In this document: positions 1-64,000 of the stretch, piece after piece
Position numbering within the stretch: position 1 is the stretch's first letter
Layout of the letters: every line of letters begins with the position of its first letter
Assembly: GCA_031270005.1 (NCBI GenBank)
Contig: JAISYJ010000137.1
Coordinates: 34,087-98,086, forward strand
Reading direction: 5' to 3'
Origin: Hungatella sp.
GTDB taxonomy: Bacteria > Bacillota > Clostridia > Lachnospirales > Lachnospiraceae
Length of the DNA stretch: 64,000 nucleotides
Notes under the pieces: model-generated
The model's input: only the letters and a program-made list of their open reading frames with translations
Told to the model about the DNA's origin: nothing
Databases searched by the model: none
Translations under genes and position numbers: made by a program

Positions 1-446
1 ATACCTCCGGCGGTGATGTGGATGCAGGCCTTGCCATAGCGGAGATGATTGCTTCCTTAAGCATCCCTACCGTATCCCTGGTTCTTGGAGGAAGCCATTC
101 CATTGGAGTTCCCTTAGCAGTTTGTACGGATTACTCCTTTATCGTACCCACTGGAACCATGATGGTTCATCCCGTAAGAATGACGGGAATGGTAATCGGC
201 GCTTCCCAGACCTATGAATATTTTGAAATGATACAGGACAGGATCTTAAGCTTTGTTTCCAGCCATGCAAAGATTGCCTACGACCAGTTAAAGCGCCTTA
301 TGCTGAATACGGAAATGCTCACAAGAGACTTAGGAACCGTACTGGTCGGCGAGGAAACGGTAAAAGAAGGCCTGATTAATGAAGTGGGCGGAATCAAGGA
401 TGCTTTAAAAAAATTATATGAACTGATGGAAACTGCTTCCCGTTAA
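1..446 (+). CDS. tepA: ClpP-family translocation-enhancing protein TepA (5' end outside window)
   Basis: The frame is open from the window start (TSGGDVDAGLAIAEMIASLSIPTVSLVLGGSHSIGVPLAV), the TepA/ClpP-like signature. It lies directly upstream of ftsK/spoIIIE, as in B. subtilis. Confidence 0.85.
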   Translation, partial: TSGGDVDAGLAIAEMIASLSIPTVSLVLGGSHSIGVPLAVCTDYSFIVPTGTMMVHPVRMTGMVIGASQTYEYFEMIQDRILSFVSSHAKIAYDQLKRLMLNTEMLTRDLGTVLVGEETVKEGLINEVGGIKDALKKLYELMETASR

Positions 447-449
447 ACG

Positions 450-478
450 TTGCAATTCTCCCGATTTTTTTGTATACT
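450..478 (+). promoter_or_regulatory. sigmaA-type promoter for ftsK
   Basis: TTGCAA (450-455), 17-bp spacer, TATACT (473-478). Confidence 0.6.
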
Positions 479-507
479 GTTACCAACGGATAGAAGGGGG
501 AAGTATT

Positions 508-3186
508 GTGCCTGAGACAACAAAGAAACGTACAACAGCAAAAAAAGGAAAAAACGGGAGAACAAGAAATACAGCCGCCAAAAAAAATGTGGTTTTGCCG
601 GAACCAGAATTTATCCATTCAGAGGTCGTGATCATTATGTCATTTTTGGCCGCGGCCATACTGTTTTTCAGCAACTTTCATTTATGTGGAATGGTTGGAG
701 ATTTTCTGCGCAGCGTACAGCTTGGCATATTTGGAAGTGTGGGATATGTTGCGCCTGTGCTGCTGTTTGCAGGAACAGCGTTTTACATCTCCAACCAGGG
801 AAATCCCAGGGCTGCTTTTAAACTGGCGTCTTTTATACTGGCGCTGGTTTCTTTGTGTGGATTTTTACAGCTTCTTTTTGGAACAAAGAGCGGCGAGGGA
901 ATGGGACTTGCAGATATTTATTTTGAGGCTTCCGTAAGCGGAAGAGGCGGCGGCATTATAGGCGGCCTTTTGGCCGGAGGGCTTACCTCTATTATCGGTG
1001 TTGTGGGAGCCTATCTGGTGATCGGAGTCCTTCTTATCATATCTGCAGTCTGCATTACGGAAAAATCTTTTGTAGATATTGTGAAAAAGGGAGGCGGAAA
1101 GGCATACCGTCATGCCAGGGATAATGTGGACATGCACATGGAGATCCATGCGATACGCCAGGAAGCCCGTAAAAAGCTTTGGGAAGAGAAAAAGCTCCGG
1201 GGCGTCAATCTGGAAGCCACGAAGCTGGAGGCAGCCAAGGAGGAAAGCTATGGGGAAGATCTGGCTGAGGAAGTTCCTGACATCCTTGCCGATGATATTA
1301 TGGCCCAGGCAGACCGGCTGTCTGCCGTAACCTCTGCGGAAGTAAATGAACCCAATCCTGCTGATGTTTTCCGTGGCAGCTTTTCTCCTGTCCTGGAAAA
1401 TGAAGAGGATATTGTTCCCTTTGATCCCGACGTGGAAGCAGCTCCGCTTACAGAGGCATTGGAAGAATCTTCTATATATATGAAGAAAGAAATCAAAACC
1501 TTAAAGGAAATGGATGTGGTGGAAGAGGAGTTCTATCCAGAGGAAGGACATGATACCTTTTCCATTCCAGAAGAGCCAAAACAGGTGGTCACCGCTTCCG
1601 GCAAAGTGATAGAGACAGACACAGAAGTTCTTCAGAAAAAACTAGAAAAGAAGCGGGAAGAAGCGGCAAAGGAAGATGGTTTAAGTGTTACCCAGGAAAT
1701 CAGGCAAAAGCAGGAGACCGTGAAAAAGGAATATAAGTATCCGCCTCTTTCTCTGCTTAAAAAAGGAAAATCAGGGGTCTTTTCCGACCGGGAATACAAG
1801 GAAACTGCCATTAAACTCCAGCGGACTCTTCAGAATTTCGGTGTCGGGGTTACGGTCACCAATATAAGCTGCGGACCTTCCGTAACCAGGTATGAGCTTC
1901 ATCCGGAGCAGGGGGTAAAGGTCAGTAAGATTGTAGGCCTGGCAGATGACATCAAATTGAGCCTGGCGGCCGCTGATATCCGAATTGAAGCGCCCATACC
2001 AGGAAAATCGGCGGTGGGCATCGAGGTACCCAATAAAGAAAACCAAATGGTATACCTGCGGGATATTCTGGAGGCGGACGGCTTTCAGAAGCATTCCTCA
2101 AAAATCGCTTTTGCAGTTGGTAAGGATATCGGCGGACAGGTGGTTGTCACTGACATTGCAAAGATGCCCCATCTATTAATCGCCGGAGCTACAGGTTCCG
2201 GTAAATCCGTCTGTATTAACACCTTGATCATGAGCATCATCTTTAAAGCGGATCCTGAGGATGTGAAACTGATCATGGTGGACCCCAAGGTGGTGGAATT
2301 AAGTGTTTATAATGGGATTCCCCATTTGCTGCTTCCTGTGGTCACTGACCCGAAAAAGGCCTCTGGAGCCCTTAACTGGGCGGTGGCGGAGATGACGGAC
2401 CGTTATAATAAGTTCGCCCAGTATAATGTCAGGGAAATCAAGGGGTATAACCAAAAGGTAGACAGCATAAAAGACATTGAGGATGAGGATAAGCCCAAAA
2501 AGATGCCTCAGATCGTCATCATTATCGACGAGCTTGCGGATCTTATGATGGTAGCGCCCGGAGAAGTAGAAGATTCCATCTGCCGTCTGGCCCAGCTTGC
2601 CAGAGCTGCGGGCATTCATCTTGTCATCGCCACCCAGCGTCCGTCAGTCAACGTCATAACAGGTCTTATCAAGGCCAATGTTCCTTCCAGGGTAGCCTTT
2701 GCGGTTTCTTCCGGAGTGGATTCCAGGACCATTATTGATATGAATGGTGCGGAAAAGCTTCTTGGAAAAGGTGATATGCTGTTTTATCCGGCAGGATACC
2801 CAAAACCACTGCGTGTTCAGGGTGCATTTGTATCGGATTCCGAAGTCTCCGAGGTTGTGGAATTCTTAACGGAGCAGGGGCTTACCGCAGATTATAATCC
2901 GGAAGTGGAAAGCATGATCGCTTCCGCGCCTGCAGTCGGAGAGATAAAGGGCGGAGGAAATGACCGGGATGAGTATTTCGTCCAGGCCGGGAAGTTTATC
3001 ATTGAAAAGGACAAAGCGTCCATCGGAATGCTGCAGAGAATGTTTAAAATAGGCTTTAACCGGGCTGCCCGGATCATGGACCAGCTTGCAGAAGCCGGTG
3101 TGGTAGGAGAAGAGGAAGGCACCAAACCTCGTAAGGTACTGATGAGCCTGGAAGAATTCGATGAAATGCTTTCCCAGGGTTGTTAA
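508..3186 (+). CDS. ftsK: FtsK/SpoIIIE DNA translocase
   Basis: N-terminal TM segments, acidic linker, Walker A (AGATGSGKS), HLVIATQRPS motif, C-terminal gamma domain (QRMFKIGFNRAARIMDQL). Confidence 0.97.
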   Translation: MPETTKKRTTAKKGKNGRTRNTAAKKNVVLPEPEFIHSEVVIIMSFLAAAILFFSNFHLCGMVGDFLRSVQLGIFGSVGYVAPVLLFAGTAFYISNQGNPRAAFKLASFILALVSLCGFLQLLFGTKSGEGMGLADIYFEASVSGRGGGIIGGLLAGGLTSIIGVVGAYLVIGVLLIISAVCITEKSFVDIVKKGGGKAYRHARDNVDMHMEIHAIRQEARKKLWEEKKLRGVNLEATKLEAAKEESYGEDLAEEVPDILADDIMAQADRLSAVTSAEVNEPNPADVFRGSFSPVLENEEDIVPFDPDVEAAPLTEALEESSIYMKKEIKTLKEMDVVEEEFYPEEGHDTFSIPEEPKQVVTASGKVIETDTEVLQKKLEKKREEAAKEDGLSVTQEIRQKQETVKKEYKYPPLSLLKKGKSGVFSDREYKETAIKLQRTLQNFGVGVTVTNISCGPSVTRYELHPEQGVKVSKIVGLADDIKLSLAAADIRIEAPIPGKSAVGIEVPNKENQMVYLRDILEADGFQKHSSKIAFAVGKDIGGQVVVTDIAKMPHLLIAGATGSGKSVCINTLIMSIIFKADPEDVKLIMVDPKVVELSVYNGIPHLLLPVVTDPKKASGALNWAVAEMTDRYNKFAQYNVREIKGYNQKVDSIKDIEDEDKPKKMPQIVIIIDELADLMMVAPGEVEDSICRLAQLARAAGIHLVIATQRPSVNVITGLIKANVPSRVAFAVSSGVDSRTIIDMNGAEKLLGKGDMLFYPAGYPKPLRVQGAFVSDSEVSEVVEFLTEQGLTADYNPEVESMIASAPAVGEIKGGGNDRDEYFVQAGKFIIEKDKASIGMLQRMFKIGFNRAARIMDQLAEAGVVGEEEGTKPRKVLMSLEEFDEMLSQGC

Positions 3187-3226
3187 TCATAGAACCGTGT
3201 TATTTACATAGAAGGAGGAGTGGAAA

Positions 3227-4897
3227 ATGAAAACAGATATCGAAATCGCGCAAGAGGCAAAAATGCTTCCTATCAAAGATGTGGCTGCTTCCTATGAGAT
3301 CTGTGAGGATGAGCTGGAGCTTTACGGAAAGTATAAGGCAAAACTGACTGATGAACTGTGGGAGCGGGTAAAGGACCGTCCGGATGGCCGACTGGTTCTT
3401 GTAACGGCAATCAATCCCACCCCCGCAGGGGAAGGAAAGACCACCACTACCGTAGGTCTTGGCCAGGCATTGGGGAAAATGGGTAAAAAGGCGATTATCG
3501 CCCTCAGGGAACCCTCCCTTGGACCATGCTTTGGCATTAAGGGCGGCGCGGCAGGCGGCGGATATGCCCAGGTAGTGCCCATGGAAGACTTAAATCTTCA
3601 TTTTACCGGTGATTTTCATGCTATAACCTCAGCCAATAACCTGCTTGCAGCTTTGTTAGACAATCATATCCACCAGGGCAATGCCCTTGGAATCGACACC
3701 CGCCAGATTCTCTGGAAGCGCTGTCTGGATATGAATGACCGCGCCCTTAGAAATATTGTGGTTGGTCTTGGATCCAAAGCAGAAGGCTTTGTGAGAGAGG
3801 ATCACTTTGTGATCACGGTGGCATCGGAAATCATGGCAATCCTTTGCCTTGCAAATGATATGAAAGATTTAAAAGAACGGCTGGGAAGGGTCATTGTGGC
3901 ATATAATTATGCTGGAGAGCCTGTGACGGCCTCCCAGTTAAATGCAGTAGGCGCTATGGCGGCTTTGCTAAAGGATGCCTTAAAGCCCAATCTGATACAG
4001 ACCCTGGAACACACCGGTGCCATTGTTCACGGAGGTCCTTTTGCAAACATCGCCCATGGCTGCAACAGCGTACGCGCGACCAAAACGGCATTAAAGCTGG
4101 CTGATGTTGTTGTGACAGAGGCAGGATTTGGCGCGGATTTAGGCGCGGAAAAATTCCTTGACATCAAATGCAGAAAAGCCGGATTAAAGCCTGACGCCAT
4201 TGTATTGGTAGCTACGGTGAGAGCCCTCAAATACAACGGCGGAGTGCCAAAGGACCAGTTAAAGGATGAAAACCTGGCTGCCCTTGAAAAAGGTATTGTC
4301 AATCTGGAAAAGCACATTGAAAATATGATGAAATACGGCGTTCCGGTAATTGTTACCCTGAATTCCTTTATCACAGACACAGAGGCTGAACACCAGTTTG
4401 TTAAAAAGTTTTGTGAGGAAAGAGGATGTGAATTTGCCTTATCCCAGGTTTGGGAAAAAGGAGGAGAGGGTGGCATCGAGCTGGCAGAAAAAGTGCTTTA
4501 TACCCTGGAAAATAAAGAAAGCAATTTTGCCCCCCTTTATCCCGATGACATGGGGCTTGAAGATAAGATCGCTGCAATTGCAAAGGAAATCTACGGCGCA
4601 GATGGGGTGACCTATGCTCCGGCAGCATTAAAAGCCATAAGAAAATTTGAAGAAATGGGCTTTGGCAGCCTTCCTGTGTGCATGGCAAAGACACAGTATT
4701 CCTTATCCGATGATCAGACAAAGCTTGGAAAGCCGGAAGGCTTTGACATTAATGTGCGGGATGCTTATGTATCCGCTGGAGCAGGATTTGTGGTCATTCT
4801 GACCGGAGCCATCATGACCATGCCGGGTCTTCCGAAGAAGCCTGCCGCAGATAATATTGACGTAAATGAAGATGGAGTAATCACCGGATTATTCTGA
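3227..4897 (+). CDS. fhs: Formate--tetrahydrofolate ligase
   Basis: [34 protein letters not shown] and [11 protein letters not shown] motifs; 556 aa. Confidence 0.98.
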
Positions 4898-4909
4898 TTT
4901 GGAGGTTTT

Positions 4910-6385
4910 ATGAAGTTTAAAGAATGGCTAAAAGACTTAAAATATGAGGTGCTGCAGGGTAGCCTGGACCTTGAGGCCGAGGATGTCATTTATGACTCCA
5001 GAAAGGCACGAAAGGGTGTTGTATTTGTCTGCATGAAAGGCACGAGAACCGACTCCCATGAATTCATACCAGAGGTGGTGGACGCTGGGGTGGAAATCCT
5101 TGTAGTAGAACGAAGGATGGATATCCCGGATGGCGTAACCGCCATTCTCGTACATAATGCAAGAGAAGCGCTGGCTCTTTTATCAGCCGCCAGATTTGGA
5201 TATCCGGCGGAAAATATGGTGACGATCGGCGTGACTGGAACCAAGGGAAAAACCACCACCACCCACATGATCAAGACTGTTTTGGAAGCCTGCGGCAAAA
5301 AAGTGGGAATGATCGGAACTACAGGCATTGTTATCGGCCAGGAAGTTACGCCTACGGTGAATACGACTCCCGAGTCCTATGAACTTCATCAGGCCTTCAG
5401 CCGCATGGCGGAAGCCGGCTGCGAGTATTTGGTAATGGAAGTTTCCTCCCAGGCCTTTAAAATGCACCGGGTAGATGGGATCTGCTTTGATTACGGACTG
5501 TTTACCAATATTTCCCCTGACCATATCGGACCGGATGAACACCGGGATTTTGAAGAATATCTTTTTTACAAATCCCGGATCTTCTGCTGCTCGAAAGTGG
5601 GAATCATGAATGGGGATGATGAGCATTGGGATGAAGTGGTAAAGGATGCTTCCTGTAAGCTCTACTCCTTCTCCATGGAGAAAAAAGACACAGATTTTAA
5701 AGCAGAGGCCATCAGGTACATCGCCCAGCCGGAATTTGTTGGACTGGAATTTGACATCAAAGGGGCTTGTGAGCTATCTGTCCGGGTGAATATTCCGGGA
5801 CGCTTTAACGTTGCCAATGCCTTGGCTGCTGTCAGCGTTTTAAGCTTTTTAGGGCTTCCAAAAGAGAATATCTGTCATGGACTGGAACATTTAAACGTGA
5901 ACGGACGTATGGAAATCGTTTATTCTTCTGAAAAATGTACGGTAATCGTAGATTATGCCCACAATGCGGTCAGCATGGAAAGCCTGCTCTCAACGCTAAG
6001 GGATTATCACCCAAAGCGCCTTGTCTGCGTCTTTGGCTGCGGCGGAAACCGTTCCAAGGACCGGCGTATTTCCATGGGAGACAGCGCCGGACGTCTGGCA
6101 GATCTTACGATTATCACCGCGGATAATTCCAGATACGAAAAAACGGAAGATATCATCGCGGACATTCGTGGAAGCCTTGAAAAGACCGGGGGAAAATTCA
6201 TGGAAATTCCGGACCGCAGGGAAGCCATCCGTTACAGCATCATTCATGCCGAACCAGGTGACATGATTGCCATTATAGGGAAAGGGCATGAGGATTACCA
6301 GGAGATAAACGGAGTCCGCCACCATTTCTCAGACCGGGAAGAGGTCTTAAATGCAGTGGATGCCCAGCTTTCAAAGGAAGCTTAA
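4910..6385 (+). CDS. murE: UDP-N-acetylmuramoyl-L-alanyl-D-glutamate--diamino acid ligase
   Basis: GVTGTKGKTTT, TTPES, MEVSSQ, VDYAHN, GCGGNR, GKGHEDYQ motifs. Confidence 0.95.
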   Translation: MKFKEWLKDLKYEVLQGSLDLEAEDVIYDSRKARKGVVFVCMKGTRTDSHEFIPEVVDAGVEILVVERRMDIPDGVTAILVHNAREALALLSAARFGYPAENMVTIGVTGTKGKTTTTHMIKTVLEACGKKVGMIGTTGIVIGQEVTPTVNTTPESYELHQAFSRMAEAGCEYLVMEVSSQAFKMHRVDGICFDYGLFTNISPDHIGPDEHRDFEEYLFYKSRIFCCSKVGIMNGDDEHWDEVVKDASCKLYSFSMEKKDTDFKAEAIRYIAQPEFVGLEFDIKGACELSVRVNIPGRFNVANALAAVSVLSFLGLPKENICHGLEHLNVNGRMEIVYSSEKCTVIVDYAHNAVSMESLLSTLRDYHPKRLVCVFGCGGNRSKDRRISMGDSAGRLADLTIITADNSRYEKTEDIIADIRGSLEKTGGKFMEIPDRREAIRYSIIHAEPGDMIAIIGKGHEDYQEINGVRHHFSDREEVLNAVDAQLSKEA

Positions 6386-6407
6386 AAGGAAAGCCAAGCG
6401 ATAAATA

Positions 6408-6446
6408 AAATGCCGAAAGCCGTAGGGATATGCAGCTTTCGGCATT
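6408..6446 (+). repeat. 13-bp perfect inverted repeat downstream of murE
   Basis: AAATGCCGAAAGC ... GCTTTCGGCATTT; no long U-tract follows. Confidence 0.7.
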
Positions 6447-6460
6447 TCCGCGGTAGGTGG

Positions 6461-6592
6461 TATGCCAAAAAGCATGGGCAGGAAAGAGGAACGCCCTTCG
6501 GGCATACCTTTATGCCTAAAAGCACGGGCAGGAAAGAGGAACGCCCTTCGGGCATACCTTTATGCCCAGAAAGCATGGGGCAGGAAAGAGGA
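6461..6592 (+). repeat. Family-1 junction repeat: tandem array (partial copy plus two full ~50-bp copies)
   Basis: ACGCCCTTCGGGCATACCTTTATGCC(T/C)A(A/G)AAGCA(C/T)GGG(G)CAGGAAAGAGGA at 6491 and 6541; 3' half-copy at 6461. Confidence 0.95.
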
Positions 6593-6633
6593 AAGGAATG
6601 TGCGCCGGGAGCGTGCATGGAACGGAGGTAGCA

Positions 6634-8004
6634 ATGGTAAATATGACAGTAAAAGAAATACTTTCAGCCACGGGAGGTAAGCTTCTTTGCGGAAATGAGG
6701 ATACGGTTCTGGACCACATCAGCATTGACTCCAGAAATATGAAGGGGAATGACCTGTTTGTCCCCATCATTGGAGAAAGGCAAGATGCCCATCATTTTAT
6801 CGGGCAGGCCTTTGACAATGGAGCAACGGCGGTGCTTACCAGCGAGCATGACGCTATGGACGACTTTAAACCGTGGATCCGGGTAGAGGATACAAAAAAG
6901 GCTCTTCAAGCCATTGGAAGCTATTACAGGGACTGCTTAAAGCTTCCCCTGGTGGGAATCACGGGAAGCGTGGGAAAGACCACTACAAGGGAGATGGTTG
7001 CCTGTGCCCTGTCTGCCCGTTATTCCGTTTATAAAACTCCTGGAAACCATAACAGCCAGGTAGGAGTGCCTATTACCATATCTGAGATTTCACCGGAGGA
7101 TGAAATCGGAGTCATTGAACTGGGAATGAGCGAGCCGGGAGAACTGACCGTCATCGCCAGGATCGCAAAAATCCAGATGGCTGTGATAACCAATATCGGA
7201 GTAACCCATATCGAGCAGCTTGGATCCCAGGAAAACATCTACAGAGAAAAACTGACTATCCAGGATGGGCTAATGGAAGGCGGAATCCTCTTTTTAAATG
7301 GGGATGACCCGCTTTTAAAAACCACAAAAGCAAAGGAAGGCTGTAAGACCATTTATTACGGAACAGAAGATAATTGTGATTACAGGGCTGAAGATGTTCA
7401 TTTGGAGGATGGTTTTCCGGCCTTTACGGCAGTCTTTGGACAGAAGAGAGTTTCTTTGCGGCTGGCAGTAATGGGAAGCCATAATGTGTTAAATGCTATG
7501 GTGTCCCTTGCAGTGGCTTCTGAGTGCGGCATCCCTATGGAAGAAGCGGCAGAATGTCTCCAGAAATTTACCGGTTTTAAGAACCGGCAGCAGATCTATC
7601 ATACAGCCGGTATGACCATCATCGATGATACATATAACGCCAGCCCGGTTTCCATGAAAGCAGGACTGGAGGTCCTGGGTTCTATTAAAAAGGCGGAACG
7701 AAGGATCGCCGTATTGGCTGATATGAAGGAGCTGGGAGAAAAAACACGGTCATACCATTATGAAATCGGAGAATACATTACAGAGCATCCAGTATATGAG
7801 GTAGTGACTTTGGGAGAGCTGGCAGGGGAGATCGCCAGAGCGGTGAAGGAACATGCTCCTCATATCCTGGTTAAGGAATTCATGGAACCAGAACTGCTGG
7901 TATCTTATTTAAAAGAGGAATTAAAGGAAGGGGACTGCGTGCTGTTTAAGGGCTCCAACAGCATGAATCTTGGCCCGGTCGCGGAGAAATTTTACCGGCC
8001 TTGA
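6634..8004 (+). CDS. murF: UDP-N-acetylmuramoyl-tripeptide--D-alanyl-D-alanine ligase
   Basis: GITGSVGKTTT, HNSQVG, ELGMS, IDDTYNASP, DMKELG, KGS motifs. Start placed at ATG 6634 after GGAGG (6624-6628); the upstream part of the track ORF is repeat-derived. Confidence 0.95.
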   Translation: MVNMTVKEILSATGGKLLCGNEDTVLDHISIDSRNMKGNDLFVPIIGERQDAHHFIGQAFDNGATAVLTSEHDAMDDFKPWIRVEDTKKALQAIGSYYRDCLKLPLVGITGSVGKTTTREMVACALSARYSVYKTPGNHNSQVGVPITISEISPEDEIGVIELGMSEPGELTVIARIAKIQMAVITNIGVTHIEQLGSQENIYREKLTIQDGLMEGGILFLNGDDPLLKTTKAKEGCKTIYYGTEDNCDYRAEDVHLEDGFPAFTAVFGQKRVSLRLAVMGSHNVLNAMVSLAVASECGIPMEEAAECLQKFTGFKNRQQIYHTAGMTIIDDTYNASPVSMKAGLEVLGSIKKAERRIAVLADMKELGEKTRSYHYEIGEYITEHPVYEVVTLGELAGEIARAVKEHAPHILVKEFMEPELLVSYLKEELKEGDCVLFKGSNSMNLGPVAEKFYRP

Positions 8005-8034
8005 CAGCCTTTTAGAGCCCATGGCACTAATGGT

Positions 8035-8154
8035 GCAGGTATACCTTTCCGCCCGATAAAGCGGGCGGGCTTTGCCCGAAAGGCGTGGACAGAAAAGAGG
8101 AAACACTCTTCGAGTATACCGTTATGCCCAAAAAGCATGGGCAGAAAAGAGGAA
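8035..8154 (+). repeat. Family-1 junction repeat: long variant plus standard copy
   Basis: GCAGGTATACCTTTCCGCCCGATAAAGCGGGCGGGCTTTGCCCGAAAGGCGTGGACAGAAAAGAGGAA followed by ACACTCTTCGAGTATACCGTTATGCCCAAAAAGCATGGGCAGAAAAGAGGAA. Confidence 0.9.
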
Positions 8155-8158
8155 AACA

Positions 8159-10387
8159 ATGACGGAACGATTTGCCCGGATTATTATTGATATTTCCCAT
8201 GAAAAGGTTGACAGAACCTTTGATTACCGGATTCCGGCCGGACTTCTTGATGAAGTGGCTGTAGGTACTCTGGTTTTGATTCCTTTTGGAAAAGGGAATT
8301 CCATGCGGAAGGGGTATGTGGTCGGAATTGCCGCCCATGCGGATTATGATCCGGATAAAATTAAGGAGATAGCGGGAATCGTAACAGACGGCGTATCGGC
8401 AGAATCCCTGCTCATCTCCCTGGCATGGTGGCTGAAAGAGCGGTATGGCTCCACCATGAACCAGGCATTAAAAACAGTGCTTCCTGTGAAGCAAAAGGTA
8501 AAGCCAAGGGAAAAAAAGGTGCTTAAAAGCCTTTTGGACCATTCCCAGCTTTTAAATGCCTTAGAGGAAGCGGAAAAAAAGAAATACAAGGCCAGGGCAC
8601 GCCTCTTTCAGGCGCTTTTGGAGAATCCGGCCATTCCATACGAAATTGCGGTTAATCAGATGAACCTTTCTGCCGCCACCTTAAAGCCGGTTATTGAAAA
8701 AGGATACGTAAGCCTTGAATGTGAAGAGGTTTACAGAAATCCTGTTAAAACAGAAATAAAAGAAAGAAGCAAGGTGGTTTTAAACGGAGAACAGCAGGCG
8801 ATTGTAGACAGTTTTTGCCTGGATTATTCCAATAATATAAGAAAAACCTATCTGATCCACGGCATTACAGGAAGCGGCAAGACAGAAGTTTACATGGAAC
8901 TGATCCAAAAGGTCATAGAGGATGGAAAACAGGTGATTGTTCTCATTCCGGAAATTGCCCTGACTTATCAGACCGTCCTGCGTTTCTATGGAAGATTTGG
9001 GAACCGGGTGTCCATAATCAATTCCAGATTGTCGGCAGGGGAACGGTATGACCAGTTTGAACGGGCAAGAAACGGGGATATTGATATTATGATCGGTCCC
9101 CGTTCGGCCCTGTTTACGCCCTTTTCCCGTCTTGGACTGATACTCATAGACGAAGAGCATGAAGGAGCTTACAAAAGCGAGGTATCTCCAAGATACCATG
9201 CCAGGGAGGTGGCTGTGAAAAGAGCCTCCATGCAGGGGGCATCTTTGGTTTTAGGCTCGGCGACTCCCTCTCTGGAAGCTTATACAAAAGCCCTTCAGGG
9301 AGAATACCAGCTTTTTCGCCTGACGGAAAGGGCCAAAAAAAACAGCCGTCTGGCGGCAGTATCCGTGGTGGATTTAAGGCAGGAGCTTAAGGAAGGCAAT
9401 AAGTCCATTTTCAGCAGAAGCTTACAGGCGCTGATCGAGGACCGGCTGGAGAAGCGGGAACAGGCCATGTTATTTATCAACAGGCGCGGCTATGCGAATT
9501 TTGTGTCCTGCCGTTCCTGCGGAGAAGCCATTCGCTGCCCTCACTGTGATGTGACTCTGACACTTCATAATAACAGCCGACTTGTCTGCCATTATTGCGG
9601 ATATTCCATATCCATGCCTGACCGCTGTCCGGCCTGCGGCTCTCCCTACATTGCCAATTTTGGAGTGGGAACCCAGAAGATTGAACAAATGACCAGAAAA
9701 ATGTTTCCGGCTGCCAGAGTCCTGCGAATGGATCTGGACACCACCTCAAAAAAGGGAGGACATGAAGAGATACTCACTGCTTTTTCAGAAGGAGAGGCCG
9801 ACATCCTTATCGGCACCCAGATGATCGTAAAAGGGCATGATTTTCCAAATGTGACCCTGGTAGGAGTGCTGGCTGCAGACCTGTCTTTGAATACTCCGGA
9901 CTACCGGTCTGGAGAACGGACCTTTCAGCTTTTGACCCAGGCGGCAGGAAGGGCTGGCCGGGATTTTCGAAGCGGTGACGTGGTCATTCAGACCTATAGT
10001 CCGGAACACTACAGCATTGTGACCGCTGCCAATCAGGATTATGAGGCATTTTACCGGCAGGAAATGGCATATCGCCGTCTGATGAAATATCCTCCGGCAA
10101 GCGGCCTGTTAACAGTACAGTTTTCTTCCAGACTGGAAGACTGTTTGAAAGAAACAGCAGATGCGGCTGCCGGGTTTATCGGCCCCTTTGCGGAACAGGA
10201 AGCGGTGCAGATCATCGGCCCGGTAGAGGCTACTGTTTACAAAATTAATGATATCTATAGAAAAATTTTATACTTGAAACAGGAAAACTATGATATACTA
10301 ATAAAAATCAGGGATCAGATCGACGGTTTTTCAGAAAACTATGGGCACCTGTTTGATCAGGTAATGATCCAATACGATTTTTCATAA
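8159..10387 (+). CDS. priA: Primosomal protein N' (replication restart helicase)
   Basis: GITGSGKT, DEEH, four CxxC pairs (CRSC/CPHC/CHYC/CPAC), QAAGRAGR. Start at ATG 8159 (MTERFARIII). Confidence 0.97.
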   Translation: MTERFARIIIDISHEKVDRTFDYRIPAGLLDEVAVGTLVLIPFGKGNSMRKGYVVGIAAHADYDPDKIKEIAGIVTDGVSAESLLISLAWWLKERYGSTMNQALKTVLPVKQKVKPREKKVLKSLLDHSQLLNALEEAEKKKYKARARLFQALLENPAIPYEIAVNQMNLSAATLKPVIEKGYVSLECEEVYRNPVKTEIKERSKVVLNGEQQAIVDSFCLDYSNNIRKTYLIHGITGSGKTEVYMELIQKVIEDGKQVIVLIPEIALTYQTVLRFYGRFGNRVSIINSRLSAGERYDQFERARNGDIDIMIGPRSALFTPFSRLGLILIDEEHEGAYKSEVSPRYHAREVAVKRASMQGASLVLGSATPSLEAYTKALQGEYQLFRLTERAKKNSRLAAVSVVDLRQELKEGNKSIFSRSLQALIEDRLEKREQAMLFINRRGYANFVSCRSCGEAIRCPHCDVTLTLHNNSRLVCHYCGYSISMPDRCPACGSPYIANFGVGTQKIEQMTRKMFPAARVLRMDLDTTSKKGGHEEILTAFSEGEADILIGTQMIVKGHDFPNVTLVGVLAADLSLNTPDYRSGERTFQLLTQAAGRAGRDFRSGDVVIQTYSPEHYSIVTAANQDYEAFYRQEMAYRRLMKYPPASGLLTVQFSSRLEDCLKETADAAAGFIGPFAEQEAVQIIGPVEATVYKINDIYRKILYLKQENYDILIKIRDQIDGFSENYGHLFDQVMIQYDFS

Positions 10388-10397
10388 ATGAGAAGAT

Positions 10398-10448
10398 ACA
10401 CCCTTCGGGTATACCTTTATGCCCGGAAAGCATAGGTAGGAAAGAGGA
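10398..10448 (+). repeat. Family-1 junction repeat, single copy
   Basis: ACACCCTTCGGGTATACCTTTATGCCCGGAAAGCATAGGTAGGAAAGAGGA fills most of the priA-def gap. Confidence 0.92.
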
Positions 10449-10457
10449 TAAAAGAAA

Positions 10458-10949
10458 ATGGCAATTAGAAAGATCAGAACCATTGGAGATGAAATTTTAA
10501 GAAAACACTGCAAGCCTGTAAAGGAAATCACACCAAGGATCAGCGAGCTGATCGTGGATATGTTTGAGACCATGTATGACTCGTGCGGAGTTGGCCTTGC
10601 AGCTTCCCAGGTGGGGATTTTAAAACAGATCGTAGTCATAGATGTAGATGATGGCAACCAATATGTACTTATTAATCCGGAAATCATGGAGACAAGGGGA
10701 AGCCAGACCGGGCCGGAAGGCTGCCTTAGTGTGCCTGGAAAATCCGGTACGGTCACAAGGCCTGATTACGTAAAAGTAAAGGCTTATGATGCTGCCATGG
10801 AGCCGTTTGAGTTGGAAGGGGAAGGATTTTTGGCCAGGGCAATCTGTCATGAATGTGATCATTTAAACGGTGATCTCTATGTGGATATCGTGGAAGGCGA
10901 GCTGGAGGATGTCTCCTTAGATGAGGAAGAAGGAGAGGTTGAAGAATAA
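10458..10949 (+). CDS. def: Peptide deformylase
   Basis: GVGLAASQVG, EGCLS, HECDH motifs. Confidence 0.97.
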   Translation: MAIRKIRTIGDEILRKHCKPVKEITPRISELIVDMFETMYDSCGVGLAASQVGILKQIVVIDVDDGNQYVLINPEIMETRGSQTGPEGCLSVPGKSGTVTRPDYVKVKAYDAAMEPFELEGEGFLARAICHECDHLNGDLYVDIVEGELEDVSLDEEEGEVEE

Positions 10950-10951
10950 TT

Positions 10952-11986
10952 ATGCGTATCATATTTATGGGAACACCTGATTTTTCTGTTCCCGCTCTTG
11001 AGGCTTTAAAAGAGGCCGGGCATGAAATTCTTGCGGTAGTTACCCAGCCGGACAAACCCAAAGGAAGAGGGAAGGAAATCCAGATGACTCCGGTAAAGGA
11101 GAAAGCAATGGAATACCACATCCCTGTTTATCAGCCAGTCAAGGCCAGGGATCCGGAATTTGTTAAAATTCTATCAGATCTGGAACCGGAACTGATCGTA
11201 GTAATTGCTTTTGGACAGATTCTGCCAAAGGCGATTCTGGATATTCCAAAATATGGATGTGTGAATATCCATGCATCTCTGCTCCCTAAATACCGTGGCG
11301 CATCTCCCATACAGTATGCGGTCATTAACGGGGAAAAGGAAAGCGGGGTCACGATCATGATGATGGCGGAAACCCTGGATACCGGAGATATGCTGGATCA
11401 GGAAGCCATTGCTTTAGATAAAAAAGAAACCTTCGGAAGCCTTCATGATAAGCTGAGCAGTCTGGGAAGCAGGCTTATTTTGAAAACCATAATAAAGCTG
11501 GAAGAAGGGACTGCCGTACGTACGCCTCAGGATGATTTAAAGACCTGCTACGTAGGCATGATAAAAAAGTCCATGGGAGATATTGACTGGTCCATGGATG
11601 CAGTATCCATTGAACGCCTGATCCGCGGCTTAAATCCATGGCCCAGTGCTTATACTGTCTGGAATGGAAAAGTGATGAAACTGTGGGAAGCAGAGGTAGT
11701 GGATAAAGAGTATGAGGGGGCTTACGGCCAGGTAGTAGAGGCTGGCCGGGACTCTCTGGTCATAAAGACCGGGAAAGGCAGCCTGTCCATACGAAAACTT
11801 CAGCTGCAGGGAAAAAAATGCATGGAAATTGATGCATTTCTCCGCGGATACCAGATTGCGGAAGGTACCGTTTTGGAGCGCCTCGCAGGCACATCTTCAT
11901 GCAGCGTGGGCAAGAAAGTGGAACGCCCTGCGGGCATACCTTTATGCCCAGAAAGCGTGGGCAAGAAAGTGGAAAGGAGAATCTGA
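10952..11986 (+). CDS. fmt: Methionyl-tRNA formyltransferase with repeat-derived ~35-aa C-terminal extension
   Basis: MRIIFMGTPDFS, NIHASLLPKYRGASP, RGLNPWP motifs; the last ~35 codons run through two family-1 repeats. Confidence 0.96.
   Translation: MRIIFMGTPDFSVPALEALKEAGHEILAVVTQPDKPKGRGKEIQMTPVKEKAMEYHIPVYQPVKARDPEFVKILSDLEPELIVVIAFGQILPKAILDIPKYGCVNIHASLLPKYRGASPIQYAVINGEKESGVTIMMMAETLDTGDMLDQEAIALDKKETFGSLHDKLSSLGSRLILKTIIKLEEGTAVRTPQDDLKTCYVGMIKKSMGDIDWSMDAVSIERLIRGLNPWPSAYTVWNGKVMKLWEAEVVDKEYEGAYGQVVEAGRDSLVIKTGKGSLSIRKLQLQGKKCMEIDAFLRGYQIAEGTVLERLAGTSSCSVGKKVERPAGIPLCPESVGKKVERRI
11878..11974 (+). repeat. Family-1 junction repeat: two tandem copies inside the fmt 3' end
   Basis: GCGCCTCGCAGGCACATCTTCATGCAGCGTGGGCAAGAAAGTGGA and ACGCCCTGCGGGCATACCTTTATGCCCAGAAAGCGTGGGCAAGAAAGTGGAA. 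Confidence 0.9.
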
Positions 11987-11988
11987 TT

Positions 11989-12705
11989 ATGTATTATGGC
12001 GGCATGATGGGATATTATTGGGATCCGACCTGGATCCTTGTCATCATTGGAGCAGTTCTTTCCATGGTGGCATCTGCAAGGGTGAATAGTACATTTAATA
12101 AATATTCAAAAGTGAGAAGTATGTCCGGGATGACAGGAGCAGAAGCGGCAAAACGCCTTTTAAATTCCCAGGGCATTTATGATGTTCAGGTAAGGTCTGT
12201 AGGCGGGCAGCTTACGGATCATTATGATCCAAGAACCAAAACCGTTAATCTGTCGGATTCTGTTTACGGCTCCACATCAGTGGCGGCAATCGGTGTTGCG
12301 GCTCATGAATGCGGTCATGTTATGCAGGACAGCACAGGCTATATTCCCTTAAAACTCCGGGCAGCCATTGTTCCTGCGGCCAATATTGGCTCCAAGGCAG
12401 CACTGCCTCTCATTATTCTCGGCGTCATTATAGGGGGAATCGGTTCTCCCTTAGTTAATATCGGCCTGATCCTTTTTTCTGTGGCGGTTATTTTCCAGCT
12501 GGTCACCCTGCCTGTGGAATTTAATGCGTCCAGCCGGGCGGTCACTCTTTTGGGCCAGGTGGGAATCTTAGGCGATCAGGAGTTAGGTTATACCAGAAAA
12601 GTTCTGGGGGCTGCAGCCCTTACCTATGTAGCGGCGCTTGCTGCGACCGTACTTCAGCTTTTAAGGCTGGTTATCTTGTTCGGAGGAAGAAGGAATGATG
12701 ACTAA
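11989..12705 (+). CDS. YugP-family membrane zinc metallopeptidase
   Basis: LTDHYDPR, AAHECGH (HExxH), LPVEFNASSRA, AAALTYVAA motifs; start ATG 11989 after AAGGAG. Confidence 0.9.
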   Translation: MYYGGMMGYYWDPTWILVIIGAVLSMVASARVNSTFNKYSKVRSMSGMTGAEAAKRLLNSQGIYDVQVRSVGGQLTDHYDPRTKTVNLSDSVYGSTSVAAIGVAAHECGHVMQDSTGYIPLKLRAAIVPAANIGSKAALPLIILGVIIGGIGSPLVNIGLILFSVAVIFQLVTLPVEFNASSRAVTLLGQVGILGDQELGYTRKVLGAAALTYVAALAATVLQLLRLVILFGGRRNDD

Positions 12706-14026
12706 GGAGACCGACAGCAGGGAAATTGCCCTGGATATCCTGTTAGAGATCCTGGAGCGAGGAGGCTACAGCCATATCATCCTGCGCCAGGCTTTAAATA
12801 AATATCAGTATCTGGATAAATCGGAACGGGCCTTTATTTCCAGGATAGCAGAAGGAACTGTGGAATACCTGCTTCAGATCGATTATATCATTGATTCCTT
12901 TTCCAACACAAAGGTTAAAAAGATGAAGCCGGTAATACGCACGATTCTGCGCATGTCGGTTTATCAGCTTCTTTATATGGACCGTGTTCCGGATTCCGCC
13001 GTATGCAACGAAGCGGTGAAGCTTGCCGTGAAACGGAAATTTACAGGATTAAAGGGCTTTGTCAATGGGGTACTGAGGAATATTTCCAGAAATAAAGAGG
13101 GCTTAAGCTGGCCGGATGATTCTGTCCGTTATTCCATGCCGGCATGGATCGTATCCATGTGGGAGGAAAGTTTTGGCCGGGAAACGGCAGTCACCATGAT
13201 GGAGTCCTTTTTAAAGGATAAAAAAACTACGGTCCGCTGCAATTTTGCAAAGGCTTCCAAGGAAGAAATCCTTAAAAGCCTTAAAAAGCAGGGGGCAGAA
13301 GTGAGTGAGTCCGGAATTTCGGAAGCAGTGCTTTGCATTGAAAAATATGATTACCTGGAAGGACTGGAAGCATTCCAAAAGGGGTATATCCAGGTTCAGG
13401 ATCTAAGCTCCAGCTTTGTAGGTGAGATCGCAGATCCGAAAAAGGGAGATTACGTCATTGACGTATGCGGCGCTCCTGGAGGAAAGAGCATTCATATAGC
13501 AGATAAGCTTGACGGAACAGGCATGGTGGAGGTCCGTGACTTAAGCTTCCAAAAGATAAGCATGGTTGAGGAAAATATTAAACGGTGCGGATTTTCAAAT
13601 ATCCGTACAAAGGTCCAGGACGCTCTTGCTGCAGATCCGGATTCAGTGGAAAAAGCGGACATTGTTATTGCTGACCTGCCTTGCTCCGGGCTTGGGATCA
13701 TCGGACGAAAGCCGGATATCAAATACCGTATGACGCCGGAAGACTTGGAATCCCTGGCAGCGCTCCAACGGGAGATTCTGGCAGTTATCCAGGCATATGT
13801 AAAACCGGGCGGGCGTCTGATTTTCAGTACATGTACCATAAACAGAAAAGAAAATGAAGAAAATGCCCAGTGGTTCCTTGAGCATTTTCCTTTTGACTGC
13901 ATAAGACTAAAGGGAAAGTTTGGAGAAAAGATGGATTCAGCCGCTGCGAACCAGGAATTTTTACAGCTTTTGCCGGGAATCCATCCCTGTGACGGATTTT
14001 TTATTGCGGCATTTCAAAAAAGGTAG
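12695..14026 (+). CDS. rsmB: 16S rRNA m5C967 methyltransferase
   Basis: N-terminal NusB-like domain; VQDLSS, DVCGAPGGKS, DLPCSGLG, FSTCT motifs. Confidence 0.95.
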   Translation: MMTKETDSREIALDILLEILERGGYSHIILRQALNKYQYLDKSERAFISRIAEGTVEYLLQIDYIIDSFSNTKVKKMKPVIRTILRMSVYQLLYMDRVPDSAVCNEAVKLAVKRKFTGLKGFVNGVLRNISRNKEGLSWPDDSVRYSMPAWIVSMWEESFGRETAVTMMESFLKDKKTTVRCNFAKASKEEILKSLKKQGAEVSESGISEAVLCIEKYDYLEGLEAFQKGYIQVQDLSSSFVGEIADPKKGDYVIDVCGAPGGKSIHIADKLDGTGMVEVRDLSFQKISMVEENIKRCGFSNIRTKVQDALAADPDSVEKADIVIADLPCSGLGIIGRKPDIKYRMTPEDLESLAALQREILAVIQAYVKPGGRLIFSTCTINRKENEENAQWFLEHFPFDCIRLKGKFGEKMDSAAANQEFLQLLPGIHPCDGFFIAAFQKR

Positions 14027-14077
14027 GGCCTTCAAGGCATACCTTTATGCCCAAAAAACGTGGGCAGAATAGAGGAA
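14027..14077 (+). repeat. Family-1 junction repeat, single copy
   Basis: GGCCTTCAAGGCATACCTTTATGCCCAAAAAACGTGGGCAGAATAGAGGAA fills the rsmB-rlmN gap. Confidence 0.9.
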
Positions 14078-14084
14078 ATATAGA

Positions 14085-15158
14085 ATGGATAAGATAGATA
14101 TAAAATCTCTGGATATGGAACACCTGATATCCTATATGGTGTCCATAGGAGAAAAGCCCTTCCGTGCAAAGCAGCTTTATGAATGGATGCACCAGAAGCT
14201 GGCTTCTGATTTTGATGAGATGACCAATCTTCCTAAATCGCTGAAAGAAAAGCTTTTGCAGCTTACAGAATTTACCTGCCTTACAGTCGTAGAGGAAAAG
14301 ATTTCAAAAATAGATGGAACAAGAAAATACTTATTTGCCCTTTCCGATGGAAATGTGATTGAAAGCGTTTTGATGAAATACAAACATGGAAATTCTGTCT
14401 GCATTTCATCCCAGGTAGGCTGCCGCATGGGCTGCCGGTTCTGTGCTTCCACACTTGACGGACTGGAAAGGAATTTAACTCCTTCTGAAATGCTTGACCA
14501 GATATACCGGATCCAAAAGATCACCGGGGAGCGGGTTTCCAATGTGGTGGTCATGGGATCCGGAGAACCTATGGATAATTATGATCATCTGGTTCAGTTC
14601 ATTCGTTTACTTACTGATGAAAACGGCCTGAATATCAGCCAGCGTAACATAACGGTGTCCACCTGCGGCATTGTTCCGGGAATTCTTCGACTGGCTGAAG
14701 AAGATTTACAGATCACTCTGGCTTTGTCTCTTCATGCACCAAATGACGAAGTCAGAAAAACCCTGATGCCTGTTGCCAACCGTTACCCCCTAAAAGAGGT
14801 GTTGGATGCCTGCCAGACGTATTTTGAAAAGACAGGGCGAAGGCTTACCTTTGAATACAGCCTTGTAAGCGGTGTCAATGATAATTTAAAAGAGGCAGCC
14901 GCCCTGACTGCTCTTATAAAAGGCCAGCACGGGCATGTGAATCTGATTCCGGTAAATCCTATTAAGGAGCGCAATTACGTGCAGTCAGACCGGAAGGCCA
15001 TAGAAGCCTTTAAAAATCTTCTTGAAAAAAATGGAATAAATGTTACTATAAGAAGAGAAATGGGACGGGATATTAACGGCGCCTGCGGGCAGCTGAGAAA
15101 AAGCTTTTTAACCGACTCAGGGAAGTCCCCCGCTTCAAATGCGCGGAGCATTAATTAG
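14085..15158 (+). CDS. rlmN: 23S rRNA m2A2503/tRNA m2A37 radical-SAM methyltransferase
   Basis: CISSQVGCRMGCRFCAS, MGSGEP, SLHA, ACGQL motifs. Confidence 0.97.
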   Translation: MDKIDIKSLDMEHLISYMVSIGEKPFRAKQLYEWMHQKLASDFDEMTNLPKSLKEKLLQLTEFTCLTVVEEKISKIDGTRKYLFALSDGNVIESVLMKYKHGNSVCISSQVGCRMGCRFCASTLDGLERNLTPSEMLDQIYRIQKITGERVSNVVVMGSGEPMDNYDHLVQFIRLLTDENGLNISQRNITVSTCGIVPGILRLAEEDLQITLALSLHAPNDEVRKTLMPVANRYPLKEVLDACQTYFEKTGRRLTFEYSLVSGVNDNLKEAAALTALIKGQHGHVNLIPVNPIKERNYVQSDRKAIEAFKNLLEKNGINVTIRREMGRDINGACGQLRKSFLTDSGKSPASNARSIN

Positions 15159-15206
15159 TGGGTAGGGGACTTGCCTGTATCAGGTGGAACTTGTACTCCA
15201 CCTGAT
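15123..15206. repeat. Two adjacent stem-loops at the rlmN 3' end; the first resembles an IS200/IS605-type end remnant
   Basis: AAGTCCCC...GGGGACTT enclosing AATGC-GCGGA-GCATT; then perfect TATCAGGTGGA-ACTTGTAC-TCCACCTGATA. Confidence 0.55.
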
Positions 15207-15297
15207 AAGCAGCAATCGCTGCTATTTGGTTATGCCCGGTGGAGCGGGGGCACGCTGTGAGCAAGTAGGGTCGCGGATTACTAATATCCGCTTGATA
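15207..15297 (+). repeat. Family-2 hairpin repeat (long form)
   Basis: AAGCAGCAATCGCTGCTATTTGGTTATGCCCGGTGGAGCGGGGGCACGCTGTGAGCAAGTAGGGTCGCGGATTACTAATATCCGCTTGA; closely matches 28694-28780. Confidence 0.9.
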
Positions 15298-15328
15298 TCA
15301 GAAGTGAAGAGGAAGTGAGAATGAAACG

Positions 15329-16072
15329 ATGAAAGCTTGCGCTATGACGGACACAGGAAGAGTCCGTACGGCCAATCAGGATTATGTCTATGCCCAGGCA
15401 GAGCCTTTGGGCACACTGCCCAACCTTTTTTTAGTTGCAGACGGCATGGGCGGTCATCAGGCCGGGGATTACGCCTCCAGATATATTGCTGAAAATCTGG
15501 TGGCTCACTTAAAACAGGCAGATTCGCCGGGGATTGTTCCACTTCTCCGGGAGGGAATCTTAAAGGTCAACGGAATGCTTTACCAGGAATCCTTAAAAAG
15601 TACAGAATTAAACGGCATGGGAACAACCCTGGTGGCAGCAGTGATCGAAGATTCTACCATGTACGTGGCCAATGTGGGAGACAGCCGTTTGTATCTGGTA
15701 AGGAATCGGCTGCAGCAGATCACAAAGGATCATTCCTACGTGGAAGAACTGGTGTCTTTAGGCCAGCTGGAGCGGGGAAGCCGGGATTACCGGGAAAAAA
15801 AGAATATTATAACAAGAGCGGTTGGTACAGAGGATAAGCTGGAGATTGATTTTTTTGAAGTCAGTCTGGAACCGGGGGATTATGTGCTCATGTGTTCCGA
15901 TGGACTCAGCAATATGCTTGAGGACGCTGAGATAGAAGAAATTATATGCTCAGAACTGGAGCTGCCGGAAAAGGCAGAAAAGTTGATTACAATAGCCAAT
16001 GATAATGGCGGAAAAGACAATATAGCTGTTGTTTTAATTGATCCGCAAATTGGCAGGGAGGTAAGCTTATGA
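15329..16072 (+). CDS. prpC: PP2C-family Ser/Thr protein phosphatase (Stp1/PrpC)
   Basis: RTANQD, VADGMGGH, GMGTT, NVGDSR, CSDGL, GGKDNI motifs; overlaps the kinase start (ATGA-type coupling). Confidence 0.93.
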   Translation: MKACAMTDTGRVRTANQDYVYAQAEPLGTLPNLFLVADGMGGHQAGDYASRYIAENLVAHLKQADSPGIVPLLREGILKVNGMLYQESLKSTELNGMGTTLVAAVIEDSTMYVANVGDSRLYLVRNRLQQITKDHSYVEELVSLGQLERGSRDYREKKNIITRAVGTEDKLEIDFFEVSLEPGDYVLMCSDGLSNMLEDAEIEEIICSELELPEKAEKLITIANDNGGKDNIAVVLIDPQIGREVSL

Positions 16073-18228
16073 TCTTAAGACCGGGGACATTTTTACAGGA
16101 CAGATATGAAATACTGGACCAGATCGGTTCCGGCGGGATGTCAGATGTATATAAGGCCCTGTGCCATAAATTAAACCGCCCTGTTGCCATAAAGGTCTTG
16201 AAGGAAGAATTCAGTTCAGACAGCGGTTTTGTCAGCAAGTTTAAAATGGAGGCCCAGGCGGCCGCCCGCCTTTCCCATCCCAACATCGTAAATATCTATG
16301 ATGTAGTGGATGAAGGGAATCTTCATTACATTGTTATGGAACTGATTGAAGGAATTACGTTAAAAAATTATATTACAAAAAAAGGCTGTCTTGATGTAAA
16401 AGAAGCAATCGGGGTTGCAATTTCCGTTGCACAGGGAATCGCGGCAGCTCATGAACAGGGAATCATACACCGGGATATTAAGCCTCAGAACATCATCATT
16501 GCCAGGGATGGAAAGGTGAAGGTGGCTGATTTTGGAATCGCCCGGGCAGCTTCCTCCCAGACCTTAAGCGCTACCGCAGTTGGCTCTGTCCATTACATAT
16601 CTCCCGAACAGGCAAGAGGCGGTTACAGCGATGTACGAAGCGATGTCTATTCTCTGGGAATCACCATGTACGAAATGGTGGCTGGCCGGGTCCCGTTTCA
16701 GGGAGATAATACAGTAACCGTTGCCCTGGCCCACTTGGAAGACCCCATAACGCCGCCCAGCTTTTATAATGAGAACATTCCGGTAGGACTTGAGAATATT
16801 ATTTTAAAATGTACCGAGAAAAAGCCGGAATACCGTTATGGAAGTATGCAGGAGGTCATATCCGACTTACGGAAGGCGCTTGTCAATCCTGACGGAGATT
16901 TTGTCCAGTACAATTCCCAGGTGGATGATTCCCAGACGGTCATCATAGGAAAGCCGGAGCTGGAACAGATCCGTTCCGGCCGTAAGGTACAGGCAGATCC
17001 TGTTGTAAACCGGAATGGAAACAGAAATCAGGAACAGCGTCCGGAGCGCCGCCAAGGAAAAAATGCAGGTGCGCAGCCGGGCAGCAGCAGAACCAGAAAA
17101 CAGGATTCTGAGGATGACATCAATCCCAAAATCGAACGGCTTTTGACCGCGGCAGGTGTTATGGTTGCTGTCCTCATTGTGGTCGTACTGGTCATTGTTT
17201 TCTCAAAGGTGGGAGGGTTATTCCGTTCTGGTTCCCCAAAGGAAACCGAATCAACTGCGGAGATTTCCACCGAAGAAACCTTAAGTGACAAAAAGGTGAA
17301 AATGACAAGCGTTGTGGGATTGGCAACGGATATTGCAGAGCAGAAGTTAAAGGACAATGGCGGCCTGTATATGAAGGTAAGCGATTACGTATTTCATGAT
17401 ACCATAGACAAGGGCGATATCGTGTCCCAGGACCCGGCTGAAGGGACTGTGATTGATAAGTATTCTGCGGTCTACGTAGTGGTCAGCAAGGGACCGGAGC
17501 ACGCAACCATTGACTTAACAAAGCTTGGACTTGAAAAGATGGATGGCACTTCTGCCAAAGCAGTACTGGAGGGCAATGGCCTGACAGTCAATGTGGAGCA
17601 GAAGAACAGCGAAACCGTTGTGTCAGGATATGTAATCAGCTATACCCCCGATGCGGCAAAAGAAGGTGAAACCGTAACTCTGGTTTTAAGCAGTGGTCCG
17701 GCTCTTGTCAATCCGGTCACGGTTCCGGATATTACCGGCCAGACTCAGGAGATTGCTGTGGAGATGCTGGCTGACGTGGGACTGGTACAGGGAACGGTTA
17801 CAGAAGCAGCCTCTGAGACAGTATTAAGGGGCAGTGTTATCAGCCAGTCCTTAACCGCTAACAGCCAGGTAGAGTCAGGAACTGCCGTGAATTATGTTAT
17901 CAGCAGCGGAACTGCCCAACAGTCCAAAGTCAAGTATCTGGCTTCTATTGAAAAGTCTTATCCCTTGCAAAACATTATCGGACCAGGCTCCGGCAGCACC
18001 CAGCTTACCTTAAAGATACAACTGAAGCAATCGGTAAATGGAAAAGACGAAATCAGAGAGCTTATGGGACCTGTTACCATGGCAGGCGACCAGGTGCTTC
18101 CTGTATCATTTAAAAATATTGAAGGCGCTTATGGCATTTCAAGCGGTACCGTAGAGATTGTAAATGTGGAGACTGGCGATGTGATTAATTCTTATGTCAT
18201 CACATTTATTCCGGTGCCACAATCGTAA
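16069..18228 (+). CDS. pknB: PASTA-domain Ser/Thr kinase (PknB/PrkC/Stk1)
   Basis: IGSGGMSDVY, HRDIKPQN, DFGIAR, GSVHYISPE; one TM segment; about three PASTA repeats. Confidence 0.96.
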   Translation: MILRPGTFLQDRYEILDQIGSGGMSDVYKALCHKLNRPVAIKVLKEEFSSDSGFVSKFKMEAQAAARLSHPNIVNIYDVVDEGNLHYIVMELIEGITLKNYITKKGCLDVKEAIGVAISVAQGIAAAHEQGIIHRDIKPQNIIIARDGKVKVADFGIARAASSQTLSATAVGSVHYISPEQARGGYSDVRSDVYSLGITMYEMVAGRVPFQGDNTVTVALAHLEDPITPPSFYNENIPVGLENIILKCTEKKPEYRYGSMQEVISDLRKALVNPDGDFVQYNSQVDDSQTVIIGKPELEQIRSGRKVQADPVVNRNGNRNQEQRPERRQGKNAGAQPGSSRTRKQDSEDDINPKIERLLTAAGVMVAVLIVVVLVIVFSKVGGLFRSGSPKETESTAEISTEETLSDKKVKMTSVVGLATDIAEQKLKDNGGLYMKVSDYVFHDTIDKGDIVSQDPAEGTVIDKYSAVYVVVSKGPEHATIDLTKLGLEKMDGTSAKAVLEGNGLTVNVEQKNSETVVSGYVISYTPDAAKEGETVTLVLSSGPALVNPVTVPDITGQTQEIAVEMLADVGLVQGTVTEAASETVLRGSVISQSLTANSQVESGTAVNYVISSGTAQQSKVKYLASIEKSYPLQNIIGPGSGSTQLTLKIQLKQSVNGKDEIRELMGPVTMAGDQVLPVSFKNIEGAYGISSGTVEIVNVETGDVINSYVITFIPVPQS

Positions 18229-18232
18229 GAAA

Positions 18233-18308
18233 ACACCCTGCGGGCATACCTTTACGCCCGATAAAGCGGGGCGAGTTTTGCCCAGAAAGCATGGGCAGGA
18301 AAAAGGAA
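18233..18308 (+). repeat. Family-1 junction repeat, long variant
   Basis: ACACCCTGCGGGCATACCTTTACGCCCGATAAAGCGGGGCGAGTTTTGCCCAGAAAGCATGGGCAGGAAAAAGGAA fills the pknB-rsgA gap. Confidence 0.92.
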
Positions 18309-18313
18309 AGTAT

Positions 18314-19192
18314 ATGACAGGAAAAATTTTGAAAGGAATCGCAGGCTTTTACTATGTCCACGGCACGGACGAAACCATCTATGAATGTAAGGCAAAGGGT
18401 ATATTCCGCAATAAAAACGTAAAACCTTTGGTTGGGGATGATGTGGCATTTTCTATTCTGGACAGTTTGGAAAAGAAAGGAAACATCGAACAGATCCTTC
18501 CAAGGAAAAATGTCCTGGTACGTCCGGCCGTAGCTAATGTGGATCAGGCCATGGTGCTGTTTGCCATCACCCAGCCGGAACCCAACTTAAATCTGCTGGA
18601 CCGTTTTCTGGTTATGATGGAAGTTCAGGAGGTTCCCGTAAAAATCTGTTTTAATAAAATTGATTTGGTTGGAAACGAGGAAATGCAGGCTCTTGGAGAA
18701 ATCTATGAGGCGGCAGGCTATCCCGTATTTTTTACCAGTACCTATGACGATCAGGGAATTGAGGAAATCAGGGAACTGGTGCGGGGAAAAACCACGGTTT
18801 TGGCAGGACCTTCCGGAGTAGGAAAGTCCTCCTTAACCAACCTTCTCTATCCCCAGGCTGAGATGGAGACTGCAGGTATCAGCGAGAAGATCCAGAGAGG
18901 AAAGCATACCACCAGGCATTCGGAGATTTTTGGCATCGGCCGGGATACGTACCTGATGGATACGCCGGGATTTAGTTCCATGTACTTAGATGACATGGAG
19001 TGTGGCCGGCTGAAAGATTATTTTCCGGAGTTTGAGCCCTATGAGGACGGATGCCGGTTTCTGGGCTGTGTGCACATAGGGGAAAAAACCTGCGGCGTAA
19101 AGGATGCGGTAGAAGAAGGAAAAATAAACCGGGGCCGATATGAAAACTACCGGCTTTTATATCAGGATCTAAAAGAGAAAAGGAGATATTAA
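18314..19192 (+). CDS. rsgA: Ribosome small subunit-dependent GTPase A
   Basis: NKIDL, GPSGVGKSS, GKHTTRH, DTPGF, CRFLGCVH Zn motif; start ATG 18314. Confidence 0.96.
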   Translation: MTGKILKGIAGFYYVHGTDETIYECKAKGIFRNKNVKPLVGDDVAFSILDSLEKKGNIEQILPRKNVLVRPAVANVDQAMVLFAITQPEPNLNLLDRFLVMMEVQEVPVKICFNKIDLVGNEEMQALGEIYEAAGYPVFFTSTYDDQGIEEIRELVRGKTTVLAGPSGVGKSSLTNLLYPQAEMETAGISEKIQRGKHTTRHSEIFGIGRDTYLMDTPGFSSMYLDDMECGRLKDYFPEFEPYEDGCRFLGCVHIGEKTCGVKDAVEEGKINRGRYENYRLLYQDLKEKRRY

Positions 19193-19193
19193 T

Positions 19194-19856
19194 ATGCTTA
19201 AACTTGCCCCTTCCATATTAGCGGCAGACTTTAAAATTCTTGGACAGCAGGTAGCGGAGGTAGCAGAGGCAGGTGCCCAGTACATTCATCTGGATGTGAT
19301 GGATGGTGCATTTGTGCCCAGCATTTCATTTGGAATGCCGGTTATTGGAAGCCTTCGGGGCTGCACGGACCGGTTTTTCGATGTTCACATGATGGTAGAG
19401 GAACCCGGAAGATATGTAAATGATATCAAAGAAGCGGGAGCTGATCTCATCTGTGTCCATGCGGAAGCCTGCACCCATCTGGACCGCACCATCAATCAGA
19501 TCAAGGAAGCAGGGTTAAAGGCAGGAGTGGCCCTTAATCCTGCGACTCCCTTATCTGTTCTTGACTTAATTCTCCCGGAAGTGGATATGGTTTTAATTAT
19601 GACGGTAAATCCAGGTTTTGGCGGACAAAAATTCATTCCTTATACCCTGGATAAAGTGAGGGCTTTGAGGCGAATCTGCAGGGAACGGAATCTTCAGACG
19701 GATATCCAGGTTGACGGAGGCGTGACTTGTGATAATGTGAGAGAACTGATTGAAGCAGGCGCTAATGTATTTGTGGCCGGTTCAGCCGTGTTTAAAGGAG
19801 ATGCTGCCGCCAATACAAAGGCATTCTTAAAAATATTTGAGGAATATGAAGGGTGA
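19194..19856 (+). CDS. rpe: Ribulose-phosphate 3-epimerase
   Basis: LAPSILAADF, HLDVMDG, DVHMM, MTVNPGFGGQ, VDGG motifs. Confidence 0.97.
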   Translation: MLKLAPSILAADFKILGQQVAEVAEAGAQYIHLDVMDGAFVPSISFGMPVIGSLRGCTDRFFDVHMMVEEPGRYVNDIKEAGADLICVHAEACTHLDRTINQIKEAGLKAGVALNPATPLSVLDLILPEVDMVLIMTVNPGFGGQKFIPYTLDKVRALRRICRERNLQTDIQVDGGVTCDNVRELIEAGANVFVAGSAVFKGDAAANTKAFLKIFEEYEG

Positions 19857-20515
19857 AAGAAGAAATCAGAGGTTTGATCGTTACCGGAGGTACCATGGAT
19901 TATGGATTTGCCGGCAGATTTTTAGAAAACAGAGAGTTTGATAAAGTCATCGCAGTAGATGGCGGACTGGCGGCTCTTTCCAGGCTTCAGTTAAAGCCTG
20001 ATGCCATTGTGGGAGATTTTGATACGGTGGCAGAAGATGTCCTGGCAGAATATAAAAACAGCCAGGACAAGATTACTTGGGAAATCCATAAACCGGAAAA
20101 GGATGAGACCGATACAGAGCTTGCCATAAATACCGCCATAGGACTTGGCTGCTCGGAGCTAGTCCTGCTTGGTGCAACGGGAGGAAGGCTGGATCATTTT
20201 ATCGGTAATCTCCATCTTCTCTATGCATGTCTGAAAAAAGGCGTAAAAGCCTCTATCGTTGACGAAAAAAACTGGATTACGGTGATCGATAAGGGAAGAA
20301 CGTTTCATGCAGAAACATTATGGGGGAAGTACATTTCCTTCCTTCCCCTGTGCGGAGAAGTGAAGAAAATCACATTGACCGGATTCAAATATCCTCTTTA
20401 TGAAAAGGATATTGACTTAGGAACAAGCCTGTGTATCAGCAATGAGCTGACCGGTGAGGAGGGCATGATTGAATTCGCGTCCGGAACCCTGATTTGTATC
20501 CAGTCCCATGATTAA
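19853..20515 (+). CDS. thiN: Thiamine diphosphokinase
   Basis: AVDGG, GDFD, KDETDTELA, GATGGRLDH, SNE motifs; conserved rsgA-rpe-thiN synteny. Confidence 0.93.
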   Translation: MKEEIRGLIVTGGTMDYGFAGRFLENREFDKVIAVDGGLAALSRLQLKPDAIVGDFDTVAEDVLAEYKNSQDKITWEIHKPEKDETDTELAINTAIGLGCSELVLLGATGGRLDHFIGNLHLLYACLKKGVKASIVDEKNWITVIDKGRTFHAETLWGKYISFLPLCGEVKKITLTGFKYPLYEKDIDLGTSLCISNELTGEEGMIEFASGTLICIQSHD

Positions 20516-20576
20516 ACTGGCATGGTTTAATATATGGAAACTGGATATTTATATCACTCCACTTGCATGCTAAGAT
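20514..20576 (+). promoter_or_regulatory. Promoter with putative MocR/PdxR-type operator
   Basis: AAACTGG at 20514 and 20538, inverted TCCACTT at 20558; TTTATA (20548-53), 17 bp, TG-C-TAAGAT (20571-76). Confidence 0.5.
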
Positions 20577-20611
20577 AAAGAACAACATAAGCAGCAAGGG
20601 AGGAATTACCA

Positions 20612-21199
20612 ATGAGTAAAACAGACAACAGGATTTATAAAACCGCACTGACAGGACTATTTGCAGCCATGTCCTATGTAGTATTTACGTTCCTGCAATT
20701 TAAGATCACACTTCCGGGAGGAGATGCCACATCCATTCATCTGGGAAATGCGGTCTGTGTTTTGGGAGCGCTTTTATTAGGTGGGCTGTACGGCGGATTA
20801 GGCGGTGCCATCGGCATGACCATAGGAGATCTTTTTGACCCGGTTTATGTGGTCTATGCACCAAAGACTTTTGTACTAAAGCTGTGCATCGGCCTTATCA
20901 CCGGATTTTTGGCTCATAAGATCGGCAGGATCAATGAATCCTCTGATAAAAAGCATATACTTTCCTGGACCATTGCGGCCGTGGCAGGAGGACTTTTGTT
21001 CAATGTGATTTTTGATCCCCTGGTGGGTTATTTTTACAAGCTTCTGATCCTGGGAAAACCGGCGGCAGAACTGGCGCTGGCATGGAATGTTGCTTCTACT
21101 TCCATTAATGCAATAACCTCTGCCATTGTTTCCGTCATCATTTATATGCCCCTTCGGAATGCCCTGATCAGATCCGGTTTATTTACGAAAATTTGTTAG
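20612..21199 (+). CDS. ECF transporter S-component, probably for vitamin B6 (PdxU-like)
   Basis: ~195 aa, about six TM helices, IHLGN...GGLYGGLGGAIGMTIGD pattern; directly upstream of pdxK. Confidence 0.75.
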   Translation: MSKTDNRIYKTALTGLFAAMSYVVFTFLQFKITLPGGDATSIHLGNAVCVLGALLLGGLYGGLGGAIGMTIGDLFDPVYVVYAPKTFVLKLCIGLITGFLAHKIGRINESSDKKHILSWTIAAVAGGLLFNVIFDPLVGYFYKLLILGKPAAELALAWNVASTSINAITSAIVSVIIYMPLRNALIRSGLFTKIC

Positions 21200-21202
21200 G
21201 AA

Positions 21203-21237
21203 GCACCCTGCCAAAAAGCGTGAGCAGGAAAGAGGAA
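21203..21237 (+). repeat. Family-1 junction repeat, internally deleted copy
   Basis: GCACCCTGCCAAAAAGCGTGAGCAGGAAAGAGGAA: the 5' and 3' ends of the element are joined and the middle is missing. Confidence 0.75.
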
Positions 21238-21243
21238 ATTTTT

Positions 21244-22083
21244 ATGACATCAGAAATACATCAGAAGAAAATTGCTGTCATTCATGATCTGTCAGGATAT
21301 GGCCGCTGTTCCTTAACAGTGGCCCTTCCCATTCTTTCAGCCTTAAAGGTCCAGTGCTGTCCGGTTCCAACCTCCATACTATCTAATCATACCGGATTTC
21401 CAACCTATTTTTTTGATGATTATACGGAGAAAATGCCTTCATACATTGAACAGTGGAAAAAACTGGATCTGTCCTTTGACGGGATTTACAGCGGATTTTT
21501 AGGCTCCGAGGAACAGATTGGGATTGTCATTGACATGATTAAGGATTTTAGAACACCAGATACAAAGGTTTTGGTGGATCCCATTATGGGAGATCACGGA
21601 AAGGCCTATCAGACCTATACGGAAAGGATGTGCAGCCGTATGAAGGAACTGGTGGGATTTGGAGACATTGTGACCCCCAATCTGACAGAAGCCTGTATCC
21701 TGACCGGAAGGGAATACCGGCCAGAAGGCTGGAAACGTGCAGAGCTTCTTTCAATGGCGGCTGAAATATGGGAAATGGGACCTGATTCCGTGGTGATCAC
21801 AGGTATAAGGGAAGGCGGCTATGTGACCAATGTAGTAGCGGAGAAGGACCGGGAACCCCGCTTTTTACGTTCTCTTCATGTTGGATGTGAACGGCCGGGA
21901 ACCGGAGATGTGTTTTCCAGCATCCTTGCAGCCCAGACCGTGAAGGGAATTCCCTTGACAGAGGCAGTGAAAAAAGCGGCCGGTTTTGTAAAGAACTGTA
22001 TTATAAAATCCGATGAGCTTCATGTTCCGGTGAAAAACGGAGTTTGCTTTGAAGAAATCCTTTCTTTGCTCATTCGAGGATAA
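21244..22083 (+). CDS. pdxK: Pyridoxal/pyridoxamine kinase
   Basis: HDLSGYGRCSL, LSNHTG, YSGFLGS, VDPIMGD, TPNLTE, GTGD motifs; start ATG 21244. Confidence 0.9.
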   Translation: MTSEIHQKKIAVIHDLSGYGRCSLTVALPILSALKVQCCPVPTSILSNHTGFPTYFFDDYTEKMPSYIEQWKKLDLSFDGIYSGFLGSEEQIGIVIDMIKDFRTPDTKVLVDPIMGDHGKAYQTYTERMCSRMKELVGFGDIVTPNLTEACILTGREYRPEGWKRAELLSMAAEIWEMGPDSVVITGIREGGYVTNVVAEKDREPRFLRSLHVGCERPGTGDVFSSILAAQTVKGIPLTEAVKKAAGFVKNCIIKSDELHVPVKNGVCFEEILSLLIRG

Positions 22084-22112
22084 GAATGAAGCAATGGATG
22101 GGGAATTTTAGG

Positions 22113-22139
22113 AAAGGGGCTTTTCTTTGCCCTTTTTTT
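22113..22139 (+). terminator. Probable intrinsic terminator after pdxK
   Basis: AAAGGGGC...GCCCTTT hairpin followed by a T-run. Confidence 0.5.
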
Positions 22140-22215
22140 GTAGTATAATCAACGGCAGACTATCATGCGGGACAACTTTCGCAGAGAATATTGAGGAAAA
22201 ACCAGGAGGAATACC

Positions 22216-23505
22216 ATGTTAGATTTAAAGTTTGTAAGAGAAAATCCTGAAATCGTAAAGGAAAATATTAAGAATAAATTTCAGGACAGCAAGCTGCCTT
22301 TAGTTGATGAAGTTATTGAACTTGATGAGCAGAACCGTGCGGCAAAGCAGGAAGGGGATGCCTTAAGAGCTGAACGCAACAAACTTTCCAAACAGATCGG
22401 CGCCTTAATGGGACAGGGAAAAAAGGAAGAAGCAGAGGAAATGAAGAAAAAAGTGACCGATGCTTCCGAACATCTTGCCCAGTTGGAAGATAAGGAACGT
22501 GACCTGGAAGAAAGAATCAAAAAAATCATGATGACCATTCCGAATATCATTGATCCCAGCGTCCCAATCGGTAAGGATGACAGCGAGAACGTAGAAGTGG
22601 AGCGTTACGGCGAGCCGGTTGTTCCTGAGTTTGAAATTCCTTATCATACGGACATTATGGAAAGCTTTGACGGCATTGACCTTGACAGCGCAAGAAAGGT
22701 GGCCGGCAATGGTTTTTATTACCTGATGGGTGATATTGCAAGGCTTCATTCTTCCGTACTTTCCTATGCAAGAGACTTCATGATAAACCGTGGCTTCACC
22801 TACTGCATTCCGCCTTTCATGATCCGCAGCGAAGTAGTGACCGGCGTTATGAGCTTTGCAGAAATGGATGCCATGATGTATAAGATCGAAGGAGAAGATT
22901 TATATCTGATCGGTACCAGTGAGCATTCCATGATCGGTAAGTTCATTGATACCATTCTTCCGGAAGAAAAGCTTCCAGAGACTCTAACCAGTTATTCTCC
23001 CTGCTTCCGTAAGGAGAAAGGCGCTCACGGCTTAGAGGAACGTGGAGTATACCGGATCCATCAGTTTGAGAAACAGGAAATGATCGTTGTCTGCAAACCG
23101 GAAGAAAGCATGGATTGGTATGATAAATTATGGCAGAATACAGTTGACTTATTCCGTTCCATGGATATTCCGGTAAGAACCCTGGAATGCTGTTCCGGAG
23201 ATCTGGCAGATTTAAAGGTGAAATCAGTGGATGTGGAAGCATGGTCTCCAAGACAGAAAAAATATTTTGAGGTGGGCAGCTGCTCTAATTTAGGCGATGC
23301 CCAGGCAAGAAGACTGAAAATCCGTGTTGCAGGTGAAGATGGAAGAAAGTATTTTGCCCATACCTTAAACAACACCGTAGCGGCTCCTCCAAGAATGCTG
23401 ATCGCTTTCCTGGAAAACAACTTACAGGCAGACGGAACCGTGAAGATTCCGGAAGCTTTACAGCCTTATATGGGGGGCACAAAAGCACTTATGCCGAAAA
23501 AATAA
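22216..23505 (+). CDS. serS: Serine--tRNA ligase
   Basis: N-terminal coiled coil; LIGTSE, CFRKE, RIHQFEKQE, EVGSCSN, HTLN motifs. Confidence 0.97.
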   Translation: MLDLKFVRENPEIVKENIKNKFQDSKLPLVDEVIELDEQNRAAKQEGDALRAERNKLSKQIGALMGQGKKEEAEEMKKKVTDASEHLAQLEDKERDLEERIKKIMMTIPNIIDPSVPIGKDDSENVEVERYGEPVVPEFEIPYHTDIMESFDGIDLDSARKVAGNGFYYLMGDIARLHSSVLSYARDFMINRGFTYCIPPFMIRSEVVTGVMSFAEMDAMMYKIEGEDLYLIGTSEHSMIGKFIDTILPEEKLPETLTSYSPCFRKEKGAHGLEERGVYRIHQFEKQEMIVVCKPEESMDWYDKLWQNTVDLFRSMDIPVRTLECCSGDLADLKVKSVDVEAWSPRQKKYFEVGSCSNLGDAQARRLKIRVAGEDGRKYFAHTLNNTVAAPPRMLIAFLENNLQADGTVKIPEALQPYMGGTKALMPKK

Positions 23506-23515
23506 TAATTTAAAT

Positions 23516-23550
23516 AGGTCCGGCTCTTTCCGAAAGGCCGGGCCTTTCTT
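23516..23550 (+). terminator. Intrinsic terminator after serS
   Basis: AGGTCCGGC...GCCGGGCCT stem followed by TTCTT. Confidence 0.65.
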
Positions 23551-23601
23551 GTCAAATGGATATTCCCAATCCGCGGCTCTGCCTGCTTGATCCGGTTAAA
23601 A
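23550..23601 (-). repeat. Family-2 hairpin repeat (short form)
   Basis: Reverse complement: TTTTAACCGGATCAAGCAGGCAGAGCCGCGGATTGGGAATATCCATTTGACA. Confidence 0.85.
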
Positions 23602-23787
23602 AGAGGAATGGACACAACACCTGAATGCAGGAGGAATGAAAGCCTTTTGATATTTTCTGCAGAAGATATACGGTTGCAGTTGACAAGTGGGATAATAAGT
23701 ATGGTATGATGGATACGGCAAAAGATAGATGTGTAACCGGTAAAAGGAAAACTCATCTGGCGAAAAAAGAAAAGGAGTGACAGCGGC

Positions 23788-24153
23788 ATGATTGCATTTA
23801 ACCATTTTAATTTTAATGTACTTGATCTGGAAAAGAGCTTAAAATTTTATAAAGATGCACTGGGACTTACCCCTGTGCGAGAAAAAACAGCAGCGGATGG
23901 TTCCTTTAAACTGATATATTTAGGTGATGGGAAAAGTGATTTCACCCTGGAACTGACTTATTTAACAGAGCGGAAAGAGCCTTACAACCTGGGCGAATGT
24001 GAATTTCATCTGGCATTCCAAACGGATGAATACGAGAACTTCTATAAAAAGCATAAGGAAATGGGAGTGATCTGTTTTGAAAATCCTGCCATGGGCATTT
24101 ACTTCATCAGTGATCCGGACGGCTATTGGATCGAGATTGTTCCCGCCAGATAA
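23788..24153 (+). CDS. VOC/glyoxalase-family protein (lactoylglutathione lyase-like)
   Basis: NHFNFNVLDLEKSLKFY, LELTY, HLAF, DPDGYWIEI motifs. Confidence 0.88.
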   Translation: MIAFNHFNFNVLDLEKSLKFYKDALGLTPVREKTAADGSFKLIYLGDGKSDFTLELTYLTERKEPYNLGECEFHLAFQTDEYENFYKKHKEMGVICFENPAMGIYFISDPDGYWIEIVPAR

Positions 24154-24162
24154 GGAGAGACC

Positions 24163-24830
24163 GTGTATATTGAGTTAAACGGAATCACATTATATTATGA
24201 GGTGTCCGGAACCGGCCCGGCTATCCTTCTTCTCCATGGAAATGGGGAGGACCACAGCATTTTTAATGAAACGGCGGAGCTTTTAAGAAAAGATTATACT
24301 GTTTATGCCCTGGATTCCAGGGATCATGGAAAAAGCTCCAGAGTGCAGACACTGAGCTACGAGGAAATGGCGGAAGATGTAGCAGAATTTGTCAGAATGC
24401 TGAAGCTTGAAAAGCCTTCTGCTGCGGATTCAGCGACGGTGGGATCATAGGGATACTTACCTCTGTCCGGCATCCTGAGCTTTTTTCAAAGCTGGTGCTT
24501 TGTGGGGCCAATGCTTATCCCCAGGGCTTAAAATGGTACTGGCTCAAATTTTTCGCTATGATCGAAGCCTTAAACCATGACCCAAAGCTTCTGATGATGC
24601 TTAGAGAACCACGGATTACGGTCAAAGAGCTGGAAAGCATTTCTGTTCCAGTGCTTCTTTTGGCAGGAGAACAGGATATGATTCGTGAATCCCATACCCG
24701 CTATCTTGCTTCAAAGATAAAAGGCAGCCGTCTTAGGATTCTTCCCGGAGAAGGGCATGGCAGCTACATCGTCCACAGCAGGAAACTTTATTATTTCATG
24801 AAAAAGTTTCTTAAAAGACCGCTTCCATGA
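24163..24830 (+). pseudogene. Alpha/beta hydrolase split by a 1-bp frameshift
   Basis: Frame 1 has LLHGNGED and DSRDHGKS. GFSDGG (nucleophile elbow) lies in another frame just after ~24420 and continues into ORF 24495..24830. The span is 668 nt, one base short of a whole number of codons. Confidence 0.8.
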
Positions 24831-24840
24831 GAAAAACAAA

Positions 24841-24888
24841 TGTTACGCGGATATTCCCAATCCGCTATGCTGCTTGATTCGGTTAAAA
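24841..24888 (-). repeat. Family-2 hairpin repeat (short form)
   Basis: Reverse complement: TTTTAACCGAATCAAGCAGCATAGCGGATTGGGAATATCCGCGTAACA. Confidence 0.85.
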
Positions 24889-24915
24889 TAAAACATGGGT
24901 GTAAAGAAAAAACAC

Positions 24916-24944
24916 TTGACACCTTATAAAAAGTATTGTATGAT
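24916..24944 (+). promoter_or_regulatory. sigmaA promoter of the ylxM-ffh operon
   Basis: TTGACA (24916-21), 17 bp, TATGAT (24939-44). Confidence 0.75.
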
Positions 24945-24959
24945 ATCCCAGGTGATGAT

Positions 24960-25310
24960 ATGGAAAGGATTGCAAGACAGGGCTTATTATATGATTTCTA
25001 CGGCGCTCTTTTAACAGAGCATCAGAGACATATCTATGAAGATGTTGTTTTTTATGACCTTTCTTTAAGTGAGATTGCAGAAGAACAGGGAATCAGCCGC
25101 CAGGGGGTCCATGACCTCATCAAACGGTGCGACAAGATCCTGGAAGGTTATGAAGAGAAGCTTCATCTGGTACAAAAGTTTGAGCAGACAAAAAAACTGG
25201 CCAGAGAGATCCAGAGTTTGACGAAAGAGTTTGCCGATAGGGCAGACATGAATCTGATCCATCGCATTGAGGAGATATCGGGCGAAATCATCGAGCTGGA
25301 AGCTCATTAG
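24960..25310 (+). CDS. ylxM: YlxM-family SRP-associated DNA-binding protein
   Basis: LLYDFYGALLTEHQ, DLSLSEIAEEQGISRQGVHD, YEEKL; directly upstream of ffh. Confidence 0.93.
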   Translation: MERIARQGLLYDFYGALLTEHQRHIYEDVVFYDLSLSEIAEEQGISRQGVHDLIKRCDKILEGYEEKLHLVQKFEQTKKLAREIQSLTKEFADRADMNLIHRIEEISGEIIELEAH

Positions 25311-25321
25311 GAGGGCGTTAG

Positions 25322-26671
25322 ATGGCTTTTGAGAGCTTATCCGATAAATTACAGAATGTATTTAAAAGTTTAAGAGGCAAAGGACGCTTGTCCGAAGCCG
25401 ATGTGAAAACAGCCCTTAAAGAAGTGAAGATGGCTTTGCTGGAAGCCGATGTAAGCTTTAAGGTTGTTAAACAGTTTATTAGTGCCGTACAGGAGCGGGC
25501 GATTGGACAGGATGTCCAGAACAGCCTGACTCCCGGACAGATGGTTATAAAGATTGTAAATGAAGAGCTGGTAAAGCTGATGGGTTCTGAAACAACTGAA
25601 ATTCAGTTAAAACCTGCCAGTGATATGACCATTATCATGATGGCCGGTCTTCAGGGTGCCGGTAAAACCACCACCACAGCCAAGATTGCCGGAAAGCTCA
25701 AGGCAAAGGGCAGGAAACCGCTTCTCGTTGCCTGTGACGTTTACCGTCCGGCTGCTATCAAGCAGCTGCAGATCAATGGAGAAAAGCAGGGCGTTCCAGT
25801 GTTCTCCATGGGAGAAAACCATAAGCCGGCAGATATTGCAAAGGCTGCGGTTGCCTATGCGGAAAAGAATGACCAGAATGTAATCATTCTGGACACAGCG
25901 GGCCGCCTTCACATTGATGAAGACATGATGAATGAGCTGATCGAAATTAAAGATACAATAGATGTTCATCAGACAATACTGGTAGTAGATGCCATGACAG
26001 GACAGGATGCAGTAAATGTAGCAGGAATGTTCAACGACAAAATTGGCATTGACGGCGTCATCATTACCAAGCTGGACGGTGATACCCGGGGCGGTGCTGC
26101 TCTTTCAATCCGTGCAGTAACGGGAAAACCGGTTCTTTACGTAGGTATGGGAGAAAAGCTTTCCGATCTGGAACAGTTTTATCCGGACCGTATGGCTTCC
26201 AGAATACTTGGTATGGGCGATATCCTTTCCCTTATTGAAAAGGCTGAGACCCAGGTTGACGAAGAAAAAGCAAAAGAGCTGTCCCAAAAACTCCGCAAGG
26301 CGGAATTTGATTACAACGATTTTCTGGACCAGATGAATCAGGTAAAGAAAATGGGCGGAATGGCAAGCATTTTAAGCATGATGCCAGGCATGGGACAGAT
26401 GAAGGATATGGATTTTGATGAAAAAGCCATGGACCGGGTGGAGGCGATCATCCTTTCCATGACCAGCAAAGAACGGTTGAACCCGGAGCTTATGAAAAAT
26501 GCTTCCAGAAAACAGCGTGTGGCTAAGGGCGCAGGCGTGGATATCACCGAGGTAAACCGCATTGTAAAGCAGTTTGACCAGATGAAAAAGATGATGAAAC
26601 AGCTTCCCGGCATGATGGGCGGCGGTAAGCGTCACGGCGGTTTGTTAGGCAAACTGAAATTACCGTTTTAA
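25322..26671 (+). CDS. ffh: Signal recognition particle protein
   Basis: GLQGAGKTTT, DTAGR, TKLDGDTRGG, RMASRILGMGD, Met-rich M domain. Confidence 0.98.
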   Translation: MAFESLSDKLQNVFKSLRGKGRLSEADVKTALKEVKMALLEADVSFKVVKQFISAVQERAIGQDVQNSLTPGQMVIKIVNEELVKLMGSETTEIQLKPASDMTIIMMAGLQGAGKTTTTAKIAGKLKAKGRKPLLVACDVYRPAAIKQLQINGEKQGVPVFSMGENHKPADIAKAAVAYAEKNDQNVIILDTAGRLHIDEDMMNELIEIKDTIDVHQTILVVDAMTGQDAVNVAGMFNDKIGIDGVIITKLDGDTRGGAALSIRAVTGKPVLYVGMGEKLSDLEQFYPDRMASRILGMGDILSLIEKAETQVDEEKAKELSQKLRKAEFDYNDFLDQMNQVKKMGGMASILSMMPGMGQMKDMDFDEKAMDRVEAIILSMTSKERLNPELMKNASRKQRVAKGAGVDITEVNRIVKQFDQMKKMMKQLPGMMGGGKRHGGLLGKLKLPF

Positions 26672-26758
26672 TTACTCTTTTACGTTAGCAAAGCAGATTT
26701 TTCTGCGTTCGCTATAAATTAGTTTTAGAATCCAAGATTTAAGGAGGTGAATTTCACA

Positions 26759-27001
26759 ATGGCAGTAAAAATGAGATTAAAAAGAATGGGTCAGAAAAAG
26801 GCTCCTTTCTATAGAATTGTAGTTGCAGATTCCAGATCTCCAAGAGATGGCAGATTCATCGAAGAGGTTGGTTACTATGATCCTACCACAGAACCAAGCG
26901 TAATCAAGTTTAATGAAGAGAATGCTAAGAAGTGGTTAACAGCAGGTGCTCAGCCAACTGAAGTTGTAAGCAAGCTTTTAAAGATCGCCGGTATCCAGTA
27001 G
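26759..27001 (+). CDS. rpsP: 30S ribosomal protein S16
   Basis: [35 protein letters not shown]; RBS AAGGAGGTG. Confidence 0.98.
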
Positions 27002-27016
27002 TGAGAGGTGAAGCAT

Positions 27017-27244
27017 ATGAAGGAATTAGTAGAAGTAATTGCAAGAGCACTGGTTGATAATCCGGATCAGGTTGTTGTTACTGAAACCGTAAAAGACGAT
27101 GAGATAATCCTTGAACTTACGGTTGCACCTTCCGACATGGGTAAGGTAATTGGCAAACAGGGCAGGATTGCAAAAGCTATCCGCTCTGTTGTAAAAGCAG
27201 CAGCTTCCAAAGAAGACAAAAAGGTTACTGTAGAGATCCAGTAA
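27017..27244 (+). CDS. khpA: KH-domain RNA-binding protein KhpA/YlqC
   Basis: MKELVEVIARALVD, DMGKVIGKQGRIAKAIR. Confidence 0.95.
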   Translation: MKELVEVIARALVDNPDQVVVTETVKDDEIILELTVAPSDMGKVIGKQGRIAKAIRSVVKAAASKEDKKVTVEIQ

Positions 27245-27287
27245 CCAGAAAAGACCGCCGGCCTGTCGGGACGACGGTCCTTTTGGT
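27244..27287 (+). terminator. Hairpin/terminator after khpA
   Basis: AAAGACCG...CGGTCCTTTT. Confidence 0.5.
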
Positions 27288-27416
27288 ATGAATTGAACTT
27301 CTTTGTGCAAATACTCAGAAATAAGCCGGATAGTGATATCCGGTTTCTTTGACATGAGTTCTGAAAGAAGGCAGGTAAAGCGAATCGGATTTCCTTTGCA
27401 TGATATGGAGAGACAG

Positions 27417-27926
27417 ATGGAAAATTTGTTAAGAGTTGGCGTTATTTCCTCCACCCACGGGGTGAAGGGAGAAGTAAAGGTTTATCCAACCACAGATGAC
27501 GTAAATCGTTTTAAAAGTTTGAAAAATGTAATCCTGGATACTGGAAAAGAGCATATGGATCTTGAAATCCAGGGAGTAAAGTTTTTTAAGAATATGGTAA
27601 TCCTTAAGTTTAAAGGATATGATTCCATTGATGATATTGAAAAATACAAAGGAAAAGATTTACTCATAACCAGAGACCAGGCTGTAGAACTGGGACCGGA
27701 TGAAAATTTCATTGTTGACTTAATCGGACTTCGTGTAGTCACCGAAGACGGAAAAGAATTTGGAACATTGACCGATGTGATCAAGACCGGAGCCAATGAT
27801 GTCTATGAAGTAAAAACGGCCGAAGGGAAGGAAGTCCTGCTTCCTGCAATCAAGGAATGCGTGCTAAATGTGGATTTAGGGTCAGGAATTGTTACGGTTC
27901 ACATCATGGACGGGCTTCTGGATTAA
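27417..27926 (+). CDS. rimM: 16S rRNA processing protein RimM
   Basis: [30 protein letters not shown]; start ATG 27417. Confidence 0.96.
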
Positions 27927-27948
27927 AATAGAGGAGTGGAAATAGATA

Positions 27949-28695
27949 ATGAATTATCACATATTAACCCTGTTTCCTGAGATGGTCCTAAACGGCCTCC
28001 ACACCAGCATTATCGGAAGAGCGGCAGAAAAGGGCCTGCTTTCCATTGAAGCCATTGATATCCGGGAATATTCAACAGACAAACACCGCCATGTGGATGA
28101 TTATCCTTATGGAGGCGGAGCCGGAATGGTCATGCAGCCCATGCCGATCTGTGAAGCCTATGATGACTTGTGTGAGAAAATCGGGAAAAAGCCCCGGGTT
28201 ATTTACATGACTCCTCAGGGAAGGGTTTTTAACCAGAGAATTGCAGAGGATCTGGCAAAGGAAGAAGACCTTGTTTTTCTATGCGGTCATTATGAAGGAA
28301 TTGATGAGAGAGCTTTGGAGCTTGTTGCCACGGATTATCTTTCCATTGGCGACTATGTGCTGACAGGTGGCGAGCTTCCGGCCATGGTAATGATTGACTG
28401 CATTTCCCGTCTGATTCCAGGGGTCTTAAACAACGATACCTCTGCAGAATTTGAATCCTTTCACGATAACCTACTGGAATATCCCCAGTATACCAGGCCG
28501 GAAGAGTACAGGGGGCTTAAGGTTCCTGATATCCTTTTATCCGGTCATCATAAAAATATCGATGCCTGGAGAAGGGAACAATCCATTAAGCGGACCCTGG
28601 AACGCAGGCCGGATCTTCTGGCAGATGCCAACCTGTCGAAAAAAGAAGCGGAATATTTAAAAAAGCTTGAAAATGAGCAGGAAAAACAGGAATAA
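27949..28695 (+). CDS. trmD: tRNA (guanine-37-N1)-methyltransferase
   Basis: VDDYPYGGGAGM, CGHYEGIDER, SIGDYVLTGGE, YPQYTRP, LLSGHH. Confidence 0.98.
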   Translation: MNYHILTLFPEMVLNGLHTSIIGRAAEKGLLSIEAIDIREYSTDKHRHVDDYPYGGGAGMVMQPMPICEAYDDLCEKIGKKPRVIYMTPQGRVFNQRIAEDLAKEEDLVFLCGHYEGIDERALELVATDYLSIGDYVLTGGELPAMVMIDCISRLIPGVLNNDTSAEFESFHDNLLEYPQYTRPEEYRGLKVPDILLSGHHKNIDAWRREQSIKRTLERRPDLLADANLSKKEAEYLKKLENEQEKQE

Positions 28696-28780
28696 GCAAT
28701 AGCAGCTATTCGGTTATGCCCGGTGGAGCGGGGCAGGCTGTGAGCAAGTAGGGTGGCGGATTGCAAATATCCGCTTGACA
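28694..28780 (+). repeat. Family-2 hairpin repeat (long form)
   Basis: AAGCAATAGCAGCTATTCGGTTATGCCCGGTGGAGCGGGGCAGGCTGTGAGCAAGTAGGGTGGCGGATTGCAAATATCCGCTTGACA. Confidence 0.9.
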
Positions 28781-28789
28781 AAAAAGGAC

Positions 28790-28818
28790 TTGCAATCCAA
28801 GTTTCTTTATGATAAAAT
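28790..28818 (+). promoter_or_regulatory. sigmaA promoter of rplS
   Basis: TTGCAA (28790-95), 17 bp, TG-A-TAAAAT (28813-18). Confidence 0.7.
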
Positions 28819-28840
28819 GTAAAACGTTGTGGTGAAAAGG

Positions 28841-28887
28841 CGATGGTCCTCTGTTACGGATTTTAAAATGAAGTATTAAGAACATCA
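28841..28887 (+). promoter_or_regulatory. Putative L19 leader (ribosomal protein autoregulatory RNA)
   Basis: CGATGGTCCTCTG...AAGAACATC in the rplS 5' UTR resembles the Firmicute L19 leader pattern as I recall it; no Rfam search was run. Confidence 0.55.
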
Positions 28888-28911
28888 AATAATATCAAGG
28901 AGGTTCACACA

Positions 28912-29259
28912 ATGAACGAAATTATTAAGAATATTGAAGCAGCACAGTTAAAGCAGGAAGTTCCTCAGTTCAACGTTGGCGATACCGTTAAGGTATACAA
29001 CAAGATCAAAGAGGGAGCCCGCGAGAGAATCCAGATTTTTGAAGGAACTGTTATCAAAAGACAGAACGGCGGCGCCAGAGAGACATTTACCGTAAGAAAG
29101 AATTCTAACGGCATCGGTGTTGAGAAGACCTGGCCATTACATTCCCCTTCCGTAGACAACATTGAAGTTGTAAGAAAGGGTAAAGTAAGAAGAGCAAAAC
29201 TGTATTACTTAAGAGACAGAGTTGGTAAGGCTGCTAAGGTTAAAGAATCAGTTAAATAA
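28912..29259 (+). CDS. rplS: 50S ribosomal protein L19
   Basis: [38 protein letters not shown]. Confidence 0.98.
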
Positions 29260-29274
29260 TTCCGGATCAAGGTG

Positions 29275-29303
29275 AGGGGGACAATGCAAATTGTCCCTTT
29301 CTT
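29275..29303 (+). terminator. Intrinsic terminator after rplS
   Basis: GGGACAAT-GCAA-ATTGTCCC followed by TTTCTT. Confidence 0.65.
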
Positions 29304-29402
29304 GGCATAGTTACTTAAGAAAGTTCAGTTCACCATGCTCACCAAATGACCAATTATGCCAAGGGAATCGAACTTTCTTATAATAGATGGGGTGTTTCAT
29401 AC

Positions 29403-29954
29403 ATGGATTTTTATCACAGTGAAGATAATAGTAAGCTCCGGCAAATAGTCAACTGGGTGGTTGACATTGTAGTAGTGATTGCATTGGCATGGTTTCTGGT
29501 CTATGCTTATGGAACACAGATCGCGATTGCAGGGCATTCCATGCTTCCTCTTCTCGCCTCGGATGATGTGGTATTGATGGACCGGCTGGCTTATGATTTT
29601 GGAAACCCGGACCGGTTTGACGTGGTAGTATTTCAAAGAGAAGACCAGAAAATGAATGTAAAGAGGGTCATCGGCCTGCCAGGTGAAACCGTGCAGATAA
29701 AAACTGATGAAATCTTTATTGACGGCGAAAAACTAAAAGACCCCTCCGGTTCTGGCAGGATTTCTCTGGCCGGGCTTGCGGAAAAGCCGGTTAAGCTTGG
29801 AGAAGATGAATATTTCCTGCTGGGTGATAACAGAGACAGCAGCGAGGACAGCCGTTTTGCCAATATCGGAAATGTAAGCAGAGACCAGATCCAGGGAAAG
29901 GTATGGTTCCGCATACTGCCTTTTATAAAAATGGAACTAATTCGTTCAAAGTAG
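29403..29954 (+). CDS. lepB: Signal peptidase I
   Basis: N-terminal TM; GHSMLP (catalytic Ser), VKRVIGLPGE (Lys), GDNRDSSEDSR. Confidence 0.93.
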   Translation: MDFYHSEDNSKLRQIVNWVVDIVVVIALAWFLVYAYGTQIAIAGHSMLPLLASDDVVLMDRLAYDFGNPDRFDVVVFQREDQKMNVKRVIGLPGETVQIKTDEIFIDGEKLKDPSGSGRISLAGLAEKPVKLGEDEYFLLGDNRDSSEDSRFANIGNVSRDQIQGKVWFRILPFIKMELIRSK

Positions 29955-29963
29955 AGGAATGTT

Positions 29964-30806
29964 ATGAATATACAATGGTATCCCGGTCATATGACCAAAG
30001 CCAAAAGGGCTATGAAAGAAGATATCAAATTAATTGATTTGATAATAGAACTGGTGGACGCAAGAGTCCCCTTAAGCAGCCGGAACCCTGATATTGATGA
30101 ATTAGGGGCCGGAAAGGCGCGAATCGTTCTGCTTAATAAATCTGATCTTGCAGATGAACGCTGCAACAGCGCCTGGGAGTCTTATTTTGTTGCCAAGGGC
30201 TGCCACGTTGTCAAGGTAAATTCCAGAAGCGGGGCAGGATTAAAGCAGATTAACGGCGTTGTCCAGGAGGCATGCAAGGAGAAAATAGAACGTGACCGCA
30301 GAAAAGGAATTTTAAACCGCCCGGTGAGAGCTATGGTGGTTGGGATTCCCAATGTGGGAAAGTCTACTTTCATCAATTCCTTTGCAGGAAAAGCATGCGC
30401 AAAGACAGGAAACAGGCCAGGTGTGACAAAAGGGAATCAATGGATCAGGCTCAATAAGAGCCTGGAGCTTCTTGATACGCCAGGTATTTTGTGGCCGAAA
30501 TTCGAGGATCAGCAGGTGGGAATCAAACTCGCTCTCATTGGCTCCGTCAATGATGAGATCTTAAATAAGGATGAACTGGCCATGGAACTCATCCGTTTCG
30601 TGACAAAAGAATATCCGAAAGTTCTTTCTGAAAGATATGGAATAGAGACAGAAGATGCTTTTGAGGTATTAAGGCAGGTGGCAAAGGCAAGGGCCTGTCT
30701 TGCAAAGGGCGGGGAACTGGATCTGGTGAAGGCTTCAAATCTTTTGATCGACGATTTCAGAAGCGGAAAGCTGGGACGGATGACTCTGGAATCACCTGTG
30801 CAGTAG
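29964..30806 (+). CDS. rbgA: Ribosome biogenesis GTPase RbgA/YlqF
   Basis: IQWYPGHMTKA, DARVPLSS, GIPNVGKS, LDTPGILWP. Confidence 0.97.
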   Translation: MNIQWYPGHMTKAKRAMKEDIKLIDLIIELVDARVPLSSRNPDIDELGAGKARIVLLNKSDLADERCNSAWESYFVAKGCHVVKVNSRSGAGLKQINGVVQEACKEKIERDRRKGILNRPVRAMVVGIPNVGKSTFINSFAGKACAKTGNRPGVTKGNQWIRLNKSLELLDTPGILWPKFEDQQVGIKLALIGSVNDEILNKDELAMELIRFVTKEYPKVLSERYGIETEDAFEVLRQVAKARACLAKGGELDLVKASNLLIDDFRSGKLGRMTLESPVQ

Positions 30807-30820
30807 CCGGAATTAAATGA

Positions 30821-30861
30821 TAGGGTTTTGCTTTTTGGAAGAAGAGCAAGACCCTGTTTTT
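30821..30861 (+). terminator. Hairpin between rbgA and rnhB
   Basis: AGGGTTTTGCTTTT...AAGAGCAAGACCCT followed by GTTTTT. Confidence 0.5.
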
Positions 30862-30887
30862 CAATCATAAAATGGGAGCTTAAAGAA

Positions 30888-31538
30888 ATGAGAAAATTAA
30901 CAGAAGAAAAACTTCAGGCGGAACGAGAGCGACTGGAAAACATGAAAGAGTTTGAATACCGGTATGAGGATCATATACTGGTCTGCGGTATCGATGAAGC
31001 AGGACGGGGGCCTCTGGCAGGACCGGTGGTGGCCGGCGCAGTGATCCTTCCCAGGGCCTGCGAGATTCTTTTTTTAAATGATTCAAAAAAGCTGTCAGAG
31101 AAACGGCGGGAAGCCCTGTTTGAAGAGATCCAGGAAAAAGCTTCCGCTTATGCGGTGGGAGTAGTGGGAGCAGACAGGGTCGATGAAATAAATATCCTTC
31201 AGGCTACCTATGAAGCGATGAGGCTTGCCATAAGTAAATTGGGAGTGGAGCCGGAGGTTCTTTTAAATGATGCGGTCACGATCCCTGGCATTGCCGTTTC
31301 CCAGGTTCCCATTGTCAAGGGAGATTCAAAAAGTGTGTCAATTGCCGCCGCAAGCATCATGGCCAAAGTGACCAGGGATCATATGATGGAAGAATATGAT
31401 AAAATATTTCCGGAATATGGTTTTGCAAAGCATAAAGGGTATGGGACGGCCTTTCATATTAATGCCTTAAAGGAGTTTGGCCCCTGCCCCATTCACAGGC
31501 GCAGTTTTATTAAAAATTTTGTGGGAGGCTCTCTTTGA
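30888..31538 (+). CDS. rnhB: Ribonuclease HII
   Basis: GIDEAGRGPLAGPVV, DSKKL, KGDSKS, AAASIMAKVTRD, KGYGT. Confidence 0.96.
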   Translation: MRKLTEEKLQAERERLENMKEFEYRYEDHILVCGIDEAGRGPLAGPVVAGAVILPRACEILFLNDSKKLSEKRREALFEEIQEKASAYAVGVVGADRVDEINILQATYEAMRLAISKLGVEPEVLLNDAVTIPGIAVSQVPIVKGDSKSVSIAAASIMAKVTRDHMMEEYDKIFPEYGFAKHKGYGTAFHINALKEFGPCPIHRRSFIKNFVGGSL

Positions 31539-31879
31539 AAAACCATCGGGAGGTTGGACGCCAGTTTGAGGATGCGGCCGCCGCATATCTGGAAAGTAAA
31601 GGATATGTAATATTAGAGCGAAATTATGGGGACCGTAAGGGAGAAATTGATATCATCGCAAAGGATGGAAAGGAACTCGTCTTTATCGAGGTAAAGTACC
31701 GGCGGAATCTGGAAAAAGGGGATCCTGCGGAAGCAGTCCATTTTTTGAAACAGAGAAAAATCAGGGATGCTGCCAGGAGATATCTGTACCGGCACCATCT
31801 GGGAGAGGACATTCCCTGCCGGTTTGATGTGGTGGCAATCCTGGGCCAGGAAATCCGGCTGATTAAAGACGCATTTTAA
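31535..31879 (+). CDS. yraN: YraN-family (UPF0102) putative nuclease
   Basis: GEIDIIAKD, FIEVKYR, RFDVVAI; conserved position after rnhB. Confidence 0.9.
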   Translation: MKNHREVGRQFEDAAAAYLESKGYVILERNYGDRKGEIDIIAKDGKELVFIEVKYRRNLEKGDPAEAVHFLKQRKIRDAARRYLYRHHLGEDIPCRFDVVAILGQEIRLIKDAF

Positions 31880-31890
31880 ACAAAGGTGTG

Positions 31891-32751
31891 ATGGAAAATA
31901 TGTGGAAGCGAAAAGCAAGTGATATGAGATTGGATTATAAAACAGTGGAAAAGGTGCCTTATTTGTCTTTTCCGATTTTAGAAAGAACCGGGCTGGTGAA
32001 ACAAGGATTTTCAACGAAGCTGGGCGGCGTCAGCCAGGGAAAGTTTGCTACTATGAATTTTACATTTACCCGGGGAGATAACCGGTCACATGTCCTGGAA
32101 AACTACAGTCGGATGGCAAAGGCCCTGGGAGTTGATGTGGAACGGATGGTTTTGTCCTATCAGACCCATACCACCAATGTCCGGCTGGTGGCGGAAGAGG
32201 ACGCAGGGAAAGGAATTGTAAAGGAACGGGATTATGAAGATGTGGATGGATTGATCACTAATGTTCCTGGAATTACCCTGGTCACTTTTTATGCAGATTG
32301 CGTTCCCCTTTATTTTCTGGATCCAATCCACAGAGCCGTTGGGCTCAGCCATTCCGGCTGGAGGGGAACCGTGAAACGCATGGGGGAAGTTACTGTTAAA
32401 AAAATGGAGGAAGCCTTTGGGACAAAGGCGGAGGATGTGATCGCCTGCATCGGCCCCAGCATTTGCATGGAATGCTATGAGGTGGGAAGTGAAGTCGCCC
32501 AGGAGTTTATGAAAGGGTTTGACAGGAAGCATTGGAGCGAAATATTATCGGAAAAGGAAGATGGGAAATATTTACTGGACCTTTGGCGGGCAAATGAAAT
32601 TGTGCTGCTGGAGGCAGGGGTAAAGCAGGAAAATATCCAGGTTACGGATATCTGTACTCATTGTAATTCAGATCTTTTATTTTCCCATCGGACGACCGGA
32701 AATGAGAGAGGGAATCTGGCTGCGTTTTTAGGACTCGATGAAAAAAGATAA
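31891..32751 (+). CDS. pgeF: PgeF/YfiH-family purine nucleoside phosphorylase (laccase domain); start uncertain (31888/31891/31900)
   Basis: GFSTKLGGVS, QTHT, DGLIT, ADCVP, HSGWRG, IGPSI, CT, FSHR motifs. Confidence 0.9.
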   Translation: MENMWKRKASDMRLDYKTVEKVPYLSFPILERTGLVKQGFSTKLGGVSQGKFATMNFTFTRGDNRSHVLENYSRMAKALGVDVERMVLSYQTHTTNVRLVAEEDAGKGIVKERDYEDVDGLITNVPGITLVTFYADCVPLYFLDPIHRAVGLSHSGWRGTVKRMGEVTVKKMEEAFGTKAEDVIACIGPSICMECYEVGSEVAQEFMKGFDRKHWSEILSEKEDGKYLLDLWRANEIVLLEAGVKQENIQVTDICTHCNSDLLFSHRTTGNERGNLAAFLGLDEKR

Positions 32752-32768
32752 CCTTTAATGATACAGAT

Positions 32769-32887
32769 GGAGAGATGCTGTTAAGCTGACTTAAGTTCGC
32801 TTACAGCATCTCCCTTTTGTTAAAATAAAAAGGAGCATTGCCCCGGCATGAATTATGATAATTTCATGCCCTGGTGCAATACTCCTT
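32769..32887. terminator. Back-to-back terminators between convergent pgeF and prs
   Basis: GAGATGCTG...CAGCATCTC plus T-run (plus strand); AAGGAGCATTGC..GGCATGAA/TTCATGCC..GCAATACTCCTT preceded by an A-run (minus strand). Confidence 0.65.
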
Positions 32888-32915
32888 TCCGCTTTTACGA
32901 AAGCGAAGCAGATTC

Positions 32916-34094
32916 TTATGCCCGATATTTTTTTAACAAATTCTGTATCTTTTCTGTAGAAGAAAGGGCAGTACTTATGGGCACATCATGATTTAAAGAA
33001 TTAACAATTGCCGCAATGTATTTGCTGATGTCTGCTTCCACATACCATTCTCTGTCAAGCAATTCCATGGGACGGTAATTTAAATTTGTTGTAACGACAC
33101 AGTCTATGTAGCCCCGGCTGTAATACTCGTCAAATTTAGCCAGTCCGTTGGTAAACAGGCCAAAGGTACAGCAAACAATTACCTTGTCCGCTTTCCGCTC
33201 CTTTAATTCCTTAGCCGTATCCAGCATGCTTTCTCCGGAGGAGATCATATCATCTACGATCAGCACCGTTTTGCCCTCTACGGAAGCGCCTAAGAACTCA
33301 TGGGCAACGATAGGGTTCCGCCCGTCTATCACTTTGGAGTAATCTCGTCTTTTATAAAACATACCCATGTCCACGCTTAAGTTGTTTGCCAGGTATACGG
33401 CACGGTCCATGGCACCCTCATCCGGGCTGATCACCATTAAATGCTCTTTATCAATCTTTAAATCCGGACACTTCCTCAATACTGCCTTGACAAACTGGTA
33501 AGTGGGCATGAAATTGTCAAATCCATTTAACGGGATGGCATTTTGGACCCTGGGATCGTGGGCGTCAAAGGTAATGATGTTGCTGACTCCCATATGTACC
33601 AGTTCTTCCAAAGCCATGGCGCAGTCTAAAGATTCCCTTTTGGTTCTCTTATGCTGGCGGCTCTCATATAAAAACGGCATAATAACACATACCCTGTGGG
33701 CCGTTGCGCTGCAGGCGCCAATGATTCTTTTTAAATCCTGAAAATGGTCATCAGGAGACATGTGGTTGGTATAACCATTGACGGTATAGGTTATGCTGTT
33801 ATTGGTGACGTCTGCCATCACAAATACGTCCGTGCCACGGACAGATTCCCTGATGATGCCTTTCGCTTCTCCGCTTCCAAAACGCGGGCATTCGCATTTG
33901 AGAAGATAGGAGTCCACATCGTATCCGCGATAGTGAAGATCAGCTTTTCGGCGTATAAGCTCCTGGATATCATTTCTGCGGAAACCTACGATGTGGTCGT
34001 TTACTTTCCCGGCCAATTCCCGGCAGCTTTCCAGCGCTGCAATCTTTAAGGGAGCAACAGGTAGCTGGTCGTTAAATACATAATCATTTGCCAT
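32916..34094 (-). CDS. prs: Ribose-phosphate pyrophosphokinase
   Basis: The reverse complement gives MANDYVFND...KKYRA (TTA at 32916, CAT at 34092-94, RBS GGAGG on minus). Motifs FGSGE, PFLYESRQ, DAHDP, SPDEGA, VDDMISSG. The track's '+' label is wrong. Confidence 0.92.
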   Translation of the reverse strand: MANDYVFNDQLPVAPLKIAALESCRELAGKVNDHIVGFRRNDIQELIRRKADLHYRGYDVDSYLLKCECPRFGSGEAKGIIRESVRGTDVFVMADVTNNSITYTVNGYTNHMSPDDHFQDLKRIIGACSATAHRVCVIMPFLYESRQHKRTKRESLDCAMALEELVHMGVSNIITFDAHDPRVQNAIPLNGFDNFMPTYQFVKAVLRKCPDLKIDKEHLMVISPDEGAMDRAVYLANNLSVDMGMFYKRRDYSKVIDGRNPIVAHEFLGASVEGKTVLIVDDMISSGESMLDTAKELKERKADKVIVCCTFGLFTNGLAKFDEYYSRGYIDCVVTTNLNYRPMELLDREWYVEADISKYIAAIVNSLNHDVPISTALSSTEKIQNLLKKYRA

Positions 34095-34161
34095 GACAAA
34101 GATTCCTCCATAATAAATCAACAGCCAGTCGTAAGACTGCCTGCTTTTAATCTTACACCCT

Positions 34162-34191
34162 TTTATACCATTGAATGACAGAATGCGTCAA
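34162..34191 (-). promoter_or_regulatory. Promoter for prs
   Basis: Minus strand: TTGACG, 18 bp, TG-G-TATAAA. Confidence 0.55.
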
Positions 34192-34234
34192 TAGCTTCGG
34201 TCGTATTTCCAGGAAAAAAACAAAAAAGGCTTCC

Positions 34235-34263
34235 TTTACAAAGAGTAACAATCTTGTTATGAT
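34235..34263 (+). promoter_or_regulatory. Promoter for the DUF512-der-plsY-gpsA operon
   Basis: TTTACA (34235-40), 17 bp, TG-T-TATGAT (34258-63). Confidence 0.65.
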
Positions 34264-34295
34264 ATATGGGACAGCTACAGAAAGGTAAAATTAAG

Positions 34296-35762
34296 ATGAG
34301 CAAAAGAGGACATATCATAAAAGAAGTTGATTCCGGCTCCATAGCAGATCAGCTGGAACTGGAGCCAGGGGATACGGTCCTGTCCATAGATGGTCATGAA
34401 CTGGAAGACATTTTTGATTATGAGTATTACATTAACAGCGAGTCCATTCTCATGACCGTGAAAAAAAAAGACGGGGAAGAATGGGAGCTGGAAATAGAAA
34501 ACCAATACGAGGATCTGGGTATTACCTTTGAAAACGGACTCATGAGTGAATACAGATCCTGCCGGAATAAATGCATTTTCTGCTTTATAGACCAGATGCC
34601 CCCTGGAATGAGAGAAACCCTGTATTTTAAGGATGACGATTCCAGGCTTTCCTTTTTGCAGGGGAACTACGTGACGCTGACTAACATGAGCGATCATGAC
34701 ATTGACCGCATCATAAAGTTTAAGCTGGCACCGATCAACATTTCCGTTCATACGACCAATCCTGCTTTAAGGTGTGAGATGCTTCACAACCGGTTTGCAG
34801 GCCAAGCCCTGGATAAGATCAAGAGGCTGTATGAGGCAGGGATCCCGATGAACGGACAGATTGTGCTTTGCAAGGGCGTGAATGACGGAAAGGAGCTGGA
34901 GAGGACCATAAAGGATTTATCAGAATACCTTCCGTATATGGAGAGTGTATCCGCCGTCCCTGTTGGAATGTCAAAATACCGGGATGGCCTGTATCCTTTA
35001 CAGCCCTTTACAGCTGAAGATGCAAAAGAGATCGTGGAGATCATCGGACGATGGCAGAAAAAGCTTTTTAAAACCCATGGAACCCATTTCATTCATGCCA
35101 GTGACGAGCTTTATATCCTGGCGGGGCTGCCTTTTCCGGAAGAGAGCCGTTACGACGGATATATTCAGCTGGAAAACGGCGTAGGCATGCTGCGGCTTTT
35201 GGATGAGGAGATTAAGGCCGCTCTGGAAACCATGGAAGACGACCATAAGTCTGAAGAAATCTCAATCGCAACAGGCAGGCTTGCTGCTCCTTATATTGAA
35301 AGACATGCAAAAATGGTACAGGAAAAATTTCCAGGGCGGGTCATTCACGTTTATGCTATTACCAATGTCTTTTTCGGGGAGCAAATCACAGTGGCAGGCT
35401 TAATCACCGGCCAGGATTTAATCGGACAGCTTAAGGGACAGGCACTGGGCAGACGGTTATTGCTTCCGGAATGTATGTTCCGAAGCGGAGAAGAGGTATT
35501 TCTTGATGACCTGACCCGCCAGGATGTACAAAATGCTTTACAAGTACAGGTAGATATTGTAAAATCAAGCGGTCAGGATTTTGTACAGGCAGTTCTTGAG
35601 CCGGTAGAAGAGAGTGAAGCTTCTTATGAAGCATATGAGTTAAACACCCTTGCGGGTATACCTTTATGCCCGGAAAACATGGGCGAGGGAGAGAAATACC
35701 CTTCGGGTATATCTTTATGCCAAAAAAGCATGGGCAAAGAGGAGAAAGGAAATATTATATGA
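34296..35762 (+). CDS. PDZ + DUF512 putative radical-SAM protein (TIGR03279-like) with repeat-derived C-terminal extension
   Basis: N-terminal PDZ-like region; CRNKCIFC (CxxxCxxC), [23 protein letters not shown]; conserved position upstream of der. Confidence 0.88.
35644..35746 (+). repeat. Family-1 junction repeat: two tandem copies inside the DUF512 gene 3' end
   Basis: ACACCCTTGCGGGTATACCTTTATGCCCGGAAAACATGGGCGAGGGAGAGAA and ATACCCTTCGGGTATATCTTTATGCCAAAAAAGCATGGGCAAAGAGGAGAA. Confidence 0.92.
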
Positions 35763-37087
35763 GTAAACCAGTGGTTGCCATCGTAGGCCGCCCCAATGTG
35801 GGAAAGTCTACTTTATTTAATGTTTTGGCCGGTGATACTATTTCTATTGTAAAAGACACACCGGGCGTTACCAGGGATCGGATCTATGCAGACTGTACCT
35901 GGCTGGATATGAATTTCACCCTGATTGATACGGGAGGCATTGAGCCGGACAGCAGTGATATCATCCTGTCCCAGATGCGGGAGCAGGCGGAAATAGCCAT
36001 TGCCACTGCAGATGTTATCATCTTTATCGTGGATGTCCGTCAGGGACTGGTGGATGCGGATTCCAAGGTCGCTGACATACTTCGGAAATCAAAAAAGCCT
36101 ATCGTCCTTGCGGTCAATAAGGTGGATAGCTTCCAGAAGTTTGGTAATGATGTATATGAGTTCTATAACCTGGGAATCGGTGATCCTGTTCCTGTTTCCG
36201 CAGCTTCCAGACTGGGCCTTGGAGAGCTTCTTGATGAAGTAGCAAAACATTTTGGTGCTTTTGATACAGATGAAGAAGAGGATGACAGGCCGAGAATTGC
36301 AGTTGTGGGAAAACCAAACGTAGGAAAATCTTCTATTATAAATCAGCTTTTGGGAGAAAACCGGGTCATTGTCTCCAACATTGCAGGCACTACCAGGGAT
36401 GCGGTGGATACAGAGATCGTCCATAATGGCACTGAATATGTGTTCATTGATACGGCAGGGCTGAGACGGAAAAGTAAGATCAAAGAGGAACTGGAGCGCT
36501 ACAGCATCATCCGCACCGTTACAGCAGTTGAACGGGCCGATGTGGTGGTAGTGGTTATTGATGCTGAGGAAGGCGTAACCGAGCAGGACGCAAAAATTGC
36601 GGGTATTGCCCATGAGCGCGGTAAGGGCATCATTGTTGCAGTCAACAAATGGGATGCCATTGAAAAGAATGATAAGACCATCTATGAATATACAAATAAG
36701 ATCAAAAACACCCTGTCCTTTATGCCTTATGCAGAGTACCTGTTTATCTCAGCAAAAACCGGACAGAGGATGAATAAGCTGTTCGAGGTGATTGATATGG
36801 TTCGGGAGAACCAGACCCTTCGGGTAGCTACCGGAGTTCTAAACGAAATCATGACAGAAGCCGTGGCCCTTCAGCAGCCGCCGTCTGACAAGGGCAAGCG
36901 GTTAAGGCTCTATTATATCACCCAGGTTGCCGTAAAGCCGCCTACTTTTGTAATCTTTGTAAATGACAAAGAACTGACCCACTTTTCTTATACCAGATAC
37001 TTAGAAAACAGGATCCGGGAAGCATTCGGTTTCCGGGGAACCTCCCTTAAGTTTATATATAGAGAAAGAAGCGGAAAGGAACAGTAG
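35759..37087 (+). CDS. der: Ribosome biogenesis GTPase Der/EngA
   Basis: Two G domains ([12 protein letters not shown] and [12 protein letters not shown]), C-terminal KH-like domain; ATG 35759 overlaps the upstream TGA. Confidence 0.98.
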
Positions 37088-37088
37088 T

Positions 37089-37730
37089 ATGGAACGAATC
37101 ATCTGTCTTTTTGCAGGTTATTTATTTGGACTCATACAGTCTGGTTATTTTTACGGAAAGGCCCATAAAATCGATATCCGGAATTACGGAAGCGGTAATT
37201 CCGGTACAACCAATGCCTTAAGGGTCATGGGGGCAAAGGCCGGAGCAGTGGTCTTTTTCGGGGATTTTTTAAAGTCATTGCTGCCTTGCCTTATGATCCG
37301 GGTCCTGTTCCGGTCCCAGCCGGAGATGATTTATCTTCTGTTATTGTATACGGGCTTTGGTGTTATTCTGGGCCATAATTACCCGTTCTATCTTAATTTC
37401 AAGGGCGGCAAGGGCATAGCGGCCACTGCCGGGCTGATCGTAGCTGCCGATTTAAGAATGACGCTTTTATGTCTGGTGGCATTTATTTTGATCGTTGCCA
37501 TTACAAGATATGTTTCTCTGGGCTCCCTGGTGGTTGCAACGATTTTTATTGTATGGATGTTCCTCTTTGGATGGATGGGAGCCTATGGTATTGATCAAAA
37601 ATTGCTGCCGGAATTCTACATAGTGGCGGCGCTCATAAGCGGTCAGGCATTTTGGCGCCACCGGGCAAATATCGGACGCCTTGTCCGCGGCAGAGAGAAT
37701 AAAATTTCCTTTGGTTCAGGAAAAAAATAA
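37089..37730 (+). CDS. plsY: Glycerol-3-phosphate acyltransferase PlsY
   Basis: GSGNSGTTN, DFLK, GHNYPFYLNFKGGKGIA, RHRANI. Confidence 0.95.
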   Translation: MERIICLFAGYLFGLIQSGYFYGKAHKIDIRNYGSGNSGTTNALRVMGAKAGAVVFFGDFLKSLLPCLMIRVLFRSQPEMIYLLLLYTGFGVILGHNYPFYLNFKGGKGIAATAGLIVAADLRMTLLCLVAFILIVAITRYVSLGSLVVATIFIVWMFLFGWMGAYGIDQKLLPEFYIVAALISGQAFWRHRANIGRLVRGRENKISFGSGKK

Positions 37731-37745
37731 AATGAGGTGAAGAAA

Positions 37746-38756
37746 ATGGCTAAAATCGGAGTGATCGGATCGGGGAGCTGGGGAATTGCCCTTGCAGCTC
37801 TTCTATATAATAATGGACATGAGGTGACCGTCTGGTCAGCTCTTCCCGAGGAAATTTCGGAGATGAAATCGACCCACAGACATCATACCCTTCCGGATCT
37901 GGTGCTTCCAGAGGATATGGTCTTTACGGAGAATCTGGAGAAAACCATGACAGGACAGGATCTTTTGGTAACGGCAGTTCCTTCCGTATATGTCCGTTCC
38001 ACTGCAAGAAAGATGAATCCGTTTTGCAGATACGGCCAGGTGATTGTCAACGTTGCAAAAGGGATAGAAGAAGCCTCTCTTATGACCCTTTCCCAAATAT
38101 TGGAAGAAGAACTTCCCATGGCAGATGTGGCAGTCCTTTCCGGTCCCAGCCATGCGGAAGAGGTGAGCAAAAACCTTCCCACCACCTGCGTTGCAGGTGC
38201 CCGTACCAGAAAGACAGCTGAATACGTTCAGGGGATTTTCATGAGTGAGGTTTTCCGGGTTTACACAAGCCCCGACATCCAGGGAATCGAGCTTGGAGCC
38301 TCCCTTAAAAACGTCATTGCCCTTGCAGCCGGAATTGCAGATGGGCTGGGCTATGGAGATAACACAAAAGCGGCCCTTATTACAAGAGGTATCGCTGAGA
38401 TATCCAGGCTGGGAACGGAAATGGGCGGTAAATTCCAGACCTTTTGCGGCTTGTCCGGAATCGGTGATCTGATCGTGACCTGTGCAAGTATGCACAGCCG
38501 GAACAGAAGAGCCGGAATCCTGATCGGCCAGGGAAGGACCATGGAGGAAGCCACAAAGGAAGTGAAGATGGTGGTGGAAGGCATTTATTCTGCCAAAGCC
38601 GCTCTGGCCCTGTCGGAAAAATACGATGTTTCCATGCCTATTGTGGAGCAGGTAAATGCAGTTTTATTTGATAATAAACCAGCCTCAGAGGCTGTCAAGG
38701 AACTGATGCTTCGGGATAAGACCATTGAAAGTTCTGATCTGCCCTGGGATAAATAA
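37746..38756 (+). CDS. gpsA: NAD(P)H-dependent glycerol-3-phosphate dehydrogenase
   Basis: GSGSWG, AKGIE, SGPSHA, LKNVIA, GIGDLIVTC, SRNRR, VEG. Confidence 0.97.
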   Translation: MAKIGVIGSGSWGIALAALLYNNGHEVTVWSALPEEISEMKSTHRHHTLPDLVLPEDMVFTENLEKTMTGQDLLVTAVPSVYVRSTARKMNPFCRYGQVIVNVAKGIEEASLMTLSQILEEELPMADVAVLSGPSHAEEVSKNLPTTCVAGARTRKTAEYVQGIFMSEVFRVYTSPDIQGIELGASLKNVIALAAGIADGLGYGDNTKAALITRGIAEISRLGTEMGGKFQTFCGLSGIGDLIVTCASMHSRNRRAGILIGQGRTMEEATKEVKMVVEGIYSAKAALALSEKYDVSMPIVEQVNAVLFDNKPASEAVKELMLRDKTIESSDLPWDK

Positions 38757-38825
38757 TGCCCTCCCTTTAAGGATCGGCTGGAAAAAAGAAACATGTCGAT
38801 TTTTTTATAATTAACCTAAAATCAG

Positions 38826-38854
38826 TTGACATTTTTTAAAAGCCATTTTATTAT
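38826..38854 (+). promoter_or_regulatory. sigmaA promoter of the liv operon
   Basis: TTGACA (38826-31), 17 bp, TATTAT (38849-54). Confidence 0.7.
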
Positions 38855-38938
38855 AAAGACTATGTATACGTAAGCGGCGCTTGATCCCTATGCCCAAATT
38901 ACTGTATATATAGAACGTTTTATGAGGAGGAACGGATT

Positions 38939-40162
38939 ATGAAAAAATCTATGAAGAAGTTACTGAGCCTTACCATGGCAGTCGCTTTGGCAGCGTCTTT
39001 AACTGCATGCGGGGGCGGCAAAACTTCAGAAACCACCACTGCCGCAGAGTCAAACGCGGCATCAGGAGAGACTACAGAAGCAGCAAAGGCCTCTGGAGAA
39101 GGCTCCTTTAAAATCGGAGGTATCGGACCGATTACCGGCGGAGCAGCCATCTATGGACAGGCTGTTATGCGCGGTGCAGAACTGGCCATTGACGAGATCA
39201 ACGCAGGCGGCGGAATAGGCGGCGCTCAGATCGAGTACAACTTCCAGGATGATGAACACGATACGGAAAAGGCAGTTAATGCTTACAATACCTTAAAGGA
39301 CTGGGGTATGCAGATGTTAGTCGGCACCGTTACCTCCGCTCCCTGTATTGCAGTAGGTGCGGAGTCCAGTAACGACAACATGTTCCAGCTCACTCCTTCC
39401 GGTTCTGCAGTGGACTGTGCAAAATTCGACAACCAGTTCCGTGTATGCTTCTCTGATCCAAACCAGGGAGCAGCTTCCGCACAGTACATCGGCGAGAACA
39501 AGCTGGCTACCAAGGTTGCCGTTATTTATGACAGCTCCGATGTTTATTCATCCGGTATCCATGATAAATTCCTTTCCGAAGCAGCTAATCAGGGAATTGA
39601 AATTGTGTCTGATGAGGCATTTACCGCAGATAACAATACCAACTTCTCCGTACAGCTTCAGAAGGCTCAGGATTCAGGCGCTGAGCTTGTATTCCTTCCA
39701 ATTTACTATTCCCAGGCTGCCCTGATCCTTGCTCAGGCAAAGCAGATGGGATATGAGCCTCAGTTTTTTGGCTGTGACGGACTTGACGGAATTTTGACCG
39801 TAGAAAACTTTGACACTGCACTGGCTGAAAATGTAATGCTTCTGACACCGTTTGCCGCTGATGCACAGGATGAGCTGACACAGAAGTTTGTTGCAACATT
39901 CAAAGAGAAATATGGTGAGATACCGAACCAGTTTGCTGCCGACGGTTATGATGCGGTTTACGCCATCAAAGCTGCTGCTGAAAAGGCAGGGATCACAGCA
40001 GACATGGATGCTTCAGCAATCTGTGACGCTTTAAAGATATCTATGACAGAAATTTCCATGAACGGCTTAACAGGCGAGAACATGAAGTGGTCTAAAGATG
40101 GAGAACCGGATAAGGCTCCTAAGGCTGTTAAGATCGTAAACGGTGTTTACACTGCAATGTAA
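38939..40162 (+). CDS. Branched-chain amino acid ABC transporter substrate-binding lipoprotein (LivJ/K-like)
   Basis: Lipobox LTAC; KIGGIGPITG, FRVCFSD, GCDG, GYDAV motifs. Confidence 0.92.
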   Translation: MKKSMKKLLSLTMAVALAASLTACGGGKTSETTTAAESNAASGETTEAAKASGEGSFKIGGIGPITGGAAIYGQAVMRGAELAIDEINAGGGIGGAQIEYNFQDDEHDTEKAVNAYNTLKDWGMQMLVGTVTSAPCIAVGAESSNDNMFQLTPSGSAVDCAKFDNQFRVCFSDPNQGAASAQYIGENKLATKVAVIYDSSDVYSSGIHDKFLSEAANQGIEIVSDEAFTADNNTNFSVQLQKAQDSGAELVFLPIYYSQAALILAQAKQMGYEPQFFGCDGLDGILTVENFDTALAENVMLLTPFAADAQDELTQKFVATFKEKYGEIPNQFAADGYDAVYAIKAAAEKAGITADMDASAICDALKISMTEISMNGLTGENMKWSKDGEPDKAPKAVKIVNGVYTAM

Positions 40163-40198
40163 TTACTGAATTTCATTCATTTGGTAAATGACCCAATG

Positions 40199-40230
40199 GA
40201 GGGTCGTCCAGAGGACGACCCTCTTCTTTT
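40199..40230 (+). terminator. Strong hairpin between the SBP and permease genes (partial terminator or mRNA stabiliser)
   Basis: Perfect 11-bp GAGGGTCGTCC-AGA-GGACGACCCTC followed by TTCTTTT. Confidence 0.7.
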
Positions 40231-40259
40231 AAAATAAACAACGAATGAGGTGCGATGAT

Positions 40260-41144
40260 ATGATGAGTTTCATATCCTATTTTATTAATGGTCTAAGCCT
40301 GGGCAGCGTTTATGCGATCATTGCCCTGGGGTATACCATGGTATATGGCATTGCCAAGATGCTTAACTTTGCTCATGGCGATGTAATTATGATCGGAGGA
40401 TACGTGGTGTTCACAGTTGTCAGCACAATGGGCCTTGGCCCGGTTGCCGGCATACTCCTTGCAGTGATCTTATGCACAGTACTTGGCGTCGTCATTGAGG
40501 GTGTTGCTTACCGTCCTCTGCGCATGGCAAGTCCTCTTGCAGTTCTGATCACGGCAATCGGTGTGAGCTACCTGCTCCAAAACATCGCACTGCTCGTTTT
40601 TGGTTCCAATCCAAAATCCTTTACTTCTGTCGTGACAGTTCCGGCACTTAAGCTTTCTCAGGGAAAGCTCACCATTTCCGGTGAGACCATTGTCACAATT
40701 ATCAGCTGTGTTATCATTATGATCGGTCTGACTGCATTCATCAAAAGGACAAGAGCAGGACAGGCCATGCTTGCTGTATCGGAAGATAAGGGTGCTGCAC
40801 AGCTCATGGGAATCAATGTGGATGGAACCATTGCCCTTACGTTTGCAATTGGCTCCTCTTTGGCGGCTGTGGCAGGTGCGCTTCTTTGTTCTGCTTATCC
40901 CACTCTTACTCCCTATACCGGCTCCATGCCAGGAATTAAGGCATTCGTAGCTGCCGTATTTGGCGGGATCGGGTCTATTCCCGGAGCGTTTATCGGCGGA
41001 CTTTTACTGGGCGTCATTGAAAACTTAAGCAAGGCTTATATTTCTTCCCAGCTTTCCGATGCCATCGTATTTGCAGTTCTTATTGTTGTTCTTCTTGTAA
41101 AGCCTACTGGAATCCTGGGTAAGAAGATCAACGAGAAAGTATAG
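40260..41144 (+). CDS. livH: Branched-chain amino acid ABC permease
   Basis: NGLSLGSVYAIIALGYTMVYG, NFAHG, KAFVAAVFGGIG, KPTGILG. Confidence 0.93.
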   Translation: MMSFISYFINGLSLGSVYAIIALGYTMVYGIAKMLNFAHGDVIMIGGYVVFTVVSTMGLGPVAGILLAVILCTVLGVVIEGVAYRPLRMASPLAVLITAIGVSYLLQNIALLVFGSNPKSFTSVVTVPALKLSQGKLTISGETIVTIISCVIIMIGLTAFIKRTRAGQAMLAVSEDKGAAQLMGINVDGTIALTFAIGSSLAAVAGALLCSAYPTLTPYTGSMPGIKAFVAAVFGGIGSIPGAFIGGLLLGVIENLSKAYISSQLSDAIVFAVLIVVLLVKPTGILGKKINEKV

Positions 41145-41153
41145 GTGGATGAT

Positions 41154-42230
41154 ATGGAAAAAAGTGTGAAGATGAAATTTCGTCTGAGTAAGACCTTAAG
41201 AAGCAATCTGATAACTTACGGCATTGTGATCGCTGCATTTATAATTGTACAGCTTTTGGTGAATGCCGGCCAGGTAAGCAGCCTGATGAAAGGCCTTTTG
41301 GTGCCTCTCTGCATATATACCATCATGGCAATATCCTTAAACTTGACCGTAGGCATCCTTGGAGAACTGAGTCTGGGACATGCAGGCTTCATGTGTGTGG
41401 GCGCATTTTCCAGTTCCCTGTTTTCCATTGCAATGCTGGAAGTCATTCCAAACACAGGAATCCGTTTCTTTTTTGCCATTTTGATCGGAGCAGCTGTGGC
41501 TGCACTGGCAGGTATTGTGGTCGGAATTCCGGTTTTAAGGCTTCGCGGCGATTATTTAGCCATTGTAACCCTGGCATTTGGGGAAATTATAAAAAACGTG
41601 GTAAACGTGATTTATATTGGAAAAGATGGGGCAGGACTTCATTTTTCCATGAAAAATGCAATGGCTCTTAATATGGCAAAAGATGGTAAGGTAATCTTAA
41701 ACGGTGCTCAGGGAATTACCGGAACGCCTAAAAACTCTACCTTTATCGTTGGTGTGATCCTTATTCTGATCACCCTTGTGATTGTTCTTAATTTGATTCA
41801 TTCCAGATCGGGACGTGCTATCATGTCTGTGCGCGATAACCGCATTGCGGCAGAATCCATTGGCATCAATATCACGAAATACAAACTAATGGCTTTTACC
41901 ATTTCCGCTTCTCTGGCAGGCGTGGCCGGTGTCCTGTATTCCCATAACCTATCTGCTCTTACTGCAACGCAGAAGAACTTTGGTTATAACCAGTCCATCA
42001 TGATCCTTGTATTCGTAGTTCTCGGCGGGATCGGAAATATCCGCGGTTCCATGATCTCTGCGGTCATCCTGACTTTGCTTCCGGAGCTTTTGAGAGGTTT
42101 AAATACTTACCGGATGCTGATTTACGCCATTATCCTGATCGTTATGATGATCTTTAACTGGAGTCCGAAGCTGATCGATTTCAGGAAGCGGTATTTCCAT
42201 AAGAACAGGGCAGAAAAGGAGAGGGTATAA
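41154..42230 (+). CDS. livM: Branched-chain amino acid ABC permease
   Basis: SLGHAGF, LRLRGDYLAIVTLAFGE, VVLGGIG, LPELLR. Confidence 0.93.
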   Translation: MEKSVKMKFRLSKTLRSNLITYGIVIAAFIIVQLLVNAGQVSSLMKGLLVPLCIYTIMAISLNLTVGILGELSLGHAGFMCVGAFSSSLFSIAMLEVIPNTGIRFFFAILIGAAVAALAGIVVGIPVLRLRGDYLAIVTLAFGEIIKNVVNVIYIGKDGAGLHFSMKNAMALNMAKDGKVILNGAQGITGTPKNSTFIVGVILILITLVIVLNLIHSRSGRAIMSVRDNRIAAESIGINITKYKLMAFTISASLAGVAGVLYSHNLSALTATQKNFGYNQSIMILVFVVLGGIGNIRGSMISAVILTLLPELLRGLNTYRMLIYAIILIVMMIFNWSPKLIDFRKRYFHKNRAEKERV

Positions 42231-42232
42231 CC

Positions 42233-42991
42233 ATGGCTTTACTGGAAATCAAGAATCTTGGAATTTCATTTGGCGGCCTGCGTGCCGTAGATAATTTCAG
42301 CATCACCATTGAAAAAGGGCAGCTTTATGGCCTCATTGGCCCTAACGGAGCCGGTAAAACCACAATCTTTAACCTTTTAACCGGTGTATATAAACCGAAT
42401 GCAGGCACCATCTTTTTAGGTGATGAGAATATTACAGGAAAAAAAACAGTGGATATCAACAGGGCAGGAATTGCAAGGACCTTTCAGAATATCCGTCTGT
42501 TTAAGGAATTGACCGTTCTTGATAACGTTAAGACCGGCCTTCACAACAGTTATCCCTATGGCACGGTCACAGGGATCCTCCGCCTTCCAAAGTACTTTAA
42601 AGTGGAAAAAGAGATGGATGAGCGGGCCATAGAACTTTTAAAGGTATTTGGTCTTGATGGAGAAAAGGATATCCTTGCTTCCAACCTTCCGTACGGAAAG
42701 CAGAGGAAGCTGGAGATCGCCCGCGCCCTTGCAACAGGCCCCAAGCTTTTGCTTCTTGACGAGCCGGCAGCCGGCATGAATCCCAACGAAACCTCAGAGC
42801 TTATGGACACCATTCGCTTTGTACGGGACAATTTTGATATGACCATCCTGTTGATTGAACACGATATGAAGCTTGTCTCCGGCATTTGTGAAAGGCTGAC
42901 CGTATTAAATTTCGGCCAGGTCCTCACCCAGGGAAAAACGGCGGATGTGCTCAATGATCCGGAAGTCATCAAGGCATATCTGGGAGAATAA
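42233..42991 (+). CDS. livG: Branched-chain amino acid ABC ATPase
   Basis: GPNGAGKTT, GIARTFQNIRLF, LPYGKQR, LLDEPAAG, IEHDM. Confidence 0.95.
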   Translation: MALLEIKNLGISFGGLRAVDNFSITIEKGQLYGLIGPNGAGKTTIFNLLTGVYKPNAGTIFLGDENITGKKTVDINRAGIARTFQNIRLFKELTVLDNVKTGLHNSYPYGTVTGILRLPKYFKVEKEMDERAIELLKVFGLDGEKDILASNLPYGKQRKLEIARALATGPKLLLLDEPAAGMNPNETSELMDTIRFVRDNFDMTILLIEHDMKLVSGICERLTVLNFGQVLTQGKTADVLNDPEVIKAYLGE

Positions 42992-43004
42992 GGAGGCTTA
43001 ATGC

Positions 43005-43715
43005 ATGGCAATACTTGAAGTAAACAACTTAGAAGTATATTATGGCGTCATCAAGGCGCTTAAGGATATTTCCTTTGAAGTAAAGGAAGGGGAGATCGTA
43101 GCCTTAATCGGCGCTAACGGCGCAGGAAAGACTACGACTCTTCATACCATAACAGGTCTTATAAAGGCAGCCTCCGGCAGAATACAGTTTGACGGCCACG
43201 ATATTACAAAAATACGGGGCGACAAAATTGTAGGCATGGGAATGGCTCATGTTCCGGAAGGACGGCGTGTTTTTGCCGCCCTGACCGTTTATGAAAATTT
43301 AAAGCTTGGCGCTTACACAAGGCGGGATAAAGACGAGATAGAGGAAACCTTACAAATGATCTACAAGCGTTTCCCCAGACTTTTGGAGAGAAAGAACCAG
43401 CCTGCAGGAACCTTAAGCGGAGGTGAGCAGCAGATGCTGGCCATGGGCCGGGCACTGATGAGCCATCCAAAGGTGATCGTCCTGGATGAGCCGTCAATGG
43501 GGCTTTCTCCGATTTATGTGAATGAGATTTTCGATATTATACAGGAAATCAACAAATCAGGAACCACGGTTTTATTGGTGGAGCAGAACGCCAAAAAGGC
43601 TTTATCCATTGCAAACCGCGCTTATGTTCTGGAAACGGGCGCCATTGTTTTAAGCGGCGATGCCAAAGAATTAATGAACAATGACTCCGTAAAGAAAGCA
43701 TATCTAAGCGAATAA
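43005..43715 (+). CDS. livF: Branched-chain amino acid ABC ATPase
   Basis: GANGAGKTT, VPEGRRVF, LSGGEQQM, DEPSMGL, VEQNA. Confidence 0.95.
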   Translation: MAILEVNNLEVYYGVIKALKDISFEVKEGEIVALIGANGAGKTTTLHTITGLIKAASGRIQFDGHDITKIRGDKIVGMGMAHVPEGRRVFAALTVYENLKLGAYTRRDKDEIEETLQMIYKRFPRLLERKNQPAGTLSGGEQQMLAMGRALMSHPKVIVLDEPSMGLSPIYVNEIFDIIQEINKSGTTVLLVEQNAKKALSIANRAYVLETGAIVLSGDAKELMNNDSVKKAYLSE

Positions 43716-43742
43716 TCATACAGTATTTTTGTGCCGGATTTT

Positions 43743-43800
43743 AAATCCCCTCAATTTCACGTATAAAGCATACGGCAAGTTGAGGGGATTTTTTTCTTTT
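43743..43800. terminator. Bidirectional terminator between convergent livF and the sensor kinase
   Basis: AAATCCCCTCAA...TTGAGGGGATTT with an inner CGTAT/ATACG stem, followed by a T-run. Confidence 0.7.
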
Positions 43801-45563
43801 TATTTATTTTGACTTTCATAATCCGGTATGGTATCCCGTTTATTATTGGGAAAGATGATCGTTACCACTGTCCCTGCGTCAGGTTCACTTACATAAAGCA
43901 ATCCATATTCCTTGCCATACTGCATCTGGATTCTTTCCTTAATATTTTTAATGCCAATCTGATTGAATTTGTTGCTTTTAACCTTAGAGGAATTGATTTC
44001 TTCCAGGACAGAGTCTTCCATGCCGGCTCCGTTGTCTGTGATTTTCACATATAATTTATCCCTTTCCTCATAGCTTTCGATCCGTATTCTATAGTTCTTA
44101 TCCATATCATCAAAACCATGTATAATAGAGTTTTCAATCAGAGGCTGGATGCAAAATGGAATGATAATACATTCCAGCGTGTCTTCGGCAATCTGGTATT
44201 CTACTTCAAAGTAGTTTCCATAACGGTATTTCTGTATGCCGATATAGCGTCGGATGCTTTCGATTTCATCCTTTAGCAGGGCAGAGGTTGTATCCTGCTT
44301 TAAATTGTATTTTAAAAGGTTGGTAAGGTCGCTGGTCATTTCAGCCACATTTGTGATATTCTGCATGGTGGCCAGCCATCGAATGGAATCCAGGGTATTA
44401 TATAAAAAGTGGGGGTTGATCTGGGACTGTAGGATTTTAAATTCAAGGGATGATTTGCGTTTCTGCTCCTGAAGTTCATTAATAAAATAACTGTTCAGCT
44501 TGTCCAGCATCATATTAAAAGTGACCCCCAGATTTCCCACCTCATCCCTTGAATCCATTTGCACACGGAGAGAAAAATCACCGCCCTTTATCTTATTGCA
44601 GGCATCACTGAGGACCTTGATCGGGCGGGTGATCTTGCCTGTGAGCCAAAGGCCGTAAATAAGACTGGTAATACAGGAAATGATTATGATGATAACGGCA
44701 TAATAGGTTATTTTTTTCGTATTGCTGATCAAATGCTGGGTCTGAATGATGCGTATAATACTCCAGTCCGCAATCTTGATGGGATTGGATACAATGGTAC
44801 TGTCCAGATTAAAGACCTTTCCCTCCAGACTATAGCTGGTCGAGGTATCCAACAGCTGAGGATACTGTTTGAGAACCGGTTCGTAGGAAGTGTAATAGGG
44901 GAAATTAAACAGGATCTCGCCGTCGGAATTGATGACAAGCGTCTTTTCATCGGATAAAATGGTGCTGAGCATGAACATTTCCTGTATGTAATTGTAATTT
45001 AAATCCATGATCAGGAGCCCAAGAAATTGTTGTTCCCGGTTCATGAGGGGCCTGATAAAGGAGATGACCTTTTTATCGGCAGAATCCCTGGCAGGATTCT
45101 GAAAATGCGTGGTGAACCATTGTCCTTCCGCGCTGATAACCTGCTTTTTTTCCATATAATCTCCATAATACGCTGACAGCAAAGCTGATTCTGTTCCGGA
45201 GTCTGTACTTAATATGGCTGCATCGGGTCTCATCAGGGAGATATGAGAAATAAAAGGCTGCATCTCCAGAATGTTATTTAAGTTTTCACTTATTTTGCCG
45301 GCTGATTGGGGATTCTGGCCGGATAAGTATTCCTGGATTTCTTCATTTTCATACAGGTAGGTGGAGGTGGCCTGGATCAGATTGATGATTAAATCAAATT
45401 GTGAACGGATTTTGTTGCTTGCAAGCAGGTTGTTCTGTATCTCGTTTTTTTTCAGTTCCCTATAAAAAGTATAATTGACAAAGGTCAAAGATAAAACTAG
45501 GAAAAATGTAGAGAGAACGAATACTCCTATAAAAATTTTTGTTGAAATTTTCTTGATATGCAT
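43800..45563 (-). CDS. YesM/LytS-type sensor histidine kinase
   Basis: The reverse complement gives MHIKKISTKIF... Two TMs, an extracellular Cache-like region, HAMP, LQSQINPHFLYNTL, QPLIENSIIHG, DNGAG, IGIKNI. RBS GGAGG on minus at 45570-74. The track's '+' label is wrong. Confidence 0.92.
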   Translation of the reverse strand: MHIKKISTKIFIGVFVLSTFFLVLSLTFVNYTFYRELKKNEIQNNLLASNKIRSQFDLIINLIQATSTYLYENEEIQEYLSGQNPQSAGKISENLNNILEMQPFISHISLMRPDAAILSTDSGTESALLSAYYGDYMEKKQVISAEGQWFTTHFQNPARDSADKKVISFIRPLMNREQQFLGLLIMDLNYNYIQEMFMLSTILSDEKTLVINSDGEILFNFPYYTSYEPVLKQYPQLLDTSTSYSLEGKVFNLDSTIVSNPIKIADWSIIRIIQTQHLISNTKKITYYAVIIIIISCITSLIYGLWLTGKITRPIKVLSDACNKIKGGDFSLRVQMDSRDEVGNLGVTFNMMLDKLNSYFINELQEQKRKSSLEFKILQSQINPHFLYNTLDSIRWLATMQNITNVAEMTSDLTNLLKYNLKQDTTSALLKDEIESIRRYIGIQKYRYGNYFEVEYQIAEDTLECIIIPFCIQPLIENSIIHGFDDMDKNYRIRIESYEERDKLYVKITDNGAGMEDSVLEEINSSKVKSNKFNQIGIKNIKERIQMQYGKEYGLLYVSEPDAGTVVTIIFPNNKRDTIPDYESQNK

Positions 45564-45582
45564 CACATACCTCCGGATTTTA

Positions 45583-45617
45583 TGGTATACTAGTCACTAA
45601 ATCAACTTATTGTACCA
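45583..45617. promoter_or_regulatory. Face-to-face extended -10 promoters for the regulator and kinase genes
   Basis: Plus: TGG-TATACT (45583-91). Minus: TGG-TACAAT (45609-17). Confidence 0.5.
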
Positions 45618-45651
45618 TGTTTGTTTATCTTTAGGGAAGCGGGAAAATAAT

Positions 45652-47199
45652 ATGAAACGGGTATTGATTGTGGATGATGAATTTTTGGTCCGTATGGGAC
45701 TTAAGATGACCCTGGACTGGAAATCCTACGGGTATGAGATCGCGGCAGAGGCCAGCAGTGCAGAAGAAGCTCTGGAGATCATGGAGCGTGAACCGATTGA
45801 CATTCTGATGACTGATATCAAAATGCAGGGGATGAACGGTCTGGATTTAATTGAGAGGGCAAAAACAAAATATTCGGACATCCAGTCCGTTATATTTACG
45901 AATCATGATGATTTTAATTTTGCACGGCGGGCCATGGAAATGGGGGCGGAAAAGTATATTTTAAAGTCAGAGATTTCACCGGACAGCCTGTTGTCATCTC
46001 TGGTCAATTTATCAGGCGAATCGGAAGCATCATACCGCAAGGGACATTCTGTAAAGAAGATGGAAGAAAAATATTTGGATGAGCAGCTGCTAAAGCTGAA
46101 TCTCTCCGGTGTACAGGAGACTGTTTCTGATTATCCATATTCAGACCGTATGTTTTGTGAAGCATCTTATATGATTATGATAGGCCACTGCAGCATTAAT
46201 TCCCTGCCGGACGGGTCAGTCAGCATGCTGATTGAAACGGTCATGAATCTGGTTTCCAAATTTTTTTGCCACAGCATTGCCAGGTATGTGATTTTAAAGG
46301 ATCTTCTTTGTTTTGGGGTCATATATCATGATGAACGGAATGAATATCCAAAAGAGCTGATGGAGGACAGGGGAGCATCGATTATTAAGAATACGGTTCA
46401 GTATTTTAATGCGGACATCAACCTTGGAATCAGCAGAGCCGGAACAAAAGAACGTTTCCCTCAGATGTTTCAGGAGGCGGAAAGCGCACGGCTGAAGGGC
46501 TTTTTTCATAACGGCAGTGTTTGGACATACGATGAGCCGTTGAATCCGTCCAGAGGAGAGTATATACGGGTCAGTGCCAGGAAAGTAAAAGAGCTGATGG
46601 AAAAGGAGGACAAGGATCCGTTGGCCGAGTATATGAATTCCATTTTCCGTAAGCTGAAAGAAGGCGGGGATTACCGAATGGTAACTGAGGTATTTATTGA
46701 CCTGCTCTCAATCTCCAAATCCCTGATCGAAAATTACGATACCAGGGATATTCCCGGACTGAACCCGGTAAAGTTTGAGTATCACAATCTTTATGCAATC
46801 TCCCATATGAATCATGTTCAGATGTATGTGATGGATGTGTACATGGCAATCTGGGACTTTTTACATAACAGGAAGAGCCCTTACAGCGGGCTGATCAGGG
46901 AGTGCATTGGTTTTATTGAAGAGAACTATTCTCAGAATATTACTTTGGACAATGCGGCGGCAGCGGTGAATATCAGCAGCAGCTACTTGTCGTTTATTTT
47001 TAAGCAGGAAACCGGAATCAATTTCAGCGTGTATCTGACAAATTACCGGATTGAAATGTCAAAAAGGCTGATTCTTAAATCCAATCTGAAAATATATGAA
47101 ATTGCAGAGCAGGTTGGCTTTGGAAGCCCCTATTATTTCAGCAAAGTGTTTAAAGAGATCGTAGGGATGACTTGCAAAGAGTTTAAGAACCGTGTATAG
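45652..47199 (+). CDS. YesN-type response regulator (REC + AraC HTH)
   Basis: LIVDDE, MTDIKM, YILK receiver motifs; C-terminal YLSFIFKQETG...VGFGSPYYFSKVFK. Confidence 0.93.
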   Translation: MKRVLIVDDEFLVRMGLKMTLDWKSYGYEIAAEASSAEEALEIMEREPIDILMTDIKMQGMNGLDLIERAKTKYSDIQSVIFTNHDDFNFARRAMEMGAEKYILKSEISPDSLLSSLVNLSGESEASYRKGHSVKKMEEKYLDEQLLKLNLSGVQETVSDYPYSDRMFCEASYMIMIGHCSINSLPDGSVSMLIETVMNLVSKFFCHSIARYVILKDLLCFGVIYHDERNEYPKELMEDRGASIIKNTVQYFNADINLGISRAGTKERFPQMFQEAESARLKGFFHNGSVWTYDEPLNPSRGEYIRVSARKVKELMEKEDKDPLAEYMNSIFRKLKEGGDYRMVTEVFIDLLSISKSLIENYDTRDIPGLNPVKFEYHNLYAISHMNHVQMYVMDVYMAIWDFLHNRKSPYSGLIRECIGFIEENYSQNITLDNAAAAVNISSSYLSFIFKQETGINFSVYLTNYRIEMSKRLILKSNLKIYEIAEQVGFGSPYYFSKVFKEIVGMTCKEFKNRV

Positions 47200-47202
47200 A
47201 AT

Positions 47203-47239
47203 GGGAAGGACGCCGTTTTAAGAACAGGCGCCCTTTTTT
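47203..47239 (+). terminator. Intrinsic terminator after the response regulator
   Basis: AAGGACGCC...GGCGCCCTT followed by TTTT. Confidence 0.6.
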
Positions 47240-47430
47240 GTGTGTTCCGGTGATAATAACATTTTTTATATTTTCGTAAGATTCTTCTAAAAAAAATCAT
47301 AACCGCCCTCGTCAGAAAGATTGTTAATTAAACCACAAAATAAATTGTCAATTATAGTATAATTATTCATTTCATTAAAAACCATATTCGTGTAATATTT
47401 ACATATAAAAAAAGAGGAGGTTTGACAAAC

Positions 47431-48918
47431 GTGAAAAAAAGCAACATAAAAAGGTGGATATCTTTTGGTATGGCAGGCATTATGACGGCAGGGGCCCTGA
47501 TGGGGTGCAGCAGCTCCGGATCGGGTACGGCTAAGGTATCGGCTACAACTCAGGGGGCGGAAACGGCACAGGAAACTTCAGCAGCAGGATCGGAAGCCCA
47601 GTCCCAGACAGGAGAAGGGGATTTTGACTGGAAGAAGTATGCCGGTACCACGCTGAAGGTAAATATGGTACAGCACAGTGTGGCTGAGGCCATTGTAACC
47701 AAGATTCCTGAATTTGAGGAATTGACCGGTATCAAGGTAGAACACTCTATTACGCCGGAGGCCAATTATTTTGATAAGGTATCCACAGCCCTTGCAAGCA
47801 GGACCGGTGAGCCGGATTTATTCATGTCAGGTGCTTATCAGCTATGGGATTATTCGGCGGCAGGTTATGTATATGATTTGAATGAGTTTTTAAACGCGCC
47901 GGATAAGGTGGCTCCTGGATATGATTTTGCAGATTTATATCCCAGTGCAGTATCCGCTCTTCAATGGGACGGAGTCCCGGGACATGCAGTAGGTTCCGGT
48001 GCCCAGCTGGGTCTTCCGCTGGCCATTGAAATTTACAGCCTTGCATATAACAAGAGAGCCTTTCAGCAGGCGGGAATAGAGGTTCCTAAGACCTATGACG
48101 AGCTGCTGGTTGCCTGTGACAAGCTTCAGGGCTGGAACGGACCGGATTCTTATGCAATGACCGTCCGTGGGGCAAGAGACTGGGGAACCATTCATCCAGG
48201 GTACATGAGCACATTTGCAAATTTTGGAGCCCAGGATTTTGCCATTGAGGATGACCGCCTGGTGTCTAAGGTGAATTCACCGGAGGCAGTGGCAATGACC
48301 GAATTCTGGGTGGACATGATCAAGAGAGGCGGATCGCCGTCATGGTCCAGATATACGTGGTATGAGTGCGGCGCAGACTTAGGAGCAGGCAAGGCTGCTA
48401 TGATGTTTGAAGCGGATAACACAGGGATTCATCAGGACTGGGAAGGGGCTTCTGCAGAGGCCGGCAATCTGGCATGGACAGTGATGCCTTTAGCAAAGGA
48501 AGGAAACACCCCCAATTCAAACTTCTGGACATGGTCCATGGCAATGAATGCAGATACAAAGAATGCGGATGCAGCATGGTATTTTATGATGTATTTTACC
48601 AGCAAGGATTTTGCTCTTTATGCGGTGACTGAGAAAAATGCTCTTGACCCGGCGCGTACTTCCGTAATCAATTCTCCGGAATTCTTAAAAAAGATGGAGA
48701 GTCACGACGGGTATATTGATACGTTTGAAAAGACCATCGGATCAACTACCATCCGTTTTACCCCTCAGCCTTATTTCTTTGAGACGACCACTTTATGGGC
48801 AACCACACTGCAGGAACTGGTAGCGGGGAATTATGCCACTGTTCAGGAAGGCATGGACAGTTTAAAGGAGAAGCAGGATAAGGTAGTAGAAGACATTGTC
48901 ATCTCTGACTATGAATAA
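47431..48918 (+). CDS. CUT1 sugar/polyol ABC transporter substrate-binding lipoprotein
   Basis: Lipobox LMGC with Ser/Thr/Ala linker; FDWKKYAGTTL, PEFEELTGIKV, AAWYFMMY; GTG start after GAGGAGG. Confidence 0.9.
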   Translation: MKKSNIKRWISFGMAGIMTAGALMGCSSSGSGTAKVSATTQGAETAQETSAAGSEAQSQTGEGDFDWKKYAGTTLKVNMVQHSVAEAIVTKIPEFEELTGIKVEHSITPEANYFDKVSTALASRTGEPDLFMSGAYQLWDYSAAGYVYDLNEFLNAPDKVAPGYDFADLYPSAVSALQWDGVPGHAVGSGAQLGLPLAIEIYSLAYNKRAFQQAGIEVPKTYDELLVACDKLQGWNGPDSYAMTVRGARDWGTIHPGYMSTFANFGAQDFAIEDDRLVSKVNSPEAVAMTEFWVDMIKRGGSPSWSRYTWYECGADLGAGKAAMMFEADNTGIHQDWEGASAEAGNLAWTVMPLAKEGNTPNSNFWTWSMAMNADTKNADAAWYFMMYFTSKDFALYAVTEKNALDPARTSVINSPEFLKKMESHDGYIDTFEKTIGSTTIRFTPQPYFFETTTLWATTLQELVAGNYATVQEGMDSLKEKQDKVVEDIVISDYE

Positions 48919-48950
48919 GCTGAGTGAATTAATATAAAGGAGGGGCAGGC

Positions 48951-49868
48951 TTGGCACAAAAAACACCGAAGGAAATCAATTATAATGAAATTCCGGCCCA
49001 TATACGCAGACGGCCGTACTATATCATCGCTCCCGGACTCCTGATCCTGATCGGGATTATGATTCCATTTGCCATAGCGATATTTTTATCGCTGACAAAT
49101 TACTCATTTAAAAATCCAAATTTTAAGTTCATCTTTTTACGCAACTGGATTCGGGTGTATCAGGACCCTGATTTTTACCATTCCCTTTGGGTTACCATCA
49201 AGTATGGATTCTTTGCAACGGGAACTCAGATGATCCTGGGGTCCGTGATCGCCATCCTGCTTCGGAAGGATACCGGATTTACAAGGGTTTTAAAGGTGGT
49301 ATTCACCTTTCCTCTGATGGTGGCTCCGGCCATTGCAGTGCTCATCTGGCAGCTGATGACTTCCAATTCGGTGGGCGTGCTGGAAAAGTTTTTAAACCTG
49401 TTTGGTGTGTATGGATTTAAGTGGGCAGCATCCCAGGAAACGGCCATGTTCACTGCGGTGCTGATAGATACCTGGGTAAATACCCCCTTTGTGCTGTTAC
49501 TGGTTTTGGCAGGGCTTCAGTCTCTGCCAAAATCCCCCTTTGAAGCAGCCGAAGTGGATGGGGCCAGTTCGTGGTTCATCTTTAAAACACTGACCTTTCC
49601 CATGCTTAAGCCGTTTATGTACATCGCTCTTTTATTCCGATTGATGGCGGCACTGCAGGAATTCGGCATTATATTTGCCCTGACTAAGGGCGGGCCGGGA
49701 AATACGCTTATGAACATTTCACTGACAGGCTATATTACAGGATTTCAATTCCAGAAGTTAGGGTATGCACTTCCCTATTTGCTGACCCTTTGGGTGATTG
49801 TCAATGTTACAGCCAGTTTTCTTGTAAACAGGCAGCGTAAAATGGCAAAGCAGGCCCAGGGATATTGA
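48951..49868 (+). CDS. Carbohydrate ABC permease
   Basis: Six TMs; EAA loop (LQSLPKSPFEAAEVDGAS). Confidence 0.92.
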   Translation: MAQKTPKEINYNEIPAHIRRRPYYIIAPGLLILIGIMIPFAIAIFLSLTNYSFKNPNFKFIFLRNWIRVYQDPDFYHSLWVTIKYGFFATGTQMILGSVIAILLRKDTGFTRVLKVVFTFPLMVAPAIAVLIWQLMTSNSVGVLEKFLNLFGVYGFKWAASQETAMFTAVLIDTWVNTPFVLLLVLAGLQSLPKSPFEAAEVDGASSWFIFKTLTFPMLKPFMYIALLFRLMAALQEFGIIFALTKGGPGNTLMNISLTGYITGFQFQKLGYALPYLLTLWVIVNVTASFLVNRQRKMAKQAQGY

Positions 49869-49886
49869 TTCAGAAGGAGGACAGTT

Positions 49887-50741
49887 ATGGAGCATTCCAT
49901 TGAAACCGCGAAACAAAGAAACAGGCTGAAAGAAGGGGCCAGGGAAACCGGACGCAATCTGGGACTTGCCCTGTACGCCCTGTATGCCCTGTTCCCTCTT
50001 ATCTGGATGCTGATCTGTACGTTTAAGAGCGATACGGAAATGTATAATACGGTCTTTATCTTCCGGCCGACACTTGCCAATTACCAGGCGGTTCTGCTGG
50101 GAACGGATTATGTCCGGGCTTTTTTTCAAAATATTATTGTTTCCGGAGGGGCAGTGCTGCTTACAGTAGTGGCAGGTGTGCCTGCGGCATATGCACTGGC
50201 CCGGTATGACTTCCGGAAAAAGGATGATATTGCATTTCAGATTTTATCGTTTAAGTTTGCGCCGGAGATCATGGTGATTCTGCCGATTTTCCTGATCTTT
50301 CAAAAGATCGGGCTGTATGATACATATTTTGGTTTGATTTGGGTTTACCAGCTGATCACCATGCCCCTTCTCATCTGGGTGGTACGGGGGTATTTTGAGG
50401 ATATCAGCGTGGAGGTAGAGCAGGCCGCTTCCTTAGACGGGTACTGCTGGTATGAAGTGTTTTTAAAGACTCTTCTGCCTCTGATCAAACCGGGACTGGT
50501 TGCCTCAGGGCTTCTGGCATTTATCTTTGCATGGAACAGTTTTACATTTCCGCTGATTCTCAGCGGGTTTAAGATCCAAACCCTTACCATTACATCCCTT
50601 CGGTATATTTCATCTGAAACCGTACATTACGGGCAGGTGGCAGTGGCGGCCACCGTAGCCGTTCTGCCGGAGATCATCGCCTGTCTGTTCATTCAGAAGC
50701 ATTTGGTAAGAGGACTCAGCTTCGGCGCTGTTAAAGGATAA
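49887..50741 (+). CDS. Carbohydrate ABC permease
   Basis: PAAYALAR, EVEQAASLDG, FAWNSF, FIQKHLVRGLSFGAVKG. Confidence 0.92.
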   Translation: MEHSIETAKQRNRLKEGARETGRNLGLALYALYALFPLIWMLICTFKSDTEMYNTVFIFRPTLANYQAVLLGTDYVRAFFQNIIVSGGAVLLTVVAGVPAAYALARYDFRKKDDIAFQILSFKFAPEIMVILPIFLIFQKIGLYDTYFGLIWVYQLITMPLLIWVVRGYFEDISVEVEQAASLDGYCWYEVFLKTLLPLIKPGLVASGLLAFIFAWNSFTFPLILSGFKIQTLTITSLRYISSETVHYGQVAVAATVAVLPEIIACLFIQKHLVRGLSFGAVKG

Positions 50742-50754
50742 GGAGGACAGGGGA

Positions 50755-51906
50755 TTGGCAGAAATAGAACTGATTAATGTTACAAAAAAATACGGATCTA
50801 AGACAGCGGTGGACGGGGTCAGCCTGACTGTGAAAGACAATGAATTCTTTGTACTGTTTGGTCCGGCCGGAGCAGGTAAAACTTCCTTGCTCAAGGTGAT
50901 CGCAGGAATTGAATTCCCCCAGGAGGGGCTGGTGAAGATAGATGGAAAGATCGTAAACCACGTGGAACCCATGAACCGGAACGTTTCCATGGTATTTGAG
51001 AATTATGCCCTTTATCCCCATTTAAGTGTTTATGATAATATCGCTTCCCCCATGAGAAGCAGGCTTTATAAGCAAAGCGAGGATTTTATCCGATCTGAGG
51101 TGGACCGGGTCACTGTGATGATGAGGATCAACCATTTACTGGAGCGAAAGCCCAGCCAGCTTTCCAATGGGCAGCGGCAGCGTGTGGCCATCGGACGGGG
51201 ACTGGTGAGAAAGCCCAATGTATTCCTTATGGATGAACCCTTAGCCCATTTGGATGCAAAGCTCCGTCATTTTATGCGGAGGGAGTTAAAAGAAATGCAA
51301 AGCAATTTTAATACCACAACCATCTATGTGACCCACGATTACATGGAAGCCATGTCCTTGGCAGACCGGATCGCCGTGGTTCATGAGGGGAGGATCGTGC
51401 AGATAGGAAGTGCCGTTGAAATGTATTATCTTCCCCGCAACGAGTTTGTCGCAAGACTGTTCGGTGAACCTGAGATCAACATTTTTTCAGGCGCTTTTAA
51501 GCTCAGTGGAAATCAGGGGCTGATTGCTGCCTTTGAACAAGACTCTGTCCTGGAGGTGACACCAGATGTGATTGACCGTATAGCCTCCCTGGATGGGGAG
51601 CAGATTGATGTGGGTATCCGGGGCAGTGACATCGCCTTTCGCTTTGAAAAACAGGACAGTACCTGGATCAGAGCCTCGGTTTATGCCAATGAACCCATTG
51701 GAAATAAGGTCATCATGACGGTTCTTGCCGGTGAAAATAAATTGGAGGTGGTTGCCCCCAATGATACCAGGGCTTCTATTGACCAGGAGGTTTATTTAAA
51801 ATTCAATATGGCAAATGCTCTCTATTTCGACCATTCCTCAAAGGAATTGATTACAAGAGCCGGAAGACAGAAATATGAAGCAAAGAGTCTAAACGGAGGT
51901 CAATGA
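50755..51906 (+). CDS. MalK-type ABC ATPase (1)
   Basis: GPAGAGKT, VFENYALYPH, LSNGQRQR, MDEPLAHLDAKLR, YVTHD; C-terminal TOBE-like region. Confidence 0.92.
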   Translation: MAEIELINVTKKYGSKTAVDGVSLTVKDNEFFVLFGPAGAGKTSLLKVIAGIEFPQEGLVKIDGKIVNHVEPMNRNVSMVFENYALYPHLSVYDNIASPMRSRLYKQSEDFIRSEVDRVTVMMRINHLLERKPSQLSNGQRQRVAIGRGLVRKPNVFLMDEPLAHLDAKLRHFMRRELKEMQSNFNTTTIYVTHDYMEAMSLADRIAVVHEGRIVQIGSAVEMYYLPRNEFVARLFGEPEINIFSGAFKLSGNQGLIAAFEQDSVLEVTPDVIDRIASLDGEQIDVGIRGSDIAFRFEKQDSTWIRASVYANEPIGNKVIMTVLAGENKLEVVAPNDTRASIDQEVYLKFNMANALYFDHSSKELITRAGRQKYEAKSLNGGQ

Positions 51907-51907
51907 T

Positions 51908-53020
51908 ATGGCAGAGCTGGTACTTAAAAATATCTATAAGCAGTATGACAATAAAGAGAAAAAAAAAGCGGCAAACGGGTATGCTGTCAATGATCTTTCG
52001 TTTCGATGTGAGGACGGGGAATTCATTGGGATCCTGGGACCTTCGGGATGCGGAAAATCCACTACCTTAAGGATGCTGGCAGGTCTGGAGGTGATCACAT
52101 CCGGAGATGTATACATCGGGAAAACACGGATCAATCATCTGCTTCCTAAGGACCGTGGAATCGGTCTGGCTTTTGAGGATTATGCCCTGTATCCGCCTTT
52201 GACCGTTTATGAGAATCTTGCTTTTAATATGCGGGCAAAGAAAAAGACGGAAGAGGAAATCAGAAAAGAGATCGGCAGGGTCGCCCCTCTGCTTAAGGTA
52301 GAAGATTTATTGCAGATGAAACCTGCTGCTTTGTCAGGCGGACAAAAGCAACGGGTCAATATTGCCAGGGCTATTATCCGGCGGCCGGGGCTCTTGCTTC
52401 TTGATGAGCCTTTAAGCCATCTGGATGGGAAAATGAGGCAGATGCTCAGGCAGGAAATAAAGAGGATGCATCATGAGATCAAATGCACGACCATTATCGT
52501 GACCCATGATCAGATCGAAGCCATGTCCATGGCAGATAAGATTGTTATTATGAAGGAGGGGAAACTCCAGCAAATGGGGACTCCCCTGGAAGTATACGAT
52601 GATCCGGCCAATGAATTTGTAGCTGGATTTATCGGAGAGCCGCCCATGAATTTAATTCCGTCGGTTATCAAAAAGGAAGGGGAACGGTATAATTTTGCAT
52701 TTGAAAACAGCGGATTAAAGGTTCTGGTGCCTGACCGTTATAAGCCTGTGGTCAGGGAAGGTCTGAAGGTGACTCTGGGTGTCCGTCCTGTGGATGTTCT
52801 GATTTCCCATGATCCGGCCACCAGCACACCGGTACCTGTTGCCGTATATGAAAATATGGGTGATGAGCGAAGGATCAGCCTTCGGGTGGGTGACAACCTG
52901 TTAAGCATTACCACAACAGATGATGTGTATTACGAGAAAGGCGATGAGGTCTATTTAAAATTCAATTCAGAAAAGACCCATCTGTTTGATGTAGACACCG
53001 GGGACCGAATCCGGGTATAA
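51908..53020 (+). CDS. MalK-type ABC ATPase (2)
   Basis: GPSGCGKST, LSGGQKQR, LDEPLSHLD, VTHDQIEA, GFIGEPPMN. Confidence 0.93.
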   Translation: MAELVLKNIYKQYDNKEKKKAANGYAVNDLSFRCEDGEFIGILGPSGCGKSTTLRMLAGLEVITSGDVYIGKTRINHLLPKDRGIGLAFEDYALYPPLTVYENLAFNMRAKKKTEEEIRKEIGRVAPLLKVEDLLQMKPAALSGGQKQRVNIARAIIRRPGLLLLDEPLSHLDGKMRQMLRQEIKRMHHEIKCTTIIVTHDQIEAMSMADKIVIMKEGKLQQMGTPLEVYDDPANEFVAGFIGEPPMNLIPSVIKKEGERYNFAFENSGLKVLVPDRYKPVVREGLKVTLGVRPVDVLISHDPATSTPVPVAVYENMGDERRISLRVGDNLLSITTTDDVYYEKGDEVYLKFNSEKTHLFDVDTGDRIRV

Positions 53021-53042
53021 AAAAGAATGGAGGATTTTTAAG

Positions 53043-54116
53043 ATGAGTATTCCGAAAACAATGAAGGCACTTGTTGCGTATTCCAAGGATGACTACCGTT
53101 TTGAGCCGGCTTATCCAACACCGGAATGCGGTCCGGATGACATTGTCATCAAGACCGAAGGCTGCGGAATCTGTGCAGGAGATTTAAAATGCAGCCACGG
53201 AGCAGCCATGTTCTGGGGAGATGAGGTCCAGCCTTCATGGGTAAAACCGCCCTTTATTCCAGGACACGAGTTTTTAGGCGAAATTGTTGAACTGGGAGAG
53301 AATGTGAAAGAATTTCAGATCGGTGACCGTGTGACTGCCGACCAGATCAAGCCCTGCGGGGAATGTAAGTTTTGTAAATCCGGCCGCTACTGGATGTGCC
53401 AGCCTCATGATATTTTCGGTTTCCAGCACACCAATAACGGCGGCATGGCAGAGTATGTGAGATATCCAAAAGGTTCTGTAATACATAAAGTCCCAAAAGA
53501 TATGCCCTTTGAGGATGCGCTTTTAATTGAGCCTTATGCCTGCTCAAAGCATTGTGTAGACCGGGGAGAAATCGGCTGTGAGGATGTTGTGGTGATCTCA
53601 GGGGCCGGAACTCTGGGACTTGGGATGGTCACTTATGCCCGCATGAAAAACCCATCCAAACTGATCGTCCTTGATATGATGGATGACAGGCTGCAGAAGG
53701 CGAAAGAATTTGGTGCCGATCTGGTGCTGAATCCTGGGAAAACGGATGCAGTGAAAACGGTCATGGATTTAACAGAAGGTTATGGATGCGATATCTATAT
53801 TGAGGCCACCGGCCATCCTTCCAGTGTGGTGCAGGGACTTTCCATGATCAGAAAGCTGGGACGTTTCGTAGAATTCAGCGTATTTTCAGAACCTGCCACT
53901 GTGGACTGGTCCATCATCGGTGACCGGAAGGAATTGGATATTGCAGGTGCCCACTTAAGTCCTTATTGCTATCCCTTTGTCATTGAAAACATAACAAACG
54001 GTAATTTAAAGACAGACGGTGTTATCAGAAATACATTCCCCATTGAAGAATGGGAAAAGGCGTTTGAATATGCCGGAGGCAAGTACGGCGACTTTAAGGT
54101 AGCTATTAAATTTTAA
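53043..54116 (+). CDS. Zn-dependent polyol dehydrogenase, EltD (erythritol/L-threitol dehydrogenase)-like
   Basis: GICAGDLKC-HGA-MFWGD, IPGHEF, C-x2-C-x2-C-x7-C Zn motif, MCQPHD-FGF, RKLGRFVEF-VF, VDWSII-D-KELD--GAHL match M. smegmatis EltD as I recall it. Confidence 0.8.
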   Translation: MSIPKTMKALVAYSKDDYRFEPAYPTPECGPDDIVIKTEGCGICAGDLKCSHGAAMFWGDEVQPSWVKPPFIPGHEFLGEIVELGENVKEFQIGDRVTADQIKPCGECKFCKSGRYWMCQPHDIFGFQHTNNGGMAEYVRYPKGSVIHKVPKDMPFEDALLIEPYACSKHCVDRGEIGCEDVVVISGAGTLGLGMVTYARMKNPSKLIVLDMMDDRLQKAKEFGADLVLNPGKTDAVKTVMDLTEGYGCDIYIEATGHPSSVVQGLSMIRKLGRFVEFSVFSEPATVDWSIIGDRKELDIAGAHLSPYCYPFVIENITNGNLKTDGVIRNTFPIEEWEKAFEYAGGKYGDFKVAIKF

Positions 54117-54153
54117 CCAGGCAGCAAAGCGGATCGTGATTATCCGCTTGACT
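54111..54153 (+). repeat. Family-2 hairpin repeat (short, degenerate)
   Basis: TTTTAACCAGGCAGCAAAGCGGATCGTGATTATCCGCTTGACT. Confidence 0.75.
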
Positions 54154-54170
54154 AAGGTAAGGGAAGGATT

Positions 54171-55025
54171 ATGACTAGTCATGGAGTTTATCGGTTAGGC
54201 TTGTATGAAAAAAGCATGCCGGGAGATTTATCCTTTGAGGAAAAGCTGAAAGCAGCAAAAGATACAGGGTATGACTTTATTGAAATGAGCATCGATGAAA
54301 CCGAAGAAAAAATCAATCGGCTTGATTTTGGTGATGCAAAGATTCTGATGCTTCAATCCCTTTCGCTGGATACTGGCATCCGGTTTGAATCCATCTGCTT
54401 TAGTGCCCAGCGAAAGTTCCCGCTGGGCAGCCTTCTTGAGGGGGCGGCAGAAGCAGCTGTGGAGCTTTTTAAAAAGTGTGTGGATTTTGCTGTAAAAATG
54501 GGAATACGCATCATACAGGCACAGGGGTATGATTGTTATTATGGGGAGACATCCTCAGCAGAAACCAGGGGGAAATTTCTGAGTAATTTAATGCTGTGCA
54601 TGGAATATGCCTCTGCCCATGGAGTCACCGTTGGATTTGAAACCATGGAAAACGAGTTTATGAATACGGTTGAAAAAGCCATGTATTACGTGGATCAGAC
54701 AAAAATGCCCTATCTTTCCGTATACCCTGATGTGGGAAATATATGGAATGGGACCGATGATATATACCGGGATTTAGAATGCGGGCGCAGCCATATCTGT
54801 TCGGTTCATCTAAAGGAAACTCTGCCAGGAAAGTTCCGGGAGATTCCCTATGGGGAGGGTCAGGTGGATTTTGAAAAAGTCATTCGAAAGACCAGACAGT
54901 TAGGGATCCACCGGTACGTAGCGGAATTCTGGTATACAGGTGAAGGGGATTACCATGATACCCTTATAAAAAACAACCGGTTTTTAAAAGGGCATCTGGA
55001 TGCTGCTTACGCAGGGGAGGTGTGA
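54171..55025 (+). CDS. L-xylulose-5-phosphate/L-ribulose-5-phosphate 3-epimerase (UlaE/SgbU-like)
   Basis: LGLYEKSMP, GYDFIEMSIDET, FSAQRKFPLGS, GFETME, YPDVGN, HLKET, EFW. Confidence 0.88.
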   Translation: MTSHGVYRLGLYEKSMPGDLSFEEKLKAAKDTGYDFIEMSIDETEEKINRLDFGDAKILMLQSLSLDTGIRFESICFSAQRKFPLGSLLEGAAEAAVELFKKCVDFAVKMGIRIIQAQGYDCYYGETSSAETRGKFLSNLMLCMEYASAHGVTVGFETMENEFMNTVEKAMYYVDQTKMPYLSVYPDVGNIWNGTDDIYRDLECGRSHICSVHLKETLPGKFREIPYGEGQVDFEKVIRKTRQLGIHRYVAEFWYTGEGDYHDTLIKNNRFLKGHLDAAYAGEV

Positions 55026-55026
55026 G

Positions 55027-56535
55027 ATGAAACAATATGTAATGGGTCTGGATAACGGAGGTACTATGACAAAGGCCGCTTTATTTGACCTTAAGGGGAA
55101 TCAGATCAGTGCTTTTTCGGCCAGCACGCCGATAGAAACTCCTAAATCCGGTTATACGGAGCGGGATATGGATCTATTGTGGGAGAATAACCTTCTCTGC
55201 ATGAAGGGGGCAGTGGAACATGCCGGTATTAATCCTGCTGATATCATTGGAGTATCCGTATGCGGGCACGGCAAAGGCCTTTACGCCTGGGGCAGGGATG
55301 GACGCCCGGCCTACAGGGGAATCGTATCCACTGATACAAGGGCCTGGGAATATACGGAAAAATGGTATAAGAACGGAGTTTTTGACCATATATATGAGCG
55401 GATATGCCAGCAGCTGATGCCTTGTCAGCAGGCAGCCCTGCTTGCATGGATGAAGGATCATAACAGAGACGTTTATGACAAGATCCAGTGGGTGTTTTCG
55501 GTGAAAGACTATATCCGTTTCCGGCTCACAGGGGAAGCTTATTGTGAAGCCACCGATATATCCGGCTCCGGTCTTCTCAATGTGCGGGATAAGGTATTTG
55601 ACAGAGAACTATTGGAAAGCTATGGGATCGGAGAAGTGTATGAAAAGCTGGCACCCCTTAAATATTCCTATGATCTGTGCGGGAAGCTGACTTGTGAAGC
55701 TGCCGAAAGAACCGGCCTTTTGGAAGGAACACCTGTAGCCGGCGGGATGTTTGATATTGATGCCTGTGCCATTGCAATGGATATTACAAAGCCGGAACGG
55801 CTTTGCACCATCGCAGGTACCTGGAGCATCAATGAATTTATTGCGGAAGAACCGGTGCTCCATGGGCCGGTTGCCATGAATTCCCTTTTTGCCATGCCAG
55901 GGTATTATCTCCTGGAAGAATGCAGTGCCACCTCGGCGGGAAACTTAGAATGGTGTATGGATAACCTGATTGATTTCAGCGGGAGGCAGGATGGGGAAAG
56001 CAAATATGATTTTTTAAGCCGCCAGGTTCAGTCGGTTCTGCCGGAAGAGTGCGACGTATATTTCCTGCCCTTCCTATACAGCTCCAATGCCCATCCCTTG
56101 GGCAAGGGAAGTCTGGTGGGGCTGACTACATATCATAAAAATGCCCATATCATCAGGGCTGTTTATGAAGGGGTCGTCTATTCCCATAAAACCCACATCG
56201 ATAATCTTCTTAAAGTAAGGGAAAAACCGGAAGCCATCCGAATGGCAGGCGGAGTCGTGAATTCCCCGGTATGGGTCCAGATGTTTGCGGATGTTCTGGG
56301 GATCCCCATTGAAACCATCAAAGCAAAGGAACTGGGAGCATTGGGCTGCGCCATGGCTGCCACTGTGGCTGCCGGAAGCTTCGCAGATTATGAAGAGGCG
56401 GCCCGGAATATGGTTCATGTGGAGAAAAAGGTAATGCCGGATATGGAAAAACATAAAATTTATATGAAGAAATTTAAAAAGTATACGGCGGTCAAAGAAG
56501 CTCTTGACATGGCCTGGCCGTTGTTTACCGTGTAA
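55027..56535 (+). CDS. FGGY kinase, L-xylulose/3-keto-L-gulonate kinase (LyxK-like)
   Basis: GLDNGGT-TKA, GYTERDM, GHGKG, STDTRA, KDYIRFRLTG, GGMFD, AGTWSIN, EGVVYSH. Confidence 0.82.
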   Translation: MKQYVMGLDNGGTMTKAALFDLKGNQISAFSASTPIETPKSGYTERDMDLLWENNLLCMKGAVEHAGINPADIIGVSVCGHGKGLYAWGRDGRPAYRGIVSTDTRAWEYTEKWYKNGVFDHIYERICQQLMPCQQAALLAWMKDHNRDVYDKIQWVFSVKDYIRFRLTGEAYCEATDISGSGLLNVRDKVFDRELLESYGIGEVYEKLAPLKYSYDLCGKLTCEAAERTGLLEGTPVAGGMFDIDACAIAMDITKPERLCTIAGTWSINEFIAEEPVLHGPVAMNSLFAMPGYYLLEECSATSAGNLEWCMDNLIDFSGRQDGESKYDFLSRQVQSVLPEECDVYFLPFLYSSNAHPLGKGSLVGLTTYHKNAHIIRAVYEGVVYSHKTHIDNLLKVREKPEAIRMAGGVVNSPVWVQMFADVLGIPIETIKAKELGALGCAMAATVAAGSFADYEEAARNMVHVEKKVMPDMEKHKIYMKKFKKYTAVKEALDMAWPLFTV

Positions 56536-56550
56536 GGGGGAGGACGGCTT

Positions 56551-58188
56551 ATGGATTTGAATATTTCTGCAATCAGAGAAGCCATTGAAAACGGAAGAGC
56601 TTCTCTGGGAATCGAACTTGGTTCTACCAGAATCAAGGCTGTGCTCATCGGGGAAAATCATATTCCTCTTGCTTGCGGAGGCTATGACTGGGAAAACCGG
56701 TTTGAGGACCGGGTCTGGACGTACAGCCTGGAGGAAGTGAAAAGGGGCCTTACCGGCTGCTACAGGAATCTGGCAGAGGATGTAAAGAAAACATACGGTG
56801 TGGAGCTGAAGGTATTAGGTTCTCTTGGAATCAGCGGCATGATGCATGGGTATCTGGTGTTTGACAAGTATGACAGGCAGCTTGCTCCCTTCCGGACCTG
56901 GCGCAATACCATAACCGGAGAGGCCTCTGCCAGGCTGACGGAAATTTTTGCTTATCCCATTCCCCAGAGATGGAGCATTGCCCATTTATACCAGTCCATG
57001 CTGAACCAGGAGGACCATGTGAAGGATATGGGTTTTATGACGACTTTATCCGGTTATGTTCACTGGCTTCTTACGGGGCAAAAAGTATTGGGAGTAGGAG
57101 ATGCCTCCGGGATGTTTCCCATAGATATCCGAACCAGGGATTTTAACAGCCGGATGCTGGATCAGTTTGACCGGTTGGCCGCAGACACGGGATATTCCTG
57201 GAAGCTTCATGATATACTTCCAAAGGTATTATCAGCAGGGGAAAATGCCGGTGTCCTGACTCCGGAAGGCGCCGGACTTCTGGATCCTTCCGGTCAGCTA
57301 AAGTACGGCGTTCCCCTTTGCCCTCCGGAAGGTGATGCGGGAACAGGAATGGCGGCTACCAACAGTGTAAGACCAAGGACCGGCAATGTGTCCGCAGGCA
57401 CCAGTGTATTTTCCATGATCGTACTGGAAAAGGAGCTGGCCCATGTTTATGAGGAAATTGACTTAGTCACCACCCCTGCCGGTGATCTGGTGGCAATGGT
57501 ACATTGCAACAACTGTACTTCAGATTTAAACGCATGGGTATCTTTATTTGGAGAATTTCTGGATGAAATGGGTTATAAGGCGGAGGCCGGACAGGTGTTT
57601 TCCGTGTTATATAATCTGGCATTGACAGGAGATAAGGACTGCGGAGGGCTTTTATCCTACGGTTATTTAGCGGGAGAGCATATCACCGGATTTGACGAAG
57701 GAAGGTCCTTGTTTGTACGCATGCCTGACAGCCGGTTTAACCTGGCTAATTTTATCAGGGTCCACCTGTTTACCTCTTTAGGTGCATTAAAAACAGGGAT
57801 GGATATCCTCTTTAAGAAGGAGGGGGTAAAACTGGACCTGCTGTTTGGTCACGGAGGCCTGTTTAAGACAAAAGGCGTGGGGCAAAGCGTAATGGCGGCG
57901 GCGATGAATGTGCCGGTTTCCGTAATGGACACAGCCGGGGAAGGGGGAGCCTGGGGGATTGCACTGCTGGCTTCCTATATGATTCACAGGGAAAAAGGAG
58001 AAACATTGGAGCATTATCTTGAAAACCGGGTATTTTCCGGTGAGAGCGGAAACCAGGTAATGCCGGATCCTGAGGATACAGCCGGATTTGAGATATTTAT
58101 GGAGCGTTATACCGGAGGATTGGCCATAGAACGGGCAGCTGTAGAAGTGATGAAGCCTTATTCCAATGAGTTTAACCGAATCAGGTAA
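56551..58188 (+). CDS. FGGY kinase, clostridial AraK-type L-ribulokinase-like
   Basis: [72 protein letters not shown]. Confidence 0.78.
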
Positions 58189-58251
58189 GTTCTATTTTAA
58201 ATGCAAAAAGCATGAAAAGAGAACCATAAAAATCAGCACAACAAGATTATA

Positions 58252-58300
58252 AAGGATGGCAAAAGAAGTGTAAAAACGGCTTTGCCATCCTTACTTTTTT
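58252..58300 (+). terminator. Terminator closing the polyol operon
   Basis: AAGGATGGCAAA...TTTGCCATCCTT followed by ACTTTTTT. Confidence 0.7.
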
Positions 58301-58384
58301 CTATTATTGCCGGTTTAAACAGAATCCCAGGAGGGAGCAGGAATCATATGGATCTATCCAGGAAGCTGGGTGAAAAAGAAAAGG

Positions 58385-58412
58385 GAATAATCCTTTCTCC
58401 CATGCATATAGT
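58385..58412 (+). promoter_or_regulatory. Putative sigmaE (mother-cell) promoter of spoIVA
   Basis: GAATAA, 14 bp, CATATAGT; spoIVA is an established sigmaE target. Confidence 0.55.
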
Positions 58413-58438
58413 ATAACAGCACAGAAGGGGGAATCTTT

Positions 58439-59914
58439 ATGGACAATTATAACGTATACAATGATATCAAAGCCCGAACCAACGGAGAAATCTACATTGG
58501 AGTTGTGGGGCCGGTAAGAACAGGAAAATCGACTTTTATCAAGCGTTTTATGGAATTAATGGTTCTGCCGGGCATGGAGGATGAACACCAGAAAACTCAG
58601 ACAAGGGACGAACTGCCCCAGAGCGCGGCAGGAAAAACCATCATGACCACGGAACCAAAATTCATCCCAAAGGAAGCTGCCGTTATCCGCCTGGGAGATG
58701 AGATCGAAACAAAAGTCCGCTTAATCGACTGCGTCGGCTTTATGGTAGAGGGTGCTGCCGGCCACATTGAAAACGACGAAGAGCGGCTTGTAAAAACTCC
58801 CTGGTTTGATTATGAGATTCCTTTTACAAAAGCAGCGGAAATCGGAACCAGAAAGGTCATCAATGATCATTCCACCATTGGTGTGGTCATCACTACAGAC
58901 GGTTCCATCGGGGAATTGAAGCGTCCCAACTACATAGCAGCGGAAGAACGCACCGTTCAGGAACTGAAAAATCTGGGAAAACCGTTTATCATCCTGCTTA
59001 ATTCTTCCAAGCCATATTCTGATGAAACCACAGCCCTCTCAAAGGATATCAGTCAGAAATATGGGGTGACGGTCATGCCCATTAACTGTGAACAGCTGAA
59101 AAAAGATGACGTGAACAACATCCTGGAACGGGTGTTAAAGGAATTTCCCGTGACAGAGATGGATTTCTTCATTCCAAAATGGCTTGAAATCCTCCCTGCA
59201 ACCCATTGGCTGAAAGCCCAGGTCATCCAGGCCGCAAAGGATATGGTTAAAAAAGTCTCCCATATGAAGGACGTATCCTCCGAGTTATTTGACGGATCAG
59301 CGGACAGTGTCCGGTCCATCAAGGTTCAGAACATGAATATGGCGGATGGAAGCGTTTCCGTTGCAATGGATGTGGATGACAGTTATTATTATCAGATTTT
59401 AAGCGATTACGTAGGGCTTCCCATTGAGGGAGAATATCAGTTAATGCAGACCTTAAGCGAGCTTGCAAAAATGAAGGCAGAATATGAAAAGGTCAATCAG
59501 GCCATGAGTCAGGTACGCTTTAAAGGGTATGGAATTGTGACTCCGGAACGGTCCGAGATCATCCTGGATGAACCGGAAGTGATCAAGCACGGAAATAAAT
59601 ACGGCGTAAAAATGCGTGCAGAGGCTCCTTCCATCAATCTCATCAAGGCTCATATCCAGACGGAGATCGCTCCTATTGTGGGAAGCGAACAGCAGGCAGA
59701 GGACTTGATCGCCTATATCAAAGAAAATGCAAGAGAAAGCGAAGAAGGAATATGGAATACTAATATTTTTGGAAAATCCATTGAACAGATCGTGGAAGAC
59801 GGCATTCAGCAAAAGGTATCCCAGCTTACGGAAGACTGTCAAATAAAACTTCAGGACACCCTCCAAAAAATAATTAATGATAGTAATGGCGGTATGATTT
59901 GCATTATTATCTAA
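58439..59914 (+). CDS. spoIVA: Stage IV sporulation protein A
   Basis: GEIYIGVVGPVRTGKSTFIKRF, DELPQSAAGKTIMTTEPKF, HSTIGVVITTDGS, GGMICIII. Confidence 0.98.
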   Translation: MDNYNVYNDIKARTNGEIYIGVVGPVRTGKSTFIKRFMELMVLPGMEDEHQKTQTRDELPQSAAGKTIMTTEPKFIPKEAAVIRLGDEIETKVRLIDCVGFMVEGAAGHIENDEERLVKTPWFDYEIPFTKAAEIGTRKVINDHSTIGVVITTDGSIGELKRPNYIAAEERTVQELKNLGKPFIILLNSSKPYSDETTALSKDISQKYGVTVMPINCEQLKKDDVNNILERVLKEFPVTEMDFFIPKWLEILPATHWLKAQVIQAAKDMVKKVSHMKDVSSELFDGSADSVRSIKVQNMNMADGSVSVAMDVDDSYYYQILSDYVGLPIEGEYQLMQTLSELAKMKAEYEKVNQAMSQVRFKGYGIVTPERSEIILDEPEVIKHGNKYGVKMRAEAPSINLIKAHIQTEIAPIVGSEQQAEDLIAYIKENARESEEGIWNTNIFGKSIEQIVEDGIQQKVSQLTEDCQIKLQDTLQKIINDSNGGMICIII

Positions 59915-59958
59915 ATTAATGGTATAATACAAAAAACAGGTACAAAAGGAGGGCTTAT

Positions 59959-61560
59959 ATGAAATTAATGTTCATCGGCGCAGCCCGCGAGGTAACCGGG
60001 AGCTGTCATTATTTGGAGGCTGCCGGTTTTAAAATCCTTGTGGACTGCGGTATGGAGCAGGGGATTGATAAATTTGAAAATGTGGATCTGCCGGTCAGCT
60101 ACGCTGAAATTGATTATGTTCTTTTGACCCATGCCCATATCGATCACGCAGGGATGCTTCCTTTCATCTATGCCAGGGGCTTCCGGGGACAGGTGATCTC
60201 CACTGTGGCAACTGCTGACCTTTGCGGCATTATGCTGAAGGACAGTGCCCATATTCAGGAGTCCGAAACAGAATGGAAGAACAGAAAGGCCAGGCGGGCA
60301 GGGCTTCCGGAAGAAGAACCCCTGTACGGAGTCAATGATGCCATGGGCGTTATGGAGCTGTTTCATTCCTACAATTACAATGAAAAGGTGGAACTGGAGG
60401 ATGGCTTTACAATACGCTTTATAGATGTAGGCCATCTTCTTGGTTCCGCCTCTATTGAAATCTGGATCACAGAAGGTGGAACATCCAGAAAAATCGTATT
60501 CTCCGGTGATATCGGCAACAAGAACAAGCCCTTAATCCTTGATCCTCACTACATAAAAGAGGCGGATTATGTGGTCATGGAATGTACCTACGGAGACCGG
60601 CTTCACGGTGTGATACCGGATCATGTTTCCGTTCTTGCAGGCATTGTCCAGAAGACCCTGGACAGAAAAGGAAACGTGGTGATACCCGCTTTTGCAGTGG
60701 GAAGGACCCAGGAGCTCCTTTATATGTTCCGCCGTATCAAGGCAGAAAAGCTGGTCACCGGACACGACGGATTTGAGGTTTATGTCGACAGCCCTCTTGC
60801 AGTGGAAGCGACCCAGATCTTTAAAGATAATCTGGTTGACTGCTACGACGAGGAAACGAAGGAACTGGTAATGAAAGGCATTAATCCCATATCCTTTCCA
60901 GGCCTTAAGCTGTCAGTTACCAGCGAGGAATCCAAGAACATTAATTTTAATTCAAAACCAAAAGTGATCATATCAGCGGCAGGCATGTGCGATGCAGGCC
61001 GTATCCGCCATCACTTAAAGCATAATTTATGGAGACGGTCATGCACCATTGTTTTTACCGGATACCAGTCCATAGGAACCTTGGGGAGAAGCCTGATCGA
61101 AGGGTGCAGCGAGGTTAGGCTATTTGGCGAAACCATTCAGGTGGAAGCCCATATAGAACAGATGGATGGGATGAGTTCCCACGCAGATATGGAAGGATTG
61201 ATTGCCTGGTTGAACGCATTTGAAGAAAAACCACGACAAGTATTTCTGGTACACGGTGATGATCTGGTCTGCAGCTCCTTTGAACAGCTTCTTGGGAAGG
61301 ATTACGGATACAGGGTAAATGCCCCTCACTCCGGTTCTGTTTATGATCTTTCCCTGGGAAGATGGCTGAATGAAACAGAGGGCATTGCAGTAGTCAAATC
61401 ACCTGAAATTTCAAAAAAACCAGCTGGAGTTTACGGAAGGCTTTTTGCTGCAGGCGAAAGGCTTTTGCAGGTTATCCGTCATAACGAAGGCGGAGCCAAT
61501 AAAGATCTTGCCAAATTTGCGGATCAGATTAATTCTTTATGTGATAAATGGGATAGATAA
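59959..61560 (+). CDS. MBL-fold beta-CASP RNA-metabolising hydrolase
   Basis: GAAREVTGSC, VDCG, THAHIDHAG, GHLLGSA, FSGDIG, ECTYGDR, SSHAD, HGD. Confidence 0.9.
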   Translation: MKLMFIGAAREVTGSCHYLEAAGFKILVDCGMEQGIDKFENVDLPVSYAEIDYVLLTHAHIDHAGMLPFIYARGFRGQVISTVATADLCGIMLKDSAHIQESETEWKNRKARRAGLPEEEPLYGVNDAMGVMELFHSYNYNEKVELEDGFTIRFIDVGHLLGSASIEIWITEGGTSRKIVFSGDIGNKNKPLILDPHYIKEADYVVMECTYGDRLHGVIPDHVSVLAGIVQKTLDRKGNVVIPAFAVGRTQELLYMFRRIKAEKLVTGHDGFEVYVDSPLAVEATQIFKDNLVDCYDEETKELVMKGINPISFPGLKLSVTSEESKNINFNSKPKVIISAAGMCDAGRIRHHLKHNLWRRSCTIVFTGYQSIGTLGRSLIEGCSEVRLFGETIQVEAHIEQMDGMSSHADMEGLIAWLNAFEEKPRQVFLVHGDDLVCSSFEQLLGKDYGYRVNAPHSGSVYDLSLGRWLNETEGIAVVKSPEISKKPAGVYGRLFAAGERLLQVIRHNEGGANKDLAKFADQINSLCDKWDR

Positions 61561-61575
61561 GGAGAACAACAGAAA

Positions 61576-62052
61576 GTGACGAAAGTACAATTATTTACCG
61601 ACGGAGCTGCCAGAGGAAACCCCGACGGGCCGGGAGGCTATGGCGCGGTTTTACAGTTTATGGATTCCAAAGGGCAGCTCCACGAGAAAACCATGGCAGC
61701 AGGATATGTAAAGACCACCAACAACCGCATGGAACTGATGGCGGCCATTGCAGGTCTGGAAGCCCTTACCAGGCCCTGCCAGGTGGAACTATACTCTGAT
61801 TCCAAATATGTGACAGATGCATTTAATCAGCATTGGATTGACAACTGGATAAAAAACAACTGGAAGAGAGGCAAAAGCGGCCCTGTAAAGAACATTGATC
61901 TATGGGAAAGGCTGTTAAAAGCCATGGAACCTCATCAGGTGACTTTTCACTGGGTAAAGGGACATGCCGGCCACCCCCAGAACGAACGGTGCGACGTGCT
62001 GGCCACAAGCGCTGCGGACGGAGACAATCTGCTGAACGACGAAGGGATATGA
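61576..62052 (+). CDS. rnhA: Ribonuclease HI
   Basis: FTDGAARGNPDGPGGYG, TTNNRMEL, SDSKYV, VKNIDLW, WVKGHAGHPQNERCD. Confidence 0.97.
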   Translation: MTKVQLFTDGAARGNPDGPGGYGAVLQFMDSKGQLHEKTMAAGYVKTTNNRMELMAAIAGLEALTRPCQVELYSDSKYVTDAFNQHWIDNWIKNNWKRGKSGPVKNIDLWERLLKAMEPHQVTFHWVKGHAGHPQNERCDVLATSAADGDNLLNDEGI

Positions 62053-62080
62053 CATGGCAGCCATTGGAAAATGCCAAAAA

Positions 62081-62107
62081 CTTACATATCTCTTACAATG
62101 TCTTACT
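62081..62107 (+). promoter_or_regulatory. OmpR/WalR-type tandem direct-repeat box
   Basis: CTTACA-N5-CTTACA-N4-CTTACT upstream of TG-A-TATGTT (62143-51). Confidence 0.5.
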
Positions 62108-62183
62108 AATTGCGGATTCCTATTTTCTTTCTTTTTTATTTGTGATATGTTAATTCCATCAAAGCAGGTTAGGATGATATCTC

Positions 62184-63047
62184 ATGAATAAAAATAGAGG
62201 AATCTGGATTGTGATCGGAAGCATTTTGGTCATTGGTATCCTTATAACCCTTGCCACATCCAGTTTTGTGAAAAGCAAGGAAAACGTTTCGGATCCTATG
62301 GGTATTACCGGGCTTTCAAACTCCGAAGTTCCTGAAGCCTATGCGGACGCAAAAGGCTATGGAGGAACGCCGGAACTGTTTTCAGCGGATGCGCCTGCAC
62401 CTAAAGAAGCGCCTGCTTCCGCAGAGGAACCAAAGCAGAGGAACGCCGGACCGGTTGCTGCTCCAAAGACCGAAACTGTCCCGGAGAGTAGTGTACAGCC
62501 GGCAGAAGCCGGGCTTCGGATGAAAATTGCCATAGTTTCCGATCAGGCGGAGCCGGCTCCCCAGGCAGCGGAAAGTTCTAACGAGGCTTCCACTGCGGAA
62601 ACCGTGATCTCTCCCATCAGTCCGGATTCTAAAAGCAGGCCGGTTAATTCTGCCGCTTCTACAGAAGGAGCCGCCTATTATCAAAGACATTTGCTTGATC
62701 TGGATACCCAGATTAAAAAGATGCGGGAGGAGTCGGGAGATTCCAATACCTATTCCATGAAGGCCCTGGCAGATAAAGAGCTAAAGCTGTGGAACAGGGA
62801 GCAGAATGCAATTTATTCTGTCATTTTAGAGGAGTTGAACGATGAAGATATAAAGTCCCTTGAGACCTCACAGCAGGCATGGATCAAAAGCAGGGATTCA
62901 AAGGCAGAGGAGGCCGCAAAAAAATACAGCGGCGGAAGCTTAGAAGAGGTTGAATACACCGCCTCCCTGGCAGAATCCACGAGGGCAAGGGCCTATGATC
63001 TGGTAGCAGAATATATAGATGTTCTCTCTTTAAGAGAGGACCAGTAA
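62184..63047 (+). CDS. Membrane-anchored LprI/DUF1311 (lysozyme inhibitor-like) domain protein
   Basis: N-terminal TM, Ala/Pro/Glu-rich linker, C-terminal ELKLWN...SQQAWIKSRD...TRARAYDL. Confidence 0.75.
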   Translation: MNKNRGIWIVIGSILVIGILITLATSSFVKSKENVSDPMGITGLSNSEVPEAYADAKGYGGTPELFSADAPAPKEAPASAEEPKQRNAGPVAAPKTETVPESSVQPAEAGLRMKIAIVSDQAEPAPQAAESSNEASTAETVISPISPDSKSRPVNSAASTEGAAYYQRHLLDLDTQIKKMREESGDSNTYSMKALADKELKLWNREQNAIYSVILEELNDEDIKSLETSQQAWIKSRDSKAEEAAKKYSGGSLEEVEYTASLAESTRARAYDLVAEYIDVLSLREDQ

Positions 63048-63078
63048 AAAGTACGGTATCTGCCGTACTTTTTTATTT
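63046..63078 (+). terminator. Intrinsic terminator
   Basis: AAAAAGTACGG-TATCTG-CCGTACTTTTT followed by further T's. Confidence 0.8.
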
Positions 63079-63150
63079 CTGCAAGCAAAGAGACAGGCCA
63101 GGAATTACTGCATTTTGGTACATGAATGAAAAAAATTCCGTTGCAACATC

Positions 63151-63179
63151 TTGATAAATGAAATTCCATATGATAGGAT
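63151..63179 (+). promoter_or_regulatory. sigmaA promoter for the small ORF and alaS
   Basis: TTGATA (63151-56), 17 bp, TG-A-TAGGAT (63174-79). Confidence 0.6.
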
Positions 63180-63223
63180 AGTAAAATGAGTGATACTATA
63201 TGAATTTTCGGGAGGAAAAAAAT

Positions 63224-63373
63224 ATGACAGCAATATTTGCAAGTTTACTGGAGGCCGCAATCAAATTCCTGTTTTTCTTGTTTCTTGCATGGGGCGGAAT
63301 CATGTGCGGCAAGAAATACAGAGATCATAAGGATGCCGTGAATAGCGGAAATGCGACGAAAGAGACAAAATAG
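63224..63373 (+). CDS. 49-aa single-pass membrane protein (not in ORF track)
   Basis: GGAGG at 63211, ATG 63224, TAG 63371-73; MTAIFASLLEAAIKFLFFLFLAWGGIMCGKKYRDHKDAVNSGNATKETK. Confidence 0.7.
   Translation: MTAIFASLLEAAIKFLFFLFLAWGGIMCGKKYRDHKDAVNSGNATKETK

Positions 63374-64000
<627 letters not shown>

Follow-up and report, generated by a model that had tools for sequence, protein, structure and literature searches.

Small dispersed repeats are common in bacteria, yet for most of them neither the means of movement nor the reason for their tolerance has been settled. A functional sequence that resembles a ribosome-binding site need not precede a gene, as illustrated by the STAB-SD of Bacillus, an mRNA stabiliser made of a Shine-Dalgarno (SD)-like sequence that has no start codon after it and is situated close to the 5' portion of a stretch of transcript. 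STAB-SD is one functional site, however, rather than a dispersed repeat. Among the repeats proper, MIRU elements are thought to be mobile and to insert in a manner that keeps the downstream gene expressed (PMC12548453), while pneumococcal BOX elements show only a mild orientation bias that mirrors the coding strand (PMC3049150). The Lacrimispora repeat described here appears to be an unusually clear case of tolerance by design, in that it probably lands on a ribosome-binding site and leaves one behind.

Results

Anatomy of the unit and its copies in the window

The unit is ~52 bases long and contains two covarying hairpins. On the sense strand the first hairpin (H1) reads RCCC-TKC-GGGY and the second (H3) UGCCCA-GAAAGCA-UGGGCA, with a conserved linker, AUACCUUUA, between them and a purine tail, GGAAAGAGGAAA, at the end. 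The two hairpins have GCCC/GGGC stems in common and lie subterminally in direct orientation, and the left part of the unit is the variable H1 loop. Terminal inverted repeats were not found, as the left end CACCCTGC agrees with TTCCTGC, the reverse complement of the right end, at 5/7 bases.

In the window, the whole 64-kb stretch that was analysed, the core GGGYATACCTTTATGCCC has 10 matches when up to 3 mismatches are allowed, all on the plus strand, compared with 0.12 expected from shuffles (0/100 shuffles reached 10 matches). A repeat finder recovered the same family, with 11-12 copies. All 13 copies listed by the sequence-only reading could be located on the plus strand to within ~3 nt (eight junctions read), and each of the six H1 variants that it quoted is present exactly. 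Ten of the 13 are well formed, counting the 5'-truncated copy at 6461 and the long variant at 18233, and three are degenerate (8033-8103, 11879-11923 and 21204-21238). The copies and the left repeat of the priA/def insertion are as follows.

6461..6491, plus strand: first unit of the murE/murF array, 5'-truncated to H3 and the purine tail
6492..6541, plus strand: murE/murF, unit 2 of the array, full-length at 50 nt
6542..6593, plus strand: full unit 3 of the murE/murF array, which is one unit shorter in G002
8033..8103, plus strand: murF/priA, degenerate long variant with the extra hairpin CGCCC-GATAAAGCG-GGCGG
8104..8156, plus strand: murF/priA, full short unit whose tail GAGGAAAA lies 2 nt 5' of the priA ATG (8159)
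10391..10398, plus strand: left direct repeat AGAAGATA at priA/def, the native def SD region
10399..10450, plus strand: priA/def, full unit of 52 nt whose last bases (10443-10450) form the right direct repeat AGAGGATA
11879..11923, plus strand: degenerate unit within the 3' end of the fmt reading frame
11924..11975, plus strand: fmt/Zn-peptidase, full unit through which the fmt frame reads (stop 11984-11986)
14027..14078, plus strand: rsmB/rlmN, full unit directly 3' of the TAG stop, tail 6 nt before the ATG (14085)
18234..18310, plus strand: pknB/rsgA, long variant of 76-77 nt, missing from the closest fmt-locus relatives L039/L003/L004
21204..21238, plus strand: ECF-S/pdxK, unit from which 16 internal nt have been deleted between repeated TGC; the G002 unit is intact
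35645..35696, plus strand: unit 1 of the DUF512/der array
35697..35747, plus strand: unit 2 of the DUF512/der array, tail upstream of the der ATG (35759)

Pfam agrees with the housekeeping neighbours that had been named from the sequence (MurF, PriA, Zn peptidase, ECF-S, PdxK-like kinase, RsgA, DUF512 and Der). The proposed placement at stop/start junctions does not strictly apply to two of the arrays, since two units each are traversed by the fmt frame (10952..11986) and by the DUF512 frame (34266..35762). The units are an annotation hazard, creating false start codons and ORF extensions, as in fmt and DUF512. In the unit at 11924..11975, which G002 lacks, the tail adjoins the GGAG that serves the Zn-peptidase gene (ATG 11989) as native SD, and the priA/def unit ends 7 nt before the def ATG (10458).

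Abundance, range and novelty

The 4.6-Mb Lacrimispora genome to which the window belongs holds ~169 copies at 132 loci, and a covariance-model search of the same genome returned 144 copies. Matches occur in all 24 Lacrimispora genomes (24/24), ranging from 16 to at least 133 each, and the counts differ strongly between species (~16-40 versus ~100 to at least 133). In the 16 genomes tested that represent other families of the order there is no match, and a 32-nt pattern gave 0 matches in viral contigs. As far as tested, the repeat is confined to the genus Lacrimispora (Lachnospiraceae).

The suspicion that this is an undescribed REP/BOX-like family was upheld, in that neither an Rfam match, even at E<=10, nor a description in the literature was found. 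Rfam 15 has no match in the 64-kb window at the gathering score, and the 7 weak matches obtained at E<=10 over 6300-21400 do not coincide with the plus-strand element; one of them overlaps the 14027 copy on the opposite strand. Searches of the literature on Lacrimispora repeats, SD-linked MITEs and clostridial stem-loop repeats brought up no account of the family, and a 2024 review of prokaryotic MITEs does not mention an element linked to ribosome-binding sites.

Copies precede start codons

The repeat obeys a positional rule: it lies 0-15 nt upstream of a start codon, in operons and leaders alike. A long ORF starts within 80 nt downstream on the same strand for 154 of the 169 copies (20 in the antisense control), and at the fmt-region loci the gene strand carries 57/57 copies. 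A preference for intra-operon junctions, as suggested from the window, was rejected, since the upstream gene is co-directional at 77% of the loci compared with 79.5% for all genes (p=0.51). The spacing from tail to start is bimodal, with one class at 0-5 nt, in which the GAGG of the tail is the SD, and another at 9-14 nt, in which the tail is fused to a native GGAG, so that the purine tail either is the SD itself or adjoins it. Arrays in this genome are head-to-tail only. Copies lengthen intercistronic spacers by 50-150 nt. Coupling through an internal ORF of the MIRU type was considered and rejected, as the stop of the internal ATG frame has no fixed position relative to the gene start (range -61 to more than +1500 nt), with frames distributed 37/31/27.

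It is conceivable that the repeat is a host cis-regulatory RNA module, with H1/H3 and an orphan SD-like tract being useful in the mRNA, although we regard this as rather unlikely. Possible effects of such a module include protection of the downstream cistron from 5'-to-3' decay, a processing mark, or tuning of translation via CCUUU-SD pairing. That nearly all copies are in sense orientation and directly upstream of start codons argues for it, but copies also exist in coding sequence (rsmB, fmt), and the insertion at C50:25034 has no gene downstream on that strand.

Hairpins covary, individual copies drift

The earlier claim of hairpin covariation proved right for H1 and H3: they pair at 95-96%, with 7 pairs changed on both sides, which shuffles rarely or never match, and the covariation found in this genome was found again in other species. 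The linker is strongly conserved and lies outside the covarying pairs. An overlapping middle hairpin (H2) was discarded as a conserved alternative fold, since it is 91% pairable and exhibits neither compensatory change nor an excess over shuffles. A regulatory RNA would be consistent with the H1 and H3 covariation, with the greater stability of H1+H3 over H2 in 39/49 copies and with the minimum-free-energy folds of several copies, in which CCUU pairs with the GAGG of the tail. Sequestration of the SD by the CCUUU linker nevertheless had to be abandoned, as this pairing is possible but does not covary and is no better within a copy than with shuffled partners, which speaks against an RNA module, as does the weak sense-strand bias in G.U versus A.C mismatches (63 vs 46). 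The modular build that had been recognised in the window is real, as long variants carry an extra hairpin, and this 24-nt module comes or goes between genomes at the same orthologous site.

Whether the structure is under selection, as had been surmised, depends on the level considered: it is at the level of the family, but individual copies drift approximately neutrally. Indeed, orthologous copies diverge by 11.2%, close to the 9.3% at third codon positions (genomes ~96% identical), as expected for near-neutral change. With 16 orthologous pairs and indel shifts, conservation by column was too noisy to read. Between two genomes that are ~96% identical, length differs at 29/58 loci. Arrays expand and shrink by entire units of 50-53 nt, internal deletions fall between repeated GCCC/GGGC segments, and short and long variants swap at one orthologous site. 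G002, for example, has a short unit at murF/priA where the window has the degenerate long variant, and the whole murE/murF array is absent from the relatives L002/L004/L035. Copies truncated at the 5' end outnumber those truncated at the 3' end (~9 vs ~2). Neutral drift, and the variable presence and copy number at essential housekeeping junctions between near-identical genomes, are not what a host RNA module would lead one to expect.

Insertion 3' of a purine heptamer

That the element is insertional, in keeping with the earlier suggestion of a mobile or regulatory element, is supported by orthologous sites that are empty in ~45 relatives, insertion being distinguished from deletion by outgroups only at the fmt-region junctions. 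Inserts at such sites are 51-53 nt long (76 nt in the long variant) and lie 3' of the purine heptamer RARGAAA, always in the orientation of the heptamer, which in this low-GC Firmicute is mostly part of an SD region. The clearest insertion is at priA/def, where the site is empty in ~45 relatives (15-19-nt spacer) and filled in the window, L039 and G002, the event comprising 52 nt with AGAGGATA on either side. In L005 and L008, a 51-nt in-frame insert with AGGGAAA repeats lies in the N-terminal coding region of rsmB. The rsmB/rlmN site is empty, with a 4-12-nt spacer, in L007, L009-L012, L014-L020 and L022, and at pknB/rsgA the insert is the 76-nt long variant. Further empty-site events were seen at C142:13679, C90:14612 and C50:25034, and the insertion at C15:34534 has a 10-nt direct repeat.

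The perfect 7-, 8- and 10-nt direct repeats with locus-specific bases at rsmB, priA/def and C15:34534 are reminiscent of a classical MITE on which a DDE transposase with a 7-8-bp staggered cut acts in trans. Identity between left and right flanks exceeds shuffles at positions 1, 2 and 5-7 and falls to background from position 8, and this sharp stop after position 7 likewise favours a DDE enzyme. We nonetheless consider a DDE transposase quite improbable. The inverted repeats expected at the termini are absent (5/7 bases at best), the single orientation is strict, most loci have imperfect repeats or none, and the truncations are skewed ~9 to 2 towards the 5' end. An exact flanking repeat of at least 7 nt accompanies 15/85 solo copies (5 expected), with lengths from 7 to 13 and beyond.

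Perhaps the repeat is mobilised as single-stranded DNA by an HUH/Y1 enzyme, like IS200/IS605-derived PATEs or REP/RAYT. The tyrosine transposase would bind both GCCC/GGGC hairpins and cut beside (R)GAAA at both ends, with the CCUUU linker 5' of the H3 foot guiding ...AAAGG/GAAA cleavage. Several features point this way: the two direct-oriented subterminal hairpins with one type of stem, the lack of terminal inverted repeats, an orientation that is fixed relative to a short asymmetric target, and a linker that is highly conserved yet outside the covarying pairs. More than 90% of solo copies are preceded directly by (G)AAA, and most copies have only GAAA/AAA common to the left flank and the end of the tail, as such chemistry would have it. 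However, the locus-specific 7-10-nt repeats of some events are not a product of this chemistry, and the left boundary is only 1-2 nt from H1, leaving no room for a left guide. Overall, HUH/Y1 mobilisation seems unlikely to us.

It is also possible that no dedicated enzyme is involved and that copies spread by microhomology-mediated template switching or short-patch gene conversion, with the homology coming from the purine-rich SD tracts that flank each copy and target. Such a process would accommodate a junction overlap that ranges from 0 to 13 nt, a 58-nt insert that carries both purine tracts along, and hybrid junctions such as those of three recent events whose 3' repeat does not copy the target but has the canonical tail sequence. 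The exchanges between short and long forms at one orthologous site, the gain and loss of units, the deletions between GCCC/GGGC repeats and the excess of 5'-truncated copies fit as well. Reaching more than 100 unlinked loci via 4-10 nt of homology would be unusually efficient, however, and neither the H1/H3 covariation nor the species contrast in match counts (~16-40 vs ~100 to at least 133) is explained, making enzyme-free spread improbable in our estimation. Two polymorphic sites, on contigs C5 and C91, show no target duplication when the filled form is compared with the empty one. The linkage of core variants with tail variants gave no border between element and target; it was uninformative because the family has no subfamily structure.

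Search for a mobiliser

In agreement with the sequence-only reading, no transposase occurs among the window ORFs tested with Pfam. The draft genome has no IS-like multi-copy ORF family, and no long element bounded by unit ends (CACCCTGCGGG... and ...GGGCAGGAA) was found, both of which weigh against a DDE transposase acting in trans. In 2.0 Mb of a complete relative, the only repeated segments found were two of 1.8 kb and 2.7 kb that share one site at a distance of ~4 kb and are suspected to be rRNA operons. Nor was a RAYT-like gene found between inverted copies. Those inverted pairs that were examined enclose housekeeping genes such as aspS and hisS, and this counts against an HUH/Y1 enzyme.

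Discussion

Why does the repeat accumulate in front of essential genes? The explanation that we favour, and hold to be probable, is that it is a small non-autonomous insertion element that is tolerated because the SD is restored. The element inserts next to an SD, 3' of RARGAAA and in the orientation of the gene, and a purine tract is then again found at SD distance from the start codon. This tract is the element's own tail and, in some events, also the 7-10-nt copy of the target. Since the downstream gene would keep its ribosome-binding site, insertion should be nearly harmless, and copies would therefore pile up just before start codons, in operons and leaders. It would be on account of the ribosome-binding site left behind that units can precede the essential genes murF, priA, def, rlmN, rsgA and der. 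The hairpin covariation may reflect a structural need for spreading, as single-stranded DNA or RNA, rather more than any role that the host derives from individual loci. Points against the insertion-element explanation are that no mobilising gene was found, that terminal inverted repeats are missing, that exact flanking repeats of at least 7 nt accompany only 15/85 solo copies, that the C5 and C91 sites have no target duplication, and that the 3' repeat of three recent events is the canonical tail. The strict sense orientation, the covariation and the possible CCUU:GAGG pairing are moreover compatible with a function as RNA.

A more daring scenario, which we consider improbable, is that the repeat homes to ribosome-binding sites through its SD-like tail or its anti-SD-like CCUUU linker, recognising them by base pairing or by identity. 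A single-stranded DNA circle might serve as intermediate, or else a SINE-like RNA that is copied at a nicked target. Homing would explain together the fixed orientation, the variable overlap, the 3' repeats that are either target or canonical sequence, and the excess of 5' truncations. If true, it would represent a transposition mode undescribed in bacteria, with the most conserved short motif of their mRNAs as its target.

Irrespective of the mechanism, half of the loci differ in length between ~96% identical genomes, indicating activity on a short time scale. This length variation offers VNTR-like markers for strain typing in Lacrimispora and makes the family a tractable system in which to catch new insertions.

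With REP/BIME and REPIN-RAYT systems the repeat has in common that hairpin repeats of high GC content and high copy number occur in a lower-GC genome of one lineage and are built from mosaic modules. However, REPs are mostly found downstream of genes and as inverted doublets, whereas the Lacrimispora copies lie upstream of starts and are head-to-tail only, and, unlike in REPIN-RAYT, no RAYT-like gene is flanked by inverted copies among the pairs examined. Pneumococcal BOX elements resemble the repeat in their variable number of internal modules, strong RNA structure, narrow clade and lack of a known autonomous partner (PMC3049150), but they possess terminal inverted repeats, are not tied to start codons or to a single orientation, and have no SD-like tail. 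The PATEs of IS200/IS605 likewise have direct-oriented subterminal hairpins, no terminal inverted repeats and orientation-specific insertion 3' of a short target, as observed here, although they are usually longer than 100 nt and make no duplication, while the Lacrimispora events sometimes come with locus-specific 7-10-nt repeats, and no TnpA was identified here. The left purine tract of each Lacrimispora unit resembles STAB-SD in being an orphan SD. MIRU is matched in its ~50-nt units, its variable tandem number, its co-orientation with genes and its location at gene starts or between cistrons. The likeness is one of layout; the phylum differs, and so do the means: MIRU preserves expression via an internal ORF whose stop overlaps the start codon, whereas the Lacrimispora repeat would do so via a restored SD.

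Results

A sequence-only reading of the window had described 13 plus-strand copies of a repeat at eight junctions of housekeeping genes; inspection of these junctions confirmed them all, and the flanking gene identities agree with Pfam. The core GGGYATACCTTTATGCCC (up to three mismatches) has 10 matches in the window against 0.12 expected, every one on the plus strand as claimed, and a repeat finder returns the same family. The unit, here the SD-repeat unit (SD, Shine-Dalgarno), spans about 52 nt and comprises hairpin H1, a linker with CCUUU, hairpin H3 and a purine tail; a 76-nt long variant has an extra hairpin. Degenerate or truncated copies are:

8033-8103, plus strand: degenerate long variant
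11879-11923, plus strand: degenerate copy
21204-21238, plus strand: degenerate copy with an internal deletion
6461-6491, plus strand: 5'-truncated copy, otherwise well formed

The upstream frame reads through two arrays (fmt, 10952..11986; DUF512, 34266..35762). The fmt frame takes in a degenerate unit as well as a full one, stopping 2 nt upstream of the following ATG. Where relatives lack units, the end of Fmt falls within the next gene's native SD (...GAAAGGAGTGTCTGA), so that the unit inserted into the overlapping 3' end of fmt. The DUF512 frame passes through both units and its end overlaps the der ATG, the TAA at 35641-35643 directly before the first unit being out of frame. Between murE and the repeat array, a hairpin (ATGCCGAAAGC...GCTTTCGGCAT, 6408-6447) is conserved in all relatives, units present or not, and may be an attenuator or terminator within the mur cluster.

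A second dispersed family, unrelated to the SD-repeat unit and lacking an Rfam match, has about 75 genomic copies, which occupy both strands. Its consensus is ...TTTAACCGAATCAAGCAG..GCGGATTGCGAATATCCGCTTGAC, with nested inverted repeats TCAAGC/GCTTGA and GCGGAT/ATCCGC, and its optional internal module TTATGCCCGGTGGAGCGGGGCACGCTGTGAGCAAG also occurs in the longest SD-repeat variants. Its copies in the window are:

15211-15295, 28695-28778 and 54129-54151, plus strand: second-family copies
23552-23574 and 24843-24865, minus strand: second-family copies

A nucleotide profile search of the source genome (4.59 Mb, 144 contigs) finds 169 SD-repeat copies spread over 132 loci, of which 97 hold one copy, 33 two and 2 three, and a covariance model finds 144. 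With the model, all 24 other sampled genomes of the genus Lacrimispora give matches, numbering from 16 to at least 133 per genome, in two groups of which the upper counts are lower bounds; 16 genomes representing 16 further families of the order give none, and 26 non-Lacrimispora fmt loci (~20 kb each) contain no SD-repeat match. The sequence had not been recognised as a described family, and indeed neither an Rfam search of the window nor a literature search returned one.

For 154 of the 169 copies, an ORF of 80 aa or more begins no further than 80 nt downstream, in the same orientation (antisense control, 20). The distance from tail end to start codon is bimodal: at 0-5 nt the GAGG of the tail is the SD, and at 9-14 nt the tail continues into a native GGAG. 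The preference for intra-operon junctions proposed from the window is not borne out, since a co-directional upstream gene accompanies 77% of loci versus 79.5% of all genes (p=0.51), indicating no special tie to operon interiors.

In an ungapped 58-column alignment, the top three mutual-information pairs are 6-16 and 9-13 (H1) and 28-42 (H3), so that the covariation noticed in the first hairpin holds and extends to H3. H1 and H3 are 95.9% paired with seven pairs changed on both sides, and 0 of 500 shuffles reach any measure; 78 copies from other species give the same result (95.2% paired, 40 double-changed cells). The overlapping middle hairpin H2, which shares H1's 3' arm and H3's 5' arm, is pairable in 91% of cells but lacks compensatory changes and pairs no better than shuffles, and H1 plus H3 is the more stable in 39 of 49 copies. 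Predicted folds pair the CCUUU linker with the tail, a pairing to which the covariation test gives no support. The excess of G.U over A.C mismatches (63 versus 46) is a weak sign of sense-strand selection.

Comparison with 2.0 Mb of G002, a complete genome sharing 95-98% identity with the source, shows a length difference at 29 of 58 comparable loci. Many differences are whole units (50-53 nt); others are deletions between repeated GCCC/GGGC segments or swaps of short and long variants at one site. Equal-length orthologous copies diverge by 11.2%, whereas 254 genes show divergences of 1.8%, 1.0% and 9.3% at codon positions 1, 2 and 3. Because the copies are more diverged than codon position 3, individual copies are not under purifying selection on this time scale; the suggestion that the structure is under selection thus stands for the family as a whole but not for single copies. 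A host role at the RNA level is possible, but the neutral drift of copies speaks against it, as do insertions that lie outside 5' leaders. In another species (L071:1403-1560), an unrelated 42-nt sequence lies within a unit, between GGGCA and CAGGAAAGAGGAAA.

The earlier reading also called for empty orthologous sites, and the priA/def spacer provides one: it measures 15-19 nt (...TAAATGAGAGGATAAAAGAAAATG) without a unit in about 45 relatives, and carries 52 additional bases, flanked on both sides by AGAGGATA, in the window as well as in the relative closest to it at the fmt locus. At this position G002 bears a long variant, again with this repeat, and the pknB/rsgA event is the 76-nt long variant. 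The first rsmB codons of two related loci, L005 and L008, hold a 51-nt in-frame insert with AGGGAAA repeats, and L003 has an insert of different structure at this site. These rsmB units (L005:11746-11803, L008:11848-11906, L003:11749-11806) mean 17 extra in-frame codons, or a shifted start, in L005 and L008. Further events lie on source contigs at C142:13679, C90:14612, C15:34534 (10-nt repeat) and C50:25034 (no gene downstream on that strand). One copy, at 1537666, is found only in G002; on contig C88, the source counterpart of G002:C1:1537666, a 22-nt purine-rich stretch, AAAAAGAATGATGAAAATCAAG, is instead duplicated in tandem.

Target duplications would fit the repeats at priA/def, rsmB and C15:34534, but two polymorphic sites show none, and just 15 of 85 solo copies (5 expected) have an exact flanking repeat of at least 7 nt. 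Across these 85, identity of the left flank (consensus R-A-R-G-A-A-A) with the copy's own tail is greater at positions 1, 2 and 5-7 than in shuffled pairs, and nowhere beyond. Three recent events have the canonical tail, not the target, as their 3' repeat. Truncation is 5' rather than 3' by about 9 to 2.

Discussion

Insertion adjoins an SD-like heptamer, in one orientation only, and restores an SD-like tract; neutral decay of copies and array dynamics follow. Which machinery moves the unit is a matter of several candidates. Single-strand transposition by an HUH/Y1 enzyme appears unlikely: no gene flanked by inverted SD-repeat copies was found in the source genome, so the linked Y1/HUH (RAYT/TnpA) gene looked for in a RAYT-like layout did not materialise. 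Microhomology-driven copying between SD tracts is rather improbable. A DDE transposase making cuts staggered by 7-8 bp is more doubtful still, as the unit has no terminal inverted repeats and no parent IS or multi-copy transposase was found in the source draft genome and 2.0 Mb of G002, a search that extends the absence of transposases first remarked in the window. An RNA-mediated route may also spread the unit.

The SD-repeat unit is best classed as a small dispersed non-autonomous repeat. It differs from a MITE in lacking terminal inverted repeats, and no parent IS turned up in the sequence searched. Closest in behaviour is MIRU (PMC12548453), although the coupling ORF that defines MIRU is absent, none having been found in SD-repeat units. 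Its modular build is common to BOX and its hairpin layout is like that of PATEs; its unusual property is that the ribosome-binding site is both targeted and regenerated.

Follow-up and report, generated by a model that had tools for sequence, protein, structure and literature searches.

The window, a 64,000-nt stretch of contig JAISYJ010000137.1 from Hungatella sp., carries murF, priA, def, fmt, rsmB, rlmN, pknB, rsgA, a pdxK-like kinase gene, a radical-SAM ORF and der; gene names were confirmed by NCBIfam, and the gene 5′ of priA is murF. Copies of a two-hairpin repeat lie before several of these genes. The unit is approximately 52 nt long with a body of about 45 nt, and consists in order of hairpin P1 (ACCC-UNC-GGGU), the unpaired and nearly invariant linker AUACCUUUA, hairpin P2 (UGCCC and GGGCA around a 9-nt A-rich loop) and a purine tail, either GGAAAGAGGAAA or AAUAAGGAAA. 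The copies, and the Shine-Dalgarno (SD) sequences and start codons beside them, are as follows.

6443–6595, + strand: three-unit array before murF (degenerate unit 6443–6491, units 6490–6541 and 6540–6595)
6598, + strand: probable ATG of murF; GAGG at 6588–6591, 6 nt before the ATG
8034–8155, + strand: murF–priA array (long variant unit with an extra hairpin 8034–8103, canonical unit 8102–8155)
8159, + strand: ATG of priA; tail GAGG 8149–8152, 6-nt spacer
10388–10397, + strand: copy of the former def SD, displaced to the 5′ side of the unit; relatives have ATGAGAGGAT, the source genome ATGAGAAGAT, which has lost the GG
10398–10449, + strand: single unit between priA and def; site empty in at least 15 congeners
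10458, + strand: ATG of def; tail GAGG 10444–10447, 10-nt spacer
11878–11976, + strand: partial plus full unit inside the 3′ end of the fmt ORF (fmt stop 11984–11986)
11990, + strand: ATG of the ORF after fmt; SD AAGGAG straddles the element end
14029–14078, + strand: single unit between rsmB and rlmN; filled in 13 of 21 genomes compared, empty in 8 outer-clade genomes
14085, + strand: ATG of rlmN; tail GAGG 14072–14075, 9-nt spacer
18232–18310, + strand: long variant unit between pknB and rsgA; tail end AAGGAAAG, rsgA ATG 18314
21204–21238, + strand: internally deleted unit before the pdxK-like kinase gene (~17 nt missing: P1 3′ arm, linker, P2 5′ arm)
21244, + strand: ATG of the pdxK-like kinase gene; tail GAGG 21232–21235, 8-nt spacer; 5′ target copy TAGGAAG 21197–21203
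35648–35748, + strand: two units before der, read through by the upstream radical-SAM ORF
35746–35751, + strand: AAGGAA, read as the working SD of der (ATG 35759)

The first-pass annotation had placed the GAGG of the tail 6–10 nt 5′ of the ATGs of priA, def, rlmN and pdxK. All of its coordinates were correct, with spacers of 6, 10, 9 and 8 nt, respectively, and the AAGGAA it described at the element end ahead of the rsgA and der ATGs was likewise found. As it also observed for several gaps, the elements nearly fill those between priA and def (70 nt), rsmB and rlmN (58 nt), pknB and rsgA (85 nt) and the ORF before pdxK and pdxK itself (44 nt). The units inside fmt lengthen Fmt by roughly 40 residues, and the stop codon of the radical-SAM ORF (TGA, 35760–35762) overlaps the der ATG.

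Both P1 and P2 covary in the source genome, and likewise across five other Lachnospiraceae genera, between which the P2 stems are unlike. Paired cells make up 94.8% of the stems, versus 88.9% in shuffles, and six of the nine stem pairs changed on both sides. An alternative hairpin, H2, in which the P1 3′ arm would pair with the P2 5′ arm, was ruled out: the covariation partners of columns 11 and 26 are columns 7 and 40 instead of 28 and 13, and H2 has a mean pair probability of 0.14. The tail type is partly correlated with the body subfamily, indicating that some of the tail is carried along by the element. We looked for terminal inverted repeats on the element consensus and found none; the only stretch shared by its ends in inverted orientation is the 5-nt CCTGC. 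The consensus is depleted of stop codons in its three sense frames, which by our own estimate has a chance probability of ~5%, and we make no claim from it.

We collected the copies in the whole genome of this Lacrimispora-like gut bacterium by iterated nhmmer search and found 172 in 136 arrays. For 120 of the 136 arrays, the start of a same-strand ORF of at least 80 amino acids lies no more than 25 nt from the array end, compared to 7/136 in the antisense-strand control. The best anti-SD match in those 120 lies within the tail in 64, straddles the element end in 34 and falls downstream in 22. The tail thus occupies the SD position genome-wide as it does in the window (98 of 120 arrays), and we read it, by position, as the SD presently at work. 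Array units are direct repeats, all on the gene strand, with a period of 50–52 nt. An upstream ORF reads into about 17 of the 136 arrays; most are untranslated and sit between a stop codon and the SD. The strand bias of the arrays (87%) is close to that of the genes (83%), and targeting of a replication strand was rejected, since arrays on the lagging strand still follow gene direction. In the window, RAAAGAGGAA occurs 8 times against 0.82 expected, a count reached in 0/100 shuffles. The 149 full copies all differ from one another, which gives no indication of very recent movement. Across the genus, matches to the element model range from about 13 to more than 120 per genome.

The first-pass annotation had offered two origins for this arrangement: a portable, exapted module that supplies the SD, or insertion next to existing SDs with their duplication. 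Comparison with element-free orthologous junctions at def, rsgA, pdxK, der, rlmN and priA in congeners argues against the first, as these junctions already contain the SD-like run, indicating that the SD predates the element. Empty and filled alleles have the same SD-to-start spacing at def, rsgA, rlmN and priA; at der and pdxK they agree to within 1–3 nt. The second origin is supported by the target purine run itself, which stands as a direct repeat on either side of the insertions, and by the 5′ flanks of the arrays, which have an SD-like consensus ending in GGAA and match their own tails above shuffled pairs with z of roughly 5–6 (4.8–5.9; 0/2000 shuffles reached the observed value).

The direct repeats are 7 nt long at four sites and 11–14 nt elsewhere. 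The filled def site has AGAGGAT on both sides of the insert and an unaltered 8-nt spacer; AAGGAAA is duplicated around the insert at rsgA, AATGAAA at the ORF following fmt, and AGGGAAA around a 51-nt in-frame insert in the interior of rsmB in a relative. Such in-frame insertions are found within rsmB and tpk in some relatives. Repeats of 11 nt flank a polymorphism between genomes G002 and G000, and 13–14-nt repeats flank an element copy in another genus. The “empty” allele of the G002/G000 pair already has a canonical tail, and could be an excision footprint instead of a naive target. At def (T), fmt (TGAAA) and the interior of rsmB (GGG), the tail bases that depart from the consensus are those of the local target itself, which points to true duplications at these sites. 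At der, the 5′ flank and the tail share only AAA, so the tail is not always a target copy. In the source genome, the GG is gone from the displaced 5′ copies of both def and rsgA, that of rsgA having decayed to TAAGAAAA.

We consider it probable that the repeat is a small, non-autonomous interspersed family that enters existing SDs and leaves a copy of the SD at its downstream end. Insertion would always occur in the sense orientation, into SD-like purine runs (RRGGAA) of translation-initiation regions, so that the insert ends up between direct repeats of the target run while the downstream copy and the original spacer stay before the start codon. The gene would therefore keep a working ribosome-binding site (RBS), making insertion close to neutral and allowing copies to pile up at about 120 gene starts. 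Every new tail would offer a further target or crossover point, which could generate the tandem arrays of variable copy number, and recombination or slippage between the flanking repeats could remove a copy precisely. We thus infer an element that is mobile, a tail copy that is the SD in use and an insertion that is near-neutral. No fixed-length target duplication was seen at the examined insertions, and their variable direct repeats (7–14 nt) fit microhomology-guided copying or recombination better than a fixed-stagger transposase. No mobilising gene for the element was found.

Presence and absence of the element among relatives is homoplastic. Congeners carry 1–4 copies at the der junction and 1–3 at murF–priA. 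The def-site element has a rare loop signature common to G021, G024 and G019; G011, G012 and the G016/G023/G007 clade have a precise empty allele at this site, which implies at least three precise losses or allele replacements. Internally deleted copies occur at pdxK in the source genome and at rsgA in G016. Among the sampled genomes of the element-rich clade, most or all have the element at rsmB–rlmN and murF–priA, and the rsmB–rlmN insertion is old. This last pattern would also be expected if nothing had been inserted, and each site had vertically inherited a conserved cis-regulatory leader or a local tandem duplication whose copy number unequal crossover can change without mobility. We regard this as highly improbable: the 136 loci are dispersed with unrelated flanks and genes, relatives have insertions within coding sequence, and sites at which the element lies between target repeats are empty in sister genomes. 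Nor was any Rfam family found in the whole window at gathering thresholds, and a search of 6380–8200 at E up to 10 gave chance-level matches only.

Resident copies show a hint of constraint, and so of some host-level role, as orthologous copies are more conserved than the 4-fold sites of flanking genes (0.925 versus 0.884; 0.912 versus 0.796). This bears on the possibility that the repeat is a host-selected RNA module, kept, whatever its origin, for what it does in polycistronic mRNA. There the hairpins would insulate the RBS from upstream structure and might stop exonucleases at processed ends, and the start-less SD-like tails might retain 30S subunits in the manner of a STAB-SD. STAB-SD, known from the cryIIIA leader of Bacillus thuringiensis, is an SD-like sequence without a start codon for which stabilising activity has been shown. 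The element’s internal tails and displaced 5′ copies are likewise SD-like without a start codon; STAB-SD is a single leader feature, whereas the tails are part of a dispersed repeat and candidates for such a function. The architecture and both hairpins are kept across at least six genera via compensatory changes, internal tails resemble an SD to the same degree as terminal tails and are followed by no start codon, and about 72% of arrays have a same-strand upstream ORF within 150 nt and are thus mostly intra-operon. In silico folding put the unpaired probability of positions −16 to +3 at 0.60 when the element is present and 0.50 when it is deleted (Wilcoxon p = 3e-9), a modest predicted gain in RBS accessibility that is measured against artificial empty constructs. 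Yet presence varies between close species at housekeeping junctions without compensating change, copies decay or drop internal parts, and the downstream genes have no common functional theme. The stems show no sense-strand excess of G-U over A-C intermediates (15 versus 30), and no selection for a stronger SD was seen in terminal compared to internal tails. On balance, we think it unlikely that the unit is kept as a host-selected module.

The hairpins may instead be recognition structures in DNA. A derivative of IS200/IS605, similar to PATEs, would use them as left- and right-end signals for a Y1 transposase acting on single-stranded DNA, and would insert 3′ of a short purine target, with a similar cleavage site at its right end mimicking a duplication. 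In the right end of IS608, a hairpin is followed by the junction approximately 10 nt on, and P2 stands at a similar distance from the element’s junction. A hairpin near each end, the lack of terminal inverted repeats, the strict orientation, the precise empty alleles and the tail at der, which shares just the final AAA of its flank, are all consistent with this origin, and the genome contains three Y1_Tnp matches. None of these three loci is flanked by the element (0/3), and the best of them has an in-frame stop; this speaks against Y1 transposase as the mobiliser, and no cognate TnpA was found. The target-matching tail bases at def, rsmB and fmt indicate true duplications, and the strand bias is that of the genes, which the arrays follow on the lagging strand also. 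We therefore consider a PATE-like origin quite doubtful.

The linker (A)CCUUU(A) resembles the 3′ end of 16S rRNA, ACCUCCUUU. Conceivably, it is an anti-SD mimic that steers the element towards SD-like sequences in DNA or RNA, or that reversibly masks the tail SD in mRNA, although we give this little credence. For three copies (rlmN, rsgA and der), the minimum free energy fold has CCUUU base-paired to AGAGG or AAAGG; the canonical register, however, has a mean probability of 0.10, and changes in the linker go uncompensated. If masking were true, some 120 housekeeping genes would come under one transposable translational gate that responds to conditions such as temperature. If the linker guides targeting, a mobile element would find its landing site as the ribosome does.

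Under the preferred reading of a repeat that targets the SD, a selfish or neutral sequence can colonise the RBSs of essential genes, where non-coding bases are under the strongest constraint, without breaking them, by leaving a copy of the SD in place. For annotation of Lacrimispora-like genomes, the repeat would explain intergenic gaps composed entirely of repeat and the C-terminal extensions of Fmt and the radical-SAM protein and, in relatives, why RsmB and thiamine pyrophosphokinase have N-terminal inserts that keep the frame. For one junction, the naturally filled and empty alleles would provide a ready allelic series for the study of RBS-adjacent structure in Clostridia.

Searches of plasmid and phage collections gave no match to the element, and nothing relevant was found in the literature on its core sequence or on repeat elements of Lacrimispora or Lachnospiraceae. 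A search for a composite or master element, with left and right halves 0.3–5 kb apart, returned just neighbouring independent copies; the half-models have low sensitivity. Among known families, REP/BIME and REPIN-RAYT sequences are also abundant, short, covarying intergenic hairpin repeats that form arrays, often in operons. They lie after stop codons, in both orientations or as inverted pairs, with no SD and linked to RAYT, whereas the element is direct, sense and abuts start codons, with neither inverted pairs nor a flanked RAYT/Y1 gene. BOX, RUP, Correia/NEMIS and ERIC resemble it as small non-autonomous repeats that are co-transcribed and strain-polymorphic and sometimes affect mRNA processing or expression. 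These MITE-type families have terminal inverted repeats, fixed short duplications (such as TA) and no SD preference; the element has variable purine repeats and lacks both the inverted termini and the fixed-length duplication.

The mycobacterial MIRUs share more of its behaviour. In the account given by PMC12548453 (citing Supply 1997), MIRUs are units of ~50 nt in variable-number tandem arrays, intercistronic and oriented with transcription, apparently mobile and located at gene starts with expression of the downstream gene preserved. The element similarly forms sense, intercistronic arrays of variable number from units within the MIRU-like range of roughly 46–100 bp (period 50–52 nt; 120/136 arrays at gene starts), lies in operon gaps and probably preserves downstream expression. 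The host phyla differ, we found no sequence similarity, and the two covarying hairpins belong to the element. MIRUs contain a small internal ORF translationally coupled to the downstream start through a −4 overlap; the element has no such coupled ORF, and instead re-creates the SD at its end. Its arrays could serve as variable-number markers for strain typing in the manner of MIRUs, to which, in our reading, the element appears closest in behaviour.

Eight gene junctions of the window carry a repeat of about 50 nt, and the motif RAAAGAGGAA occurs eight times there against 0.82 expected. Each junction was read individually, and the coordinates in the first-pass annotation proved correct. The purine-rich tail of the repeat lies at the Shine-Dalgarno (SD) position of the following genes (window positions, forward strand):

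priA, ATG at 8159: tail GAGG 6 nt 5' of the ATG
def, ATG at 10458: tail GAGG 10 nt 5' of the ATG
rlmN, ATG at 14085: tail GAGG 9 nt 5' of the ATG
rsgA, ATG at 18314: start after AAGGAA at the element end
pdxK-like gene, ATG at 21244: tail GAGG 8 nt 5' of the ATG
der, ATG at 35759: start after AAGGAA at the element end

NCBIfam supports PriA, Def, RlmN, RsgA, a pyridoxamine kinase, Der and Fmt, and identifies murF as the gene preceding priA; the gene preceding der encodes a TIGR03279-like radical-SAM protein that scores under the family cut-off. The reading frame runs through 1.5 repeat units in Fmt (10952-11986) and 2 in the radical-SAM protein (34266-35762), making each C-terminus longer by roughly 40 residues. 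In element-free relatives, a TAG or TAA stop lies about 20 nt or 3 nt 5' of the next ATG. A long unit variant (about 70-79 nt; 8034-8103 and 18232-18310), also seen at the rlmN junction of several relatives, has an extra CGCCCGATAAAGCGGGCG-like hairpin between linker and P2. The window also has two copies, 92% identical, of another repeat, about 85 nt long and unrelated to the first (15211-15295 and 28695-28778). Its end is a GCGGATT-NNNAATATCCGC hairpin with TTGA after it, and at the rlmN-PP2C junction some congeners have a copy and others do not.

The unit comprises P1 (a 4-bp stem with a UNC loop), the linker AUACCUUUA, P2 (a 5-bp stem with a 9-nt A-rich loop) and the purine tail 3' of P2. 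The linker and the P2 stem are its most conserved parts (major-allele frequencies 0.88 and 0.90). In an nhmmer alignment of 149 full copies, the top three mutual-information column pairs are Watson-Crick covariations: 4-14 (AU/GC/CG), 7-11 (CG/UA) and 26-40 (CG/UA). The window copies were also used to build a covariance model, and the resulting alignment has 55 copies, drawn from the window, from named relatives and from five other genera. Being fitted to the model, this alignment is biased toward structure, with 94.8% of cells paired (shuffles, 88.9%; none of 500 as high as observed; slid registers, 25-56%) and six of nine pairs varying on both sides; the independent nhmmer alignment yields identical pairs. 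An alternative hairpin formed by the inner arms of P1 and P2 was supported by neither covariation nor pair probabilities.

An iterated nhmmer profile found 172 copies in 136 arrays across the whole genome (G000, a 4.59-Mb draft with 44% G+C; the window is G000:C129:34087-98086). Of the 136 arrays, 120 have the start of a same-strand ORF (80 aa or longer) no more than 25 nt from their end, against 7 in the antisense control. Thus the first-pass observation that the repeat tail sits at the SD position is general to the repeat family and no local coincidence. For 64 of these 120 starts, the strongest anti-SD match upstream is contained in the tail; for 34 it spans the element end (typically GGAAAG|GAG), and for 22 it is downstream of the element. 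On the upstream side, the stop of a same-strand ORF falls in the array or at most 150 nt from it in 98 arrays, and about 17 upstream ORFs run into the repeat. The orientation of the element tracks gene direction, not replication. The positive GC-skew strand holds 115 of 132 arrays, compared to 83% of long ORFs, and 12 of the 17 arrays on the opposite strand still precede same-strand starts.

Two explanations of this placement had been proposed, namely that the element was exapted as a portable module supplying the SD, or that it inserts beside an existing SD and duplicates it, with orthologous junctions lacking the element named as the test. We took these junctions from 20-30 congeners. The empty def site reads TAA-ATGAGAGGAT-AAAAGAAA-ATG, and the filled site has a 52-nt insert after GAGGAT that itself ends in AGAGGAT, leaving the 8-nt spacer unchanged. 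At rsgA, the empty site is TAAGGAAAATAT-ATG and AAGGAAA stands at both sides of the insert in the filled site; at rlmN, AAAGG (empty) and AGAGG (filled) are each followed by 9 nt and ATG. The priA site is GGAGGAAA-TGA-ATG when empty, in distant relatives, and AGAGGAAA-ACA-ATG when filled. The empty pdxK site is TAGGAGCTCTT-ATG. The der start follows AAGGAG by 7-9 nt in 16 genomes (9 nt in 10 of them), and filled sites have the insert between TTAAA and GGAG. All six empty sites therefore contain an SD-like run, at equal distance (def, rsgA, rlmN, priA) or 1-3 nt off (der, pdxK). The element as source of the SD thus finds no support, and the junction sequences agree with the first of two joint outcomes that had been named as refuting exaptation.

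Insertion at an existing SD with duplication is supported both by these empty sites and by tails that copy the local target. Non-consensus tail bases agree with the target (T at def, GGG inside rsmB, TGAAA at the fmt junction), and a polymorphism between G002 and G000 has the 11-nt repeat GGAAAGAGGAA at both sides of the element and once in the empty allele. One copy in another genus has a 13-14-nt flanking repeat. Among 114 first-in-array copies, the 5' flank consensus is SD-like and flanks fit their own tail better than other tails (z 4.8-5.9). At der, flank and tail have just AAA in common, and tail type partly tracks body subfamily; part of the tail is therefore the element's own. The varying length of the flanking repeats argues against a fixed-stagger transposase. 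At G000:C88:3370-3399, a 22-nt tandem duplication of a purine-rich target and downstream bases lacks a repeat body; the matching site has one unit in G002 and three in a named Lachnospiraceae isolate. This duplication could be a footprint left by excision, or the product of an abortive event.

We set junction lengths against a tree from PriA, RsmB, RlmN and PknB of 21 genomes. The rlmN insertion is old, being common to the whole element-rich clade and filled in 13 of the 21. At def, one rare loop signature is common to G021, G024 and one G019 copy, and a second to the remaining G019 copy and G000. Yet G011, G012 and the G016/G023/G007 clade have a precisely empty site here, a pattern that requires a minimum of three precise losses or allele replacements. 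The der junction has 1 to 4 copies, and copies with internal deletions occur at pdxK in G000 and rsgA in G016. In relatives, elements also lie in frame near the beginning of two genes, among the first ~10 codons, at SD-like purine runs within coding DNA: rsmB (G001, where the insert is 51 nt, and G012) and the thiamine pyrophosphokinase gene tpk (G019 and G012; 1 or 3 units). These in-frame insertions, by extracted locus, are:

L048 (G012), 12783-12835
L048 (G012), 5576-5719
L049 (G001), 7151-7200
L047 (G019), 14327-14380

The exact 32-nt core occurs in Lacrimispora spp., MAGs labeled Hungatella sp., Lachnospiraceae bacterium 54-53 and Clostridium sp. Marseille-P2415. All seven congeners tested by model carry copies (G001, G002, G005, G010, G017, G020, G021), with 13 to 119 matches of 150 scored candidates. 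Related units in 5 of 200 other genera of the family retain P1 and most of the linker; their P2 stems differ and are self-complementary (GCGC, GTCC/GGAC, GCCTT/AAGGC, GCGCG, GCC/GGC), and the last unit again stops a few bases 5' of a start codon. In Clostridium sp. Marseille-P2415 (G001:C9:892749-895394), part of the priA 5' region is found a second time, together with repeat units, ~2.5 kb upstream of the main locus; this resembles a local segmental duplication with repeats at its boundaries.

Evidence on a role for the host points both ways. Orthologous copies resemble each other more closely than do 4-fold sites of adjoining genes (0.925 vs 0.884 for G002, p = 0.004; 0.912 vs 0.796 for G021), which would favor such a role; mean pairwise identity in the family is 0.74. 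When the array is deleted in silico, the predicted unpaired probability at positions -16 to +3 falls from 0.60 to 0.50, and this modeled loss of accessibility around the ribosome binding site would also favor it. Counting against it, SD likeness is no greater in terminal than in internal tails, sense-strand G-U intermediates show no excess in the stems of the 149 full copies, and element presence varies freely at housekeeping junctions. In the rlmN, rsgA and der copies, linker CCUUU pairs with tail AGAGG or AAAGG in the minimum free energy folds; the canonical linker-tail register averages a probability of just 0.10, and changes in the linker are uncompensated.

Searches of Rfam and of plasmid and phage collections returned no match to the element, and its core sequence was not found in any paper in the literature search. 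The IS200-like Y1 transposase gene of G000 (C101:101041-101364, L061) is interrupted by an in-frame TAG and is unassociated with the repeat; two more partial Y1 matches are on C15 and C90. By their defining tests, neither REP/RAYT nor MITE fits the element, and IS200/IS605 derivatives fit by just some. The closest in behavior are the MIRUs, whose insertions at start codons leave expression intact via a coupled small ORF (PMC12548453). In the element described here, downstream expression would be preserved through a regenerated SD instead. The element belongs to the known class of small intercistronic repeats.

Follow-up and report, generated by a model that had tools for sequence, protein, structure and literature searches.

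The locus examined here, from Hungatella sp., raises the question of which substrate would call for an ABC importer, a polyol dehydrogenase, a 3-epimerase and two different sugar kinases in one operon; the window is the whole 64,000-nucleotide stretch of DNA that was analysed. The gene content suggests a substrate-induced operon that takes up and degrades a pentitol, with L-arabitol as the most probable candidate, a reading to which we give about an even chance. If it is true, the cell could feed on a rare pentitol. The operon would then be a new but sensible arrangement of known enzyme types, a variant of known polyol pathways.

Layout of the operon, its importer and its regulators

Nine tightly packed genes occupy positions 47431-58188 of the forward strand, with intergenic gaps of 1-54 nt and a terminator-like hairpin at either flank. 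The first five genes specify an ABC importer of the CUT1 class that has two distinct ATPases; the other four specify a Zn dehydrogenase of the EltD family, a 3-epimerase of the UlaE/SgbU type and two kinases, one LyxK-like and one AraK-type. The upstream border is a terminator-like hairpin with a T-run, read from the sequence at about 47206..47239 (forward strand), 3' of a response-regulator gene. At the downstream border, 3' of the last kinase gene, a terminator-like perfect 12-bp hairpin is followed by ACTTTTTTCT (58252..58302, forward strand), as seen in the sequence and in an overlapping hairpin from the scan, and beyond it spoIVA forms a separate unit. The four enzyme genes that an earlier note had placed at 53043-58188 are present there as ORFs on the same strand as the transporter genes, and the layout suggests that the operon is co-transcribed. 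The gene set and the transporter are kept together across phyla, a conservation that is far beyond chance.

The importer has the components of a CUT1 system: a binding protein of family 1, two permeases of the MalF/MalG type and ATPases of the MalK type, all encoded on the forward strand. The ORF of the lipoprotein solute-binding protein (47431..48918; Pfam SBP_bac_1/8) opens at a TTG at 47422, and the GTG at 47431, 10 nt after GGAGG and followed by the lipobox LMGC, is the likelier start. Its best solved relatives are the sorbitol-binding protein 4RYA (2.4e-18) and 5IAI (1e-16), both at modest scores, and it is 44-68% identical to the binding proteins beside dehydrogenase orthologues in 20 loci. 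Permease 1 (48951..49868) is UgpA/MalF-like and permease 2 (49887..50741) MalG/GlcU-like, each matching Pfam BPD_transp_1. Both ATPases (50755..51906 and 51908..53020, the second with an OB_MalK/TOBE tail) are of the UgpC/MalK type by domain and family profile matches; they share 38% identity, and the tandem pair is retained in related loci. Two different ATPases are unusual for a CUT1 system.

Upstream lie a sensor histidine kinase gene on the reverse strand (43800..45566; Pfam dCache_1, HAMP, His_kinase and HATPase_c) and, on the forward strand, the gene for a YesN-type response regulator with an AraC-type DNA-binding domain (45610..47199; Pfam Response_reg and HTH_AraC/HTH_18), their starts divergent and 43 bp apart. 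The same pair accompanies the transporter and dehydrogenase in loci L017, L018, L022, L046 and L079. The histidine kinase is the probable sensor of the operon's substrate, and this Cache-domain kinase and the AraC-type regulator would together switch on the importer.

Family assignments of the four enzymes

The dehydrogenase (53043..54116, forward strand, 357 aa; Pfam ADH_N and ADH_zinc_N) is a Zn-dependent medium-chain polyol dehydrogenase, in whose sequence we read the catalytic Zn ligands C44, H75, E76 and E163, the structural Zn ligands C105, C108, C111 and C119, and the Rossmann motif G187xG189xxG192 followed by D211; it is probably NAD-linked. Among the NCBIfam profiles it matched no EltD model. 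Its naming as EltD-like in the earlier note is supported by 49% identity to Mycolicibacterium smegmatis EltD, a figure that applies to the N-terminal 130 residues only (EltD sequence from PMC10733421). EltD converts L-threitol to L-erythrulose, and erythritol enters its pathway via D-erythrulose-4-P (PMC10733421), from which it follows that EltD attacks the S carbon. Orthologues at 72-82% identity occur in 80 loci, with Clostridia, Paenibacillus and termite Treponema among the hosts.

The epimerase (54171..55025, forward strand, 284 aa; AP_endonuc_2) reaches 297 bits with the NCBIfam subfamily model NF009689 (L-ribulose-5-P 3-epimerase; cut-off 200) and 251 bits with the stricter TIGR00542 equivalog, below its cut-off of 272. 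It matches the E. coli UlaE structure PDB 3CQH at 2.5e-62, and E157, D187, H213 and E252 align with the UlaE residues Glu, Asp, His and Glu, which we take to be the metal ligands. With the family type matched and all four ligands present, the proposed UlaE/SgbU-like L-xylulose-5-P/L-ribulose-5-P 3-epimerase is well founded; identity is 36% to E. coli SgbU and 51% to a second UlaE in the same genome.

The first kinase, of the FGGY family (55027..56535, forward strand), is probably an L-xylulose 5-kinase. Its ORF opens at 55000, and the likely start is the ATG at 55027, which is preceded at 7 nt by GGGGAGG and at 1 nt by the epimerase stop. The profile search found no curated LyxK HMM in NCBIfam, and the LyxK-like call is sustained by reciprocal best hits with E. 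coli LyxK at 35% identity; LyxK scores 326 bits, whereas LsrK, the runner-up in E. coli, reaches 169 bits and XylB 106. The second kinase (56551..58188, forward strand, 545 aa) is a divergent FGGY protein that matches the curated XylB profile weakly and AraB not at all. It is 57% identical over its full length (526 residues) to a kinase of the same genome (C6:26863-28452) that lies after araA and araD; this identity to the genome's own araA-araD operon kinase is why we agree that it is AraK-type, and it is probably an L-ribulokinase. The family is present in 120 of 200 sampled Lachnospiraceae genera.

All four enzymes score below the equivalog cut-offs of curated models, which leaves room for family names to mislead on substrate size, the true substrate then being a hexitol, a deoxy-polyol or a compound derived from a sugar acid. 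The sorbitol ligand of 4RYA, the top-scoring structure for the binding protein, points the same way, as does E. coli LyxK, which also takes 3-keto-L-gulonate. We consider such a substrate very improbable, given that neither the operon nor the conserved neighbourhoods hold a decarboxylase, an aldolase or a hexose-phosphate enzyme, and that AraD is a recurrent partner in related loci. In particular, the operon has no SgbH/UlaD decarboxylase and therefore does not encode the ketogulonate pathway.

Candidate pathway and competing substrates

The dehydrogenase would oxidise the S-configured carbon adjoining a terminal CH2OH. As the earlier note correctly stated, L-arabitol is 2S,4S and yields L-ribulose or L-xylulose according to the oxidised end; derived stereochemically for an S-specific enzyme like EltD, it is the only pentitol to give L-xylulose, and it gives L-ribulose in addition. 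Oxidation at C4 would produce L-xylulose, which the LyxK-like kinase would phosphorylate and the epimerase turn into L-ribulose-5-P; oxidation at C2 would produce L-ribulose, to be phosphorylated directly by the AraK-type kinase. That one enzyme might make both ketoses from L-arabitol is something we purely infer. The operon lacks the 4-epimerase AraD that the last step requires, and L-ribulose-5-P would be converted to D-xylulose-5-P by one of two bona fide AraD enzymes whose genes lie at other places in the genome, on contig C6 (in the order araA-araD-kinase) and on contig C83 (within an ascorbate-type PTS locus).

Both kinases, the epimerase and AraD would be accounted for equally well by an R-specific dehydrogenase acting on common pentitols; C4 oxidation would turn xylitol into L-xylulose and ribitol into L-ribulose, and the kinases would again converge on L-ribulose-5-P. 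Xylitol and ribitol are far commoner in nature than L-arabitol, and in Pantoea bacterial xylitol 4-dehydrogenases are paired with LyxK. The xylitol 4-dehydrogenases known to us are, however, SDRs and not Zn-MDRs, and both EltD and the sorbitol-dehydrogenase branch of the MDRs oxidise the S carbon. The neighbours of orthologues at 74% include DhaK/DhaL plus RpiB, matching the EltD pathway, and XylB-like kinases, and both contexts fit S-specific chemistry, leaving the R-specific alternative unlikely.

Comparative genomics supports a pentitol substrate. The L-xylulose branch is seen where dehydrogenase orthologues share an operon with LyxK-like, AraD and UlaE-like genes, in Treponema primitia (L060), Treponema sp. 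(L037) and Aequitasia (L022); the AraD of these loci is 60-73% identical to AraD/SgbE, and the triads overlap tightly in L037 and L060. AraD adjoins epimerase-type genes in L002, L022, L037 and L060. Paenibacillus rhizophilus (L004) and L080 hold the L-ribulose branch alone, with a dehydrogenase orthologue, an AraK-type kinase and AraD in loci devoid of LyxK/UlaE, and a Clostridium MAG (L002) has both branches in one locus. Consistent with the two routes that the earlier note had meeting at L-ribulose-5-P, related loci thus hold each branch separately, with AraD. Among 81 loci, the dehydrogenase has a LyxK-like orthologue beside it in 15 and an AraK-type kinase in 13. A ribulokinase of an unrelated type, AraB (TIGR01234, 710 bits), takes this place in 5 loci, and the presence of two such types next to the dehydrogenase likewise speaks for the proposed pathway. 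The AraK-type kinase is missing from most LyxK/UlaE-type loci, which carry the L-xylulose branch only.

This optional occurrence of the AraK-type kinase would also fit an operon for several polyols in which nothing branches: the dehydrogenase would recognise the erythro CH2OH-CHOH-CHOH end, taking L-arabitol to L-xylulose only (then to the LyxK-like kinase and epimerase) and ribitol to D-ribulose, which the AraK-type kinase would phosphorylate straight into the pentose phosphate pathway. Sinorhizobium meliloti provides a precedent, with one locus and one ABC transporter for erythritol, ribitol and L-arabitol (PMC3599248). Dehydrogenase orthologues with the AraB-type ribulokinase are accompanied by HAD phosphatase and GDPD genes, a combination that fits ribitol from ribitol-phosphate polymers. 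We nevertheless give this account a lesser, though appreciable, chance. AraD directly adjoins the dehydrogenase and AraK-type kinase in L004 and L080, both without LyxK/UlaE, which indicates L-ribulose-5-P rather than D-ribulose-5-P; the kinase family is that of araA-araD operons; and the substrates of EltD include erythro as well as threo tetritols. The dehydrogenase itself is probably broad in substrate range, since the same transporter and dehydrogenase cassette occurs with DhaK/DhaL and RpiB, AraB-type or XylB-like kinases (and FAD oxidoreductases). In the dehydrogenase tree these genomic contexts do not fall into separate groups, suggesting that the enzyme may be broad and that more than one polyol may be handled by the operon.

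The earlier note had set tetritols aside for lack of a DerI/LerI-type isomerase. The absence itself holds, as the operon contains no Dak-type erythrulose kinase and no RpiB-type or TIM-type isomerase, but the argument drawn from it is weak because RpiB is encoded elsewhere in the same genome, and DhaK/DhaL and RpiB stand beside orthologues with the same transporter (L047, L051, L025, L048). A tetritol operon of new design would take erythritol and L-threitol to D- and L-erythrulose, the FGGY kinases making the 4-phosphates, the UlaE-like enzyme epimerising L- to D-erythrulose-4-P, in keeping with UlaE chemistry (3-epimerisation of a 2-keto, omega-phosphate sugar), and housekeeping RpiB making erythrose-4-P. 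NCBI names within the dehydrogenase's 90% cluster are inconsistent, and some members are called erythritol/L-threitol dehydrogenase. We think this design improbable. It leaves the overlapping LyxK-like/AraD/UlaE-like triads unexplained, since a 4-epimerase would have nothing to act on in a tetrulose; in L025 and L048 a single transporter is flanked by both a LyxK-like and a DhaK/DhaL module, which implies different jobs for the two modules; and the closest relatives of the operon kinases are kinases of L-xylulose and L-ribulose. L-Arabitol remains our preferred substrate. Against it stand its rarity as a natural compound, the EltD identity of 49% over 130 residues, the location of AraD outside the operon and the optional AraK-type kinase.

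Comparison with known polyol pathways

The step sequence of the L-xylulose branch is the one worked out in the 1960s for Aerobacter (Klebsiella) aerogenes mutants, in which L-arabitol passes through L-xylulose, L-xylulose-5-P and L-ribulose-5-P to D-xylulose-5-P. To our knowledge the genes of this enterobacterial route have never been linked to an EltD-type enzyme, and we know of no description so far of a second L-arabitol entry through L-ribulose. Fungal L-arabinitol 4-dehydrogenase (LAD) is a Zn-MDR like the operon enzyme, which its structure PDB 3M6I matches at 2.1e-26; in fungi, however, L-xylulose is reduced, whereas in the present pathway it would be phosphorylated.

In the S. meliloti locus (mptABCDE, lalA, rbtABC, eryA-D) one ABC importer serves erythritol, adonitol and L-arabitol (PMC3599248), and this tie of an importer to stereochemically related tetritols and pentitols has its match in the modularity seen across the present genomes. 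The alphaproteobacterial system uses other enzyme families and another order of steps, with erythritol kinase acting first. The M. smegmatis erythritol/L-threitol pathway, given as EltD, LerK, LerI, DerK and DerI in PMC10733421 (after Huang et al. 2015), shares the dehydrogenase family and the logic of oxidation before phosphorylation, and its LerK and DerI have counterparts, DhaK/DhaL and RpiB, in orthologous cassettes of other genomes. In contrast, the present operon lacks a Dak-type kinase and both isomerase types, has pentulose enzymes downstream, and pairs the dehydrogenase with a CUT1 importer and two-component control.

The clostridial arabinose pathway of Clostridium acetobutylicum, with the AraK ribulokinase CAC1344 (PMC3507653), resembles the operon through annotation, the operon kinase belonging to the FGGY branch found after araA-araD in its own genome. 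AraD completes both routes; here the AraK-type kinase sits in a polyol operon that has no araA. In the E. coli yiaK-S lower pathway for L-xylulose and L-lyxose (LyxK, SgbU, SgbE), the kinase and 3-epimerase are common to both systems (35% and 36% identity), as is the AraD/SgbE-type 4-epimerase step, provided in trans here and in the operon in the four related loci with AraD next to epimerase-type genes. The present operon differs in having no SgbH, an extra AraK-type kinase and its 4-epimerase outside the operon, and its L-xylulose would come from polyol import by the ABC system and oxidation by the dehydrogenase, in place of the 2,3-diketo-L-gulonate uptake or RhaA that feeds yiaK-S.

Operon layout and enzyme families

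The nine plus-strand genes at 47431-58188 encode a CUT1 importer, made up of a lipoprotein binding protein (likely start GTG 47431), two permeases and two different MalK/UgpC-type ATPases in tandem (50755-51906 and 51908-53020), followed by a Zn-dependent medium-chain dehydrogenase with ADH_N and ADH_zinc_N domains (53043-54116), an epimerase of the xylose-isomerase-like TIM-barrel type (54171-55025), an FGGY kinase (ORF 55000-56535) and a second, divergent FGGY kinase (56551-58188). The four ORFs in 53043-58188 are co-directional, intergenic gaps within the operon are 1-54 nt, and we infer from this gene layout that the genes are co-transcribed. For the first kinase, ATG 55027 is the likeliest start codon; it lies 7 nt past GGGGAGG and 1 nt past the epimerase stop and gives an N-terminus that agrees with E. 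coli LyxK. A small hairpin lacking a T-run, GCGGATCGTGATTATCCGC, is located between the dehydrogenase and epimerase genes (54117-54170) and may have a part in processing or stability. Just upstream of the importer genes is a two-component pair, a histidine kinase with a Cache domain and a response regulator of the AraC type, with a terminator-like hairpin 3' of the regulator gene (47206-47239). The starts of these two genes, on the minus and plus strand respectively, are back to back and 43 bp apart (45567-45609), unlike in related loci, where the pair is co-directional. The last kinase gene is followed at 58252-58302 by a hairpin with a perfect 12-bp stem and a T-run, and spoIVA and the remaining downstream genes have no relation to the operon. 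A search for a riboswitch or other leader RNA element gave no Rfam match in 43000-59000. Names within the protein clusters point to Lacrimispora as the genus, and Lacrimispora saccharolytica WM1 has the same genes (ADL04658-ADL04661). The tandem ATPases are 38% identical to one another and the pair is kept in approximately 20 related loci, suggesting a heterodimeric ATPase, which would be unusual among CUT1 importers.

The dehydrogenase sequence has C44, H75, E76 and E163 as catalytic zinc ligands and four cysteines, C105, C108, C111 and C119, for the structural zinc, and its GxGxxG motif followed by D211 suggests the use of NAD. It is 49% identical to M. smegmatis EltD, an erythritol/L-threitol dehydrogenase, over the first 130 residues, the part compared (PMC10733421 supplement); no curated HMM in the NCBIfam profile search gives it a name. 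The epimerase scores 297 bits against the NCBIfam L-ribulose-5-phosphate 3-epimerase model NF009689 (cut-off 200), matches E. coli UlaE (PDB 3CQH) at 2.5e-62, keeps all four UlaE metal ligands (E157, D187, H213 and E252) and shares 36% identity with E. coli SgbU. In reciprocal searches the first kinase and E. coli LyxK are each other's best hit (326 bits, 35% identity), compared with 169 bits for LsrK and 106 bits for XylB. The second kinase is only 22% identical to LyxK and shares 57% full-length identity with a kinase of the same genome encoded behind araA and araD on another contig (C6), the position occupied by the clostridial non-orthologous ribulokinase AraK (PMC3507653). On the strength of this araA-araD-kinase operon of its own genome, we regard it as a putative AraK-type kinase. 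Of 200 Lachnospiraceae genera sampled, 120 have a member of its family. Homology, residues and reciprocal hits thus bear out the EltD-like, UlaE/SgbU-like, LyxK-like and AraK-like labels that the earlier note had attached to the four enzymes from sequence.

Dehydrogenase neighborhoods in other genomes

A scan of species-representative genomes identified 80 loci whose dehydrogenase shares 72-82% identity with that of the window; Clostridia, Paenibacillus and Treponema of termite guts are among their hosts. Locus ORFs were called and clustered and recurrent clusters annotated; counts are over 81 loci, including the window. (A 410-aa antisense ORF in place of the dehydrogenase in ten loci proved to be an ORF-filter artefact.) The dehydrogenase is accompanied by the same importer family in 21 loci (binding proteins 44-68% identical), a LyxK-like kinase in 15, an AraK-type kinase in 13, a UlaE-like epimerase in 11 and true AraD, the L-ribulose-5-P 4-epimerase (60-73% identical to AraD/SgbE), in seven. 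An XylB-like kinase and DhaK/DhaL were each found in four loci and RpiB in three.

In Treponema primitia (L060) the importer, dehydrogenase, LyxK-like kinase, AraD and UlaE-like epimerase are encoded by overlapping genes, and the LyxK-like/AraD/UlaE-like triad recurs in L037 and L022. Paenibacillus rhizophilus (L004) has the dehydrogenase with HAD and MFS genes, an AraK-type kinase and AraD, without LyxK or UlaE, and AraD lies directly behind the dehydrogenase in L080. A Clostridium MAG (L002) combines the dehydrogenase with UlaE-like, LyxK-like, AraD and AraK-type genes. Each branch of the proposed route therefore occurs alone with AraD elsewhere, and both also occur together. Among 200 other Lachnospiraceae genera sampled, 13 encode the dehydrogenase at 72% identity or more; a LyxK-like gene is adjacent in seven of these, and at least two (G097 and G134) also have an AraK-type gene within a few kb. 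Most LyxK/UlaE loci lack the AraK-type kinase, and thus the L-xylulose branch is the core and the L-ribulose branch an addition in some lineages, including that of the window.

Two further neighborhoods were observed. A PF12831 FAD-dependent oxidoreductase, in one to five copies, adjoins the dehydrogenase orthologue in 16 of the 81 loci (L012, L013, L016, L020, L021, L023, L027, L034, L040, L041, L045, L049, L055, L063, L072 and L076), frequently with hydantoinase-like and unknown genes, an arrangement that fits no known polyol pathway. In five (L006, L007, L009, L012 and L013) the dehydrogenase adjoins a canonical AraB-type ribulokinase (TIGR01234, 710 bits), with HAD phosphatase and glycerophosphodiester phosphodiesterase genes nearby; these may represent a route for ribitol or arabitol freed from phosphodiester polymers, such as teichoic acids.

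The proposed L-arabitol route and its alternatives

EltD converts L-threitol to L-erythrulose, and erythritol goes to D-erythrulose-4-P (PMC10733421). From these products, the target of EltD is the S-configured carbon adjoining CH2OH, with either configuration tolerated at the next carbon. The earlier note had applied this rule to L-arabitol, and our own derivation led to the same result: L-arabitol is 2S,4S, and oxidation at C2 gives L-ribulose and at C4 L-xylulose. An S-specific enzyme would convert xylitol to D-xylulose and ribitol to D-ribulose and leave D-arabitol untouched. Under the S rule L-arabitol is the sole pentitol requiring a LyxK-type kinase and a UlaE-type epimerase, as well as the sole pentitol giving both L-xylulose and L-ribulose. 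In the proposed route, one EltD-family dehydrogenase would attack L-arabitol at either S-configured end, one polyol would enter metabolism as two ketoses, and two kinases and a 3-epimerase would merge both at L-ribulose-5-P. We give the operon an even chance of serving L-arabitol, and hold full branching, with one enzyme forming two ketoses from it, more tentatively. An R-specific dehydrogenase working on xylitol and ribitol would depart from the EltD rule and appears improbable.

Alternatively, the operon could handle several polyols, with the AraK-type kinase acting on D-ribulose derived from ribitol. There is a precedent in S. meliloti, where a single locus serves erythritol, adonitol and L-arabitol (PMC3599248). 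The L004 and L080 contexts, where AraK-type kinase and AraD occur without LyxK/UlaE, speak against this reading; we consider it unlikely.

AraD is absent from the operon, though the L-arabitol route requires a 4-epimerase. Two clear AraD genes are present elsewhere in the genome, one in the arabinose operon on C6 and one on contig C83, in a separate PTS locus of the ascorbate type that also encodes a UlaE of its own, so the pathway could be completed in trans. Overall the genome has three AraK-type kinases, two AraD and two UlaE-type epimerases, with copies outside the operon at C6:24611-28452, C83:36640-39341 and C14:30874-32472; the AraK-type gene on C14 is solitary, between D-Ala-D-Ala carboxypeptidase and MFS transporter genes. 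Since the operon and its conserved relatives have no UlaD/SgbH decarboxylase, a role in ascorbate or 3-keto-L-gulonate use was rejected.

In L047 and L051 DhaK, DhaL and RpiB accompany the same importer and dehydrogenase cassette, resembling the M. smegmatis tetritol pathway, and these dehydrogenases are 74% identical to that of the window, as near as those in pentulose contexts. A split into pentitol and tetritol clades was not upheld by a tree of 73 dehydrogenase orthologues labelled by neighborhood: the contexts are interleaved and mostly track taxonomy, so the tree carries no substrate signal. Its only clearly divergent members are the second paralogues beside DhaK/DhaL in L025 and L048, which are no nearer EltD (49%). 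RpiB is encoded elsewhere in the window's genome, which undercuts the argument, made previously against erythritol and threitol, that the operon has no DerI/LerI-type isomerase. Since a 4-epimerase has no role on a tetrulose, the recurrence of the LyxK/AraD/UlaE triad favors a pentulose; a new tetritol route, with the epimerase acting on erythrulose-4-P, is a poor prospect, and we see only a very slight chance that the substrate is some other compound. L025 (9968-11065 and 17747-18838) and L048 each have one importer between two dehydrogenase paralogues, a 78% copy by a LyxK-like kinase and a 57% copy by DhaK/DhaL, suggesting that the LyxK and Dak modules have different jobs; both look like a pentitol locus and a tetritol locus in one. 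Most economically, the dehydrogenase clade would be S-specific with a broad range of polyols, and the downstream module would set the polyol productively used. On the branched reading for L-arabitol, possible if somewhat doubtful, the operon would be one version of a modular kit: the conserved importer and dehydrogenase cassette would take up different modules, for pentuloses or for tetruloses, from one anaerobe to another.

Significance and relation to known pathways

A 2015 study noted that a bacterial L-arabitol pathway had been described in S. meliloti only and left the L-arabitol trait of Propionibacterium unexplained (PMC4437456). Our literature search found no publication on such a gene combination and nothing relevant on Lacrimispora polyol phenotypes or a comparable operon. 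Outside Sinorhizobium and old Klebsiella enzymology, hardly any genes have to our knowledge been assigned to L-arabitol breakdown in bacteria. If the branched reading is correct, Firmicutes and Spirochaetes would have in this operon their first L-arabitol pathway with defined genes. The L-arabitol reading proposes a substrate for a highly conserved, widespread clade of unstudied dehydrogenases, carried by approximately 13 of the 200 Lachnospiraceae genera sampled as well as by Paenibacillus and by anaerobes of termites and the rumen, and predicts roles for LyxK-like and AraK-type kinases beyond Proteobacteria and for a CUT1 importer with two different ATPases. The modular pattern would also aid in predicting gut and rumen users of erythritol, xylitol, ribitol and arabitol. 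The finding is a testable functional prediction with no surprise in mechanism, as every step has known precedent: the conversion of L-arabitol via L-xylulose, L-xylulose-5-P and L-ribulose-5-P to D-xylulose-5-P is old enzymology, and the kinase and epimerase trio makes up the lower pathway encoded by yiaK-S in E. coli.
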